A program made the position numbers and the translations under genes. The notes under the pieces were generated by a model. The model was not told where the DNA came from. It ran no database searches and saw only the letters and a program-made list of their open reading frames with translations. Shown here piece by piece: positions 1 to 64,000 of a stretch of 64,000 bases of DNA. The DNA is from Ophelia neglecta (lineage: Eukaryota): the NCBI GenBank assembly GCA_965285935.1, contig OZ260665.1:73594001-73658000 (forward strand). Reading direction: 5' to 3'. Numbering within the stretch: position 1 is the first letter of the stretch; each line of letters opens with the position of its first letter.

Positions 1-3000
1 AAAACTATTTAATATCTGAAATTGTAGATGGTACATGTATTTTGGGTTCGATCCTTATTGCATAAATTAAAAGTTATGTCCCCATTAGTAGACCTTAGTC
101 TGGCTCGATAGTCTTTAAATAACTTGAGAACATTTATGCTGAAGTCTAATTTGTACCACACTCGGAGGCTATGTCTAAACGGAATAACAAAATTGTCTAC
201 AAATCAATTATTTGATTACACAACCGTTGCCCATTCATCCCAATTTTGTATTAGATATTAATTGGTTAGATGAGGATGTTAAGGAGTTTAGAACTTTGAG
301 AGTTTTCTTGAAAAATGGTCAAAGTGGATATACACCATTGATGCACCCAACCCTCTTTGTATTTTCGCTTGTTCAAGATTGTTTCTTAATGTCTACTCCT
401 ATGAGGTATATACAAAAAGTTATGCGTCTTTTTGCAGACCACCTTTTTTTCCAGAACTTATTTTCCTTCTTTCAAGACTTGATATATCTATTCATCATGC
501 CCCACAGCCGGTCATTCAATTGCTTACAAATTGTCGGGCATCGATGTCAGGAAAAGTCTCACGAAATCCACAATTTTTGACTGGATTAAAAGGAGCTGCA
601 ATGATTTCTGAATCATGACTAAGAAACGTCCATGCACATCCTTGAAACTGTTCGGGATGGTTTTTCCTGGTATCTACGGTCTTTGGTCCATTCTTTCCGA
701 GATGTTCCGATTCTTATAATTTGTTTTCATTTAATATATCGCATATCCCAATACCTGTTGGTTCTCAGAATAATGATTAAGTGAATTAGTATTTTCACAT
801 TCATGTAGGTGAACAGTCAATTTATTGCAATGAACAAAATATTGAGGATATTGAAAACTAACATGAGTGCAGTTTGTCACCCATAATGAGACATACAATA
901 GTTTCATGTGACCTTCATATAGTACCCACTTTATACTTCCTTGGCTAAGTTGTTTATATCTTAAGTGAAAGCATTGTTAATACCATTTTTAAAACAATTA
1001 TTCTCCATTCCATTCGGTTCAACTTGTATGTTCGGATTTTAGAAAGCTTAGGAAATTAAATTTTGAATTTGTTCTCCGTGGGCTGACTGTGTTATCAGCC
1101 AAGTTTTTTTTTATCTCTAAGCGTATGCTCCCGAATATTGTATTGTCGAGGATATTTTTAAATCGATTTTTTTTCTTAAGAGTGTAAAGACTTGTAATCC
1201 CTTTATTTTCGAGCGTTATGGACAATTTCAGCGTGAGTTTCACATTGACTCCTTCATAGTACCCTCTTGGGCATATTTCATCTTCGTCGTACGATGACAT
1301 TTGGCTCATTTACTCTGTGGTGCGACTCACATCGTGGAAACCTGTCGACCACTTCTCATTCTAAGTGATATCATATGTCACGTGTCTCTTTTATTTCGGT
1401 ATAATCTTATTTGACGTTACTTAGTTGAGAATTGTTGTTTGTGGGCCTGCAGCTGGCGGTTCCCGGTGAATACAGACCGAAAACAATTGACCTTTCTTGA
1501 ATACTGATTTTGTCTGCCGGGTATTCACTCCCATTATTTTTTCCGGCTTTAGGCTTTAGACTCCTTTTAGAGAGAGTCGTGGTGTATCGCCGTGATTAAG
1601 TATAAGTGTCAATTATTAAAATATACCGGGACTGACTGTAGGTATGCAATGACAACCTGTCTGTTAACACCATTCCATGAATTGTATCACACTATATATC
1701 AATGCAAATGTACAGGTGTTTTTCGCATCCTTATGATACCCAGCCATTTTATGAGTTATTGAAGTTTTGTTGGATCGTGGGCGAGGCTTAATCTGTATGT
1801 TCTGGGGTCCACAACGACTAACATGTCAAATATGAACAAAAAGTATAAGAAAAGAAAAAATATTTATTTTTTACTTATTTTTAGCTAAAAAATATTTATA
1901 TTTGTTCTTATTTGCCGGCCAGCTTGAAGATCTAAGATAGCCAGCTGCATATTTGGCTGCTCCCGAGCAGCACATACACGACATTATACAGTTACATTGG
2001 GTCAGTACAAGGGTGCGCACCACATATAGGTCCATCTAGTGGAGATTATCTCATGCCAACCAGCCAAGAAGTTTATAGGCTCATCTGTTTTTATATGGTT
2101 ATTTCGCCAACTGGTTGAAAGTGGCTTCAGAACAGATATCCATCAGAAAAGTTTTGTAACGTTGCCCTGCGCACGTGTCTGGACACCATAACACCAGCAT
2201 CTTCAGGAATGCGTTGAGCAGAATTTACATAATCTGTTCATGCTTTTAGTTACAGTTATAGATAGCATTATATTTTATATCGGAAGACAACTTGTTTCTA
2301 ACACGCTTAGACATATCATTAATTACATGAATCAACCTTCTTTACTTCTTAAGGTTGTCATGTTTTCTAAGGCGAGTTAAGTGAAAAGGAGAAGTAAAGG
2401 TAACAATTAATGCAGAAATAACCATAAATGGAGCCGCGGTACCTTAGCTTAGGCATAGAAATTCCATGATTTGCCAGTTTTTTTACTGCTAAAAGTCCCA
2501 TGGCCTAGGCCAACAAGAACTAAGCTCTGTGATTAACGTTGGAACAATTGTGCATGTCCACTTGATCTTAACATACAAGATAATTGGTAGTTATGTGAAA
2601 CTGCTACAATCCTGTCTTTTTCCTCTTCAGACAAAATGCAGTAAATTCCGTTCTTCGCCAGAGTAGTCAGTCTATATAGACAAATTTCATCTTCACGTTT
2701 TGCACAACGATAATTTATGTCTTTGTCTATAAACTTAGGCGTAAAAGTTGGATTCAGTTCCAATGTGGGCCTATACTATAATTAAATTAACACATCATAG
2801 AAGTTGGACGTGGTATCAATGCCCATTTTGTTGCCTAGGATTGGATGCTGCAGTCATTAAAATCACAAAATTGTGTTTTTATTATTATCAAAATGAATGG
2901 AGATTAAAATCCCGATTTAATCATACAAAATCTAAACGGTCTGGCGATTTTAAATCACAGTGTAATCACATCTCGTCTCAAAACAGAATAAAAACTTTGT

Positions 3001-6000
3001 CAAGGCGAACACAGCTGGTATTCAGAGAGGTTTTCAGTCCAAGTGCTTCCCATTATGTTTATTTATACCTTACTTTCCACCCTGTCATCCTAGAGAGTGA
3101 TGAATCGCATGCAGACGACAGGTCGGGACCCGACGGGTGGCGCAGTGTGCGCGCGCAGCGATGCGCGTTGCCTTGTTAGAGAACTTCCCACGCGTCAGAG
3201 CGTGCCAGCGTGGCCACCATCCCGGAAAAACAGAAATACGTGCCCGGACTTTTAAGTGGCCAACTTAGATAGCACCTACTGAACAACCATTGTCATGTTT
3301 TTTCATTTGTCTAAACCAAGAGAACAGAATCCATAACTATGCTAACTATATTTAAGTCACCAACTCAATGAATTTTAGTTTGTGTTGTTCTTTTAAATAG
3401 CACAGAATGATATATACTCTCTAGCAAACCAGAAAGGTCCTCTTCTATAAGGCTATGCCATCGAAACACTCCTCTTGAATCCTGCCATTGGTGGTGTTAA
3501 TAGTGGCCGTGTGGAGGGCCAAATTTTACCACGGCTTCTTCGAGGAGGCCTGCACGCTGGAAAGGACTTGGCATATTAAATATCTCCCCTAGAAATTTAG
3601 ACACATATAAAAGCTTCCATATATACCCTCCCCATTCTTGTAAGGATGAGATACCTAATTCATGACCATGCCTAAGTTTCTTTTAGCTGGCTAATTCCCC
3701 CGCCCCAATCTAAGTTCCTGAACCATCCGCGTTTGAAAATATTTGTTCGTTGGTGAACCTCTGTAGTTGGATGTTGAATGGTCCCTACAGTCACAGCTGC
3801 ATGTTTAACAGACGCTCTGTGGTCTTAGTCACAGTTTGTACCATATTGGGGAAAGTATGAACTTCGGAGGAAGCGTTTTATGTACATATCTTTTCATTTT
3901 TGTCATCAAACAAAACAACAATCAAACCAATTGAAATCCCTGTCTTTGTGGGGAATCGTTAAATCGTGTTTGTCATTCAAATGCAATCTTTTTAATATAC
4001 TGCAGTAAAACTCTGTGAAGTTGAAAAATTCGATGCAAAACCCACATAGAGTGTCAACTATAAATAGTGTCACTCCTTCCAAACCACTTGAAATTGTATA
4101 ACACTTCAGCGAGCTAAACACTCTCCAGTGATCAAGAGCGACCCGAGACGTCTTTAAGATTCATGCTAAGGGCGGAGAGTGTGCCAGGCCGAGGTCTCCT
4201 CGATGGAAATTACATCTGTCAAGACGACACCTTGTTATATACGACTACCAAGACTGCCTGAATTTAGCAGCAAAAAATGTATAGATAATATACATTTACA
4301 GCCGAATTTTCCTATAGTTTGGGAAGTATGAGTTTATATCGTCTGTAAAGAGAAAATATGCATTTATTTTGAGAGTGACAATGTCTGACCAAGCTTCTGA
4401 ACTGGTACTTAAACTATAATTAAGGAGTTATTTCTGTTTTATTTGCTCCATATTATTTTTTAACCTTTGAAAGCATGATGAGTAAAACCAACGTCTCGAA
4501 ATATTTATTACAAACACGGTGCTGTAGATATTCTTTTCTAATTTGTGTTGAACATATGTCACAACCAGTAAAGCTAAATTTGTACCAGCGCCCAATCATA
4601 ATTGCTTTTTCCGCCACAAAAGACTTCCTCTCGATTTATGATAAGCCCTACTTTAGGTTTATTTTTGAAAAATGTTGGTGGGTGATATCCTTGTCCAGTT
4701 TTTACTATGATTCTTTCATCTTTTATGCATGTCGGGCTGTCCACTTTTGCATTATTGTTCCTCTTTTCAATATGCGGAAGACCAGTGACAAAGGAGGCAT
4801 CTTTTAGAATTTTAATCTACACCAGCTCAGATTACCTTCTTTTGGTGTGGTGGCTTATTGTTGGCAGCCACCAGTGTATTGAAATTTGTCGTTTGGTCGC
4901 TCCGAGGTCCACCCTTCTGTGGGTGTCCGATCACTGGTCGGATTTCCGTTACAGTCCGTCTTGACTTTCTTGACCGCTCCATTTAGAGCTAATTCTCATA
5001 TATTAAGTGATTATCATCCTTCATCTTTTGTAGTAGGACAATAACCATTCTTGGATGTTCTTCAGTTTCCAAAGAAGAAAGACTTGTCTTTCTTGCAGTT
5101 CTTTGACGACTCCCATCATCTTTTGCGTGAATAAGCCGCAGTCGTTTGATTTCCTTCGAGGGGGTAAATTGTACAATCCTATAGGCTACCTTGAATCTGA
5201 AAAATGAGATGCGGCAATCAAGTAGAAATCCGTCTTTTGAAGTGGACATATATGGTGTCTATTTCAAAGGTTCTTTAAGCAATATCTTGGCCATAGCTTG
5301 CTGTCGTCGCTGCACTCACGCTATAAGTTGTCATCCTTTGTAGTTAAACCAAAGAAAGTTCACTTTGCGTGTTTCAAGTAGGTTATTAGAATCTCTTGAT
5401 GTTTTCTTATAGTGGCTATGATGGTCCACTCGATAAGAAGCTAGCGAGCATAGCTCCATCTTAAGTGATGTCCAGGCGGCTATTTCCCTTGCTAATTTGA
5501 AACGCGACAAATTTCGGGTAGGCTTTTAGCATAAATTCCACCGCCGATTACCAGTTTTCAATAGGAAAGTGGCAATCAAAGTAGATTCCCTTTGTTCTGT
5601 GGCCAAGTGGAAGACAGTCTTTTTCTGGGCACACGCGTTGGTAGGCTCCACGTCACGCAATGTCGCGTCCTAAAAGAGCAAGTTAATGACAGAGTTTGGA
5701 TGAAATACCCAACTTATAGTTTGGCATATTATTTAGAGGACAGACTCTAATTGATACCTAAACCATGGAAATGACCAGCCAGATTATGGCTGATTATAGC
5801 TTATACGTTTGATAAGACTGTCAGTTCATGCAATCTGGCATTGGTGGCCATTTGCCGCTATTTCTGACAGACGATGGGTATGATGATTATAGTTTCACGG
5901 GTCACGATTGTCCATGTGAGATACGGAATTGTAGTGCTGTGTCTGCCTGACACCCTCTATGTATTAAACGAATCCACTTTATAATCATACGGATTGATTG

Positions 6001-9000
6001 CGAAATAAATTGTGCTTTTTATAATGTTGCTTAAGTTACCAGATTTTAAATTTCCATTTTGTTGTCTTATATGCTCTTACGGTGGAGGAGATAAACTGAT
6101 AACGTCTACTGTCCACGTGAATCAAAGGTCTCGATTGGAATGAAAAGTGTACATTTTTGAGATTTGCTCAAGGTTATAGCTTATAAATATTGAAGATTTA
6201 TTGGTCTATGTGGGGAAATAACTTACACTACATCTCATGTTTTCTATAGTATATCTCTTGTAAACTGTGACAAAGGTAGTCCCGTATCCCGAGATTTATG
6301 TCGTCTGTCTCGGCTCAGGTTACCACCCTATTCTGACACGGGCACCGGGTTACCAACCGTGAAATCGATTTGTCACAGCCACCAGAAATGGCCGAGAATG
6401 GTAATATTTTCTTTACCCGAGCTGCTTTTACAACCAATTTGTCCCCAATGTGACACCTGCCCGTGTTATTCTTAAACAATGTATCAAAATTTCGCTGTCA
6501 TTGGCCCACAATGCATCAATCTCGGTGACATGTCCGATTCCTTGGCCTTTGTCAGGCAAATGCAGTAAATTGTTGTTGGTTTTCAATGCGTCTTCTCCAT
6601 CTTGTCTTCTCTAATTCCTTTTCCAATCAGTCTAGTTCACATTGATGACACCAAGGTGTCACACATTCTTTCATGGAAGGACAGTCCTCATTTCCTTAAG
6701 ATTGTCTACATTGATGATGTGTTTGTGTGTGGTAATAGGTTTCTTATTAGGCTGTGCTCTATCCCCAGGGAAAGATACATGTTTTATCAACAGATTACAT
6801 AAACTCATCTATACCTATTTATAATTTAAGAGCCGCGCTGAAATAGATCCGAACCTCCAACACAAATGTTAGTGTACATGCACCTATATTAAGATATATG
6901 CATCTCGTCTGATTTCAAAATGGCCCCCATGAAAGACTTTCGACAAGAGCTCCTAGAAGTGCCTTATTTGGTTCTGATTGACAACCATTACATTGTTGAG
7001 AATCATTAAACGACTTGGATTTTTTACAAGTAAGCCGAAGACTAGAGCATTTGGAAAGAATAAAAACCGAGTAATGTTCAAATTTAACTAGGCTTGGTCT
7101 CAGTAATGTCGGCTATTTATATTTTTAAAGTCGTTCTTCCCTGACCAGCGTGATAAGCAGGGCCAATTGGTATTGCTTTCTGTCGATTTACAGAGAAAAC
7201 GCTGGTAATTGGAGACTTTTCCTGTTCAATATTTATGTGTGGTCTCGTGCAACAGATCATTATTCATAGAGCACTCGCTTCGAGTCTCAATTATCGGCGA
7301 TTATTGTCCTTAATAGACCACTTCAAAGGTTTTCTGCAACAGGTTCACCTAGCTTTTCTTCCCTAGAAAGCCTTCCGACAATAGTAAAGTCCTTCAGCGG
7401 GGATTAGGCGCGAAAATCACGCGATTCGATTCCTTAGACGTCTGCCTTTCATCGTCTTTATCTTGGAAAACGCTGGACTCTTGGGACTTTAGTTACCCAT
7501 CGGGTAAAGTCGACGGGAAGGAGTCGGCAAGAACAAAAAAACAGTATCCCCGGCTCTATTTCAAAGAGGGTTTAGTAAAGCCACGGCGTGTCTGATGTAC
7601 CTGTATGGGGCACGCACTCCACCTTATCAGCTCTTAATCGACTCTTTACTGCCGGTCAATCTACTCAGGTTTATTAATTAGTGTTTTTGGCAGTACTAAT
7701 TTCTGCGGAGACAATGATCAAATTGGTTTTTAAGCCTCTGGAGGGTTGCTATCTCGTTGATATCTGTCATATAAAGCTGAGATGAGGAGGTCTGTAAGTC
7801 GGGGGCTAGGGGATGATCCGTTCTGTCAACAATCGGCCGGTGGTCGTCTGCTTTAGGGGGAGTACGGGTCGAGTGGGAACTACACACGTACCAGATTTGT
7901 AACCAGAACAGCAATACAGGCCCTGAAAGGAACACCCAACACCTACCACCCCTAGACAAACAGAAACACGTGTGCCAACTCAAATACACATTGTCCATCA
8001 TTTTGTGAGATAGAAGACGAGAAAAGGTGCTTGTGGGCTGATTTAATTACGATGGTCGAAGGTAAAAAGCGTCCATTGTTGATTCAAAGATGAAAACCAA
8101 ACAGAGAATCATGGCGATTGTAATCAGATAGCCATTTCTCATACATTCTGTAAAGGTTCAACTATTTTAAATTCAAATCTGAAATGGGAGCAGCTCCAAC
8201 AAATTGCCAATATAATATTCCGTGTTGTCCAGTTCCCTTGTTTTGTGAAATTTACCTCACTCGAATTTCACCGATTTGTTTATTAATGAGCTAATGAGCC
8301 GCTTTAGTGCGGGCTACTTCGAGTGTAGTCAGTATGTTAAAAGGGTCTCAGCGTGCCTCAAACGGAACTGTCCTCGGCGAAGAGGCGATAGAAAGTGAAG
8401 AATAAGATGAATTGCTGTATTATACCAAGAGTATTCTTTTGTGCGTGGTCACAAAGCGATAAAATCGCTGCTTTTGTCAGTTGCCGACGCCCCCGGGACG
8501 CTTTTCAGGCGGGCTGGTGGTGAATCATGCCTGTGTCTAAGTAAACGGAGCCACGCGCTAGTCTTGTGCCCCTGAACGGCTGCTGGCTACCGGTCTAACA
8601 CCCAGCCAGGCTTATACCACGTACATCCCAAATCGGGAGTCAAATTCCTCTACTTCTCTAGCATATTGGTAGGTCTCTGAACCAAACAAATGAAAACAAA
8701 AGTTAGCGTGATACTAGTAATTGAAGTATATTTTGCACACAACAAATATACAAGGACAAGGAAATCTCCCCATTTTAGAATTTTAGGATAGGCTGAAACC
8801 ACTCAAAATGATATATTACATATAAATATATATGAAAGCCTTCTGATGATATTACTGCAGCTCGTTGCGGAAATATCATGAACTTTTTGTTTGTAGGCCT
8901 ATCTGTTTAGGCCCATCCCTAAAACCATATAACTAAAAATCAGTCCCTTCCTGCATACCCAAATAACAAGAATGAATATCTCATCTATTCAGTAGGGTAC

Positions 9001-10735
9001 ATTTTAAGGTAAATTATCATCGGAAAATTGAACAGAGCTGACAAGAAAATGTCTTAAGTGACATGTCTATTAGATGTCCATCCGGGTATGTGGAAAATAA
9101 ATCACAAACCGAGGCTGGGGGAGATTCTTAAACAAGGCCCTCTTCCGTGCCCGCAGAGTCTCAGACAAACTCCGCGTTGTTGAAATGATAAACTTTCACT
9201 CATTTTCAGCCAAAACTGCAGACATTGCAATTATCAATGGATGATGAAACTTAAAACTTGCGTGCCAGTGGCGCGGCGTCCTTTGTACTTCTCCCCGTCT
9301 GGTCCGTCGTTGACCCGATTATAACCTTGCTGGTTGGTGACGGTAAAAAATAGTCGCTGTTTTTTAATGGATGTTGTAAAAAGTGGCTTTGGTGTCAAGG
9401 GGCGGGGGTCGTTTCCGGGTGAGTTGGCCGGGAGAGAGCGGGAGAAGTTGTGGTCTCCAGGGCAGCCGACGCCGCACCAGCCAGTACTGCCGAAAAGTGT
9501 CCGCCAGTGGACACGCCATCCTCCAAACAATGACACCTTTTTACTAAACCCTTGATTGCCACATCATTGCCTTGCCAGGTATATATACAGGATATGTTGT
9601 GGTCGAAAACAGAATAATTGTCTAACCTACACGTCACGGTAGACTTATTTCGGCTATCGGCTTTAAGCGCGAGATCTTTTCATTGACAAACCAATTGACC
9701 CATATGCAAGTTTACATCGCTTCGCGATTACATATAAAGCCCAGATGATGATAGTTTTAAGGACATAGGTCACGTGCGGTTTCAAATAGCAGTTAACTTG
9801 GCAAATTAGATGAGCCCACGTCGTCCGGTTGAAATTTTGATTTGTCAATTGTCATTCCTCCGCATGTTATTTCTGGAAGTTGCCTGATATTTGGTGGTAT
9901 TCTCGGGGCTGCACACAGATTTCCCAGCCGGGCCGCCGGCTGAACAAAGCCGCGATCACCTCCCTTCCCTCCCTCCTCTTCTCCCCGTCTCTAGGGCTAA
10001 TTCTACCAATCGTGGCCCTTAGGGGGTTTTCAGTAATTAGCATAAACTGGCCGTAATGAGAGGTTAGGTGAATAGCCCATAGCGGCTATTACCTGAAGAT
10101 GTAATAGGGGTTCCCAGAGTGCAGCGCGTGTCCCCAACAACATCCCCGGTACCATAAAAATGTAGTCTAATTGCCACAATTGTACGAATCCTAGCCAAAC
10201 ATTTGATGAAAAAGAATATTTTGAATGGGTCCTCACCGCAGACGAACGGTTGGGTATTCTACATGTCTTATTTCTTTTAAATAATGCGAAACTTGGATAA
10301 CTAACAAAGGATACCGGTCCTGTTTTTACCCATCAGTTAGGCCCATTAATTAAAAGTAAGGTGCTTCATAGTTAGTTTGGACAGCCATACTTTGACACTC
10401 AAGGATCTAAAAGCGTTGACAAACTGTTAACTATAAAGACCAAGTCTATGAAATTCTAATTCAGACAATTGATATGGCAGTATCAAACACTAGCGGTGGA
10501 AAATTATAATTTGAACGTCAAATGGTTGACGGGGCGTCATCAAATAATAACCATGATGTGGCGGGAGAATTCCGACAGGCATGCAATCTTCCATGTTTGG
10601 CCGATTGAATGCCGGTCTAGTTTGCAGCTAACAGTGGAGCTACCCAGTCTTTTTTTATCCAAGCGGACTTTTTTTCGTATCGTCAAGATAGTTCTGCACA
10701 CGTCTGTAGTTTAAACAAGATGCCCCATCTCTGAG

Positions 10736-10767
<32 letters not shown>
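10736..10767. repeat. (CT)n microsatellite
   Basis: Seen directly. Confidence 0.95.
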
Positions 10768-10770
<3 letters not shown>

Positions 10771-11269
10771 CGCCATTCACCGACAAGTGCGACTTTACGT
10801 TTTTTTCTCTTCTCACTCGAAATACGCGCGCCATCATTAGGAGGCCCTTGAGAGTGTGGCACTAATTGTAATGGTATACATCAAGAGGGGCGATGAGCAG
10901 ACTGGTGGCATGAAAAAGTAAAAAGATGATGAGGCCACGGGGAGATAATTATCAGGAAAATTGTAAAACCCTGCCTTTAACTATCATATGAGACACGCTA
11001 GGATGCTAGACAGTATAGTTTTTGTCATATATGCATTCATAAAATCCTTTATGCGAAAAACAAATTTCAAAGAAGCACGTGTGCATCAAGATCCCAGATA
11101 ACACGATTAATTAGGTAAACATAATATTGAGCATTCTTTAAGATGATCATTAAGTATAATTGCTGTAATAACAGACATAATATTAATTACTGGATGGAGT
11201 ATTGCAAATTATTTAATTGGTGTTCGTTTTTTCTTTAAACCCCGAGGAGAGTGATAACATCTTTAACCT

Positions 11270-11323
11270 TACAATAACAAAGTAAGCAAAACCAAGATTG
11301 CATATATATTTAAACGTTTTATT
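11270..11323 (-). terminator. Neurogenin polyadenylation signal and downstream U/GU-rich element
   Basis: First minus-strand AATAAA seen after the stop (11323-11318), followed ~20 nt later by CTTGGTTTTGCTTACTTTGTTATTGT. Implies a 3'UTR of ~1.24 kb. Confidence 0.6.
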
Positions 11324-12542
11324 TTTTCAAAAACGCAACATATTGCTTCAAGCTATCAGAGAGATTCTTCAAATGTACAGTATATTCAAGTATTCACATA
11401 GGATGAAGGACTTGGTTTAAATTTATAACCATCAATTTGTGACATGACAACTAAAGAGAATTGCATTCATTCAACAGTGCAAGCAACATCACTACAGGTA
11501 TTGGAATGCCAACACACTTGGGGAAGGGAAATAAATATGCAAATAACACTGTGGATCGGAATTTCAATGGGACCGATTGGGAAAATACTTAATTGAAGAG
11601 TTCTTTATAACAATTATATCGTTATATCGACATTAAAGAGAAAATAGGACAATATGACACCCGAGTATGGTAAAACGTGACAATACTGCCGATATTGTCG
11701 GCGGGGTGAGATATTTTAGAAAGACAGAGGTTAAATTGTTCACAGAGCAGACGACAGGATGTGTCGTCTGCCTAAGGACATAGGTACAATATACTCAAGA
11801 GGCATAGGATGCGATGGATTATATAAATATTTGAGTAAGGCAAACGCTGGCAGGCATTAACAAACACTTCATAGAAAAAGTACGTTTTATGTAGAGGAGC
11901 TCAAAGCATAAGACATCTAAAGGGGGATCACTTTCGTACAGAAATAACCATTCATACCCTTGAACAAGCTAACGGCTCAATCAGTTGTCACGAGAAAATG
12001 TCTATTTACAACATTTACAAAATTGTAAAAATATACATATTTACACAGGAATAAATTTTGTAAGCGTCCCTCCGTCTTATTGTTCGCCGTTTGGACCGGA
12101 ACACACTTTTGAACTGGGACACACTAGTCACAATGGCATTCACGCTTAGTTCTTGAACTTTTTGTGGTAAGCGTCTCTTGTCGTGACCTTCGTCTGCGTT
12201 GCCCTGACCTCAGTGATCCCTCCCACAAGGGAGGCGCGCGACTGCAGAGATGTGGTTCTGCAATTGAAGTCGCCTGTCAGGCTAACAAAGTCCAGCTGAA
12301 AAGCAGTCACCACAGGGCAAAGTGTCACTGGTTTCAAAGAGGCACAAATCACTGCAGACAGTCATTAGGGCAGCCCTAGACGATTCATCTTCGCTCCCGT
12401 CCGAATTAGGGACACTGTTGTCCTCAGCTTGAATTATTTGGTCGGGTACAAACCACTGGTTTGATCAGTCTGAAGTTCTATATGAACATACATTGGCCAA
12501 GCGGTTCAAGCAAAACACAGCCCTCATTGTTCTCCCGATATT

Positions 12543-13415
12543 TCAGTAAGCTCCATACATATAATTATGCGCGGGATAAGAAGCAGTCTGGGGAGCGGTA
12601 TTTATTGTCGTCTGGTGATGAGAATGAGGCATTGAGTCCATGTAACCTTGCCAGTGATTGTCAGTATACACGGGTGAAGACTGCATGGTGGTCGTCTGCA
12701 CACGGGGCACGTTAGCGGCTTGTGCTCCCGTCATTAATGCCATCATCGAGCTTACCGCACTGTTCATCGCCGTGCTCATGGCGTCGCTCATAGGCCCGTC
12801 CTGACATCCGTGAAAAAGATGTTCAGTTTTCAGTGACACCGGCGATTCACCAGAGTTATTAGCACACGATGTGAAAGGCATCTGTAAGTGGTTAATGAAG
12901 GCACTAGGATCATACTCACAGCCCAAGGTCTCTTGGCGCTCCAGCATTTTCACAGTTTCCGATAACATCCAGATGTAATTGTTGGCAAATCGGAGAGTCT
13001 CTATTTTTGTAAGCTTGGCGTCTTCTGGGAAGGTCGGAAGCACACAACGAAGTTTGTCCAGGGCGTCGTTCAAGCTGTGCATCCTGTTTCTCTCTCTGTC
13101 GTTGGCCTTAACTCTTCTGGTTCTCTTAATTTTCTGTGCCACTTCTGGACTGACCGCCTTACTTCGACTTTTGCTGTATCTCTTTTTTCCTGCCTTGCCG
13201 CATTTAGACTGTTTTGAGTTGGAGTTCTCATCTACCGGCATTTGAGTTTGTTCCGATAAGGAACCACTCAGGTCTGTGAAAGGGCTCTGGCCATCAATAC
13301 TTCTGTTGGTGTCCAGGTCGTAAAGATCTGGTCCCTCGGAGCAGGATGGACTACGGAGTTGACTGCCCGGGCTGCCCACCTCTGACATGCTATAAACGCT
13401 TGCTGTCTCGGACAT
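12543..13415 (-). CDS. neurog: Neurogenin (atonal-related proneural bHLH, tap/ngn class), single coding exon, 290 aa
   Basis: The b[59 protein letters not shown] is neurogenin-type. The pre-basic segment [25 protein letters not shown] resembles protostome tap/ngn. Start placed at ATG 13415 (ccacgaccATG, good Kozak), just downstream of a TATA-like/Inr pair; TGA at 12545-12543. Confidence 0.95.
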
Positions 13416-13465
13416 GGTCGTGGAAAGCAGAAATATGTGGCACACGACTTGCTTGTAGTCAGCAC

Positions 13466-13500
13466 ACTGAAGGGCCGAGTGCCATCTCTCGCCATTTATG
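13466..13500 (-). promoter_or_regulatory. Neurogenin core promoter: TATA-like CATAAAT plus Inr TCAGT
   Basis: Minus strand CATAAAT at 13500-13494 and TCAGT at 13470-13466 (A at 13468), 32 bp apart, the canonical TATA-Inr spacing. Gives a ~53 nt 5'UTR. Confidence 0.7.
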
Positions 13501-16500
13501 GCCACGACTGATGGGGAGGCGGGGCGCTCACTCAACCACGGAGAGACACAAAGGCAGCCTCGAGCCGCGGCCACGCGTAAGAATACCATCAACGGCAGAC
13601 GATAAGCGTTTGCGCGCGCGACTGGCGGTGTCTGATTTGTCAGCAACTTGCAGTGATTTGCGGGAAAGTTTTTGTTTGGTGGATTGAGGGACAGGTGACT
13701 CGGAATTCTGGCAATAACCTTTTGTGCAAGGCCTGCAATATAATCACTCAAACATGATACGTTTAAACTGAAATTGAATTCAATTTTCCCTACCAACCCT
13801 TGGTTCTTCGCGAAAATGCAGGGGTGTCTGAATACTTCCCTTTCATTTCGACTTTACTTGACGAATAGTTGAAGCCTCACCGGTAGAACTCCGATGAAAA
13901 TTTATGAAAATATAAATGTCCAATGGCGTCGTGTCGACTTATAAAAGACAATTACACTTCTTCAAAACCGAACATGCCCACCTAACAGATAGGTTTCTGT
14001 CTCGCCCAGTTTAACACTTACAGACTGAATGTGATTTTAGCTGACTAAATACTATATTATGTATTAAACTAAGTGTTAACTACCTTATAATGATAATACG
14101 ATGAGCAGAAAGATGTGCTGATGTCCAATGTCAGTGAACTCTCTCTGTTGGTGTCAGCAAACCGCCATCCGTTAGTGGCACAGATCTATATGATCTGGAT
14201 ATAGGAAACCTATCAATCTCTTTCCACATTATAGTCATCTAAACTAGAGCTGTTTTTAAGATATAAAACAAATGTATCTGTCTGCCAAGGAACCTCAAGG
14301 AGCAAACAACCTTACCTCTGTTTTCAATACGAGCGTGCTCCCCACGCTGCAGTCATACCTGCATTCTGTTAAAGCAGAGTATATGTACTCGGGCCATATT
14401 TCCACATTTTACATGTTTTAAGGGTACAGTGTTCCCAAATGTAAACGGTACACAGCTATAGACATACATCGTATTCAAAGTGTATGTTGATAGGGTAGTA
14501 TGGCTTGCGTGATACTTCAGACTGGGCTGAATAGCGAAAGCTTAAGGTAGGCCTAGATCCAATCATCGGTTGAAGTGTATCAACTATAGTTATCAAAACA
14601 GAGTCCATATATGTCCAACTCCAAGGGTACTTATCAAATGTACAAGAGCCACCTCCACATGATTGTATTAGGCGTATCTTTAATTTCAAGATATTGTCGT
14701 CACAATTAAGCAGTACTCTCGCTATAGCATAAGCCAAATATAAAGAAACATGTACTAAAAATATCTCTGGAGGAAATAATAAACTTAGGTCAGTGTTAAT
14801 GAAATCAAGGACCTTCGCAAATACCTGTACAGTTAACTGTGTGTTTTAAAGATGTTGAGACTACTTTTCTTTACGAATTGTTCAAATTGGCGAAAGAAGA
14901 CTGCGATGGCAAAGACTAATTGTCTGTAAAAAGTCTACCAATACACGTCTCTTGGCACGGAATCAGCTACACAGTTCTGTACCGACGAAAAATGACATAC
15001 CTTAGCCATTTAGCAAGTGAATAGTGACATATACGAAATTGTATGCGTATAATATCTGTCAAAATTTACATTTATTCTTAGACTACATAGGTTATTGGGG
15101 TTTACACCGTCATCGACGATGTAAGCTGAACGGGGATAGCACAGATGATACGGAGAGAACAGTTAAAGGGGCGGCTAGGTTAAACGTGCCTTCCTTAAGA
15201 AAAGTCCCGACACTGTAAGTTACAAGTTCATTAAGTGATTTGTAGCAATGGGAAACTGAGAGGGATTCCCTCTAGGGTAGGGTTGATTGTAAAATGTTTG
15301 ACATTGATTTTGATGCAGAACCATTCCGCTTTCACTGATGTTGAAATCAGTTGAAAAAAACCCACAGATCATTATTCGAATTTGAGCCACTTGAAAACGA
15401 CCCCCCTCCCCCACCCCATGGGTTGGCCTCGGTGGCCAATGAGAGTAACCATTGGTGATAGTGTGCAACTGTAAGGGTCAACTTTAAGGGGTGCGGAATA
15501 GAATTATGATCTGCGACCTCACCTTTAAATGCTAAAACTGAAAATATTGAAGTGGGCAGCACCGAAATTGGTTTAATCACATCAGTGAAAACGATCAAGA
15601 TCTTTTACTGGCCAACTATTTGGCGGAGGGTGGGGAAGAGGGAGGAGGGGAGGAACGGGCCGATATTTTTTCTTCCAGTTGCCACAGAGAGCGTCTCGAG
15701 GGAGTTATCCTTCCCAGGGGAGATTGTGGGGGCTTAGAGCTCCTACCACCCCCACCCCCCACCCCCCCTCATTTGAGGGGCCAACCCTTTCAAACCCGCG
15801 ACCCCTCTTTTCGAACCTTTTTCATCTATACGACTGATCCCTCGTGTATAAAGAAAGACCTGAAGCCACTAGAAGTCAATCTCCCCGCACCTGCAACAAT
15901 CCAATCAAAAGTAATTAATTATGTAACACAAATCACATTTAAATTGTCTGCATTCAAACTTCAAAAGTCAGGTATCGTCTCATACCTCGACAGCTTTTAG
16001 CACGGTGCTAATGGCCTCCACGCGAGACAATTGTAATCTCGCTGAGATCTCGCGGCGGCGTTAATTGACTTTTCCACCAGACGACAATCAGTTGAAATGA
16101 CCAGTGGCGCAGAACTGGAGAAAGTCAACCTAAATGGTGACTTCAATCAGCCGCTGTCGCCCCTTTTATCTTTGATAGGAGGTAAAGGGATGCGCCGAAA
16201 TAATCATAGCTTGCAGCCAAGTTTGAAACGAATGCTATTGACGACACAATAGGTACATATCATCAGCGTGACTTCGGGATCGCCCATTACTGAGCTTCAA
16301 AGAAATTACACAGGCAGGACAGGTCTCTTGATTGCTTTAATTTCACGATTTGTAATTACGAAACAGTTAATGTTCAGGTTTGCCACCGATTTCTCGTCGG
16401 TATCATTGCAAACAATTATTGGCCGGTCTGCTTACTTGCCAATTTCGAGTATTTTAACGAGCCGGGGTTTGGAATATTCTAATGATAAATCAGACTTTGT

Positions 16501-19500
16501 CAGTGTTTCATATGAGATCAGAAACGACAAAGCAATAGTCTACAAGGCATTTCGAAAAAGGATCATAGACCAAACTAGTGCACTTATGGATAAAATGTAT
16601 CTATGCCAGCTAAACTCGAACTTAAAATGCAAAGCGCTTATGATAAATTAGTAAAGATGATCTTTGAGAAAAAAATAGGTAGAGCATGGATTTACTCAAA
16701 GAAGCCATCTTGTCATCAGTGAGATGTTTTCTTCACAAATATCACCTGGTTTATCTTCCGCTTATCAATGAGTCTAATGTCAATCGAATTAAGCCTCTTT
16801 CTAACCTGTCCCTCTCTTCAATGGAACACTCTAGGGAACAGGTGTTTAAATGTTGTCCCTTTTATATTTGGCATTACTTTATGTTAGAGACGCTGAACAG
16901 TTTTTTTTCATTTTGAAGTGGAGAAAAAAGACATGATGTCTGCAAAAACACTGTCCTTGAATTTCTCTCAGCTATTACAGGTTATTACCCTGTTGCGCAT
17001 GCGTTAAAGTTTGGAGCGCGCGGATTCCGAAGCTGGAGAGGCTAAGGGAGTTCTACAATACATTTTGATATCAAAGATAAGCATCAAAGCCCAGTTCTCT
17101 TTGACAAAAATACTCAAGGGCAGCTCCTTTATGTTTTTAATTTCTTGTTAAACACGCATGATTGACAAAATTTGCAAAAAGTGTTTGGTTTTGCCATACT
17201 TTGGTGAGTTTTTGCACAGAACCCTATACTTTTCCCAGATGGCCGCTGCTTTTATTCTCGTTGTAGAGGACAACTTAGCCACGAGTCCCCCCTTTACTTT
17301 CTTGTTGCGGGCTTTATGATGTGGTCCCTAATAATCTAGAAATCACCTGTTCTGTCGACTGTTTGGAATGTTGAAAGGCTAATTATGTTCTCATTTCAAT
17401 CAGAGCACGCTAACTGTTTTTTCCGGATTAAAGATCTATATCATTTTTCCGATATAATCTCTTTCCCATACAACCCAGCAGAACGACCACGTGCCACTAA
17501 CTGGGAACGTCTTTGATCTATATTTTATTTAATTCTCTTTCTTCGTCTTGGGACACTTAAACAAAATATAGACCTAGTTGTTTCGTTGCCCATTTGCTCT
17601 TTATACAAATGCCAAGGTCAAAGCCGGTGACCCAGAATGTAGGATTAAGTTCAACTGGATTGCACACATGTTCGTGCTGAGTTTCTGAAAGCCAACTATA
17701 TTACAAATTGTCTTGTTTCGTGGAAATTATTTGCTGAAAATTTAAATATTTTTCATTTTTTTTCATGTGAATATTGAATTTTCCATTTCCGTGAGCAACA
17801 ATTGAACAATACTTGAGTCCGTATAAATAAACGATCAGTTTTGATTTTAGTTTGAAGTACGTGGTTCTTAAACCGGGCAGTCCAGTCACAACTGTGCGCA
17901 ATCTACAAACAGATAGACCCATGCTTTCCACTAGCAGTCCGTCCAATTTCCCCAAGACAAGTGTTGGTTTTTGACATCGGCTCTTTGTTATCAAGAAAGA
18001 AAGCGGTGTTCATAACCATAGATGTCCCCTGGGGAAATTGGACTGCTGGACGTATATGTGATTGAGTCCCTGTTCTTGTCACGACTATCAGTAAACCGTA
18101 GCTTCATATATCTTGAAATGTCAAGATGCTTAATAAACATCGTATGAAAAAAAGTATTTGAAATAAAAGTTTTTAATTTCAACCACAAAGTGACGGCCAT
18201 TCATACATATTGCGCTCATGTCAAGAAAATCTCTTAATACATTAGCTTACCTTCCACCTCATGTAATAGTATTGTCGTCGTTGTTGACTCTCCCGCCGTT
18301 CGTGTGTCGTGTACATCAAACCAAGTACAATTTAAAAGGTATCACCAGCAACAAGTCGAAAGACAAATACATGGCCTGTCCTAATCTCTTCACAATATCA
18401 TTTACAATGGTGATTTTCCTTACATTAAAGGCGCTTGATTACAAGTGGGTTATTTGAGTTGATGTTATAATGCGGATGATTAGTGCTTCATCGCGGCAAG
18501 GGTCGTGAGGCCGCATGACGGGCACAGCACTCATTTAATTGGTCTTCGGAGTCAAAAGGTAATGTTTGTTTGGGACCTGCTGCTGGAGTTCTGGTCATCG
18601 GCTGCTAGATTCAGATAAAGATGAATGAAATGGGGCAAATGTATAGAAATAACTGGGAAAGTTGACCTATATTGTTCTACCCTAATAATGGTTCCACAAC
18701 GTTGTAACTTACTAACCAAGGATTAGACCAAGAAGTTAATTGTTATAAGTCTATGTTCGCATGCACGTGTGATGAAGTTATTTCAGTACGCGGCCAAAAG
18801 TAGTCTCTCGAGGGTGGTTTCCCCATACTTTGCTTTACCTCGACGGAATCAGTCTAAACTATACACAATGTGCTAAGCGGACACGCAAGACATATGGCTA
18901 AGATGCTATATAGGCCTATAACAAAAAGGCCAAACATCATTTAATTTGTCACCGAAACAGCATTTGTCCGACGTGATTATTTACTCAACCCAAGCGCCTC
19001 ATCCAATTTCCTTAATTGTAGAGTGGAAACGCCCCCGCCAAGTTTATTAGCACAAACGTTTGACAGGCTACGTAAGTGAAACCCACTTTCATCGATGTGG
19101 AAATGTCACTTTTGTTGGCGCATGTGCATACGCAATATCCGGTCAAGCGTAGGCAGTTATCCTGTTATATCGTCATTTACTAATTCCGATTAGTCCCCGA
19201 AGGCGGGTTCTGCCGCGGAAGAAATCCTGCAGCGGAAAGAGGGTGTTCCGAAACCAAGGTCTCAATATTGCGCAAAAGGTCAAGGCGGTTGCGCAATGAG
19301 GACAAAGCCTTCCGGTAATCACGAAAACAGCAACAATGGTAGTGGATTTACTTGGCACATGGTCACTGTGGGCATCGGCATAATTTGTGCTGTCGGAAGC
19401 TTAATTTATGTTTAAGGAAACCCCCTGTTAGTTAAGACAGCCATGTTATGTATCATTTAGTGAGTGTTTATGTAGATGCACACCGTGTTATGTGCTTGTT

Positions 19501-22500
19501 TTCCTGCTGTCACATGCCACAAAAGAATGATCAACATTCACAAGCTACTTACGGCGCCCTCTTTAGTAAAGTTTAATTTGACACGTCTGCCGGCCCCATG
19601 GGTCGGAGATTAAAGCATGGCAAGCACGTAGCTAATATACAATGGCTGACTAGTAAAACAACATCTCGCCTTCAAAAAAATGGAGTAAATATCCTGTTCA
19701 AACTTAAGACATCAAATGTTGTAATATGCGATCGTAAATATGGAGGTACACAATTATTTACCTTTAGTGTATCTTTTCAGTTTGCCCAAAGTCAAGCAAC
19801 CACACTAAGAAAGTGTAAATCAAAAAGTAAACGAAATGCTTTGGCGTCCGTTTATCTTCTTTAAAGCCTATCTAGCGGGCAATTATCCTTCTTATTTTAC
19901 AAAATAACGGAAATATGCCATATGACCAACTAAGGTATAAAGGCAACGTACCATTAGATTTAATGTCTGTGCTGACATGATCGTTTGGGAAATAGGCGAG
20001 TGTTGAACGTGAATTTGATTAATGTCATTAACTACATGTCAGATTTGTTTTGGGCCTTGAAACTCGGGGTGCCAAAGCTCCATGGTATAATTCTCGGAAG
20101 TCCACTGGTACTTAAATTTATTAATCTACCTCGTCGTCTAGCCTCTTAAGAGACATAGCCCCTCTGGTCACTTCCTATGTCCACTTAATGGACTTGTTGC
20201 CCATTTACTGATTTAGAGGGGATAGGAGGTAGGGTCACTATTATCTATCCACAAGTTGATCCCGTGAGGGTCTGAAGTGTGCCGGACTAGTTTCCCCTCC
20301 TATGGGTCCGGGGGATTAATTACCCCCACACTCCCTCAGGGAGGGACCAACCCTCTGTGAAAGCGGACACGGCCTTTCGCAAAGATAAGATCCGCCCCGG
20401 GAGCAGGTCCTTATACCAGGAGCCACAGGATATTACCATTGGCATGACAAGGGTAATCAGGAAACGAGGTTAGAGACAGCCATTGACACCAGGTGGTTGG
20501 GTGAACTTGATTTTTCATCCTTGCCAATATTGTTTAATGTGCTGTCAGAAATCACCTTAATTTCATAAAAATAGCGACACATCCAATCTGACCTCTGGCA
20601 TGTTCAACAATGTATTAATAACGGCTTTGAAGATCGGTGTTTAATTAAAATCCACTTCCTTTTTAAATCTTGATGTCGGTGTTCTGGGTTTATGTACGAG
20701 CCGACCTCTTTTCTTCGATGCGTGTTCTTCAACGCGCCTTTGTTTAAAATAAGTAACGTTTGCACCTGATGTACTTTTACCGCAATTGTAAATAAAAACA
20801 TGTGGTTTATGTATGACAACGAAGAACTATCATTCACCTTTAATTGATCTTAATTTATCTCTATCAAATTACGACATTCTCGCTGAGTCTTGTAATACAC
20901 TTGTAATTACCTCGATACTTCAGGCGAGAAAGTGAAAAGGAAGAAATATCTGCGGTTTTGTCTTTTTCTTCTCCGATTAAAACCTCTTTTTTCCTAGACT
21001 TCAATGTAGATTGGTAGTCATTATTTTTCGAATATCATTCTAATTTGTCCAACCACATTATAGTAGCGTTAGATAATATTACAAGCAGAAGGATAAGATA
21101 GCATATTTCTATCTCGACCTGCTGACCCTTATAGAATGTGGAAGATACACAAATCAAAGATGTATACAAATTACAAGCGAGTTTGCCACCCGCGAAAGTA
21201 TTAAATTGCGCCTCTTTTGTACACATATGCATTTATATTAGTCTTCGTTTCCACTTGTGACATTTCTTTTGTAGCGATTCATTTTACTAATGGTACATTT
21301 CTAAAGATTTGTAGGTCAGGGCCCAAAAGACTATTTGGTATTTCCAATCAATCATATATTTACGTTATTATCTAACTGTTCTAATACTAAAATGGTTTCT
21401 TTTAGACTGAATGTATTCCTACTGCCCATTTATCGCCCTTGTGACATGGTAGACAGTTGGGTACCATCAATATCTCCTGTAATAGTATGGGGGGTAGCCG
21501 GTGCCCGGTCTCGCTATTGTCCCCATGTCACTGGTTGACAGGGCGTTGTGACTCCCTAGTCTCAAAAAGAGAAAAAAAAACTTGGCCATCAACAAAGGAC
21601 CCCATTCATTTTAATAGGGATTTCTATATCTTTCTTTATAAATTCAATTTAGGGACATTACTTTTTAGAGAAAGATATTTGATATTTAATCGGTGTAATT
21701 GGTCTCTCAATATGGGGTTCCGTCGTATATACTTGATACAAAACCCTATATAATATTATTATAAACGTTTTCGATTCAATCCGTCTCCGAGAAGAATGGT
21801 GAGAACCCTATAGGAATGATGGCAGTTGTGCTGCAAAAAAGTGAAAGTCGTCTGCCTAATTTAACCGACATTTAACTGTACCCGCCGCCTGGCCTTCAAA
21901 ATGACAATTGGGACCCATAAACTAAGGGGCACACGCCTCCCCGTATATTAAACTGTCAGGGAGCAAGACCCGAATTTCAAACAGTCATAACGCTGTTCGC
22001 TTTAGGTCATCCTTACATAATGAGGTATCAGTGTGGATTTCTTCTCGTCTGTTCACGCGTTATTGCGTTACATTTACGACATTCAGGTAATTTGATGGGA
22101 GTTTACAGTCTACCGCAGATAAACACTACCACTAGCTGTAGAATTAAATGTGCATAGACAACACAATACACGCAAATTAAGGTTTAATTACTCGTGATAG
22201 TATTGTTTTACTCTTTTCAATTAACTTAGAATTCATTTATGAAAACTTAATCAAATTAAAGTCATTGCTGGTACTGCTGCTTTGGTACGATATAGATACT
22301 GTGTAAATCAGGGAGGGAATTCTTCGTCGAAAATAAGGGGCCTGTTTGCGACAGCTGTTTTAACATTAGACTAATGGGCGCTTTATATTTCATTGGAGTT
22401 TAAAGACATATAAATCAGACGCTGTGCTCAGGTACATGTCTGGTCGATAGACAGAGGATATTTTTCTCTTTTCGTATCATCATCGAGCGATCTGATATCG

Positions 22501-25500
22501 TAAATTTGCCAGCAATAGTGGAGAAGACATCCCAAGGGTACCGTAGCTGTTGGACGCGTCATTAGCACTTGGTCTGAGCATCCTATCCAACGGCATTCCA
22601 ATTAGTGTCAAAGGTTATGACGGGCAATTTCTAACCTTCGCTAGTTGGATCTCTCCTTAATCATTGTTTTCGCCACAGGTACCTGTCCAACACTTGCCTG
22701 GACATACAAAAATCAAAACATATTAATGCCATTATCAATTAAGCTTGTTAAAACCGGTAGTGACAATTCAGTAATTAAGAGCCAGAGGCATGGGAGGACC
22801 GGTAAACTCTAGGTGGGGTAGTAAACAATGGAATCTTATTAACTGACAAGGACGAGCCAGAGTGATGATTAGATTTTGAAATGTGATAATTGTATGTACA
22901 AATATTTGACAGATGTCTTGATTACAATTATAAATGATGCCCTGTCAAGACAGGGATTCCTTCAATTAAAGCATCTTCTGTGGAGGAGATCGTTAGGAAT
23001 CGCTCTCCCAAAGGACTAATTCTTAGCCCGTCTAGAACGATATAACATATAAAAGATAATGAACGTTTGGGAAATATATTTTTTCTTAAGTGACAGCAGG
23101 CATTTGAAACTCGATTTTCAACCATAGAGTTTCCGTTTATACTTAAAGTATCAGTTGCTACCGATACCATATTGGCCTCTAGTGCCGGAGTGAAGAAAAC
23201 CCCAGACGATATTTTTTATGTTGCAAGTTCGAGATTCACCAAAACTGTAATGTAAGATGGTATCATAGAGCTTGGTGGTTCAACCAGAACAATGTATACG
23301 CTATACCAAATCTATTCTTTTGTCGGTTTATCCCATATGTAGGGTTAAATATTCATCGCGTATGCTCAAATGTGAATTCAGGCCTACAGGAACGCGTCTT
23401 GGTGAACCAATTAATAAGAATTCTATATTGAATGACAAATGATTTAACTAATATAGTTTATCTCAATTTATTTTATTTATGAATTTCCCAAGTCAGGTGA
23501 GCCAAATGGCAGCCACCGCGCGTTTTGACAGACAGGTGACACAAACCTCCGCTCGTTGACAATGCCTGTCGACGTACATTTTAAAGTGAGATATTAATAA
23601 CAAATTTATCTTTTCTGAAACTCCATTTTATGGCTCTGCAATATTGAATTGCGGACCACATCTACATTAATTTCAGCTGGTCATAATTTGGACTTTTAGT
23701 TATATATATATATATATTCTTTGTTCATCGGCCTTCAAGTATAGTAACTAGCTGTATTCTGGCGATACTGAACTAGGCAAAGTCACACCTTTCTTATTTT
23801 CGGTATTCGAAGTTCTAAACTATTACCAATTTACCATATGGTGCATATGTTGTATAGAAATCGAAATTTCTCAGTATGATTGCTGTGTCGTCTGCTGTAG
23901 TCGTCTGCTGTTGTCTCATCTCCTAATTTAGTCTTTGATGTTACTTCATTACATCGATGATATTTTGATGATGCTCGATGCACTTCTGGTGAAGGATGAG
24001 AACGGAACTACAAAGATCTGCTCATTTCTCTGGAGAGGGCCTTGAGAACATTAACCAAATGAAGTTCTGTTTGATAAACCCCATTATAAGTTTTGATGGG
24101 TCTTCATAGACACTTTCTAGCCCACTCCTGTTCGGACTACAAAGATGCATCCCCCTTCTCAGGGATCCTTATTGGACAATTTTACACCCGATATCGTAAC
24201 TGTGGCAGAATGCCGGTGTAAAAACTTTACGTCATAATCCAGCTTTTTGCGTCACCATCCTAGATGAGTTTTAGGAATTTCAGTTTATTTCTCTGGGGGC
24301 ATGGACATGTGTCGGATTTTCCACTGGTTTAGCGGCCTGTTGCTGTTGGTTGACCGCTAATTGCTCCGGGGTCAGCATGAGTCCTGGAACTTTGGGTGAT
24401 TTACCGCGCTCACTAGCATGACATGACACCACCAGTCATTCTATAACACAATACAGGAGGGGCGTGCACCTGCCTGGTAATCTCCCGGCTTCCAGGGAGG
24501 CAAATTGGAGGCAGTACACCGAGGATTGGACGGCAACCCACGGCAAATAACAGGCCGCACGTATAACCACTGAGAAACAACATCGACGTTTGGAGAAATC
24601 ATAATATATATGGCACTGGCACGGTAATAAAGAAATACAAATCATTTTATTGCTACCTAAATAACTAGTTGCGGTAAAAGAGGCCCTTTGTAGTGAAATT
24701 CGGTGCTTTGTATGGTTTACCAATGAGTATGACTAATAGTTTGTTTCTAACCGGTAAAATGGAATAGTTAGTAGGGAAAGACGCCGATTTGCCAGCAAAT
24801 TGATGGAATGGTTCCACTTCGAGGCTTGGTATCAAATTCCACAAAACATTTGATGAGCCTGGCGTTTCCTTGCATTTCAGGGCTATTTTATTTTTGTATG
24901 GCAATCACATGTGGTTCGAACGAATTTAGATTAAGACCAATTTCACACCTAACCACGATTGTATGAAATTACCATTGGCGTCAAATCCGGGGGTCATCCC
25001 GGGACAGTTATTGTATCAATAAAAATGATGCAAATGATGCAAGCTGGGTTAACGGTTTTCCTAAACTACTAAATGCGCCAGTATTTGCAACTTTCGCCAC
25101 TAGCATTGTAGCCAGTTAGTTTGTGGAGAACACAGGCCGAGGGGAGGGGGTTGTTTGGGAGACAGGGCCCTGGGGTAACGGGGCAAGCCGATGTTGTCAT
25201 GGCGGCACGTGACTGCAGGTGGCCACCATTGTTCGAAAGCAGCCGAGCGGAGAGAAGCTGACAACGGACAAGGAGAAACGATGGCCGAACGCCAACACCC
25301 TGTCAGGCAGACGACATGGGCAGACGACTGCCTCTCCAGGCACCTCAACTCCCCCGCCAGGTTTCTGCATGTAGTAAACTGCATCATACACAGAGTTTTA
25401 AGGTCTCGATGAAAAAACAGTGCGCGTAGGTCTTATTTAAGAACCCGTAGGCTAAAACTGGTGTCGATGATGAGAATTAATTTAAGATGCTATGTTTTTG

Positions 25501-25599
25501 CTCCAAACACTTGCCCATTATTTACCAAATGAGAGGCAGCGAAATTATGCAAGTATGCTCCCATGGCTTCACTTTCCCATCACCCGCAAGCCACAGGAA

Positions 25600-25825
25600 T
25601 ACTGTAAAACCTGAAACGATAAAGGCCTACGAGAAAAATACGAGATATATATACACGAACAAGATTGAGAATTTCGTTGTGACAGGGCTAGGGGTAGGGT
25701 TTTACTAACAACCTAACTGAAACGATTTGCCCTTAACCCTAACCCCTACCCCAGATCAAACCCGTTTATAGCTACGTTTTAAAGAAATCTTTGTCCTGTA
25801 TCGGATATATTGTACCAGGTTTTTC
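25600..25825. mobile_element. Degenerate palindromic MITE-like element with telomere-like core
   Basis: GGGCTAGGGGTAGGGTT (about 25685-25701) faces AACCCTAACCCCTACCCC (about 25735-25752); the flanks show weak inverted similarity. Confidence 0.4.
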
Positions 25826-28618
25826 ATTATGCCTAAATCACACAGCCATTCCCGAACCAGCGCATCGCCTGAAAATGAAAAACAGGAAGAGGCCTAACTA
25901 ATTTACTCTTGATGCAATTTGCTCCATAGCATGTTTTGGCTGTTGGGTTATTTTCTACTGTCTGCCTCTATTGTTGTTGTTAAAGGAACGACCTGTTTGC
26001 TAAATATTATGATTTTGTAGGATTCCTCTAAGTGTAAGGAAGAAATACACCAGGTCTTAACTTATTTGTTACGTGGTAGGCCCGTGCCAAATGTCTCGAG
26101 GATGAGTCATGTCTATATAGCTGGTGGATATGAACCCCGATCTGTGTTAAATGTAAACTTATTGTGCGGTCGGTAACAAATATGTAAAAACTTTATTGCA
26201 CATGACAATTTAAAATACGTACATGACAAGATGGCAGACAAATATACCTATAATGACGGATAGCCCTACTGAAAAACTAGACTGAAATCTTTTCAAAATC
26301 TGGGTAAAATAATTTATCATCTGGACACTTGTTGATTTCATAGCCTAGGTTTTTTTATGATAAATAGCCCTGGTCACTTCAATCAAGTTGTGGCTGATAA
26401 GATGACAATTGATATTTAATTGTTGTGCAGTCATCCCGACCAAGCGACGCTGACCCTCAGTGACCACCACTTGAAAGGCGAAACGCGCGCCAAGTGTGGA
26501 AAATAAATAACAGCCTCGAGAAACTCGCCGAGGCGTCCCAGCATGCTCTGGGCGGGCAGAGGCGCCAATGTCGAGTAAGCTCGCGGACCGTTTAATTCCG
26601 CTCAGCAAGTAGGTTTATTCCGCGCAGTACGAATGCTTATTCAGAGCTCAGTTTAAATGCTACAGTTTTTTATTGCGCGCAGTAAGTAGCTTTAAAGCGC
26701 GCACAAAGTGCGCGCAATAAGGCTACTTACTGCGATAAATTAAACGATGTGGGAAATACCCGAATTTACCGTACAACTCGGTAAAACTATGTAAAGGTAG
26801 GCATGTGGATTATTGCTTTCAATTTGATAAAACTTAAATATAGGTGCTTACTACTTGCTTTATGTGCAAATATATATATTTGGTCTTAGACTTAATGAAT
26901 ATCCCTTTTCAAACAAGGCAAATACAGACGAAGGTAATCGCAAAACCGTAATTTAATTACATTGTATGAGGTTTTGTTTGTCTATAAATGCGCGAACTCC
27001 TTTCTGGCGAGACAGCGTTTACAGGCACAATGTTCATCCAAACTTTAAAACTTTCCACCACGTAGGCTATTTCATGTGTATTTTTGTGATTTAAATAAAA
27101 CCAACAAAAAAAAATGTCGCTTCAAAATTTGAATCCACCCTTACGAGAGCATATCACTGATTCACAATTAAAATGATTCATAATAAGTGTATAACTAATG
27201 ACACGGAAGCAAAAATTATACATATTTTATCTGCCAAACCTGCTGTTTAATGTGAATATTTTTAAATCCTTTGTTGTCATTGGTGGAATATATTTCACAA
27301 AAACATCACACAAAAAATACATTTCACGCGAAACCTGGAGCGTGGTTGTCAAAAAGACAATGCTTTCTACTTTCACTGTATAAAGATATATAAAGCTAAC
27401 CCGAGTAGGCTCTAAATTGTTTTATGAACAAGTTTTTAAAAGCTGATAGAATGATATTCGGCGATGAAACTTTATATAATAGCTGCCATATATTTCAATG
27501 TATTTAACCGAGCGAATATGTCATTCAAAACAAAAGCCGTCTAATTGAACAGGAACACAATCGTGGGTAAATTAAGCAGGAGAAATATGAGCGTCTTCCA
27601 GAAATTCGAGGAGGTGACTTCAAACGGCGCCGATAGGAGGCGGAATTGCTTTCTTTGCACGACTGATTGCTCTTGACAAAGACTGAAGTGGCGTCTTGTA
27701 CAGACGAGAGCCTGGGATTGTCAACGCGAAATAAAGGCCAATCAAAGGCCCTTTAACACGGAATACTCGTGTTTTTTGTATTGGGTGACAGGGGAGCGTG
27801 GACAGGGCAGTTCCCAATACAATACAGGAATGAGAGGAGTTAGGTTTATTGCCCTTTGAAAGCCGCAATGAATGGGTGTCCAAGGGGGGGAGGAGGCGTG
27901 AGCCATGGTGCTTGGACAGGCGGGTCTTTGTGTGGGGTTTGTGGCGGCCAGGCAGGGCTCTATCACCCGGAGCCTCGTATTGTGTGAGGGAGACCCACCT
28001 GGCTGACGGGACCGAGTGAGGGGCAGAGGTCAGAACCCTTGTTCACCTCCCCGGCCCCCACGACCTTGGGGTGAAACCACCGCATCAAAACCACCCGCAA
28101 ATCACTACAGCAGGTCATCCGCTTCGACAAAGGTCGACTTGCTGGACATTTTTCCACTCTGGACAACCTGTCTCGGGTATGAGGCCGTATTGCCCGTGTC
28201 GAGGGCAAAGGTTGCCGATAAGGGAACAGAGGGGACCCACGGGTCAGCTGTCACCGGCTCTTGGCAAGGGCCTCCGGCTAATAAACCAAGGGACATGTTT
28301 ACAGCCAAAGGATTTAACGACTGTTGGCAAAGTACAGCAGGTTTTTCCTGTACTGTTAGGTTTTGGTTTATGGTTCTTGTTTATATCCGTTAAAACCGTG
28401 TATATAGTAAGGTCCATTTTATGCCAACAACTCAACAAATCTTGTTTGTTATTTTATCACTTCCTGCTTTCAATCTGGTTTCAGTATCAAAGAACCTTTT
28501 TTTTCCCGATAGCACACGATGTAGATTGTCATTTGTTCCCGCCTGTTCCTCAGGTTACTTGTAGACACACGACCGTTCACGAGATTAGGAAAGGCCAGGT
28601 CACACTGGCGGGGAAAGG

Positions 28619-28675
28619 ATGTGTGTGTGTGTGTGTGTTGCGGGGGGGGGGGGGGGGGGGGGGAGGGAGGGGGGC
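28619..28675. repeat. (GT)n microsatellite fused to a ~22 nt poly-G tract
   Basis: Seen directly. Confidence 0.95.
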
Positions 28676-31600
28676 TCATTTTTTTTTGCTTCAGGCACCG
28701 CCTCAAGCGTAAGCAGCGCGTGTGGGCACGCCCATCTCACATTCTCCGGGAGAAGGCTGCCCCCCTCATCGAAGACCTCACTTTCTCCAATATCCTATAT
28801 CCGCCTTGTTATGGTAGGCCAAACTGTCGACACGGGGTCAGCCATTGTTTTCAGACAAACAGAGATATTGTGATTTTGTTATGAAATTAAATATTTCGAT
28901 AGTGACTGACCCTTTGTTGTTTTTAAACATGTGATTTGCGAGTCCTTGTCTGGAGGTTAGCTCATTATTCTGACTCACATTAATACCATTGTTCAGGTAG
29001 TTTGGGCCAGGACTGTCCACGGTCAAATTTGAATTAGTAACAGAATGAATATTTATGTAAGAATATTGAACAATCTCATGGTCGAGTATTTCATTCATGT
29101 TATTGAAAATAAACGTTTCTATGGTGACATTTGTTTTATTGGACCAAACACAAGAAGGTCAGTTCATAGCTTGTGGTAGATCCGTTTTCTTTCAAGCTGC
29201 TTCTTATTTCAAACATTTAACAACCCTACCGGAAACTAATAAGGCTTTATTGGGGAGGAAAGGTGACAGTTTTTATAGACCCACCGCACACGACTTGTCA
29301 TTCTTAGAAAATACGTGAAAAAACGGCCTACGTCCGTCCAGAGAGCGCCAAAATGATCATAAACAACCATGAGCACACGAATAAATCTTAGACCGATATA
29401 ATCATATATAGATACCCGAACGCTTGTAAAACTAAGGCAGATTTATCATATATTATCTGATAAACAGCTAAAGAACATGCAAAATATTCTAATTAAAAAT
29501 CACCAGATCTTTAATAATGTGACAAGGGTTTCAAGTAACATATACTGTATCTTTAATTATCATTAATGATATGGCTTAAGCTTTGTAATGGAAGAGAAAT
29601 TTGCATGCCACCATATTCCAATATAGAGCTGATTGAAATGCTGGAAATCCTCCCTCTGTCAGTTGAATATTAAATGCAATTTTTGTTTTATCTATCTTGT
29701 TGTAAAACTAAGATTCATTCTGTATAAGCTTGTGTAGTGAGACCTATATTGCTGTGCTGCAATTCTTGAGTTTATCAAGCCGTTAATACTAGAAACGGAA
29801 TATTTTGCCAAACTGACTGAGTCATGTTTTGACATCGTTCAACCGGAGACGAAAACTGGAACAAAATTATATGTAAATCGATACAATAAATTAGCATAAC
29901 ATTATCTACTTACAACGACTAGATTTCATCGTGCAGTGGGTGGTCGAGCAGTGTAGAGATTGACAGTAAGCTTTGGCGAGCATTCACCAACGTATTTATT
30001 TGCGGATTGAGAGAAGGGCAGGGTGTTGGGTTCCGGACCGCCGTTTTTAATCGGTGCCATGCCCCCCCCCCCCTCCGCCTTTTTCGTTTAATAAGTAGCA
30101 TCATGCCGGGAGAATCTTGAGGGTGATGTATGTGTGTACCCTAGCGAAGAGGGTTCTGGTGGTTTAAGCGCCAAGGTACCCCCTCTGGAAGGGGACAGAG
30201 AGGGTTCCGGTGAAGGGGTGGGGTGCTTATCATTCAGACGCCCCTCGGCGAGGGAACTGACGGGGTTCGGGGTGGTGGAGGGAGCAGGGGTCTTACCCAT
30301 CGACGCCCCATTGGGAGGGAACAGGCGGGTTCGGGGGGATCAGCCTCCAAACCAGCCTGTGTGAGGGTACACTACCACTGAAGTTCCGAGTAAGAACTGG
30401 ACTCCATTTTTTGTTTGAAGCCCTAGATCCGACAATGGCATTTTACAATTCTGACTAGTTTAAGCGTGTTTTATTGTTAGAGCGGACGTGCTGACAACAG
30501 GAAAGTCTTCCAAAAGTGATGCCTCGACATAGTGTCCTTACAAAGAAGATGTGTTACCAGAAGGGACTACTCCCATTTAGGAGAATGATACTAGTTTTAT
30601 GATAGTCGAGAACACACTCTAACCGAATAGGAGTTATGTCAGCATTCATGTCTTCTTTTCGCCACAAGGACGCGCTAAAGATTTTTTCTCTTCAGTTTAG
30701 CATTGAATTCATTTTTAAATTTCGACTCATAGTAAACCGACACCAGAATAATTAGTTTTATCAAGACTCAGGATTTTATCAACACATTTCTTGTATAGCT
30801 GTATCACCTCACAACTGAAATGTATTTTCTACTAACGCGGTTCCAAATTCCAAATTTAATTAAAAGTTGACCTTTAACAAAAGAAGTCATATCTGACTAG
30901 CATATGGACGGGTTGAACTGTATTTTACCGACTTTATAGGCTGCATGTTATTGGGTAGTAACTCGGGCAAATTTACATCTGCCTTTGATTTATAATAACA
31001 ATAAAAATTACGATTTAAGGTTAATTGAATTGCGCAGAAGCCCATTTTCCAGCCATGAAACCAGAAAAGGCTGTCTCCCGCAGCCGCCATTGCCTACATG
31101 CACGTGTTTTAGAAAGAAGCCCAGGGCTTTCCGTAATAACCCATAAAGGGTTGGACGTGTGGTTTCTTTGCCATTGGCGCTGGACACTTACCGCCCAACC
31201 CCCTCATTTGGGTGTTCTACTGGCGGCAGGCACGTACCACTGCCTTTGTTTCGCGCCAATTTCAGTGCAAATGACCGCAAATTAACAGCTTTTCTGTTGT
31301 TAATGTACGGTGGGCTGATTTTAAAGGGGCAAAAAATCATAGGGAAAAGGCAATAAAGAACAAGTATGGGACACTTTACATCTGATAGTGAGAAGGAAAC
31401 AATGGCTTGACAGCGGCAGGCGGTTTAAATTTCTAAGTCTTAAAAAGGAATTGGGGGTAAAATATTCTTTTTCGTCAATTAACGATGGACGTCCAGACTG
31501 AATTAAAAAGAAAGCGATAGGACGTGCTGGTTGAACTGAAAGGACACAGTTGAGCCTATCGCTAAGTTTCCCCTCATTTGGAATATCAATAACAGATTAT

Positions 31601-33489
31601 AGTTATAAATGTACATAAAAGCCACTTGAGCATCTCATTTTACGAGCAAAATGGGGCTGTTAAATAACTGTATATACAGAATAGAATGTAAGCTTGGAGT
31701 GTAGAACTATAACACTATATGTATGTAGAGTTATATAGCATGCTTTATTGTGTAGGCCGAGTTGTTATAGGCCTAATAAATACATGTGTCGAATACATGT
31801 ACCTCCATTTGTCAATTACATTTGTAAAATAAGGTCCTCTTTTTGTCAATATTCCTTACTGGGGGAATGGTTTGAACATACCGATACAGATTTAATATTA
31901 TTGTTGCTGCATGCTTAGAGGAGTTAATAGGCCTATAACTAATGATGATGGTCAGTTTACAGACAGCGGGGCTCCTAAGGCTCGGAAACCTCCAGTAAGT
32001 GGTAATAATGGGGGATAAAAGGCAAAAGAGGCCAGCGCGTGTGATACATAATCAGTTCTTACGCCATTCCTACCAACCCTTGAGCCCACTATTAACCCAG
32101 ACAAAAGTGGCCAGGGTGAAAGTTGCGCTCTTTTCACAATGGCCAGTGTCTAAAGCAAATTATGTCGACAGATATTTAATGGGTCCCACTGAGCGAGGGA
32201 CGAACGCCATCTCTGTACTGTTGAAGCAAGATCAAAGGTCTGAAAGGTGCCAGTGGACACTTGACAATGGAGAAGTGAGTAAGGTAGGACCAACTTTGAC
32301 CGCGGTAACGTTTCAAGGCGTTAGGAGACAGGAGCCGATGATACGTCCCACAGAGGGTGGAGGTCGCCAGATCACCCCACTAGATTGGTTAATTATGTCC
32401 TAGTAGACCTCCTGTAGCACCTATAATGTTATTGTGCACCTCGAGGTAAAGATCAAAGACTCGCTGCCCATTTCGGCCAATCTCACTCCGGGTCCTCGTG
32501 CTGTTGTACCACATTCCTAGAGAGTCATCCACGGTAATTTCACGGCGTCTCGACAGGATTTGACGCAATGATAGATAGTCACCTGTCCCTCACTGAAAAC
32601 GCAGGTGTCAAACTCCATCAGCGACAAACACAAAGTATACAAGGCTTCGCACCGCCAAAGCCTGGAAAATCACAGAGGCGCTTTCTCCGTCATCATAGCC
32701 ATGAAAACCAGGGGGGGGGGGGGGATTTCTTTTTTCATCACATCCAGGAAAACCAAGGAGGGAACTGTGTTTCTTAATCACAGGTTTTCTTCTTACAGAC
32801 AGGAAAACATGTCAGCAAGCTCTCTTATCAGAAGAACGGCCCTAGTTCTGATGAGTGCTTATATAAACCTCACACCGTCTGCTGAAGCTTACTAGGGATA
32901 TACTTTACAATCAGGCCATTATAGCTCATTATCATCACATTGTCTCCTGGAACCAACTATATTTACATAAAGTAAAGCTACACCCACGTCACCTATGTAC
33001 CTGTAAAATAACACAAAGTAGCTGTAATCCCGGCCATCACCAGATTCAAAAGAATTAAAGATTCTTCTTTTCTTATCAAACCCAGAACCAACTAAATCGC
33101 CTAACATGAACTCTCCTCTCCCGTCATACCTATGAATTTAGGGACAAAAAATGGTCCCAGGCATAATGGTCTCAAGAGAAAAAACGGACATCATGATCCC
33201 GTCATCAAAATACAAACTGTTGCTAGCAGAAAATGGGCACATCAATTGTGAGGGTTAATTACATTAATCAAATGCTGTTTTAATTTTTTAACCGTTTTTA
33301 CAGTCTAAAAGAAAGCATCGCCTACATAATTACTTTCCAATTGTACATACATAAGTGTCATTAAAGGTCGCACTGTAAATTTGATACAGTATGTATACAA
33401 AATAGAATCTACTCAATATGGGGAAAATAATTGAGAAACATGTACGCTGATGTCCGCTTTTCCATTGAGACCGTTATGCCCGGATACAA

Positions 33490-33597
33490 TACACACACTC
33501 ACGCGCGCGCGCATGTGTGCGCGCTCTCTCGCACACACACACACATGCACACACACACAACAACAACAACAAAACACACACACGCACGCGCGCGCAC
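33490..33597. repeat. Compound (CA)n/(CG)n/(CAA)n microsatellite
   Basis: Seen directly. Confidence 0.9.
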
Positions 33598-35406
33598 TTG
33601 AAACTAGTTTAAAGAGAATGGGCTCTCTAATAACACCTGTACTTTGATAATAAGCAGGCAATGCAAATCCAGAAGACCAGTTGCTAGATTCTCCATTAAA
33701 CACCGGCGGACAAGACATAACCTCGGTTTTGTCTATATCACTGTTTTATTGTAAATTGAAATGGAATTTCTCATTTGAACTATATGCTCATATTGAATGT
33801 CTGGGATACTAAGATGTGCCAAGGCTTTTAAGGTGCCCCGTGGGTTTATTTACAGCTTCACATAGATCTAACGCCAGTCAATGTTCTATCCCTTACGTCA
33901 ATAAACTGTCATTATTTCGATGCTCCTAGGCCGAAGATTTTCATGAAACATTTTAATATTAGGACCTTTTACATATTTCATTTTCCCTTCTCAAATAAAA
34001 GGCAAAATTTGGCTCTTTGTCATTTTATGTACATACATGTATTCAAACCAATGTAACTGTGTTTGAAAGAGAGACACGTGAAAAATACCCATGGGGCCTC
34101 GTAAAGAATTAGTTAATGAGGATTCTCCCTTTTATGTTTTATGGGGGAACCCCCTCTTGACTTTAGATTAAACAAAAACGTCGATGATGTCCGTGCCATC
34201 ACCCTCCAACACCTATCACCAGGCAGCTAAAGATCACAGCAGCAGACGACAAGGCGAGCCACCCACCCATGACTGACCACTGATGGATACTTTGATAAAT
34301 TCCATCATTTTTCACTCTAATGGACAGCCAATGATGGTTCCTCAATTGCCGCCTGCTAGCAACCAAGTGCACGTGGTCGAGGAGCGAAGCTGTCCATCAC
34401 TTTTTATTGTTTTTCTTATTGATGTACAATTGTTATGCCCCGTACATCAATCTTTACGTCACCTATAATGTTTTACAGCCCCAGTCTAAGTTACACGTGT
34501 TGGACACATTTTCACAGCGGCGCCGTTTTTTGTAATTTTACCACCTAGGGCACGTGCAGGTGAGCACAAAGCACTTTGTATACTAGTTATTTCTACACTC
34601 CCCCAAAGTTTGTTTAAATCCTTTATAACGGACATCTCGCGGACAGCGTTCATTGAATGATAGTTCAGGACATAATGAGCGGAGACAGCGTGCCAACACC
34701 TCATTTCAATTTTTCATGCTACAGGCATTCGATTCCGAAACAGCCACTCACTCCATCAAATTCATATTACCTACCATTCTTGAGGAGCGACAACCAATTC
34801 TCAACAATAGACAAATCTATATGCAAATGCAAGACATACCACTTTCTATTAGTAGAATTCGATTGAATTAAAGGAGTAGGAACATTTGTGGCCGATGATG
34901 GTATGTTGCATTCTGGTTTGCCTTCCTAATGAAACCAAATCAAGGACCTCTAGGGCCGTTCAAACATGGTCAATTGAGTTTTCAAAATGTGTGTCAAATT
35001 TGCATACATGATTATTTAAATTAGAAAAGAAGGTGAGCAATAAAACTAATCGTTGAGAGGGTCAAATGATTTAGATCTCGAATACGGTATGAACTCTAAT
35101 GTAATGAAAAGACTAGTTTTGTTTGCTGGTTAGGTATCATTTTGACCACTCCTTTCATAATTACCTTAGAAATCATCAAAATAGTACTTTGTGGCTGGGC
35201 GGTGACACGCCAGTAATTATAAAACTCGTTTTAGATGGATTGACCATCGAGGACAATTGGATTTAAACAGCTGAAATGAAACTTTGGACATTTTATATAA
35301 CAAAAATTACAATAGGCCTATAATTTGGTGGCTTAATGGTTCGGGCTCCCAATGTCGGTGCAAAGCGAATGTCACTATAATCGGTTCTTAGTATCAATAC
35401 TTTCTC

Positions 35407-35428
35407 ATATATATATATATATATATAT
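35407..35428. repeat. (TA)n microsatellite
   Basis: Seen directly. Confidence 0.9.
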
Positions 35429-37730
35429 GTATTTTTCTAACCGAACAATTCTGAAACAAGAATTACAAGCTTCCGTATATTTTTTTAGATAGGTAAGTAC
35501 ACGGCGAGAAAAATTGCTGCTTCATGTACGTAAATATAGCCCGCCATTACTAAGGTGGTGCTTGACATTATAGTTGGGCAAAGACTTAGCCTAACTAATC
35601 ATTAAGGAGCTTGTACTGTTCTATCAACTAAATTGTTAGCCAAAAAAAGTAGCAACGGTATCATTGAAGCTCAATTCAGTAATTGCAGTTGTTTAGCTTT
35701 CCAAATGTTCTGGTCCTCCTTGGATCTAATTTATACCAAAGATTAAGACATAAGAAGCCCGAGGGTTCGGAGGGTAGGAGGGCGTACTATCTGGCTGGAC
35801 AAAGGAAGGTGAACGTTGGTTTAGGGACCTGGTAAATCTACTTACTGTCCCATTAGCTATGTCCAAAATAGATCGTGGCCCAGAGCGACGATCATAATCT
35901 TCATTCTTACTATTTTATGTTCTCCCTTTTTACACCTCTGAATTGAAGCCTATTACCATTATTGGTGTAGCATTTCACCATTTTGGCCACTCCCCGAGGG
36001 GGAAATCGGTCTGCTTGTCCCCGGGATGGCACCTATAGACCCCGCCAATACCTCCGGCAAATCACCATGGCATCTGCCAGCTTAAAGCTGCCCAACAAAA
36101 GAAAGCTCACTGAAGAAGGATCCAGCAGTGTATGGTCGATGAATCAAATATTACGTCTGCTTCTTGGCTATATTTACTTCAAAATTGCATATAATGGAGT
36201 ACATTTTGAAAAGTCGGTTGGCTGTTTGCTGATAGTTTGGTAACTGGTCTAATGTAATCAGATTCATTATACTGAGCTGCAATCGAAATAACGACAAAAC
36301 CAAAAGCCCTATGATTTTAGTGATTATTAAATTTGAGCCGTGCTTCGATTATTTTTCTTAAACATAAGATCCTAAAACCTATCCTCTAGATAAATACAGA
36401 CGTGAGTGTACAATGGCGGTCTGTAGTATGACCTCGTCGTAACGTCCTTGTCTGACGGATTCCCGCCACGCGTCTACCGGAACTGATTGTATACATTACA
36501 CACGGCGGGTCGTCTGCCCATTCTGTGATCTACGACAAAACTCAGCCAGCCCAATGTAAAGCTATAAAGAAGCCTCCTAGTAACGCCATAGTCTCTCCCC
36601 ATTAGCAGCTAGACAAGAAATCAGCGCCTGTCTACTCCCGGGGAGCTCAATTTTGTCTTCAAATTAACACTTCCATTTGTGGTCTTTCATCAATCTCCGC
36701 GAGCTTCTACCAAGAATTCGGCTTTTGTCCAAGTCTCTGTAATTTTGCTGGTAAACTGTTTATTAGAAAGCAATGAAAAATTCCAAATTTGATTTAGACC
36801 GTAAACAATTATTTCGATAGTAGAGGAATATTCCCGGGGGGTAATAGGTTTGATATTTCAAACATTTTTTTTTATAAAGCTGCGGTGTCAGCTTTACCAA
36901 CACACCATCACTAATATAGGTGCACTGATTAAACAGAAATATAGTGCAATTTTATCGATCGATTGTTTGAAATTATCTGTTCATTGTGCATACAGAATAC
37001 CAAAATATAAAAACATAAAGATACCACGTGTGTATGTATAATTATGTAAATAATAAAAGTCTCAGTCAAATATATTTACAATATGATAACTTATTTCCTT
37101 GATGGTCCAGAGGTGGTACTTTGATAGCAATTCAGATTCTATAGAACAGCCATTAAACAGAATATATCACACAAAAAAAAAGAAAAATACATTATATAAT
37201 GCAATAATGCAATGTATTCATCGTCCAAAATAAAACAAAAATGTTTGTAAAACTATTTAATGACCATCGAATACAGAATGTTATTATATGAAAACGTAGA
37301 TGAGATTTTTAAGGAAAATAGTAACTCTTATAGTATAGAGGCTAATCACTCATTGCCATATGCCTTTTTAAGAAAATGTTGCCACCAAACCAGAATATAA
37401 GATCAAAAAAGCAATACACATGTAGGCTTTTTGATCGGTTCAAGAAACATTCATGTCCATTGCAAAGCGTAAAGCCATACACTGGATTCATTTTCGAAAT
37501 AAAAAGTGCGGGAAGATGGGTTAAACTTGGCTGGGGCGGGGGCTAAGTGTTTCTATGAGAAAATGAAAGCGATTTTTTTTTTCTTAAAAGTGGCTACTTC
37601 TGATCATTTCTAGATGAACAGCTTTAGGCAAAACTTCTGTGAAAAAAGGTATAATATTGGGCAGAGAAAAAACGTGGTCTAAAATTAAATACAAAATGAG
37701 CTACAAAAAAAGCAAGAGACCCGGATGGTA

Positions 37731-37791
37731 TACAGTAAAATTTGCCTTAAAGACCACCTCTATAATCAGACCACCTGTCCATTCAACCATC
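37731..37791 (+). mobile_element. 5' remnant of a Tc1/mariner-type MITE
   Basis: TA|CAGTAAAA...TTAAAGACCACCT...AGACCACCTG terminus similar to the complete MITE at 41602; broken off where the SINE begins. Confidence 0.45.
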
Positions 37792-37793
37792 AA

Positions 37794-38072
37794 AGCGTGG
37801 CCGAGTGGTTAGGTCGTCCGCCTCGCAAGTGGGAGATCGGGGTTCGTCTTTCAATCGCGTCATACCTAAGACGTAAACATAGGTACTAATAGCTCCCCTG
37901 CCAGGCGCCCGGTATTTCGGGGATAGTATCAGGACTGATCAACCCGGTGTCAGTATAATGGGACTGGTTGGGGTTCCCTGTCTGGAGTCTACGGCAGGTA
38001 CTCCAGTGAGGCAGCACTCTAAAGAGGGCATTGAGTGTGGCGATATGACCGATAAGTGTTGAAAGCCACGTT
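37794..38072 (+). mobile_element. tRNA-derived SINE (Ala-like head; central domain resembling Meta/Deu-type SINEs)
   Basis: A box TGGCCGAGTGG (37798-37808), anticodon-like loop CTCGCAA, degenerate B box GGTTCG (37841). Then GTCATACCTAAGACGTAAA...GCTCCCCTGCCAGGCGC and CCGGTGTCAGTATAATG...CCAGTGAGGCAGCACT, resembling recalled conserved SINE domains; tail GTTGAAAGCCACGTT. Confidence 0.8.
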
Positions 38073-40420
38073 TGATGTAGTAGTTGAGGCGGGGTGCGGG
38101 TCAACTTGCACCACCTTTTGTTATGAAGGTTACGTGCATAGTTTGTAGGTTGATTTACTTGGAAATTAGCAAGTTTCAAGCAGAAAAAACGTGACATAAC
38201 CTGCCTGCAAATAAATTCGAACTTTAAAAGCACACGGACGGACTTAGTAAACTTTAACTTTTATCAACTTCCTAACAAATTTAGTTGGTAGGACTACTTT
38301 TCAGAACATAGTCCAGAACATGGTGTCGCCAGTGTCGGGAACCTACTTCGCGTGGTTACTACTACATCAAGCGACATGACTGGTGGTCATATCAATCTTG
38401 TTACTACTTTTACTGACTGGATAATGAAGCTTTTATCACAGGCCATATCAACCACATAAAGACAGATTCGCTTTTTTCATTTTCTTTACGTATAATTAGT
38501 TGAAAGTCCGGCTTATTTCGCTGTGAAAAAGAGATACTGGTAGCATGGCCTTTGTGGGTTAAAATAAAAATTTAATTCGGCTGGTGATATTGCTAATTAT
38601 GGAGATAAACATTACTCTGCTTGGTATCACTCTGTGATGTATAGCAACGTGCTTCCCAACTGTGCCAGAAAAGCGTATTATTTCCAGGACCACATTAATT
38701 CCATGTAGGAAAATTGATTGAACAGAATTTACGAAAAGTAATACTTTTTGACGAATTTGTCACTGGTTCACACTGCTAAGTCACATAAATGTCATTTGAT
38801 ATGTAGCAGAAAAGAAGCAAGAAACCAACGGTTATTGGTGCAAATGACAGAGACGGCATCGTAGGCGATGCTTGAGAATATTCATCACCATGTATTACTG
38901 AGTACAATACAGGCAAATATTTTTTTTTTTCCTGAGCGTTGTAGTAACACAAAACGTTTTTAACAAACACGCTTTCATGAACATGTCGACGTGGTCGTCC
39001 GATACTTAAACATCATAATCAGTCTGATCACGAAGATGTGACAGCCTTAAGCCATCATTAAGCATATGCAGTAACATGTGCCAGTGACGGTAGTTACTGG
39101 AAGTTTTTAGTCCCCCTCCACTCCACAGATACAAATAACATTGCGAATTGCTTTCTGACGGATCGACAGAATATAACACTTTAGTCATTGTCTCAATTAA
39201 TCATGCAGTAGCAAGGTTCTTTTAACTAAATGGACCGTGGCCTAGAAAATTAGGCTGAACTATTTGCTCAAGGGAAATACTTCATCGGACACCTCCCGAA
39301 GGGCAAATGGTGTCGCCTAGTTTCCAAATCAGTTAGTAAAGGTACGCGTTTGTGTATTATACATCCAATCAAATATTCATTGATTGCTAAACTACAGAAA
39401 CCCTGCCTTGCCCAAACCAAAACCAACTTGGCAAATCATGAAATTTCATTTGCTCTTATAACAGCTAGCATAATACATATTCATACTCTAGATAATGTCT
39501 GGATAACCTCACCCAGCTGTATGACCATATATGTAATACAGCGGCTTCCACGAGGGCGCCACTTGTGCCATATCATACTGAGTTTTTGGGAAGTTCTCGG
39601 CAGGGAAATAGCCTGCACAACTAGCGCATAGCGACAAACTAGCCAAGTTTACTGTATACAACTCGCAAACAGGGGATCGCATTCTTGACATTCTTGATTG
39701 TTTTAGTTCGGATCGATTAACCTTAACCTAGGTTACTGTAAGCTGGGCATCATTTTCGATTACTCAAAGGGTGTCACGAGGCTAAATAGCAAGAAAAATA
39801 ACCTCAAAGATGCCATATTTTTCTTTTTCCTAGTTGAATACTTTAGTACTGTAATAATTACGAATAATTTCATGCCAATCTCATTTCCCAACAAATGTTT
39901 AATAATTTCACTGGGTTAAAATGGCGCAAATGAAACAGTAATAATGGCATGTTCTGCGCTCATAGGCGCTAGTGCTTACAAGTAGTAAGTATACCTGCAG
40001 AAACAGACATCTATATATCTAATACGTATATATATATGTGCGTGAATACAATTCAAGGTCGTACAGGACAAGACTTCACAAAACATGCTGTCGTATCATA
40101 TTTCAAACAACCATGCGGCAAACGGCATTACCTCGCCGCACAATAATATCGTTCACCGTATTGACATTGATATGGCCGCACAATAAATAATGGACTTCGC
40201 CGCAATGACCAGTGCACACCAGAGTTTTTTGCCATTGTTGCCCATTCGCATTAATACTGTTACTACTTACGTCCATTCTTAGTACGAAACTATATACTGT
40301 AGGTTTTGCTTTACTTGTTACGGGGATTTTTACCAGTTTCGGTTACAGTTCAGGTATACATGTACATGTACATGCACACAATACACAGACCGGCGAACGA
40401 GTAACTCGAACGAGGTGAAC

Positions 40421-43400
40421 ATGTCAGTTCTTACATTCTTCGTAAACGGAAAAAAGGTATCGGCTTGAGCGTATTAGACACTTTTTATATTTCTATAACT
40501 GGTCATCCAAGTTATACAGGCTGAACGTACCCACTCTAACATGTATCTTGTCGTTGTCTGTCGATTGCATGTATTGTATAATGATCAAAATTGATTATTC
40601 ACCTTTGACCTTAATTCAGTATAGGGCCTATTGAAGAGTAGTGGCCAAAGTCTAATGGTAATATTTTTCTATCGAAAGTAGTGAGGTAACGATAAAGAGG
40701 ACGTAAGGTAGAGACTTGAACTGTTTTAAATGATAATGTTTGCCCCCTATGGAGCATAGATTAGAGAGGATTAGGAGACGGTATGTCATGTGTGTGTGTC
40801 TGTAAGGGTGTGTCTGTGTGTGTGTCTGTGCACCTGTTCACAAGATATCTCAAGAATCACTTTTTTCACCGATTTTGATGAAATTTGGTGAGAACCTAGA
40901 ATAGGACAATGGCTCAAGGCCATTAACTTTTGGTTAACCTATCTTATAAATCTAGATCACACCGTGACCTTGAAAATTGAAAATAGCTATATCTCGGCGG
41001 ATTATTGAACAATTTCAATAATATTTGGCACGAATGTAGCCAGTTATAAAATCATTTGTCCAAAATTATCTGTTTGACTTATTGAAGAAAATCAAGATCA
41101 CACCATGATCTTGAAAATACGAAATGGCTATATCTCAGCTGTTTATATGACGATTAACGTAAAATTTTGTGATAAGTTCTTCTGATGAAAATAATCTGGT
41201 TGACCTACTGTGAAAAGTCAAGGCCATACTGTGACCTTGAAAATTTCAAATGCCTGTATCTCAGCCGTTTACTGACCGATTTCCGCAAAATTTGCCACGA
41301 ATGTAGCCAGTTAAAATATCTGTTAAATTATCTTATTGACCTTTTTACAAAATCAAGGTCACACCGTGACCTTGAAAATTTTAAATGCCTGTATCTCAGC
41401 CATGTATTGAAAGATTTATATAAAATTTAAATGTAGCCAGTTAGAAGGTCTTGGGACTAATTTGATCTGGTTAATGTACTTTGAAAATCAAGATTACGCT
41501 ATGACCTTGAAAAGTTCAAATTGCTGTATCTCAGCTGTTTATTGACCGATTTTTGAAAACTTGGCATGAATGTAGCCAGTAAGAAGCTCTTGATCAAAAT
41601 ACAGTGAAACCTGTCTAATCAGGTCAGTCAAGGGACTGGAAAAAAATGACCACATTATGTAGGTGACCTTAATAGACAGGTCATTTAACATAGGCATAAG
41701 TGGGGATTTGGCTATTATTTAGTGACCTCAGTGGGCAGGTGACCTTATTACACAGGTGGCCACAAACACAGGTTTCACTGTACTTTAGTCATCTAGATGA
41801 TTTGCTTATTTTTGCTGATCTATATTTTGCAGAACTTTTTATTACGATCGAGAAACTATCAAAGGGGGAAGATATCGTATCCGATAGGATACACCTTTAA
41901 TTTATTTAAGTAAAGTTGAAGATAATGGAAGATAGAATCTTGTTTTTATTTATTTTTTGTTCTAGATTGAGGAGAGGACACCAGAGTTGTTATGTTCCTT
42001 ATTGTCTTATCTACGGAGGAACCGTATCCTTTGAACCGACTGTATAAACCGCACAGTTGTATTTTATTAACTGTCTCCACTGATAGGCCTACCACTGATA
42101 GAAGAAAATTAACAAAATGTGTCATTTCACAAATGGTAAAAATTGAGAACATACATAGCTTTAATTTAATTAACTAGATAAACAAATTCAGTGAGAGGTG
42201 CAGCAAGCCTACATATTTAGGAATATACAAATATATTTTTTTTGGTATGGTTGGCCATGCATATTTTATATCAATAAACCCAGTACACTTCCTCTGGCAT
42301 ATTCAAAGTTATTAGCCAGTTTTTTTTCTTCTGAGGGGTGGCTAATAACTAATGTAATTGGGCGTGTTAATAGGGGGATGTATGATCTAATTTTCCTATT
42401 GATATTTTGGTGTACATAGCTATATTACTTGCCCTCCTAATAGGCGTACCCTGCAATCCCGACCGCAGTCTCTTTAAAGACTTCTTTTTTGCATAACAGT
42501 ACATGCAGTGGGCAATTTTAGTATTTATCTCTCACTTTCCCTCTCCCGTCCTTGGATATGAAATGATCATTACTATTTAAAATACAAATATAACCCCTTC
42601 ATGTTATGAAAAGTGCTGCTAACGGGAACTAAGCTGGTTTGTGGACAGGGAGGCTGTGGAGCGTGTACCATTCTGATCACACGATACGACCATGACACCA
42701 AGACTCTCCGGTACGATTTATTGTATACCTTAAGGACAAATATATCAATGAGAATGTAAGTAAATAACAATTATAATACCCATTTTTAATGGATGTCAAC
42801 TATATATTTTACCCTGTGGTCCCTCGTTCAGCCATTTCAGCGTCAACGCCTGCTTGCTGCCGGTCGCCTGGGTACATGGATGTGCAATCACCACCATCGA
42901 AGGTCTGGGAAGTACTAAAAACAAACTTCATCCCTTACAGGTAATACATATATACTATAAGTACAGGACACTATCACCCTTTTGCCCGTACTGAAGATGA
43001 ATTCTTTTCCGAATTATATTGTATAAATGGAATGATTGATCGGCAAGGTAGGGCCTATTGAATAACTTTTTTTCTCATCTTAATGGACAAGTTTGTACAC
43101 ACATCTATCTCAAGATCATCTTGATCCTCTTTCATTGTCCGGTTATAATTGGAATCAGTTTTATCTTGTTTTAATCTGAAGAAATACATATAGTCCCTCA
43201 TGGAATATACGAAAGTGCATTATGTGTATTTATATAAATTTATTATATCCGCGAAATGCGGATATTAGTCGTTAACGCGATAACTCAAAAACCATTTCGT
43301 ACATCTTTTTCAAATTCAACACAGCCATAGACCTTATTGAGAGGAGGAACTGATTAGATTCTGGTGAAAATCCAATAATTATTAATTAGTTAAAACAATT

Positions 43401-46400
43401 AATTAATTACGTCAGAAACGCATTTTCTGCAAAAACACAAAAAATATTTGATACATCTTTTTCTAATTTGACACAGCCATAGACCTTATTGAGAGGAAGA
43501 CCTGTATTTATTCTGGTGAATTTCTGATAATTATTAATTAGTTAAAATAATTAATTAATTATGTCAAAAACACATTTTCTATCATATATTCCAAATTATA
43601 GATGATATTGGCTTGAAGTTTTGTGTCATGATTCATGTAATAACTATATACAATCTATGTAATAAGTTAACTAGTTAACCTTATTAATGACCTGAAAAAT
43701 AATTAGTTAAGGTGGTTTTGCATTATTCTTGAGGTCATATGGAACCAACTTTATTAATGACCTGCCTTCTTATTGAGGTTATTTAGAAGCTACTACAATC
43801 TGTGTAACAAGTTAACTAGTACTGTGTAATAAGTTAACTAGTTAACTTTATTAATGACCTGAAAAATAATTAGTTAAGGCAGTTTTTCATTATTATTGAG
43901 GTCATATGGAACCTACTACAATGTGTGTAATAAGTTAACTAGTTAACTTTATTAATGACCTGAAAAATTTCAGTTAAGGTCGTTTTGCATTATTATTGAC
44001 ATCTTATGGAACCTACTAATAAGTTCACTAGTTCACTTTATTAATGACCTGGAAAAAAATTAGTTAGGGTCGTTTTGCATTATTATTGAGGTCATATGAC
44101 ACCAACTTTAAGAATGACCTGCATTATTATTAAGGTCAAATAGAACCTACTACACTCTGTGTAATAAGTTAACTAGTACTGTGTAATAAGTTAACTAGTT
44201 ATATCCGCGAAATGCGGATATTATGTTTTCAGAAGCGCCGCCGCCGCCGCCGCAGATTTTAGTCGTTAACGCGATAACTCAAAAACCATTTCGTACATCT
44301 TTTTTCAAATTCAACACAGCCATAGACATTATTGAGAGGAGGAACTGATTAGATTCTGGTGAAAATTCCAATAATTATTAATTAGTTAAAACAATTAATT
44401 TATTACGTCGGAAACGCATTTTCTGCAATAACACAAAAAATATTTGATACATCTTTTTCTAATTTGACACAGCCATAGACCTTATTGAGAGGAAGAACTG
44501 GACTTATTCTGGTGAATTTCGGATAATTATTAGTTAGTTAAATAATTAATTTATTATGTCAAAAACACCTTTTCTTTCAAATATTCGACAGTATAGATGA
44601 TATTGGCTTCAAATTTTGTCTCATGATTCATGTAATAAGTATATACAATCTGTGTAATAAGTTAACCATGTACAATCTGTGTAATAAGTTAATTAGTTAA
44701 CATTATTAATGGCCTGAAAAAAATTAGTTAAGGTGGTTTTGCATTATTATTGAGGTCATATGGAACCAACTTTATTACTGACCTGCCTTATTATTGAGGT
44801 TATATAGAACATTCTACAATCTGTGTAGCAAGTTAACTAGTACTGTGTAATAAGTTAACTAGTTAACTTTATTAATGACCTCAAAAAAATTAGTTAATGT
44901 AGTTTTGTATTATTATTGAGGTCATATGGAACCTACTACAATCTGTGTAATAAGTTAACTAGTTAACTTTATTAATGACCTGAAAAAAAATTAGTTAAGG
45001 TGGTTTTGCATTATTATTGAGGTCTTATGGAACCAACTTTATTAATGACCTGCCTTATTAATGAGGTTATATAGAACCTTCTACAATCTGTGTAACAAGT
45101 TAACTAGTACTGTGTAATAAGTTAACTAGTTAACTTTATTAATGACCTCAAAAAAAATTAGTTAAGCTAGTTTTGCATTATTATCGAGGTCATTTGGAAC
45201 CTACTACAATCTGTGTAATAAGTTAACTAGTTAACTTTATTAATGACCTGAAAATTTTTAGTTAAGGTCGTTTTGCACTATTATTGAGGTCTTATGACAC
45301 CAACTTTTAAGAATGACCTGCATTATTATTGAGGTCATATAGAACCTACTACAATCTGTGTAATAAGTTAACTAGTACTGTGTAATAAGTTAACTAGTTA
45401 ACTTTATTAATGACCTGAACAAAATTTAGTTAAGGTCGTTATCTTTTGTGCCAATTAAAAACTACCATATTCACTACCTCGCCTTATGCCATGTTCCCCA
45501 TTCGAATATTGCACGCATTCGCGGATATACCCCTTGCTGTCGGCCCCCCGACAGCGTTGGCCTAGTTTTGAAATATATCTTATCAAAATCATTTAACAAT
45601 CTATTTTGCCGTTTAGATGACATTTTTTCTGAAGTGAATATATGCAGAAACCCCTCGTGGAAGAGTTAAAATATAATATATACTGTACGCTAGATAAACA
45701 AGGCTTGTAAACATGGTATGAAATACACTCAATAGGTTTATATTATTAACCGATTACTTAAGGGTATACCGAACCCCTACTGGATATTAAATTTCATAAT
45801 TGGGTGATTTTTGAAAAAGTACTGTTTTAGATAGAGCTTGATCTGCTCTATCCATTGGTGTGTTTATTTTCATTCTTAGCATTTTAAAATTTAGTCAAAA
45901 AAGGATTTTTATTCATGCCCATCAGCTAATTGTTTGTTTACAAACAAGACATGTTATGGTATTGTTAGCCACATGACCATAGTGATCAGCCATGCATGAC
46001 CAAGCATTAGGCAATGGCAATTAGGCTCCTCCCCACTCTCACTGGATCACTGATAGTTGTGATAAACTGAATAATATGATAGGTGGGATACCTGTTCATA
46101 ATATGTTAGTATGCCCAAGAAATCACTAATAGAACTCATGTAGAATGGCTCCAAGGAAGAGGCTGTGTCTGAATTTTCATATGACAATAAACTTATCAAT
46201 AACAGTATATAATAGGTCTACAGAATGTATAGCAAGCTTTGACATAGAGCCCGATGAAAACGACGACAAATACAGATAATTGCGCTTCATGTACATGTAG
46301 TCTACGTGCTTTATTATAGAGCGTGTGTCAGAAGGCATGTACATGTATGTGAGCGATAAAACGTGAAACAAACGTTCCTAACTTACTAGATGTATATTTA

Positions 46401-49400
46401 TCGCCGAGAATTTCACTTTATCAAATTCAACAGAGGCTAATCCATTCCTACAGGCACAGACCAGAGTTTATCCCACAATTGGCCGCAATCTAATTACAAA
46501 TGTTTGAAAAGGGTCTCTTTTTCCGTCCCATCCTTTAGGAATATCCCACCATCCACAATTATTTTGTATATGAAGTACACGGTATTTGCAATAATCAATC
46601 GATGTCTGAAGTCACATATTATTCTTTCGCTAATTAAATTCCAACTGATGATGCATGCTTTATATTTGACAAAGTCGCTAAACTTATATAAACAGATGAT
46701 CTGTCTGATACCACTAATCTCCCCTACTTGGCTCCGCCCATAAGGGCTGACGCGACGGCATCACAGCCAATTAAAATGTGTCCGTGTGGCTCACCACGTG
46801 GAACTGAACGAGTGACATTTCAACCGACTAAAACTCACCGACTAAACTTTCAAAATTACGCTTATGATTGGAAGAAAGAAAATGACAGTTTGTGGGATTG
46901 TAGGGGACTATACTGCCCTAGTGGCTAGTGAAAAGGTGAGAATGCATCAAGCCAAATCCAGGCGTCCAAGTGAGAATAACAGTGTTCCGGCGCCTTCTTT
47001 GTTGATTAGCCGCGAAGATGAGTTGGTGTAAATTGCAAGCTATTAATCATTTTCAAACAACGCTGGCCTCGTCAAACTTTAACCGAATTAAAATCCGCAA
47101 ACGGCAACTTGTCAACAAGAGTTAGATCTAGTAAACGGTCATTCAGATTTTTTATAAGATTTTCCATCAATTAGTAATCAATCGCCAAAGTTGAAATAGC
47201 CAATAATGAGTACTATATTAGATGACTAGTTACAAAGCCTATTTAAATCACTGGTTAGGAGAGGAATTTGGAAAATCTGAATGACCGTTTACTAGTTTAC
47301 ACTCTTAGGAACACATTGGCACAACTGTCACACTTGTAAATAATGTCAGTGGTTCATGGCAATCTTAGAAAAAAATACCTATATTTTCTAACAAAAAGTG
47401 CTACAAAGTCACAATTTTCAATTTTTTTTTCAGAAATTTCCACTCATAGGCCTTATGGTACCTAGTGGGTACTATATATTATGAAAAATTTGTTGTATAT
47501 ATTGTAATCGTCGACAAAAATCAATTATAACACTTTACATCAACTAGGGGTTCGGTATACCCTTAACTCCTAAACTAGTATATAAATATATATATATATA
47601 GCCTTTCCCCACCCACAGAGTAGCCTTGCTGAGCACCACGGTAGCCAGTGTGGGATGTGTTCTCCCGGGGTAGTGATGTCCGTACAGGGACTCCTGTGTG
47701 GCCGACCAGAGCCTCCGACTGTCAACGACATCGAGGACACACTAGCTGGTATGTTAAACGCCACTCTCATCCTAGTTACCTTTGTCACTGTTTGAGAATT
47801 TTTTGGAATGTACATTGATTTATCCCTAGGAAACCTCTGCAGATGCACTGGATATCGACCAATATTTGACTCATTTGAACCATTTTCAAAGGTGCGTGTT
47901 TATTTGTTACTTAATCTAGCGGCAAAACCCCCAAGGCTGCTTCACCAATGTAATTCTTTGCGCCGTTTCTGTTTTACGAAAAAGAAGATGAACTGAAGTA
48001 AATGTGTCCTCATTTTGACAAATGACGGTCTTGAATACATTTTGAGTTTATATCTACATGTGAACTATATAATAAACCAAAACAATCATGCTCCTTTACA
48101 CTTTACAGGAGAATTCCGACGTAGCAAAATGGCAAGAAGTGCGTTCCCTTCTAACACCAGTGTCCATCGAAGACCTAAAGGTCAGATTGCTTCATACAAT
48201 TAAAATAATAGAAAATGTTCATCAGATCATTCTACATATATGCCCTATATTGTATTTTACCTATCCTTAATTTCGTGTCATGTTGTGTTCTTTGCAGAGT
48301 CTTTCGTCTCAGTCCGTGGTATTGAAGGACGCTGATACTGTTTGGTATCATCCAACAACCTTGTCCGAGTTACTCAAGATAAGGACCGAGTATCCCAAGG
48401 CGCCCCTGGCTCTGGGGTTTACCACGCTGTGTAAGGTCTTAGGCACGGGGTTGGGTGGGGGGAGGTGAGGGCTTAACAGCGACCCATGGGATCGGCCTTT
48501 TTAATTGTCCGTGAGCCGAGAATTTAAGGTTTAATTTTTCGTGATTCGGGATTTGACATTTGTCCGTGATTCAGGATCAAGGATTTTAATGAACTGTGAC
48601 CTTGGGATGTCCTATTTAATTTCCCGTGACTAGGAAATAATTTAAATTGATCGGGGTGCGGAAAATAATTATTTTCTTATTGCATGAAAAATCCAAATTC
48701 AAATGTGCTTAATTTGGGATTTGCCTATTTTTCAAACTGGGAACGCTCACCCCCTAATCCTCCCCCCATAGGCATTGACATGAGAAACGTTCGGCTAAAA
48801 CGAAGTCGTCGTGTCCAAGACGCGGAACACCGCTTAACTGTCACACCGGGTCATGCCTTTCTGCAGCTCCACCACGTGGGGCTGCAGCAGACCCAGCACT
48901 TAAATCCATAATTCCCGAGGGCTATCCCAGGCTGTAAACGTACTGGCATTTAGCAAGCGTACTCGTCCTTGGGACAGTGAAATATCAACTTAAATATACA
49001 AGGAACCACCTAGTTGTACTATTAATTTGTTACTCGCCCAAATTAAACTACATGGGTCTTGCTAACAACACGGCACCAATGTATATATGCTAATTAAACT
49101 ATTTCAGTTTGGTCACATGTAAAGCAAGCTGGTAGCAAGACGCCAGTAGTTATATCGGGGACAGATGTCCCAGAATTGTATAACATAGAAATGACAAACA
49201 CGGGACTTGTGATCGGTGCTGCTACCACCGTAACACGACTAGTGGAATATATCGAAGAGACTGGGAATCCATCTGGTATGTTAGTCATGGCAATATTCAT
49301 ATTTTCGTAGTTTCAAAATACTTCCATAAATTTGTTCCGATGAAAGTATTTTGAAAATATCGTAGACCTAAAAAAGAGGATAGACTGAAAATATTTATTC

Positions 49401-52400
49401 ATCAGTATATATTATTTTTACTCTCAATTCAAATTGGTTGATAAATTATTTAAATCGTAACACCTCTGACCTTGCATTGTTACTCTATATGTAATGGAAA
49501 TTTATAAACCTGTGATCTGTTTGCTACATTCTAAACAGGTTACCAATTTTCGGGATTTCTGGAAATGGCTCGGATGTTGAAAACTGGATTTGGCAGTGCC
49601 CAGCTTAGAAATATAGCGGTATGGGAATTTTGAGTGGCTTTTATGTTCAGAGCTTATTCATAAGGGTTTGCATTGTTGGGTTTGATTTGATTTATTTTAA
49701 AGAAAGACCGCGAAATTCAACTGGCACAAAAGAAGGAACCTCAAGTAGAACACCCATATTATATGACCTACCTAATAACACCTAAGGTCTTATAAAGTGG
49801 TCCTTCGAAATATCGGCCATCACATTCGTCGCCCACTTAAAAATACCTTGATACATCACAGATGCTTACATCGGAAAATCAAAGTATAAACATTTCAACT
49901 AGTCATTTAAGAAATCTAATATCTCGTTTCTTACCATTTGGTCTAAATAATAATATTTTTTAGACCCGGAAATATTAGAACACGATTTAACTCTGACTGC
50001 GTGTCATTCCAGAGCCTTGCACCAGTATATGTAAAACTAGATTTATCACAAAACCAATACGGGCAGAATTACATTATGAGAACTGCTCCTCTTAGAATAA
50101 TTGAGAGAAATTTCTCTGTGGGTACAGATATATTTTTGGGCTGGCCCGTTCGAATATTTATAAACAAGACACACAGTATTATAATTAAACCCTGTCCTTG
50201 ACTATTTAACTAGAACTAATTCATTTGTTGAAATGATGAACCTCATTATGATGTCTAGGATATTGATGTTCAGTTTCTCATTGTTCTTCTACAAAAAACA
50301 AATCATGTAGTTTCAATATCTATTTTCTGTTTTATGATAAAATGGTCGATTTCTTACAGTATTTTTTAATACGTGAAGGTCGTACAATAATTGTATGTCC
50401 AATCTTTATAGACAATTGGTGGAAGTATCGCCAGCGGCAGTGGCAGCTCCGACATAACGACAGCTTTTGTTGGTCTTGTTGGATCTATCACCGTGCAGAG
50501 TCTTGGTTGGTGACAGTCATAGTAACTTTCATCAAAAGTATAAGAACATCCCGGAACATTCTATGTATGCCTTTATAGAAATAAATAGAGTTTGTGTGTA
50601 TGAATCAGTAATCGGAGTTTCTTTTTAAGCTTCCAAGCGGGTTGTCCGAATGGATCAAAACTTTTTGACTCTGTGTACGCACGACCTTTTGAAGGAAGGA
50701 GAAATAATTATCTCTGCTGAATTACCATTCACGAATCAGGTTATTTGAACATTACCTCAAATTAATAACAAAGATTTGCATTTGTATCTCATATGCTTCA
50801 TTTGTCCACACTTAAAATTACTCGATCACAAGGCATGATTTGCCATTCATTTGTATTATTGACAGGAGGAAGTTGTGAAAATGTACAAGCATGTCCTAAG
50901 ACGAGGGGCCAAAAGTATTCTGACATTGGCTGTCCGATGTGGCCTATCAGAGTTTAAAGGATTAAAGACGTTATGCAACTCCAATATCGCTCTCGGAGGG
51001 TTTGGAAAACATGTCCGCCTGCTCAAACAGACAGCTGACGTCATGAATTTAAGGTTTATCTCGTACATCCCTTTGTTTAATTACCTTTAGCCTGAATCAT
51101 CACAATAAGGATATACTTGTTGATCTATGAGCAATTGACAAGGCACCCTAGTGAATTAATTCCATACGATTAACCTGACATTATAACTTTGTTATGTTTT
51201 CTTCCATAGCAGCAAACAAGAAGACTCACTCCATTGGAAAGCTTGTATCAAAGATTCCCTGTTAAAGGACCTTGCAGATGTGTCCAGAGCGGAGGCAGGT
51301 GAACAAAAATATCAAGTTGATGTAACAGCCAATGTTTTGTGTACAATCTTGAAACAGATTTTTGGCGAGGACCAGGTACGCCTTTATGAGACTGTAATTA
51401 TTCTAATAACCTTAGCATGTTTATTTATCAAAACCTGTATTATCGCCTATAAAATACACCCCAGGAAATGATAATTATCAAGTCGAAAATGTTCAACATT
51501 CGTGCAGAAGTTGGTTCGGAATATAAGTCTAGCAAGTGAGCAAAAGTTCATGAGCGCCCCAGACGACCAATCAGAAAATGATCACGTGGGTAGACCTTTA
51601 GTCCACCAAGCGGCGTACCAGCAATGTACGGGCGAGGCTCTTTACATGGATGATATTCCTGCCCGAAAAGGTAACGTTATGGCAGGAAATACCCCCCCCC
51701 CCCCCCCATAACTCTCATTGCAGACTTAGAGTTAGGGACCTTGGGATTGATATTTGTTGTCCTGCAGCCGACGGTTCTTTGTGATTTCGTAGATATTTTA
51801 TGGACTATTTTTCATGATTGATTTTACTTTGCCTGCCGGGTATCCACTCCCGTTTTCTAATAGTATTATAATAATACACCTATATACCGTCCATCATCTT
51901 CTGTTACTTAATTGTAATGTCGGTGATGTTATTTAAAATCGTTTAGGCGTTTGCCCTAATGCAGTCCTATAAAGAACAATGCGCACCCCTGCCGTTCTTC
52001 CAAATCATAAAGTCTATTCCCTCTTCCCACCGATATTATACTGTAATCTCTTTGATTTTCTATTTTTAAATGGAATATTATACTAACATAAACATATATT
52101 ATCTTACTTAAAGAACGGGTATTTATTTCAATCAAAAGACAATTTCTTAAAGAATGGGTTTTTACGATTAAGAAAAGAACAATTTCTTTATTCCCTGTAG
52201 TCTTTATACAATTTCGTGATTCTTTTGGTCAATTATTTTATAAATCTCCTATATTTCTTTCAGATGAGTTGTTCCTTGCGTTTGTTACGAGCACCAGAGC
52301 GCACGCTAAGCTGATATCAGTCGACCCCTCGGAAGCGCTGGCTCTCCCTGGGGTTGTGGATTTTATATCTGCCTCAAGCGTCCCACCATCAATGAAAGGC

Positions 52401-55400
52401 ACCTTCGCTTCGGACACGGTTGGCATAGATAGTTTTTGCCACTTAATTTATGGGATTTATAGTCCAACATAGTGCGTTTCTTCTGCATTCCTTTTTACCC
52501 TCAGGATGTTGAGGTATATTGAGTACAATATAATCATACCGACTTTGCTGGTGGTAGGTGGAGTACCACAGCCAGCCCATTGGTGTGGTTCTTGGTGTCT
52601 CTCGACAAACCGCCCGGCATGGAGCCCGCATGGTGAAAGTAGAATACGAACATCTCGAACCAGTGCTTGACATGGAAGTAAGTACACCAGGGGCGGATCC
52701 AGGGGGGGGGGGGGGGCAGGGGGCTTCCCCCCCCCCACCCACCCACCAATTTTCTGTACACGTATATAGCTACAAATGTTACGTTGAAAGTAGAAATATT
52801 TTTTCTTAAAGCAGGGTCTTATACAAAAAAGCACATGTGTAGTAAAACACCTATCGTTGTAAAAGCATAATGTAAACCAGTTCTTGATGGAGACATAGAC
52901 TGTACTATAAGCAACTAGCTTTGTTATAGTAAATGAACTTTTCATTCGACAAAAATGTGTCATATGTCAGAAGGCAATAGAAAACGGGGCGTTTCTCGGG
53001 GACAGAAGGTTCAGTCGTGGAGACGTTACTAAGGCCCTCCAGGACTCTGATCGGGTGGTCTCGGGGACTGTCCGTCTGGGGTCTCAGGAGCACTGGTACC
53101 TGGAGACACAGTGTTGTCTGGCCGTGCCGGGAGAAAATGGGGAAATGGAGGTCACAATCCCCACTCAGCATCAATCACCTGTTCATGTAAAAGCATTTTT
53201 ATATCTTTAACTTAAATACAAGCAATGTTGTTTTGATTAACTAAGAAATATAATTAGCCTTTATAAATTCTAATATTAATACATAATCAATCGTTTGCAG
53301 CAAGCAGTGTGCAAAGCTGTCGGCTTATCTTCAAACAAAGTTGTGCTGAGAACCAAGCGTCTAGGTAAATATGTCAAAAAATATTTTTTGTTTATCTCTG
53401 AATTTAGTTAACTAACAAATGCCGACCAGTTTACTGATATACTACCAATATTTTTTTTCACACTGACAGGCGGTGGTTTTGGAGGTAAAGATGTTGGCAG
53501 AGGAACACTTTTGGCAGTACCTACAGTTTACGCTGCAAACAAGTGAGCGTTCATTCTGACTAACTCAGATTTCTTTCCTTACTACTCAGCTTAACATGTA
53601 GACCCAATCCTCAATTAACTGCTGGGTGTATGGGTATGTGAAGGCTTATACAGGATGCAGGGTTGCTTCAGCAGAGTCCGTATCTCCTTGTTTGGTGTGC
53701 TGACCCCCCCCCCCCCCCCCCCCGTATCTATTTCCTGAGACTGCGTCGGAACCTGCATTAATAGCTCTTGCGACTACTGTTTGCCGAGTATTTCTTTTGC
53801 CTTCACGACACGAGATTTATACACGTTCTGTACCTACCTATTTTTCTCCATCACTTTTCTTGTATCCCTCTGTATAGACATGGCCGCCCGATAAGATGCG
53901 TTCTTGAGAGGGAAGAGGACATCCGTCTAACAGGACAACGATGTCCTTATCTCGCGCATTACAAGGCAGGTATATTTACACAAATCATTGATTTAACGGA
54001 GTTTTATATGTAGAATGGTTGGTTGAGGCGTCAGTACCTATGCGCTATGGTGGCACTGTAGATGTTTTCTTCATATCCCTATTATTTGGAGCTGATTCCA
54101 ACGAGTGGTTTATTCGTCACCCAGTATTTTGACTATTACAACAATAAATGTATATGTGAAGTGTGTATGCTGCCTATGTTAATGGCTCGAAACTATTGGT
54201 GAACAGCTTATAACCTGCCATTAGCTACCCGAGACGATGCCGAGGGATCCTAATAGCAAAATGTTTTATTTATCATTCATTTGCACGTACCCACAAAAAG
54301 CACCATGACATATTAATATTATCAGGTATCCCTTTTATCGTTCTGTTTGATAAAAACATCAATATAACTTCCACCAAAATAGTACAGACCAATACTGGTC
54401 ATTCTATAATGACCACGGCAAGAGTGGGCTAATTGCCGCTTACTTCCTAGCCAAATCTTGTGAAAAGTATATCTTGTCGACTGGTAACTTCCTGACAAGC
54501 GATATCATTGACACATTGTTGGTTTTTGAAAGGCCTTATGTTTGGCGTTAATTCTATTCCAGCTTGGTTGCCAGAACGACGGGACTATCAACGCTTTCGA
54601 TTTGGAGTACTTCATTGACGGAGGTTGGAAAGGCGACAAAAGCTTGGGGGTAAGAATGAAACGAACAGTCTTTTTTATCAGCCAGGAGATAATTGTAGAA
54701 ACAAGGCAGTTGGCGAGCAGGCAGGAAGCTGACGACCGTGGCGGCTTACGGGGGAAGGAGGAGGGGGGGGGGGGGGGTCACTATATTGCCTGTATCTTCT
54801 TGTACAAACATAAATGATTATGCCCCCATTCGAAGAAGTGGAAGCTAAGCCATGTTGCACTTGTCGGTCAGTAGGTCGGTCTGTCGGTAGTCAAAACATT
54901 GTCCGATCAATTACCAGACAGTCGTTTGTCCTACGTTCCTCAAGCGTGGTTAGGTATAGTTTTTTCATAACGGGCAGATAAGCCCTATAGATTTTGAGGT
55001 CAAAGGTCAAGGCCACAGTGACCTTTAACACAAAAAAACTCAGATAAATGTTTGGAGAAAGCTGTCTGAAGAAATTTTTGCCAAGTTTCCCCAATCTCTG
55101 TAGGAAGGTTGTTCAAGGCCGCTTTTGATAATAGTGACCTTCGATGCTAAATGCAAAAAAAATCTTTCTGATCTAGAACTAGAGACATCTTGGGTTTAAT
55201 ATTCTAAGACTTGACAAGTAGGTTGGTCTAGAAGGTGACCCCTGCCGATTATGTGGTCAGCATGTCAAATGTCAAGTTGACGGTGGCCTTTTGCACATAA
55301 AACTTGTCCTATCAAAAACTATAGAACTCGGGAGTTTGGTATGCTCATAGTTTATAGGTATGTTGATCATAACCAGTAAATGATTCCTTTTCATATTGAG

Positions 55401-58400
55401 TTCAGCAGGTCAAAGTCCCTGCCCGGACTGGCCGTTTTAAAAATTAAATTAAAAATTTAGATTAACTGACAAGGCGCAACCGTGTCCTGTATACAAATAT
55501 CTTGTTTATTTCTATTCCACTGTTTTCTTCACCTTCAGGTGCTCAAGAAAGGGATGATGAACCTCGACAACTGTTATAAGTTCCCTGTGGCACGCCTTGA
55601 AGGCCGATCCTGTAAGACCAATAAGTCTTCTAAGCCACCTTTCCGAGGGTTCGGCTCGCCAGAGTGCCATTTCCTCGTGGAATCTGCCATGGATCAGTGT
55701 GCTAGGGAGCTCAACATGGAACCAACCGAGGTCAGAGAAATTACTCAATAAATCAGGATTAATCAAGTTCAGTATTTTCAAATAATCAACATATTACCGT
55801 ATGCATGCCGATATGAATTATCAAGAGAAAGGATGAAGTTTCTAAATATGTCCAGTTTCCCAGCGGCTGGAGACACCTTCCACCAGCACCGAATCCTTAT
55901 TTTAGTTGTTCAAAGTTGGATTGGTTATGATGCATATGATTTATTCAAACTGTTTACAGTTTCGTGGTAAAAACCTGCTGTCGGTGGGCGACATGACAAT
56001 AATGAACACCAAGCTAGATGACTGTACAGCTTCCAGGTGTTGGGAGGAAGTCCTCCGCCTAAGTGACTACGAAAACAGGCAGAAGTCGGTTTCACAGTTC
56101 AACAGGTATATTTAAAGAGTATAAAGCAAGCAACATAACATAGAAACGAGATTAAAGAAGGGGCTACTATAGCTATGGTTACCATTGAATAAATAAATCC
56201 TCAATTTATATTATGTGTTGCAGTTCTCATCAGTCTCGTAAACGTGGACTATACGTAGTGCCTACTAAGATGTCCGGCACGTTTCCTTTAGAGAAAAGAC
56301 TCGGCGGCTCTTCTAACAGGGTATTGATAGTTAAATGTATCATTGCTACAATGTTCAGGGTAACATTGGGAAATGTTTTCAATATATGCTATCAAGTTGA
56401 ATAAAGCATCTATCAAAAACCAAAGGAGCATAGTGTTAAATGCAGCATTTAATGTGAAATTGTTTTTCATTTGTCAAGGGTTCCGCGGTGGTCAATGCGT
56501 ATCTGGATGGCACAGTCCTGGTGTATCACAATGGAGTCGAGATGGGACAAGGACTTCACACCAAAATGATACAGGTCTTTATGCAAATACTGTCTATTGG
56601 ATATAAGATTAAAATAACCCATATTAATGTGCGCGACTTGAAAACCAATGTTCTCGTTATCCGGCTTCTCATTTCGTTACAAAATATTCTAGAAATGTAT
56701 TATTCGTTCATGCCTCCACAATAATAGGTTTGTTATATAGGTAATTGTAAAATTGTGTTTTCCAGGTTGCCAGTCGGGTGTTAAATATCCCTCCGTCCCA
56801 GATACATATCGCCGAAACTCGCACGGATATCTTGGCAAATTCAATTAACTCAGCCGGTAGTGCCAGCTCGGATATGAACGGTCCTGCTGTTAAGGTATAA
56901 CGTTTCTATCCTGTCTTAATTAGACCTGCCAATTGTAGAAACTACTTAAATAAGCGTTGTCGGCGTCAAGAATTGTATTTCATATATAAGGGTTATTTCG
57001 TTAACACGCGAGTCTAGGGTTGAGAAATTGCTTCAACCTTAGCCGCCCTATTTTAGAAGATTTCCAAACACCGACGACCTCCTCCCCTTTTTCAGTTAAG
57101 TAATTTCCTTTCTGCACTTCCGCGACCAGCCTCCCTCCCATTTTAAAATTAAAGCGTAATTAAGCAAGTTTTCTTTTTTTTGCAAGGACGCTTGTGAAAA
57201 AATGATGAAGCTTCTGAAACCATACAGCGACGCCAAACCTGATGGAAAATGGATCGACTGGGTTCGAATAGGTTTTTCATGTCGACAGTTGTCACTAAAT
57301 TAAAATTGTTGAAACGAGATATTTGTTGGTTATATAAATAATTAAGATTATTAATATTACAACTATATTTCGTATTATAGGTGAATGAAGCGGTTGGCGA
57401 CAGAGTGTCTCTTACGACTGTCGGCTACTTCCGGTCAGTCTCCCAAGCGATAACCTCAAACTCATCCCACTAATTAATACAGTTGTATGTGATTCATTGT
57501 ATTGGTTGGACCTGTGTTTTATGGGCGCCAACCAAAATATCATGTTTTCGTTGGCAAAAGTATACATAAAAGTCTCCGCGTAGAGACGTATGTTCTATAA
57601 TAATACATAAAGTTCATCACAATCTAAATGGCCTGACCAAGAAAACAAGTCTTCGTGATATTAACTTGGATCCTTTTGCTTTCCTCTCCTTTGCCCATAT
57701 ACAGACTAGAGGGTGATCATACCTGGGAGTGGCAAGATGGCGGACAGACCTTTCCGTATTTTACGTACGGAGCAGGCGTCTCTGAAGTGGAAATTGACTG
57801 TCTTACTGGCAAATACCAAGTGGGTGGAATTAGGGTCAATGGACAACTAATACAAAACGCTATGCATATATTGTAATAATGAAACTTGATATCATCCTGT
57901 TTTCTGGGTTTTTTTACAAATTAGATAAATATTTGACCTTACAGATAGTAAGAACTGATATTGTCATGGATGTTGGAAAGAGTCTGAACCCGGCGATAGA
58001 TATCGGTCAGATTGAAGGGGCTTTCCTCCAGGTGAAGTCCATTTTAGTACCATCTGAATTTCCACCCATACCTCTTTCACCGGGTAGTTAACATGTTTAA
58101 TGTTAATCTTCCCGCGCAATGTAAAAAAAACACCTCCTTGTGATCGATTCTTGTTTATGACTAACTGCCGGACCAACGGCAGAGCCGGCCACAGATTTAG
58201 ACAAAATCATTATTTCAGTCCATAATTAATCTTTTGCACCATTATTAAGTACAGGAAACGTTGATTATTTAATAACATCACTGAAAATACATTTTAAGAT
58301 TTATTTTAAGTTCACAGTCATTTCTATTTAGAATTTCTTCCACATGTTTTTTTAATTAAACGTGTCCACAATTCTATTGTAGATGACAGGACTTTTGACC

Positions 58401-58852
58401 ACTGAGAAGTTTGAATACACTAAGGATGGGGTCATCAAGTCGACTTCTATCGGTAACTACATTCTCCCTGGGATGGAGAACATTCCCAGAGAGTTTAACG
58501 TGTCTCTTCTGACAGAGTCGGAGAATCCGTGGCCACAGGCTGTGTACTCGTCAAAGGTAACAAATCTGTTCATACATATGTACTCGTGCGTCATTTGATT
58601 ATATTTACATGACTCTGTTATATTTTATTTGTACGTATATATATAAGCACGTTGGGTTAAATTGCCGTGTTAGTCTCGCCTCGTGTCATGCAGGCTATTG
58701 GTGAACCTCCGATGACTTTAGCCGTGTCTGTGTTTTTTGCCATACGAGAGGCTATCCGGGCTTGTCGTGAGGAGGCCGGTCTCGCGACTGATTTTACCCT
58801 GGAAGCCCCCGCCACACCCGACCGTGTACTGGCCGTCTGCTCCTCGGATTGA
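40421..58852 (+). CDS. XDH: Xanthine dehydrogenase/aldehyde oxidase family molybdo-flavoenzyme, 33 coding exons, 1263 aa
   Basis: Manually spliced exons: 40421-40456, 41966-42023, 42614-42710, 42832-42940, 47619-47748, 47830-47891, 48109-48180, 48298-48430, 49108-49275, 49539-49618, 50412-50505, 50630-50739, 50866-51053, 51210-51375, 51508-51670, 52264-52418, 52558-52677, 52971-53186, 53301-53364, 53470-53542, 53878-53965, 54563-54649, 55539-55730, 55960-56105, 56224-56320, 56479-56574, 56766-56894, 57187-57261, 57381-57433, 57705-57819, 57945-58031, 58383-58556, 58694-58852. Total 3792 nt, open frame. Motifs: [12 protein letters not shown]; Fe/[12 protein letters not shown]...NAC; Fe/S I QCGMC...LCRC; FAD domain QLRNIATIGGSI; Moco domain [51 protein letters not shown]. 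The symbol marks family membership; substrate specificity is uncertain. Confidence 0.93.
40737..41902 (+). mobile_element. Helentron-associated/DINE-like non-autonomous element in XDH intron 1 with ~130-140 bp internal subrepeats
   Basis: 5' TTTGCCCCCT roughly mirrored by 3' AGGGGGAAGA; (GT/CT) microsatellite near the 5' end; five GA(C/T)CTTGAAAA...TATCTC-based units (about 40959, 41101, 41229, 41362, 41498); 3' hairpin GTATCC-gata-GGATAC (41877-41892) before a T-rich end. Confidence 0.7.
41602..41780. mobile_element. Tc1/mariner-type MITE nested in the intron-1 element
   Basis: 13 bp TIRs CAGTGAAACCTGT / ACAGGTTTCACTG flanked by TA on both sides; 179 bp. Confidence 0.88.
42024..42613 (+). 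other. U12-type (minor spliceosome) GT-AG intron 2 of the XDH-like gene
   Basis: Donor GTATCCTTTG matches the U12 consensus. CCCCTTCAT (42594-42602) is a degenerate U12 branch with its A 12 nt from the 3' end; no polypyrimidine tract. Same position as the known U12 intron 2 of vertebrate XDH/AOX. Confidence 0.85.
43243..45567 (+). mobile_element. Head-to-tail dimer of a Helentron-associated (HINE/DINE-like) element with internal tandem satellite
   Basis: 5' end TTATATCCGCGAAATGCGGATAT (8 bp hairpin) at 43243 and again at 44199; 3' subterminal IR CGCATTCGCGGATATA (45514-45529); 3' hairpin GCTGTCGG-cccc-CCGACAGC (45536-45555); terminal CTAGTT; (GCC)n microsatellite in copy 2. Confidence 0.82.
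43655..45440. repeat. AT-rich tandem subrepeat arrays (~60-100 bp units) inside the intron-4 element
   Basis: Recurrent TGTGTAATAAGTTAACTAGTTAACTTTATTAATGACCTG...GCATTATTATTGAGGTCATATGGAACC units in two blocks (about 43655-44200 and 44650-45440). Confidence 0.9.
45762..47562. mobile_element. Non-autonomous DNA transposon with TTAA target duplication, Kolobok-like
   Basis: 18 bp perfect TIR GGGTATACCGAACCCCTA / TAGGGGTTCGGTATACCC with TTAA on both sides (45758-45761, 47563-47566). GG termini fit Kolobok rather than piggyBac (CCY). No transposase ORF. Confidence 0.85.
47128..47295. repeat. 24 bp perfect inverted repeat (probable nested MITE) inside the TTAA element
   Basis: CTAGTAAACGGTCATTCAGATTTT (47128-47151) and AAAATCTGAATGACCGTTTACTAG (47272-47295). 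Confidence 0.75.
52687..52750 (+). mobile_element. Short GC-rich MITE fragment
   Basis: CAGGGGCGGATCCAG followed by poly-G and poly-C, a terminus style common in invertebrate non-autonomous DNA elements; other end not found. Confidence 0.4.
53966..54562 (+). other. GC-AG intron 21 of the XDH-like gene
   Basis: Frame continuity (HYK|LGC, phase 0) requires the donor AAG|GCAGGT at 53966; the GT 4 nt downstream would frameshift. Confidence 0.75.
54818..55420 (+). mobile_element. Degraded HINE/DINE-like repeat in XDH intron 22
   Basis: TTATGCCCCCATTCGAAGAA start, (GTCG/GTCT)n microsatellite, repeated AGGTCAAAGGTCAAGG..CAGTGACC cores. The end is approximate. Confidence 0.6.
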
Positions 58853-59349
58853 TGGAAGAAACATTGATGACCAACTTAACCGTCACACTATAGGCCGATA
58901 AACTAACAGTAAAGTGTTTGCATAAACTAAAATACCACTTTTAGTATAACACAAAGTAGGAAAGTTACAAAAAAAGAAGAAGAAATAATTGAGCAAATGT
59001 TAAAAAGGGACAGGACTATCTTCCAATATTTAACGATCATGTTCGAATATTTAATTATCAAGTCAAACTGTTTCGATGGACTTTTGAGGACATAGTATTT
59101 GTATGCATTCAGTGGTCTTGGGTATATTTATTGTCTGCAATTAAATAGCTAGACCTACAACAGCAACAAGGACTTTGGCTACAAGCAGCCATCCATCACA
59201 AAACTATAAGACAATAAGCTGCTTTGATCCGCCTAAGATGTGGTACATTTTAACTCGCTTCAAAGGATTACTGGACGTCGGAGCGAGCCCGATGTGGAAC
59301 CAATAACACTTACGTACCTACCAGGCATAACCTGGTGCACATTTAACAA

Positions 59350-59452
59350 AATAAACGTGTAATCTATTCTTGTAAACCATAATACATTATGGATTATTAA
59401 GTTAGGTTATAATTATTGGTTAATTGATACGTGTTAACATTTATGCAATAAA
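59350..59452 (+). terminator. Candidate polyadenylation signals of the first XDH-like gene
   Basis: AATAAA at 59350-59355 and 59447-59452, ~500-600 nt after TGA 58852. Confidence 0.45.
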
Positions 59453-61601
59453 AACAATATTTAATTAGTAGTATACGTGTTTCACAACTTTTCGCTTGGT
59501 ACACTCGGTTTTGTGGGTTTTCCTCCATAGGCCTATGTCAGCGCGGCTGTCAGGGATTTAGCTTGAAAGCAGTATACCTAGAGCAGTTAATTAGTATAAA
59601 TTATATTAATGGTTAAATAATATTATTTTTTAAGCATTGCAATAACTTAACTATGAAATACAGGCTTCTTGTTTAATACATCTAACACAGAAAATAATAA
59701 TGGAATATATATTCCTATGAATCTGGAGAAACATCTAGTGGGCAAGTGGATTGGCTGTAGGGCAATTAGGTAGCCCATTTCACCTGACCAGTTACACCAG
59801 TTAAGAGGTTTTTATTCCATTTTCCCGCTCTGATCGGGTGTTCAAATATAAATAATAGTGTATCGGTTTACGAGGTTTTTCTGTGTGATTTTAACTATTT
59901 ACTTCATAATCGGATTACGATAGCCACGTCTAAGCCAATGAACCTGAGTTTATCACAACTCGCAAGCACTCCACAAAGAGCTCGTCCAACGTATCTGTGT
60001 GCCGTCTTACTATGATTGCCAAGATACATAGACTGATGACCAACAGTTGATAAGGATGAGCTCAGTAAACCAGACTTGCTACGCTGTTAGAAAATGTTCA
60101 TCGTCAGCCCTGGTCACCTTTGCTGGCGCGCTGTTAACGCGACGGTTGTTTTATGTGTCATCACCAAATAAGAAGTATGGAAGAAAAATTGCGCGCGCCC
60201 TGCCGCATGTCACAGATTATGACCGATCGATTTTTAAAACCGGAAGTGGAATTCTGAAACTTTGCACAAGTGTTCCCCAGACCATAGGTAGGCAGCATGC
60301 AAAATAGCAGAAAAGGTCAAGGTCATGAGACGAGGTCAAACTTTGACAATGTTTTAAGTGACGTATCTTCAGGGCCCCGTTTAACCCTCTTAGGGCCGTT
60401 TTAGTGCTCTGAAATATGGCCAGTAAGCCTGATTTACGATTTAGAAGGAAAGTTCTGGTAACTACTTTTTCGCCGCCAGATGTCGTGATCATGCCTATGC
60501 CACTCATACATATTATTTGTTTTCGGGCGGCCATATCTCCGGAACCGGAAGTCCGATCGTCGCCATGTTTGGACGAAAAATAAACATTTGTCCTGAAATA
60601 CCATCTGGTAAAACTTAGGTTCATACGCATGCGCAACAACAAAGTAACGCCCAACTTAACAAAAAAGAAAATCATTTAAAAATCAAAATGATCACTTAGC
60701 GGCAAAATGAATAAAAAAAGGTGTCGGCGAGAAAACTGCTAATTCAAAATATGACATTACCTTAAGGCTGCGACAATTCTTTCTAGGTCAACCGGGGGTC
60801 ACCTTTTGACCAAATTCAGCCCTAAATGGACATTTGTTGACAAAATCGCATCTCACTTAATATCAGGATGACGTAATTTCACAAATATCTATGTTTGGAT
60901 GAATTAGGGGAACCAAATTTACGCCGGGAATTGTATCACAGTTTTTCAATAGGACGGTCCGTTTTTGAGATAAACGTAATTTTCTGGTTCGGGGCATGTT
61001 CGCTGTATATTAGGAACTATTGGTCGCAGCAACTTCCGGTAAAAACTAAAATGATCGCCTGGGTGACCGTAGCGATATATCATTAAACCTGTGCACATGC
61101 GCGAACATGGAAAACGAAACAATATGGACAGTGGATCTTTCAATCATTTTGGCGCTCCCTATCGTCAAAACGACAACCTACAGCATTCATCAAGCTAAAT
61201 TTTCTTGGCTCTTCCAGATTCTGTTAAAAAATTCGATTGTGGCATCGTTGTATGGAGGTCTGTATGCTTTATCTCAGTTAATTGTCGCAGCGACTTCCGG
61301 TAAAGACCAAATTATTGAGGCATGCATAGCACTAATGTTATTTGTGGGGCCCCGTATGGTCAAAAGATGCAACTGATGCAAGCAAATGGCAGATTTAGTT
61401 AAGTTCTTTTAAATCCTGTGGCGAAATTGTGTCTGCAGCCTTGTTTTGGGCAATTTTAAGCGGGTTTTCGCAATTCTGGTTCTGAGTTTTTTCATTTTTA
61501 GATATACTACGCGAACCCAAATAATTTACCTCCCGTTTTTGTATAATTTTAGTAACTTCGAGTGTTTTATTTTAGGACCCCCTGTAGACACCTTCACCTT
61601 A

Positions 61602-61988
61602 AGGGACGCACCATTACCTACATGGGGGGGGGGGGCGTGAAGATTTTGGAAATAAATGTTTGTAGGTCATATATGCAGAAAAAAATGTTTGTTTTCGCAT
61701 AGTCAAAAAAAAACTGTTTCGGGTTAGGCAAGAGCTTTCTTTTTAACGCTTGACAAAGGATTCCGGATGCCGGACTTTCGACAAGAGACACGCGGCTAAA
61801 TGAAAAGCATTATTTCCCACTACTACGTATGCACTACGGGAGACATAAAAAGGCTACATATATTAATTATAGAGGAAAAATTTGTTCCTTTCTGGGAACG
61901 CAAGAAAACTTGCAAGAAAAGAAGTGTTTGTCAAAAAGAATTCTTCACACCCCACCCCCCCCCCCCCAGTAACTAATTGTGCGTCCCT
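61602..61988. mobile_element. TA-flanked MITE just upstream of the second XDH-like gene
   Basis: TIR AGGGACGCAC(C/A)ATTA / TAATTGTGCGTCCCT with inner poly-G and poly-C arms; TA on both sides. Confidence 0.75.
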
Positions 61989-62119
61989 TATTGACAGCGG
62001 TACTCGACCCAGACAATCCATTGTTACTATAGGCCTTGTGCCTGTCTGTCTGTCTGTCTATCTAGTATCGGTTTCATACATTGTGCTTGGGCCAGTAGCT
62101 GCCATTCATCGGGATAAAC

Positions 62120-62775
62120 ATGTCGGTGCTTAGGTTTTTCGTAAACGGGAAAAAGGTACGTTTTAAAATCGCTTGAAGGTAGCCGTGTTAAGATATCTAT
62201 TAGGCCTATCTCGTTCTCAGTATATTCCTACCATCCACGTAGTCAGTATATTTCTACCACGGGTCTTCGTCACTCATTTAACATAGATGTTAAACGCTTA
62301 TGTTGTTGGCTGTCATCGCATTGTTAACAATATTATTACACTGTAAACATGCCTTTGTCGTCGCATGCAAATGTGTTCCAGTGCATTTGTTTCCTACTTG
62401 ATTCCGTCCACCCTGGAGGCCTTAGAGCCGGGTCAGTAAACTAGCAGGACGGATGATGACCAGCCTGGACATGATGGCTTGGCCCCGAGTCCACACTAAT
62501 AACACAACTATCTATACCGATATCATATCAGAGTATAATACGGTCCTGGTCCCGGACTGACGGCTGGTCTATATTTCAATGTGTAATGGGTGCAGGAGTG
62601 TTTTATTAAGTGTCTCATCATAATAAGTGGGCGGCAATGCCTCAAACAGAAAAGAAAATGATAGGCTAAACTATAGTAATCCAGTTTTGTTCCTGTTTAA
62701 GATTATTTCGGTTTTAGATAGAGGAGAGAAGACCAGAGCCGTTGTCTTCATTACTGTCCTATTTACGGCGAGAGC
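62120..62775 (+). CDS. XDH: Second XDH/AOX-family paralog, exons 1-2 (62120-62155, 62718-62775); continues beyond the window
   Basis: Exon 1 MSVLRFFVNGKK|gtacg; exon 2 [19 protein letters not shown]|GTATCCTTTT. Same exon sizes (36, 58 nt) and 26/31 aa identity to the upstream gene; U12 donor at 62776. Exon 3 not found before 64000. Confidence 0.88.
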
Positions 62776-62990
62776 GTATCCTTTTAACAAACCGGTATAC
62801 ATAATGTGCACGTCAAGTAAACAAAGTAAACAGTACACGAGGCAAAGATAACACTTTCTTATTTTAATAATTAGGCCTGGGACACAAGGACTGTTTCTTG
62901 TGTCCCAGGTTAGGCCTTACAAGTTCAACTTTGTTTAGCGTGCGCCTAACTTTTGCTTCAAATTACTCATATGATATATACCGGTAAAGT

Positions 62991-63008
62991 ACACACACAC
63001 ACACACAC
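62991..63008. repeat. (CA)n microsatellite
   Basis: Seen directly. Confidence 0.9.
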
Positions 63009-64000
63009 AAATTAGTACATGCATGTGTTAGCTTTGTTTTTATTTTTCTAGAGCCCCAATGTAATATCTGATTTATATGAGGCTAATGAGAGGCAAATCA
63101 AAGTTCTAATTTTTCATGAACCTATTTCACAACCTATGTTAAATTTGAAGTTTTTTTGTTAGTTAAGTAGCTGCTGAGTTAAAGTGTGGAGGAATATAGA
63201 AACATCTCCAACACGTGCACGTATACAAAGTATATATATAGTCTGTGTAAACACATATGACACTGACAAGGAGGCTAAGTCACATATAATTCCGGTTATG
63301 ACAAATTCATGGTTCGCCTTCGGCCCAACCGCGGCTTCCTGCGGTTTTTTATCTCTTGCCGTGTCGCTACTGAGTTGGGCGCATCGCCCGTTTTGCACTT
63401 AAAACAAGCTCATTGTGCTTTTTAAAGACATTTTCTTTACATTTCTGTACAAGTTCGCGCAATTTCAAAATAAATGGCACGTCATGCTTTTAGGAAAACA
63501 CATATTTAACCATGCATTGAAATTAGTCACTTGATATATACTCTTCTCTTTACTGCCCTGTTCATGTTTATATGTGAGGCACTCCTAAATAAAAGGCATA
63601 TTAATGAAGTTAATTGTTTGATGTTCGAGCTATTTTTGTGACATTTTTGGAACAAAATTAATGTACTAGTATTATGTCTATGAGTGTCACCCAATATCTA
63701 CCGACTGACATATTCTCAGCAACTTATAAAGAGTGCAGCTGTACAATTTATAATATATTTGCATTATATGCCGCTCGATTAAAGAAATATGTCCATAACG
63801 CGGGTATTGGCATTAATTCCATATTTTCTAGACTAGCCGTTTATTAGCGGACTGAAATAAAATGTATTGAGCACTCGAGGGTGAGTATTACCAGCCAGTC
63901 AAGGAGGCAATTTACTGCGTCATAGAATAACATCTTGTCGGTCAAGATGAATGTCCTGTTTGTCTAATTCCTACTCAATTATCATAAAATTAAAGAAATT

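Follow-up and report, generated by a model that had tools for sequence, protein, structure and literature searches.

A nine-base word repeated across the neurogenin locus of Ophelia neglecta, a putative recognition site of a DNA-binding protein

According to recent work, developmental loci in ctenophores, placozoans and the annelid Capitella are organised by motifs and binders that are lineage-restricted and unnamed (PMC12221973; 10.64898/2026.05.18.725834). In ctenophores, a CpG-containing motif at promoters and enhancers is bound by the lineage-restricted zf-C2H2 proteins CTEP1 and CTEP2, and placozoan loop anchors carry a transposon-end motif (PMC12221973). For C. teleta, Davies et al. (bioRxiv 10.64898/2026.05.18.725834) describe an unnamed motif that is present at 57.6% of the TAD boundaries and at 68.8% of the loop anchors. 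The Zelda word CAGGTAG is found in promoters, gene bodies, and coding as well as non-coding DNA (PMC3197655). In addition, CGTCTG has been described as the "optimal Thing1 box" (PMC2963826), and CAGAC as a SMAD-binding motif (PMC11607640).

Here we describe a nine-base word, GCAGACGAC, in a 64-kb window of Ophelia neglecta, the window being the whole stretch of DNA that was analysed. The window encodes a neurogenin, which lies in gene-poor surroundings, and a protein of the XDH/aldehyde oxidase family (Table 1). The best full-length named match of the neurogenin protein was the neurogenin of the annelid Malacoceros, with which it was also placed in the tree (support 89/86, unstarred, long branches). 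Twelve perfect copies of GCAGACGAC, five on the forward and seven on the reverse strand, were present against a chance expectation of 0.14, and at least 12 copies were reached in none of 100 dinucleotide shuffles. Markov models of orders 2, 3, 4 and 5 predicted 0.20, 0.24, 0.48 and 1.96 copies, respectively, and the probability of at least nine independent clusters was 6e-12 at order 3. Among the non-microsatellite 9-mers of the window GCAGACGAC ranked top, and CAGACGA was the top 7-mer after poly-C (Markov order 3). All 12 copies listed in the preliminary description were recovered, with none beyond 36,517; its hand estimate of the chance expectation was about 0.2 copies per 64 kb, and the one-mismatch promoter copy, given there as about 13597, was located. 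Another unexplained frequent word, ATAGGCCTA, occurred 12 times against 0.5 expected.

GCAGACGAC is the best form of a graded motif, RCA(G>C)ACGA(C), which carries the signal. Sites of the pattern RCASACGA, which was chosen post hoc, numbered 28 in the left part of the window (1-37 kb) and zero in the right part (37-64 kb). With local-block shuffles as reference, the neurogenin 3' flank, gene and 5' flank held 5, 8 and 15 sites against 0.65, 0.32 and 1.48 expected, the density being highest over the gene itself, and the three right-hand segments held none. The core CAGACG had 35 copies on the left, against 11 expected, and 3 on the right. Non-perfect CAGACGA was enriched independently on the left (13 against 2.9 expected, p=1.2e-5) and not on the right (1 against 1.6). 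Among the 24 single substitutions of GCAGACGA, the most enriched were ACAGACGA (6/1.1) and GCACACGA (5/0.6), both with zero copies on the right, and a purine was preferred at the base before CA. Weak variants were not clustered around the perfect copies (p 0.16-0.41). The perfect copy within the coding sequence overlaps GCACACG on the opposite strand at 12698, and the residues over it were not conserved in 13 distant neurogenins.

The confinement to the neurogenin landscape that had been claimed for the word holds strongly for the core (35:3), which was matched in none of 1000 scan-corrected simulations, and is modest for the 9-mer alone. After merging pairs, the nine clusters of GCAGACGAC gave p=0.026 with the boundary placed at the XDH start, and p=0.025 after scan correction. 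For CAGACG the change-point is best placed at 36.75 kb, with positions from 36.5 to 39 kb lying within 2 log-likelihood units; the last GCAGACGAC copy coincides with the inferred edge of the domain by construction alone. The "27 kb XDH region" said to lack the motif is indeed motif-free, but besides the gene it takes in a gap of 5.5 kb and the 5 kb that follow the gene. Other enriched words occur on both sides, such as TAGGCCTA (6:3, left to right) and TACATGTA (3:4). The sites are dispersed over the domain in mixed orientation and show no concentration at its edge, unlike boundary motifs. GC and CpG within 50-100 bp of the eight non-coding sites were higher than at random positions (p 0.01-0.025, uncorrected, with five window sizes tried), and the elevation was gone at 200-400 bp.

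Close pairing of the copies as such is real. Among 200,000 simulations, only 3 produced three pairs at most 20 bp apart, and 397 produced at least two. The copies had been read as a dimeric site, with two independent pairs sharing a 13-bp period, and this reading was not borne out. The two pairs are not equivalent, one being part of a tandem array and the other sharing only the motif plus one base, and the third pair is inverted at a spacing of 16. Since one of these pairs goes back to tandem duplication, the data do not establish a fixed spacing of 13 bp. For six of the twelve copies, a search within 45 bp that allowed up to two mismatches gave no partner, save one self-overlapping match at 34242. 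The inverted pair was found with perfect copies, as described, in a 3' UTR inferred from AATAAA.

Table 1. Features of the neurogenin locus and its surroundings (window positions)
Feature	Position	Strand	Detail
Motif-bearing domain around neurogenin	3111..36517	.	
Perfect GCAGACGAC	3111..3119	+	neurogenin 3' flank
Perfect GCAGACGAC	7843..7851	-	neurogenin 3' flank
AATAAA	11318		basis of inferred 3' UTR
Inverted (tail-to-tail) perfect pair	11747..11771	.	10-bp arms, 5-nt loop, in inferred 3' UTR
Neurogenin CDS	12543..13415	-	intronless, bHLH PF00010, 290 aa
Perfect GCAGACGAC	12691..12699	-	within neurogenin CDS, over codons V-Q-T-T
Variant GCACACGAC	13440..13448	+	in inferred 5' UTR
Inferred transcription start	13466..13500	-	TATA-like CATAAA 13495-13500, Inr-like TCAGT 13466-13470
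One-mismatch copy GCAGACGAT	13595..13603	+	about 125 bp upstream of inferred start
Further GCACACGA copies	12862, 28512, 29286, 29373	all +	
Perfect copy	21847..21855	-	upstream region
Direct pair 23887/23900	23881..23911	-	tandem duplication of 13-bp unit; period 13, 2.5 copies, 94% matches
Direct pair 25307/25320	25307..25328	+	period 13, unrelated spacers, only motif plus one base in common; not a simple recent duplication
Perfect copy	34242..34250	+	upstream region
Last perfect copy	36509..36517	-	CACACG opposes at 36499 (+)
More RCASACGA variants	4339-, 5867+, 6301-, 10238+, 12190-, 18300-, 22045-, 26924+, 27700+, 28565+		
XDH/aldehyde oxidase family (xanthine dehydrogenase), coding exons	42574..58849	+	motif-free control; coding matches about 42.57-58.85 kb

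The word could be a relic that is frequent genome-wide, with its origin, for example, in the ends of transposons or in reverse transcriptase codons for A-D-D, or it could be a mutational attractor. In either case it would have no role, and its absence on the right would reflect chance or younger DNA. We consider this unlikely. It would fit the p of about 0.025 for the confinement of the 9-mer alone, the existence of other unexplained frequent words such as ATAGGCCTA, the pair generated by tandem duplication and the larger repeat content of the right side (self-BLAST 2995 bp against 57 bp on the left). In bivalves, abundant non-autonomous DNA transposons presumably also carry GCAGACGAC in their ends. 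The placozoan transposon-end motif at loop anchors offers a parallel (PMC12221973). However, the flanks of the nine independent sites are no more similar than random, none of the 12 copies lies within a match of the window against itself, the core is distributed 35:3 and one copy stands in coding sequence. A young transposon was rejected on the unrelated flanks and the 0/12 copies in self-BLAST matches, and a reverse transcriptase codon relic on the absence of F/Y-A-D-D in frame from all 12 copies and of a transposon or reverse transcriptase domain from the 123 reading frames of at least 68 aa outside the XDH span. CpG or methylation decay as the cause of the confinement was likewise rejected: CpG o/e was 0.81 on the left and 0.82 on the right, and zero CpG-transition (decayed) copies were found of a motif that contains a CpG. 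Equal CpG, unrelated flanks and the lack of decayed copies thus argue against both methylation decay and a young transposon. Microsatellite slippage as the origin was rejected as well, since the window holds no GACGACGAC forms. That the element acts in RNA, via the hairpin in the 3' UTR, is highly improbable; the stretch 11700-11820 folds at -25 kcal/mol (z=-3.9), but such folding is expected of any inverted pair, and the inferred transcript takes in only three of the twelve copies, the other nine being distributed over both strands. There was no Rfam match, and a structured RNA or tRNA was rejected.

The word could also be a degenerate E-box of the CGNNTG type, bound by a bHLH heterodimer in the style of Hand1/E-protein. 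The E-protein would contact the half-site RCA[G/C] and its partner the adjoining GTCGT, and the heterodimer would serve as a cell-type-specific activator or repressor of neurogenin. The core CGTCTG is identical to the Hand1/E-protein Thing1 box, the tolerated G>C change sits at a central E-box position and a purine is favoured before CA; E-proteins accept both CAG and CAC half-sites. Nevertheless, the second central position is invariant (GCAGCCGA 3/0.6 at best), so that only one central base varies, and the palindrome of the partner, TCGTACGA, is limited to one place. The flank of the Hand1/E47 site is CGTCTGG, with G after the core, whereas the window motif is flanked by GT...C; CGTCTGG was not enriched (4 against 2.5 expected), whereas GCAGAC was (32 against 12.8). 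The canonical-looking T form GCAGATGA has zero copies, which also removes the reading that methyl-C mimics T in CAGATG. The density of sites over a proneural locus is moreover unusual, and overall we regard the E-box, like the relic, as unlikely. A SMAD element, in which CAGAC overlaps a Mad-type box, is less credible by far. The preliminary description had noted the SMAD core CAGAC and no full motif; GCAGACGAC does contain CAGAC, but the tests for SMAD failed. The Mad-type box has the consensus GRCGNC, which GACGAC fits, and forms the composite GRCGNC-N5-GTCT. The assignment to SMAD does not hold, as CAGAC by itself hardly exceeds expectation (85 against 73; CAGACA 30 against 28), the excess being found only in CAGACG (35 against 11) and requiring the following G and A. 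In addition, the palindrome GTCTAGAC has zero copies, CCAGACA is split 5 left to 5 right, and the composite occurs once in the window and not in 1-37 kb.

Similar to the Zelda word, the window word is short, dominant and present over promoter, gene body and flanks alike, but the sequences differ and CAGGTAG has one copy in the window. With the CTEP1/CTEP2 motif it shares a CpG; the latter belongs to another phylum and is GC-rich with two CpGs, and looping, methylation sensitivity and the binder have been shown for ctenophores. The C. teleta motif is described at boundaries and anchors, whereas the window word is spread through the domain; the two may be the same. In a full-text literature search, no title or abstract start among the matches listed describes the motif, logo-only motifs escaping such a search, and the one mollusc match examined was a cloning primer. 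The core was not found in the PDF text available for the PMC9977687 supplement nor in the PMC12862220 supplement, occurred only in one primer in that of PMC11618098 and gave two incidental matches in that of PMC10735318. Passages of PMC11292947, PMC12153100, PMC13317027 and PMC12460157 name no such motif.

We give about even chances to a single host DNA-binding protein that recognises RCA(G>C)ACGA(C) in a sequence-specific manner and marks the neurogenin developmental domain. A protein site is the best reading because of the occurrence on both strands, the graded profile, the unrelated flanks, the GC- and CpG-rich patches and the ending at the domain edge; the binding site proposed earlier is thus retained, without its dimeric 13-bp arrangement. 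This reading draws on one locus, and the refined pattern was selected after inspecting the data. Many copies would be kept over the regulatory domain, from the 3' flank and 3' UTR through the coding sequence to the 5' UTR, the promoter and the 23 kb upstream, and the domain would end ahead of the XDH side with its larger repeat content. The protein would bind as a monomer or with partners at no fixed spacing. A plausible candidate binder is a C2H2 zinc-finger protein that reads three triplets, and a bHLH register would fit the site as well as a zinc finger. None of 16 transcription factor motifs tested showed significant proximity to the sites, the lowest p values being 0.07 (GAGAG) and 0.13 (Su(H)), and five were absent from the left domain. 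The protein may act on chromatin domain-wide, by enhancer priming, tethering to the promoter or Polycomb recruitment, in the manner of the fly proteins Zelda and GAF or of ctenophore CTEP1/2, and not as a single cell-type input.

A further, tentative possibility, which we hold to be less probable than the protein site itself, is a so far undescribed chromatin factor of spiralians that flies and vertebrates lack. It would mark whole developmental-regulator domains and prime, tether or recruit Polycomb; its site might derive from transposon ends and might be the Capitella loop-anchor motif. The word would be ordinary if it turned out to be genome-wide or a relic. As a 9-bp word with a visible domain edge, it would be a ready bait for such an annelid protein and, in genomes that lack annotation, an inexpensive marker of regulatory domains. 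If the reading is true, motif density would map developmental regulatory domains from sequence alone.

Twelve perfect copies of the 9-mer, which includes the core CAGACG, were found between 3111 and 36517, all (12/12) where the preliminary description had placed them, five on the plus and seven on the minus strand. The excess over chance claimed there was confirmed, with 0.14 copies expected from dinucleotide shuffles and 0.20, 0.24, 0.48 and 1.96 from Markov models of orders 2, 3, 4 and 5, respectively. At order 3 the word ranks first among all 9-mers of the window behind poly-C, (AT)n and (CA)n, and the excess therefore survives correction for all 9-mers. Matches with at most one mismatch number 28 in the window, against 5.2 expected. 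Also in strong excess, both left and right of the boundary at 37 kb, are ATAGGCCTA, with 12 copies in the window against 0.5 expected, and palindromes of the TACATGTA type.

The neurogenin domain (1-37 kb) holds 35 copies of the core CAGACG and 25 of CAGACGA, against three and one, respectively, in the rest of the window. After removal of the 12 perfect copies, 13 CAGACGA sites are left versus 2.9 expected (p=1.2e-5). When each of the 24 single-base variants of GCAGACGA was counted, ACAGACGA (6/1.1) and GCACACGA (5/0.6) were the most prominent, and those altered at positions 2, 3, 6 and 7 showed no enrichment. The degenerate form RCA[G/C]ACGA, a post hoc pattern picked from the same data, has 28 sites left of the boundary and none right. 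Its density is 2.0 per kb at 10-14 kb and 0.5-0.65 per kb in the flanks; each of the three left segments carries more sites than shuffles that preserve its local composition. The orphan motif is real and well defined: a graded, domain-restricted word on both strands, peaking over neurogenin and reaching into its coding sequence.

Confinement to the neurogenin landscape, also claimed previously, is strong for the core (0/1000 simulations as extreme; best split at 36.75 kb) but only modest for the 9-mer itself, which with pairs merged into nine clusters gave p=0.007 for a post hoc boundary, 0.026 for a boundary at the XDH start and 0.025 after scan correction. Methylation decay was ruled out as the cause, because CpG o/e is near-equal on both sides (0.81 left, 0.82 right). 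Two further frequent words, TAGGCCTA and TACATGTA, are present left and right. No copy of the core falls within 58.9-64 kb, where CpG is more frequent and four ETS-like sites are present; the word therefore does not mark CpG-rich DNA or promoters in general. Self-BLAST repeats cover 57 bp in the left 37 kb, which is nearly free of internal repeats, versus 2995 bp on the right.

The neurogenin bHLH domain was the sole Pfam match over the curated cut-off in 123 reading frames outside the XDH span, a scan of frames of 68 aa or more that shorter exons would escape. Of 18 named homologues, the one that matches the neurogenin best comes from the annelid Malacoceros, with 147 bits over nearly the full length. 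The two pair in the tree at 89/86, on long branches, and the window is thus likely, but not securely, of annelid origin. TATA-like and Inr-like elements together with AATAAA suggest the limits of the transcript. Su(H)-like and Hes-like sites are expected at a Notch-regulated proneural gene. Here GTGGGAA sites lie near copies 3111 and 7843 and GGCACG[CT]G sites lie upstream, and their closeness to the motif was not significant.

Features of the window around the motif
Feature	Position	Strand	Remarks
Neurogenin, intronless	12543-13415	-	bHLH Pfam match
TATA-like and Inr-like elements	near 13470-13500		putative transcript limit
AATAAA	11318		other putative transcript limit
Su(H)-like GTGGGAA / Hes-like GGCACG[CT]G sites	3185, 7873, 17487, 25204, 34549
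Near-perfect 77-bp palindrome	26668-26744		upstream of neurogenin; adjoins Su(H)-like site at 26748
Possible tRNA-derived SINE	37790-38060		~1.3 kb beyond last motif copy; no tRNA predicted by ARAGORN
Unit of 126-141 bp, five diverged copies	40928-41590		upstream of XDH coding matches
XDH-family coding exons	about 42.57-58.85 kb	+	coding matches
AT-rich nested satellite	43200-45520		in XDH intron; periods 22, 101, 152, 268
Inverted-repeat pairs	45758-47566, 61600-61990		start TTAAGGG/TAAGGG, like non-autonomous DNA transposons
Possible housekeeping promoter	60190-61300		CpG-rich; four ACCGGAAGT sites; free of motif; YY1-like and NRF1-like words

Three close pairs among 12 sites arose in 3 of 200,000 simulations, and two or more pairs in 397; the close pairing is non-random. 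The repeated 13-bp dimer spacing proposed earlier was dropped, since 23881-23911 is a tandem duplication of a 13-bp unit (94% matches), leaving 25307/25320 as the only independent case, and the third pair is inverted with a spacing of 16. By simple arithmetic, two same-strand pairs share a period by chance about once in 12 (spacings 9-20 allowed). There is no support for a dimer of fixed geometry. As RNA, the inverted pair forms a hairpin (z=-3.9), a property common to all pairs so arranged, and an RNA element is highly improbable.

Flanks of nine independent sites were no more alike than random, none of the 12 copies lies inside a self-BLAST hit of the window, and neither CpG-transition product of the 9-mer is present there. 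No copy reads as F/Y-A-D-D, and a reverse-transcriptase relic was rejected. The word is unlikely to derive from a recent transposon; it may derive from an ancient one. The ends of abundant non-autonomous bivalve transposons presumably carry the same 9-mer, which we take as a lead only. That the word is functionless and genome-wide seems rather unlikely.

The eight non-coding site clusters are slightly GC- and CpG-rich within 50-100 bp (p 0.01-0.025, uncorrected), a signal lost at 200-400 bp. None of the known transcription-factor motifs tested lies significantly close to the sites, and weak variants do not cluster about perfect copies in the window, which counts against a simple enhancer module. 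A SMAD element is very unlikely, as CAGAC, SBE, CAGA and the composite element, as defined in PMC11607640, all lack the required enrichment. The Hand1/E-protein Thing1 box (PMC2963826) has a core identical to that of our motif; the flank expected from the Hand1/E-protein matrix is not enriched here, and binding by a cell-type-specific bHLH heterodimer is improbable. Binding of one host protein would keep the word in place, and this protein would act on chromatin in a general way, by priming, tethering or Polycomb recruitment. We give this prediction about an even chance and favour it over the heterodimer, a functionless word, SMAD and an RNA element because the sites span the whole domain, not one or two enhancers.

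Such a mode of action would resemble that of Zelda (CAGGTAG; PMC3197655), whose sequence differs, and the motif appears alike in kind to the ctenophore CTEP motif and the transposon-linked placozoan anchor motif (PMC12221973). The nearest candidate, compared by description only, is an unnamed C. teleta motif, which 10.64898/2026.05.18.725834 places at the majority of TAD boundaries and of loop anchors and which could be the same word. Among the titles and abstract openings listed by literature text searches, which motifs given only as logos would escape, none described this motif; the motif tables of PMC9977687 could already include it. It is possible, though we hold this tentatively, that the putative sites are read by an undescribed spiralian factor marking the domain.

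Follow-up and report, generated by a model that had tools for sequence, protein, structure and literature searches.

Gene 1, which lies in a 64-kb window (the whole stretch of DNA analysed), putatively encodes a molybdenum hydroxylase of the single-chain type that derives from xanthine dehydrogenase (XDH). As the first-pass annotation had proposed, and as residue comparison bears out, its active site matches neither that of a textbook XDH nor that of a vertebrate-type aldehyde oxidase (AOX). The gene is open and constrained, likely functional, and would represent a lineage-restricted AOX-like form of XDH. Regarding its activity, the chances seem about even, as judged from the sequence, that the protein is an O2-using AOX-like enzyme acting on flat polar aromatics other than xanthine.

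The interval 52264..56894 initially assigned to the enzyme does lie within the gene but covers only part of its 33 exons (Table 1). The spliced model gives a reading frame with a single stop codon at its end, the introns having 31 GT and one GC donors together with 32 AG acceptors, and all motifs quoted in the first-pass annotation are present, in frame, within GT/GC-AG exons. Intron 2 starts with GTATCCTT, which we take to be a U12-type donor. At intron 21, the GC donor is needed because the GT four bases downstream breaks the frame, and a frameshift at this place was dropped in favour of the GC donor reading. Exon 17 has a weak acceptor, the stronger AG at 52503-52504 being out of frame. Two further candidates were rejected, namely a 9-nt micro-exon at 52505-52513, which leaves an intron of 44 nt vs. 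81 nt for the shortest accepted, and a missed linker exon inside intron 6, which leaves an intron of 28 nt. Besides, just one other gene could be recognised across the window, a neurogenin-like bHLH.

Table 1. Position of gene 1, of its informative exons and of the tandem paralog in the window (bovine XDH residue numbering).
Feature	Position	Strand	Content
Whole gene 1	40421..58852	+	33 exons, 3792-nt CDS, 1263 aa, Fe/S-FAD-Moco order
Exons 1-6	40421..47891	+	Two [2Fe-2S] domains, eight Cys; single-exon Pfam matches
Exons 7-14	48109..51375	+	Shortened Fe/S-FAD linker and FAD domain; alignment columns, single-exon Pfam matches
Exon 16	52264..52418	+	Leu648 channel-mouth loop shortened by 7 residues; human alignment
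Exon 18	52971..53186	+	Gln767 retained (codon 53166-53168)
Exon 20	53470..53542	+	Glu802→Asp (codon 53490-53492), then 1-residue insertion
Exon 21	53878..53965	+	GQRCP; GC donor AAG|GCAGGT at end
Exon 22	54563..54649	+	Leu873→Lys (54638-54640), Ser876→Gly
Exon 23	55539..55730	+	Glu879→Lys, Arg880→Lys (55548-55550), His884→Asn, Thr909/Ala910→Pro-Pro; Arg912, Phe914 retained
Exon 25	56224..56320	+	Phe1009 retained, Thr1010→Pro (56285-56287), +5 residues
Exon 27	56766..56894	+	SAGS vs. TAAS, Gly at second Ala, shared with several AOX-like proteins; multiple alignment
Exon 32	58383..58556	+	Flavin-side loop II (RGP motif) replaced; YKIP Lys→Ile
Exon 33	58694..58852	+	Catalytic Glu1261 retained (58703-58705); stop codon
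Tandem paralog (gene 2), exon 1	62120..62155	+	
Tandem paralog (gene 2), exon 2	62718..62775	+	GTATCCTT donor as in gene 1

The single-chain Fe/S-FAD-Moco order of the xanthine oxidase family is found in gene 1, the FAD_binding_5 matches of single exons each staying under the curated cut-off. The eight Fe/S Cys (model residues 41, 46, 49, 71, 111, 114, 147 and 149) and Glu1261, reported as kept in the first-pass annotation, are indeed retained, though outside the interval it gave; Gln767, likewise reported, is the Gln of the PTQH motif in exon 18, and alignments confirm the retention of Arg912, Phe914 and Phe1009. The Moco contacts Gln767, Arg912, Gln1040 and Gln1194 are thus aligned and retained together with Glu1261, the numbers 1040 and 1194 of the latter two Gln being assumed here.

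Around this core, the substrate pocket is remodelled at all the sites first pointed out. The Asp replacing Glu802 is encoded directly after GGGFGGK, the numbering of this position resting on the alignment with human 2ckj and a human-to-bovine offset of one (PMC3624778), and the Lys replacing Arg880 falls in a gap-free alignment to bovine 1fo4 from residue 878, a register that also places, together with the multiple alignment, Lys873 and Asn884. The Leu648-loop deletion, estimated at about seven residues, is of seven relative to human residues 642-655, whereas multiple alignments are the basis for the five-residue insertion and for Phe-Pro at 1009-1010; a PDB search with exons 13, 20 and 25 each alone returned no match. 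The changes initially noticed did not include the insertion after Asp802, Glu879→Lys, the GC donor of intron 21 or the alteration of the FAD domain. Where a strict XDH has Glu802, Arg880 and Phe1009-Thr1010, gene 1 has Asp, Lys and Phe-Pro, and where vertebrate AOX has a hydrophobic residue at 802 and Lys884 (PMC3864932), it has Asp and Asn.

With both charges retained, Asp and Lys could be conservative replacements in what is still a purine hydroxylase, oxidising xanthine or hypoxanthine slowly. In bacterial XDH, the Arg to Lys change (R310K) slows reduction only 20-fold and mutation of Glu232 costs about 10-fold (PMC9966888), and residual xanthine activity is therefore possible with such mild losses; besides, proteins of Helobdella and Pomacea that carry an XDH-like annotation combine Lys880 with Glu802. 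As a full account of gene 1 this is nonetheless improbable, since changes also affect the gating loop, Leu873, His884 and Thr1010, every characterised XDH conserves the Phe/Thr pair at 1009-1010 (PMC5746545) and full-length identity to XDH-like proteins reaches just 39.7% at best. The double change E232V/R310M shifts bacterial XDH toward aldehydes, with the conclusion that these residues alone do not set specificity (PMC2671166).

Regarding how unusual the pocket is, the first-pass emphasis on the Asp/Lys pair holds for Asp802, which is rare (1/70 surveyed, the single case being an archaeal-cluster protein), but not for Lys880, which is shared with other animal paralogs (4/29 surveyed domains, leech, apple-snail and fish paralogs among them). 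Pro1010 occurs in 6/28 surveyed domains, and those sharing Lys880 or Pro1010 include two Helobdella proteins, one from Pomacea and one Danionella AOX-like protein (Val802/Lys880); in mouse AOX3, the residue at 1010 is likewise Pro and a lysine close to the site of Arg880 is used (PMC3864932). Lys873 was found in none of 114 surveyed sequences, Pro909 and Pro910 in none of 181 each, and the combination Asp802/Lys873/Lys880 is absent from all eukaryotic relatives surveyed. In the survey that gave the Asp802, Lys873, Pro909 and Pro910 counts, 17 of the 21 Lys880 rows came from a search with the Lys-bearing exon, so that the share of Lys880 is inflated there, and one row (P0034) is a misaligned fragment. 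Full-length invertebrate paralogs are thinly represented in these counts, a search at 2380-5000 residues having given eight fused records.

Such rare or absent residues (Asp802, Lys873, Pro909 and Pro910), the lysines at 873, 879 and 880 and the retained Phe914/Phe1009 would also suit a narrow specialist, whose Asp802/Lys873/Lys880 pocket would take one anionic or polar heteroaromatic metabolite, e.g. nicotinate-, kynurenate- or pterin-acid-like, a precedent being the fungal HxnS, a specialist derived from XDH (PMC5746545). This seems unlikely, as neither the Glu/Arg nor the Ala insertion of HxnS is matched in gene 1, a branch as long as that of gene 1 (1.23 per column in the careful tree) yields many private residues without special meaning, and no pathway neighbours are seen in the 64-kb window.

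The FAD domain, whose alteration had escaped the first-pass annotation, is the most altered part of the protein, with 16/34 invariant columns retained vs. 97/114 in the Moco domain and 40/43 in the Fe/S domains. GNTE has become GFTT, N351 is Ser, Tyr393 is Cys and the RREDD loop (flavin loop I) reads RRGAK, one residue shorter, so that neither RREDD nor Tyr393 of a strict XDH is found; in addition, the Fe/S-FAD linker falls short of that of most relatives by roughly 45-50 residues. In XDH, Tyr393 has a role in NAD binding. Hamster AOX-type copies are also devoid of Tyr393 and of the RREDD acids, and human AOX1, with a divergent loop I, cannot use NAD+ (PMC5531472). The flavin side of the gene 1 protein thus looks like that of AOX and, the flavin loops being altered, the acceptor would likely be O2 rather than NAD+. 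The 16/34 columns kept could, instead of an oxidase switch, reflect flavin loss, the Fe/S electrons then going to another partner or the protein being a catalytically dormant scaffold. The Asn to Phe change in the GNT motif, the replaced loop II, the short linker and the lack of Pfam match for exons 13 and 14 taken singly all point that way; yet Gly260, Thr262, Phe337, the GG pair, Ser359-Asp360 and Arg426-Arg427 are retained, AOXs deviate at several of the same positions and human AOX1 is 93% FAD-saturated (PMC5531472), which makes a flavin-free protein quite improbable.

Constraint on the gene is apparent at several scales. Relative to the family, 154/192 invariant columns are retained vs. 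98/425 in the most variable class. Relative to the tandem paralog, for which no further exon was found between 62775 and the window end, the dN/dS ratio suggested as a check on function is about 0.07 over only 30 shared Fe/S-domain codons (14.5/22.5 synonymous and 6.5/67.5 non-synonymous sites differ; Fisher p 8e-7). At the allele level, three contigs with fully listed differences, chosen post hoc, have 11/11 of them in introns (chance 0.003); two exonic allele-level differences are listed elsewhere, at 51355 and 51661, both non-synonymous, and the public contigs over exons 20, 22 and 23 exhibit no exonic difference among those listed. The runs behind the public contigs all stem from a single sample, from which the window itself may derive, and are therefore not independent. 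In exon 16, the base at 52361 is missing from a contig whose depth is 29.8 of 41.1, which is probably a paralog, although it may be a null allele.

This unexplained deletion, the need for a GC donor at intron 21, the weak acceptor of exon 17 and the 38 invariant columns lost are what a recently dead or dying duplicate might present. Such a fate is very improbable given the 1263 codons without internal stop at about 40% identity, the low dN/dS and simulated neutral change, under which the frame stays open in 1/300 cases at 0.05 and 0/300 at 0.1 substitutions per site. Besides, AAG|GCAGGT presumably matches the usual GC-AG donor pattern.

The suggestion of an undescribed invertebrate subfamily found no backing, with neither a supported clade nor a relative above 50% identity for exon 23: among 1.84 billion representatives, none exceeds this value over the exon, the only members seen being paralogs of the same genome, and a word-index search with the same exon gave no match. 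A metagenome scan returned four loci with 44-60% identity over 20-38 residues, and the top Moco-domain identity is 47% over 734 columns. A clade uniting gene 1 with the paralogs of leech and snail has an SH-aLRT of 84-90 in quick trees but is unsupported in the careful tree; gene 1 joins these paralogs in 794/1000 bootstrap trees and AOX in 0/1000, while the AU test (p 0.245) does not reject the AOX grouping, in a tree that included no vertebrate XDH and no insect AOX. Among the papers listed, literature searches turned up no description of a gene 1-type variant or of spiralian XDH paralogs.

For the O2-using AOX-like enzyme considered here, catalysis would follow the established chemistry, in which Glu1261 would deprotonate the Mo-OH, which would attack the substrate carbon gripped between Phe914 and Phe1009, the electrons leaving via the Fe/S centres. 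The purine-orienting set 802/880/1010 would be weakened simultaneously at three points, Lys880 would give one amine where AOX3 has Lys889, the presence of Lys873, Lys879 and Lys880 on one helix would raise the positive charge of the pocket, and the channel would be opened by the shorter Leu648 loop. Preferred substrates might then be neutral-polar or anionic N-heterocycles, or aromatic aldehydes, with a role in detoxification or in a side branch of pterin/kynurenine-type metabolism. A bolder version, in which an anionic heteroaromatic-acid specialist with an electron exit bypassing NAD+ and possibly FAD would have founded a small tandem family within an unsampled invertebrate lineage, as an animal counterpart of HxnS, appears improbable.

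In terms of significance, gene 1 is likely one more repurposing of a known enzyme. Repurposed XDH duplicates are known in vertebrates. They are also known in fungi (PMC5746545) and in flies (PMC5817353), so that the general event is unsurprising, and the finding would gain importance only with proof of a flavin-free route or of a new class of substrate. Still, a natural triple change at 802, 880 and 1010 is combined with an AOX-like flavin site in one gene, which offers a ready test of whether these residues can predict specificity in the family and bears on how often XDH gives rise to oxidases. Leech and snail genomes contain several uncharacterised Lys880 XDH-like paralogs, automatically annotated as xanthine dehydrogenase.

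Compared with XDH (bovine 1fo4 and human 2ckj; Hylaeus P0217 for insects, Solemya P0064 for molluscs), gene 1 exhibits the same domain order and Fe/S Cys and has Gln767, Arg912, Phe914, Phe1009 and Glu1261 in common, while its pocket differs by Asp802, Lys880, Pro1010, Asn884, Lys873, Pro909-Pro910, the loop deletion and the insertion, and its flavin site by the disappearance of Tyr393 and of the RREDD loop. With vertebrate AOX (human AOX1, mouse AOX3, Danionella P0282), it shares the loss of Glu802/Arg880 as well as of Tyr393 and the acidic flavin loop; Pro at 1010 is common to mouse AOX3, Lys880 to the AOX-like P0282 and the Gly in the TAAS motif to two AOX-type rows, whereas position 802 is Val/Ala/Leu and position 884 Lys in vertebrate AOX vs. 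Asp and Asn in gene 1. Among spiralian XDH-like paralogs (Helobdella P0044 and P0096, Pomacea P0090, Physella P0146), at 36-38% full-length identity, three of four have Lys880 and two of four Phe/Tyr-Pro-Leu at 1009-1011; unlike gene 1, all have Glu802, without the five-residue insertion or the loop deletion, and the three with a FAD domain retain the acidic flavin loop. Finally, HxnS of Aspergillus (purine hydroxylase II, a nicotinate hydroxylase) is also an XDH duplicate with changed specificity and an altered Phe1009-Thr1010 site but, in contrast to gene 1, it retains Glu802 and Arg880 and has an Ala inserted after Phe1009 (PMC5746545), and it is a fungal enzyme encoded within a nicotinate gene cluster.

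Regarding the gene model, the interval 52264-56894 reported by the first-pass annotation lies inside the XDH-like molybdoenzyme gene (gene 1, in the order Fe/S-FAD-Moco) but covers only its middle part. The coding sequence of 3792 nt specifies 1263 aa with a single, terminal stop, with 31 GT donors, one GC donor and 32 AG acceptors. The GC donor of intron 21 (GC-AG, AAG/GCAGGT, window 53966) sits four bases upstream of an in-line GT that would shift the frame; it was adopted since an all-GT model breaks the frame after exon 21, while the GC leaves the 1263 aa open; the splicing pattern as a whole is a prediction from sequence. Intron 2 begins GTATCCTT, which we take to be a U12-type, minor-spliceosome-type donor, both in gene 1 (window 42024, acceptor AG) and in its tandem paralog, gene 2 (window 62776). 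Within the 4.7-kb intron 4 of gene 1, an AT-rich repeated array spans about 43200-45430, as seen by eye and from recurring translations. The host is an animal rich in introns. The upstream neurogenin-like gene had no exact sequence match in the protein collection searched.

Features of the window
Feature	Position	Strand	Remark
Gene 1	40421-58852	+	33 exons, borders read from sequence
Gene 2 exon 1	62120-62155	+	tandem paralog
Gene 2 exon 2	62718-62775	+	tandem paralog, intron-2 donor as in gene 1
Neurogenin-like bHLH gene	12546-13496	-	single exon, about 27 kb upstream of gene 1

An active site that is neither XDH nor AOX had been claimed, and all the residue changes quoted for it (bovine XDH numbering) are present: Arg880->Lys stands in a gap-free alignment to bovine 1fo4, Asp802 directly follows GGGFGGK and is itself followed by a 1-residue insertion, the 7-residue deletion in the Leu648 loop holds against human numbering, and what is said of 1009-1010 and of TAAS is based on multiple alignments. 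The catalytic and cofactor residues have been retained, the alignments confirming Gln767, Arg912, Phe914, Phe1009, Glu1261 and the eight Fe/S cysteines. After the conserved Gln1194, gene 1 has Met (58383-58385) where all other rows covering the site have Gly. Exons 20, 22 and 23 are covered by contigs from three runs of one sample, possibly the window's own source, with no exonic difference among the differences listed (40 of 298 substitutions, 12 of 35 gaps).

Among the 30 other Moco-domain copies of the tree set, Lys880 occurs in four of the 29 with a residue there (Helobdella twice, Pomacea, Danionella), Pro1010 in 6/28 and Asp802 in 0/26. The wider set gave Lys880 in 21/164 (one of them misaligned, and 17 retrieved with gene 1's own exon as query), Asp802 in 1/70 (a member of an archaeal cluster), Lys873 in 0/114 and Pro909 or Pro910 in 0/181. 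Lys880 and Pro1010 are therefore recurrent in animal paralogs, and Asp802, Lys873, the double proline and the two loop changes are private; as to whether Asp/Lys is common elsewhere, the lysine recurs and the aspartate is rare. An exhaustive search with exon 23 returned 698 matches, the best 150 of which show at most 50% identity; gene 1 belongs to no described subfamily. Besides, relatives from Helobdella (P0044, P0096), Pomacea (P0090), Physella (P0146), Lingula (P0018), fireflies (P0099, P0277) and Polypedilum (P0102), several of them annotated as XDH-like, depart from the canonical residue at 880 (Lys, Ala, Val, Gln or Ser), 884, 914 (Ser in P0044) or 1010, an unstudied spread of pockets among invertebrate proteins.

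Quick trees group the gene 1 protein with Pomacea and Physella, and two of the three add both Helobdella paralogs (SH-aLRT 84-90). A more careful tree of 22 rows, 9/31 having been dropped as partial or redundant, does not settle its place among the animals and gives it the longest branch (1.23); the five-row group of the quick trees appears in 794/1000 bootstraps. Grouping with vertebrate AOX appears in 0/1000 and is not rejected by the AU test (p 0.245), in a tree set without vertebrate XDH or insect AOX. Taken together, these trees hint weakly at a spiralian host.

Gene 1 is likely alive, judging from its sequence. Its protein keeps 154/192 columns invariant among 10 full-length Glu802/Arg880 proteins, vs. 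98/425 in the most variable class. With neutral substitution simulated at 0.05 changes per site, the frame stayed open in 1/300 runs; at 0.1, where identity was still 80%, it did so in 0/300. The best real identity is 39.7%. Gene 2 shares 72/93 bases over its first two exons, the differences being mostly synonymous (over 30 codons, 14.5/22.5 synonymous and 6.5/67.5 non-synonymous sites), and the suggested dN/dS check gave about 0.07 for these two exons; no further exon was found in the window remainder, the rest lying past its end or having been missed. A dying duplicate, which we hold highly improbable, would account for the GC donor of intron 21, the weak acceptor of exon 17, two allele-level differences, both non-synonymous, among those listed, and one contig in which a single base of exon 16 is missing at 52361 (depth 29.8 of 41.1 in run X1; also in X2 and X3), itself a paralog, an alignment artefact or a null allele. 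Further contigs, at about twice haplotype depth, connect exons 8-9 and 19-20-21 through different introns and differ from gene 1 in exons 5, 15, 18 and 26 (differences listed); in our reading they stem from at least one close paralog. Between haplotype-level contigs, 52803-52942 shows at least 15 differences in 140 intronic bases, which suggests high heterozygosity.

The first-pass annotation missed an altered FAD domain, which keeps 16/34 invariant columns vs. 40/43 for Fe/S and 97/114 for Moco. By alignment (human-based numbering), GNTE becomes GFTT and Tyr393 Cys; flavin loop I, shorter by one residue, reads RRGAK in place of RREDD. Loop II has been replaced as well, and the linker between the Fe/S and FAD domains is short. 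Such losses could befit a flavin-free or dormant protein, a very unlikely reading; Gly260, Thr262, Phe337, Gly-Gly, Asp360 and Arg426, presumably the core flavin-side residues, are retained, so that altered flavin binding appears likelier than loss. Tyr393 and the loop acids are missing from the hamster AOX-type copies too, and in human AOX1 loop I is divergent and NAD+ is not used (PMC5531472).

In the literature, Glu1261 is the catalytic base and Glu802 and Arg880 orient purines (PMC3624778; PMC9966888), while the Phe-Thr pair is conserved across all characterised XDHs (PMC5746545). In bacterial XDH, E232V/R310M (Glu802/Arg880) shifts activity to aldehydes, the reverse swap in mouse AOX1 being described as inactive (PMC2671166); mouse AOX3 is reported with Lys889 near the Arg880 position and Pro at 1010 (PMC3864932). 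Given changes at each of 802, 880 and 1010, a single lysine at the lower site, extra lysines at 873 and 879, a channel that would be opened and an NAD+ site probably absent, the enzyme may, with about an even chance, use O2 to oxidise aldehydes or flat heteroaromatics of polar or anionic character. A narrow acid specialist, to be set beside the same lysines, is unlikely; a slow purine oxidase is quite unlikely. The rate of bacterial XDH falls 20-fold with R310K and 10,000-fold with R310M (PMC9966888).

No description of an Asp802/Lys880 enzyme or of the spiralian paralogs was found in literature mostly without subscription papers and without supplements. The active site of gene 1 is a genuine variant, private to this gene, and yields a prediction that can be tested; it does not amount to a novel type of system. 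XDH duplicates put to other uses are already on record, among them the four Aox genes of flies (PMC5817353) and Aspergillus HxnS, an XDH duplicate turned nicotinate hydroxylase (PMC5746545).
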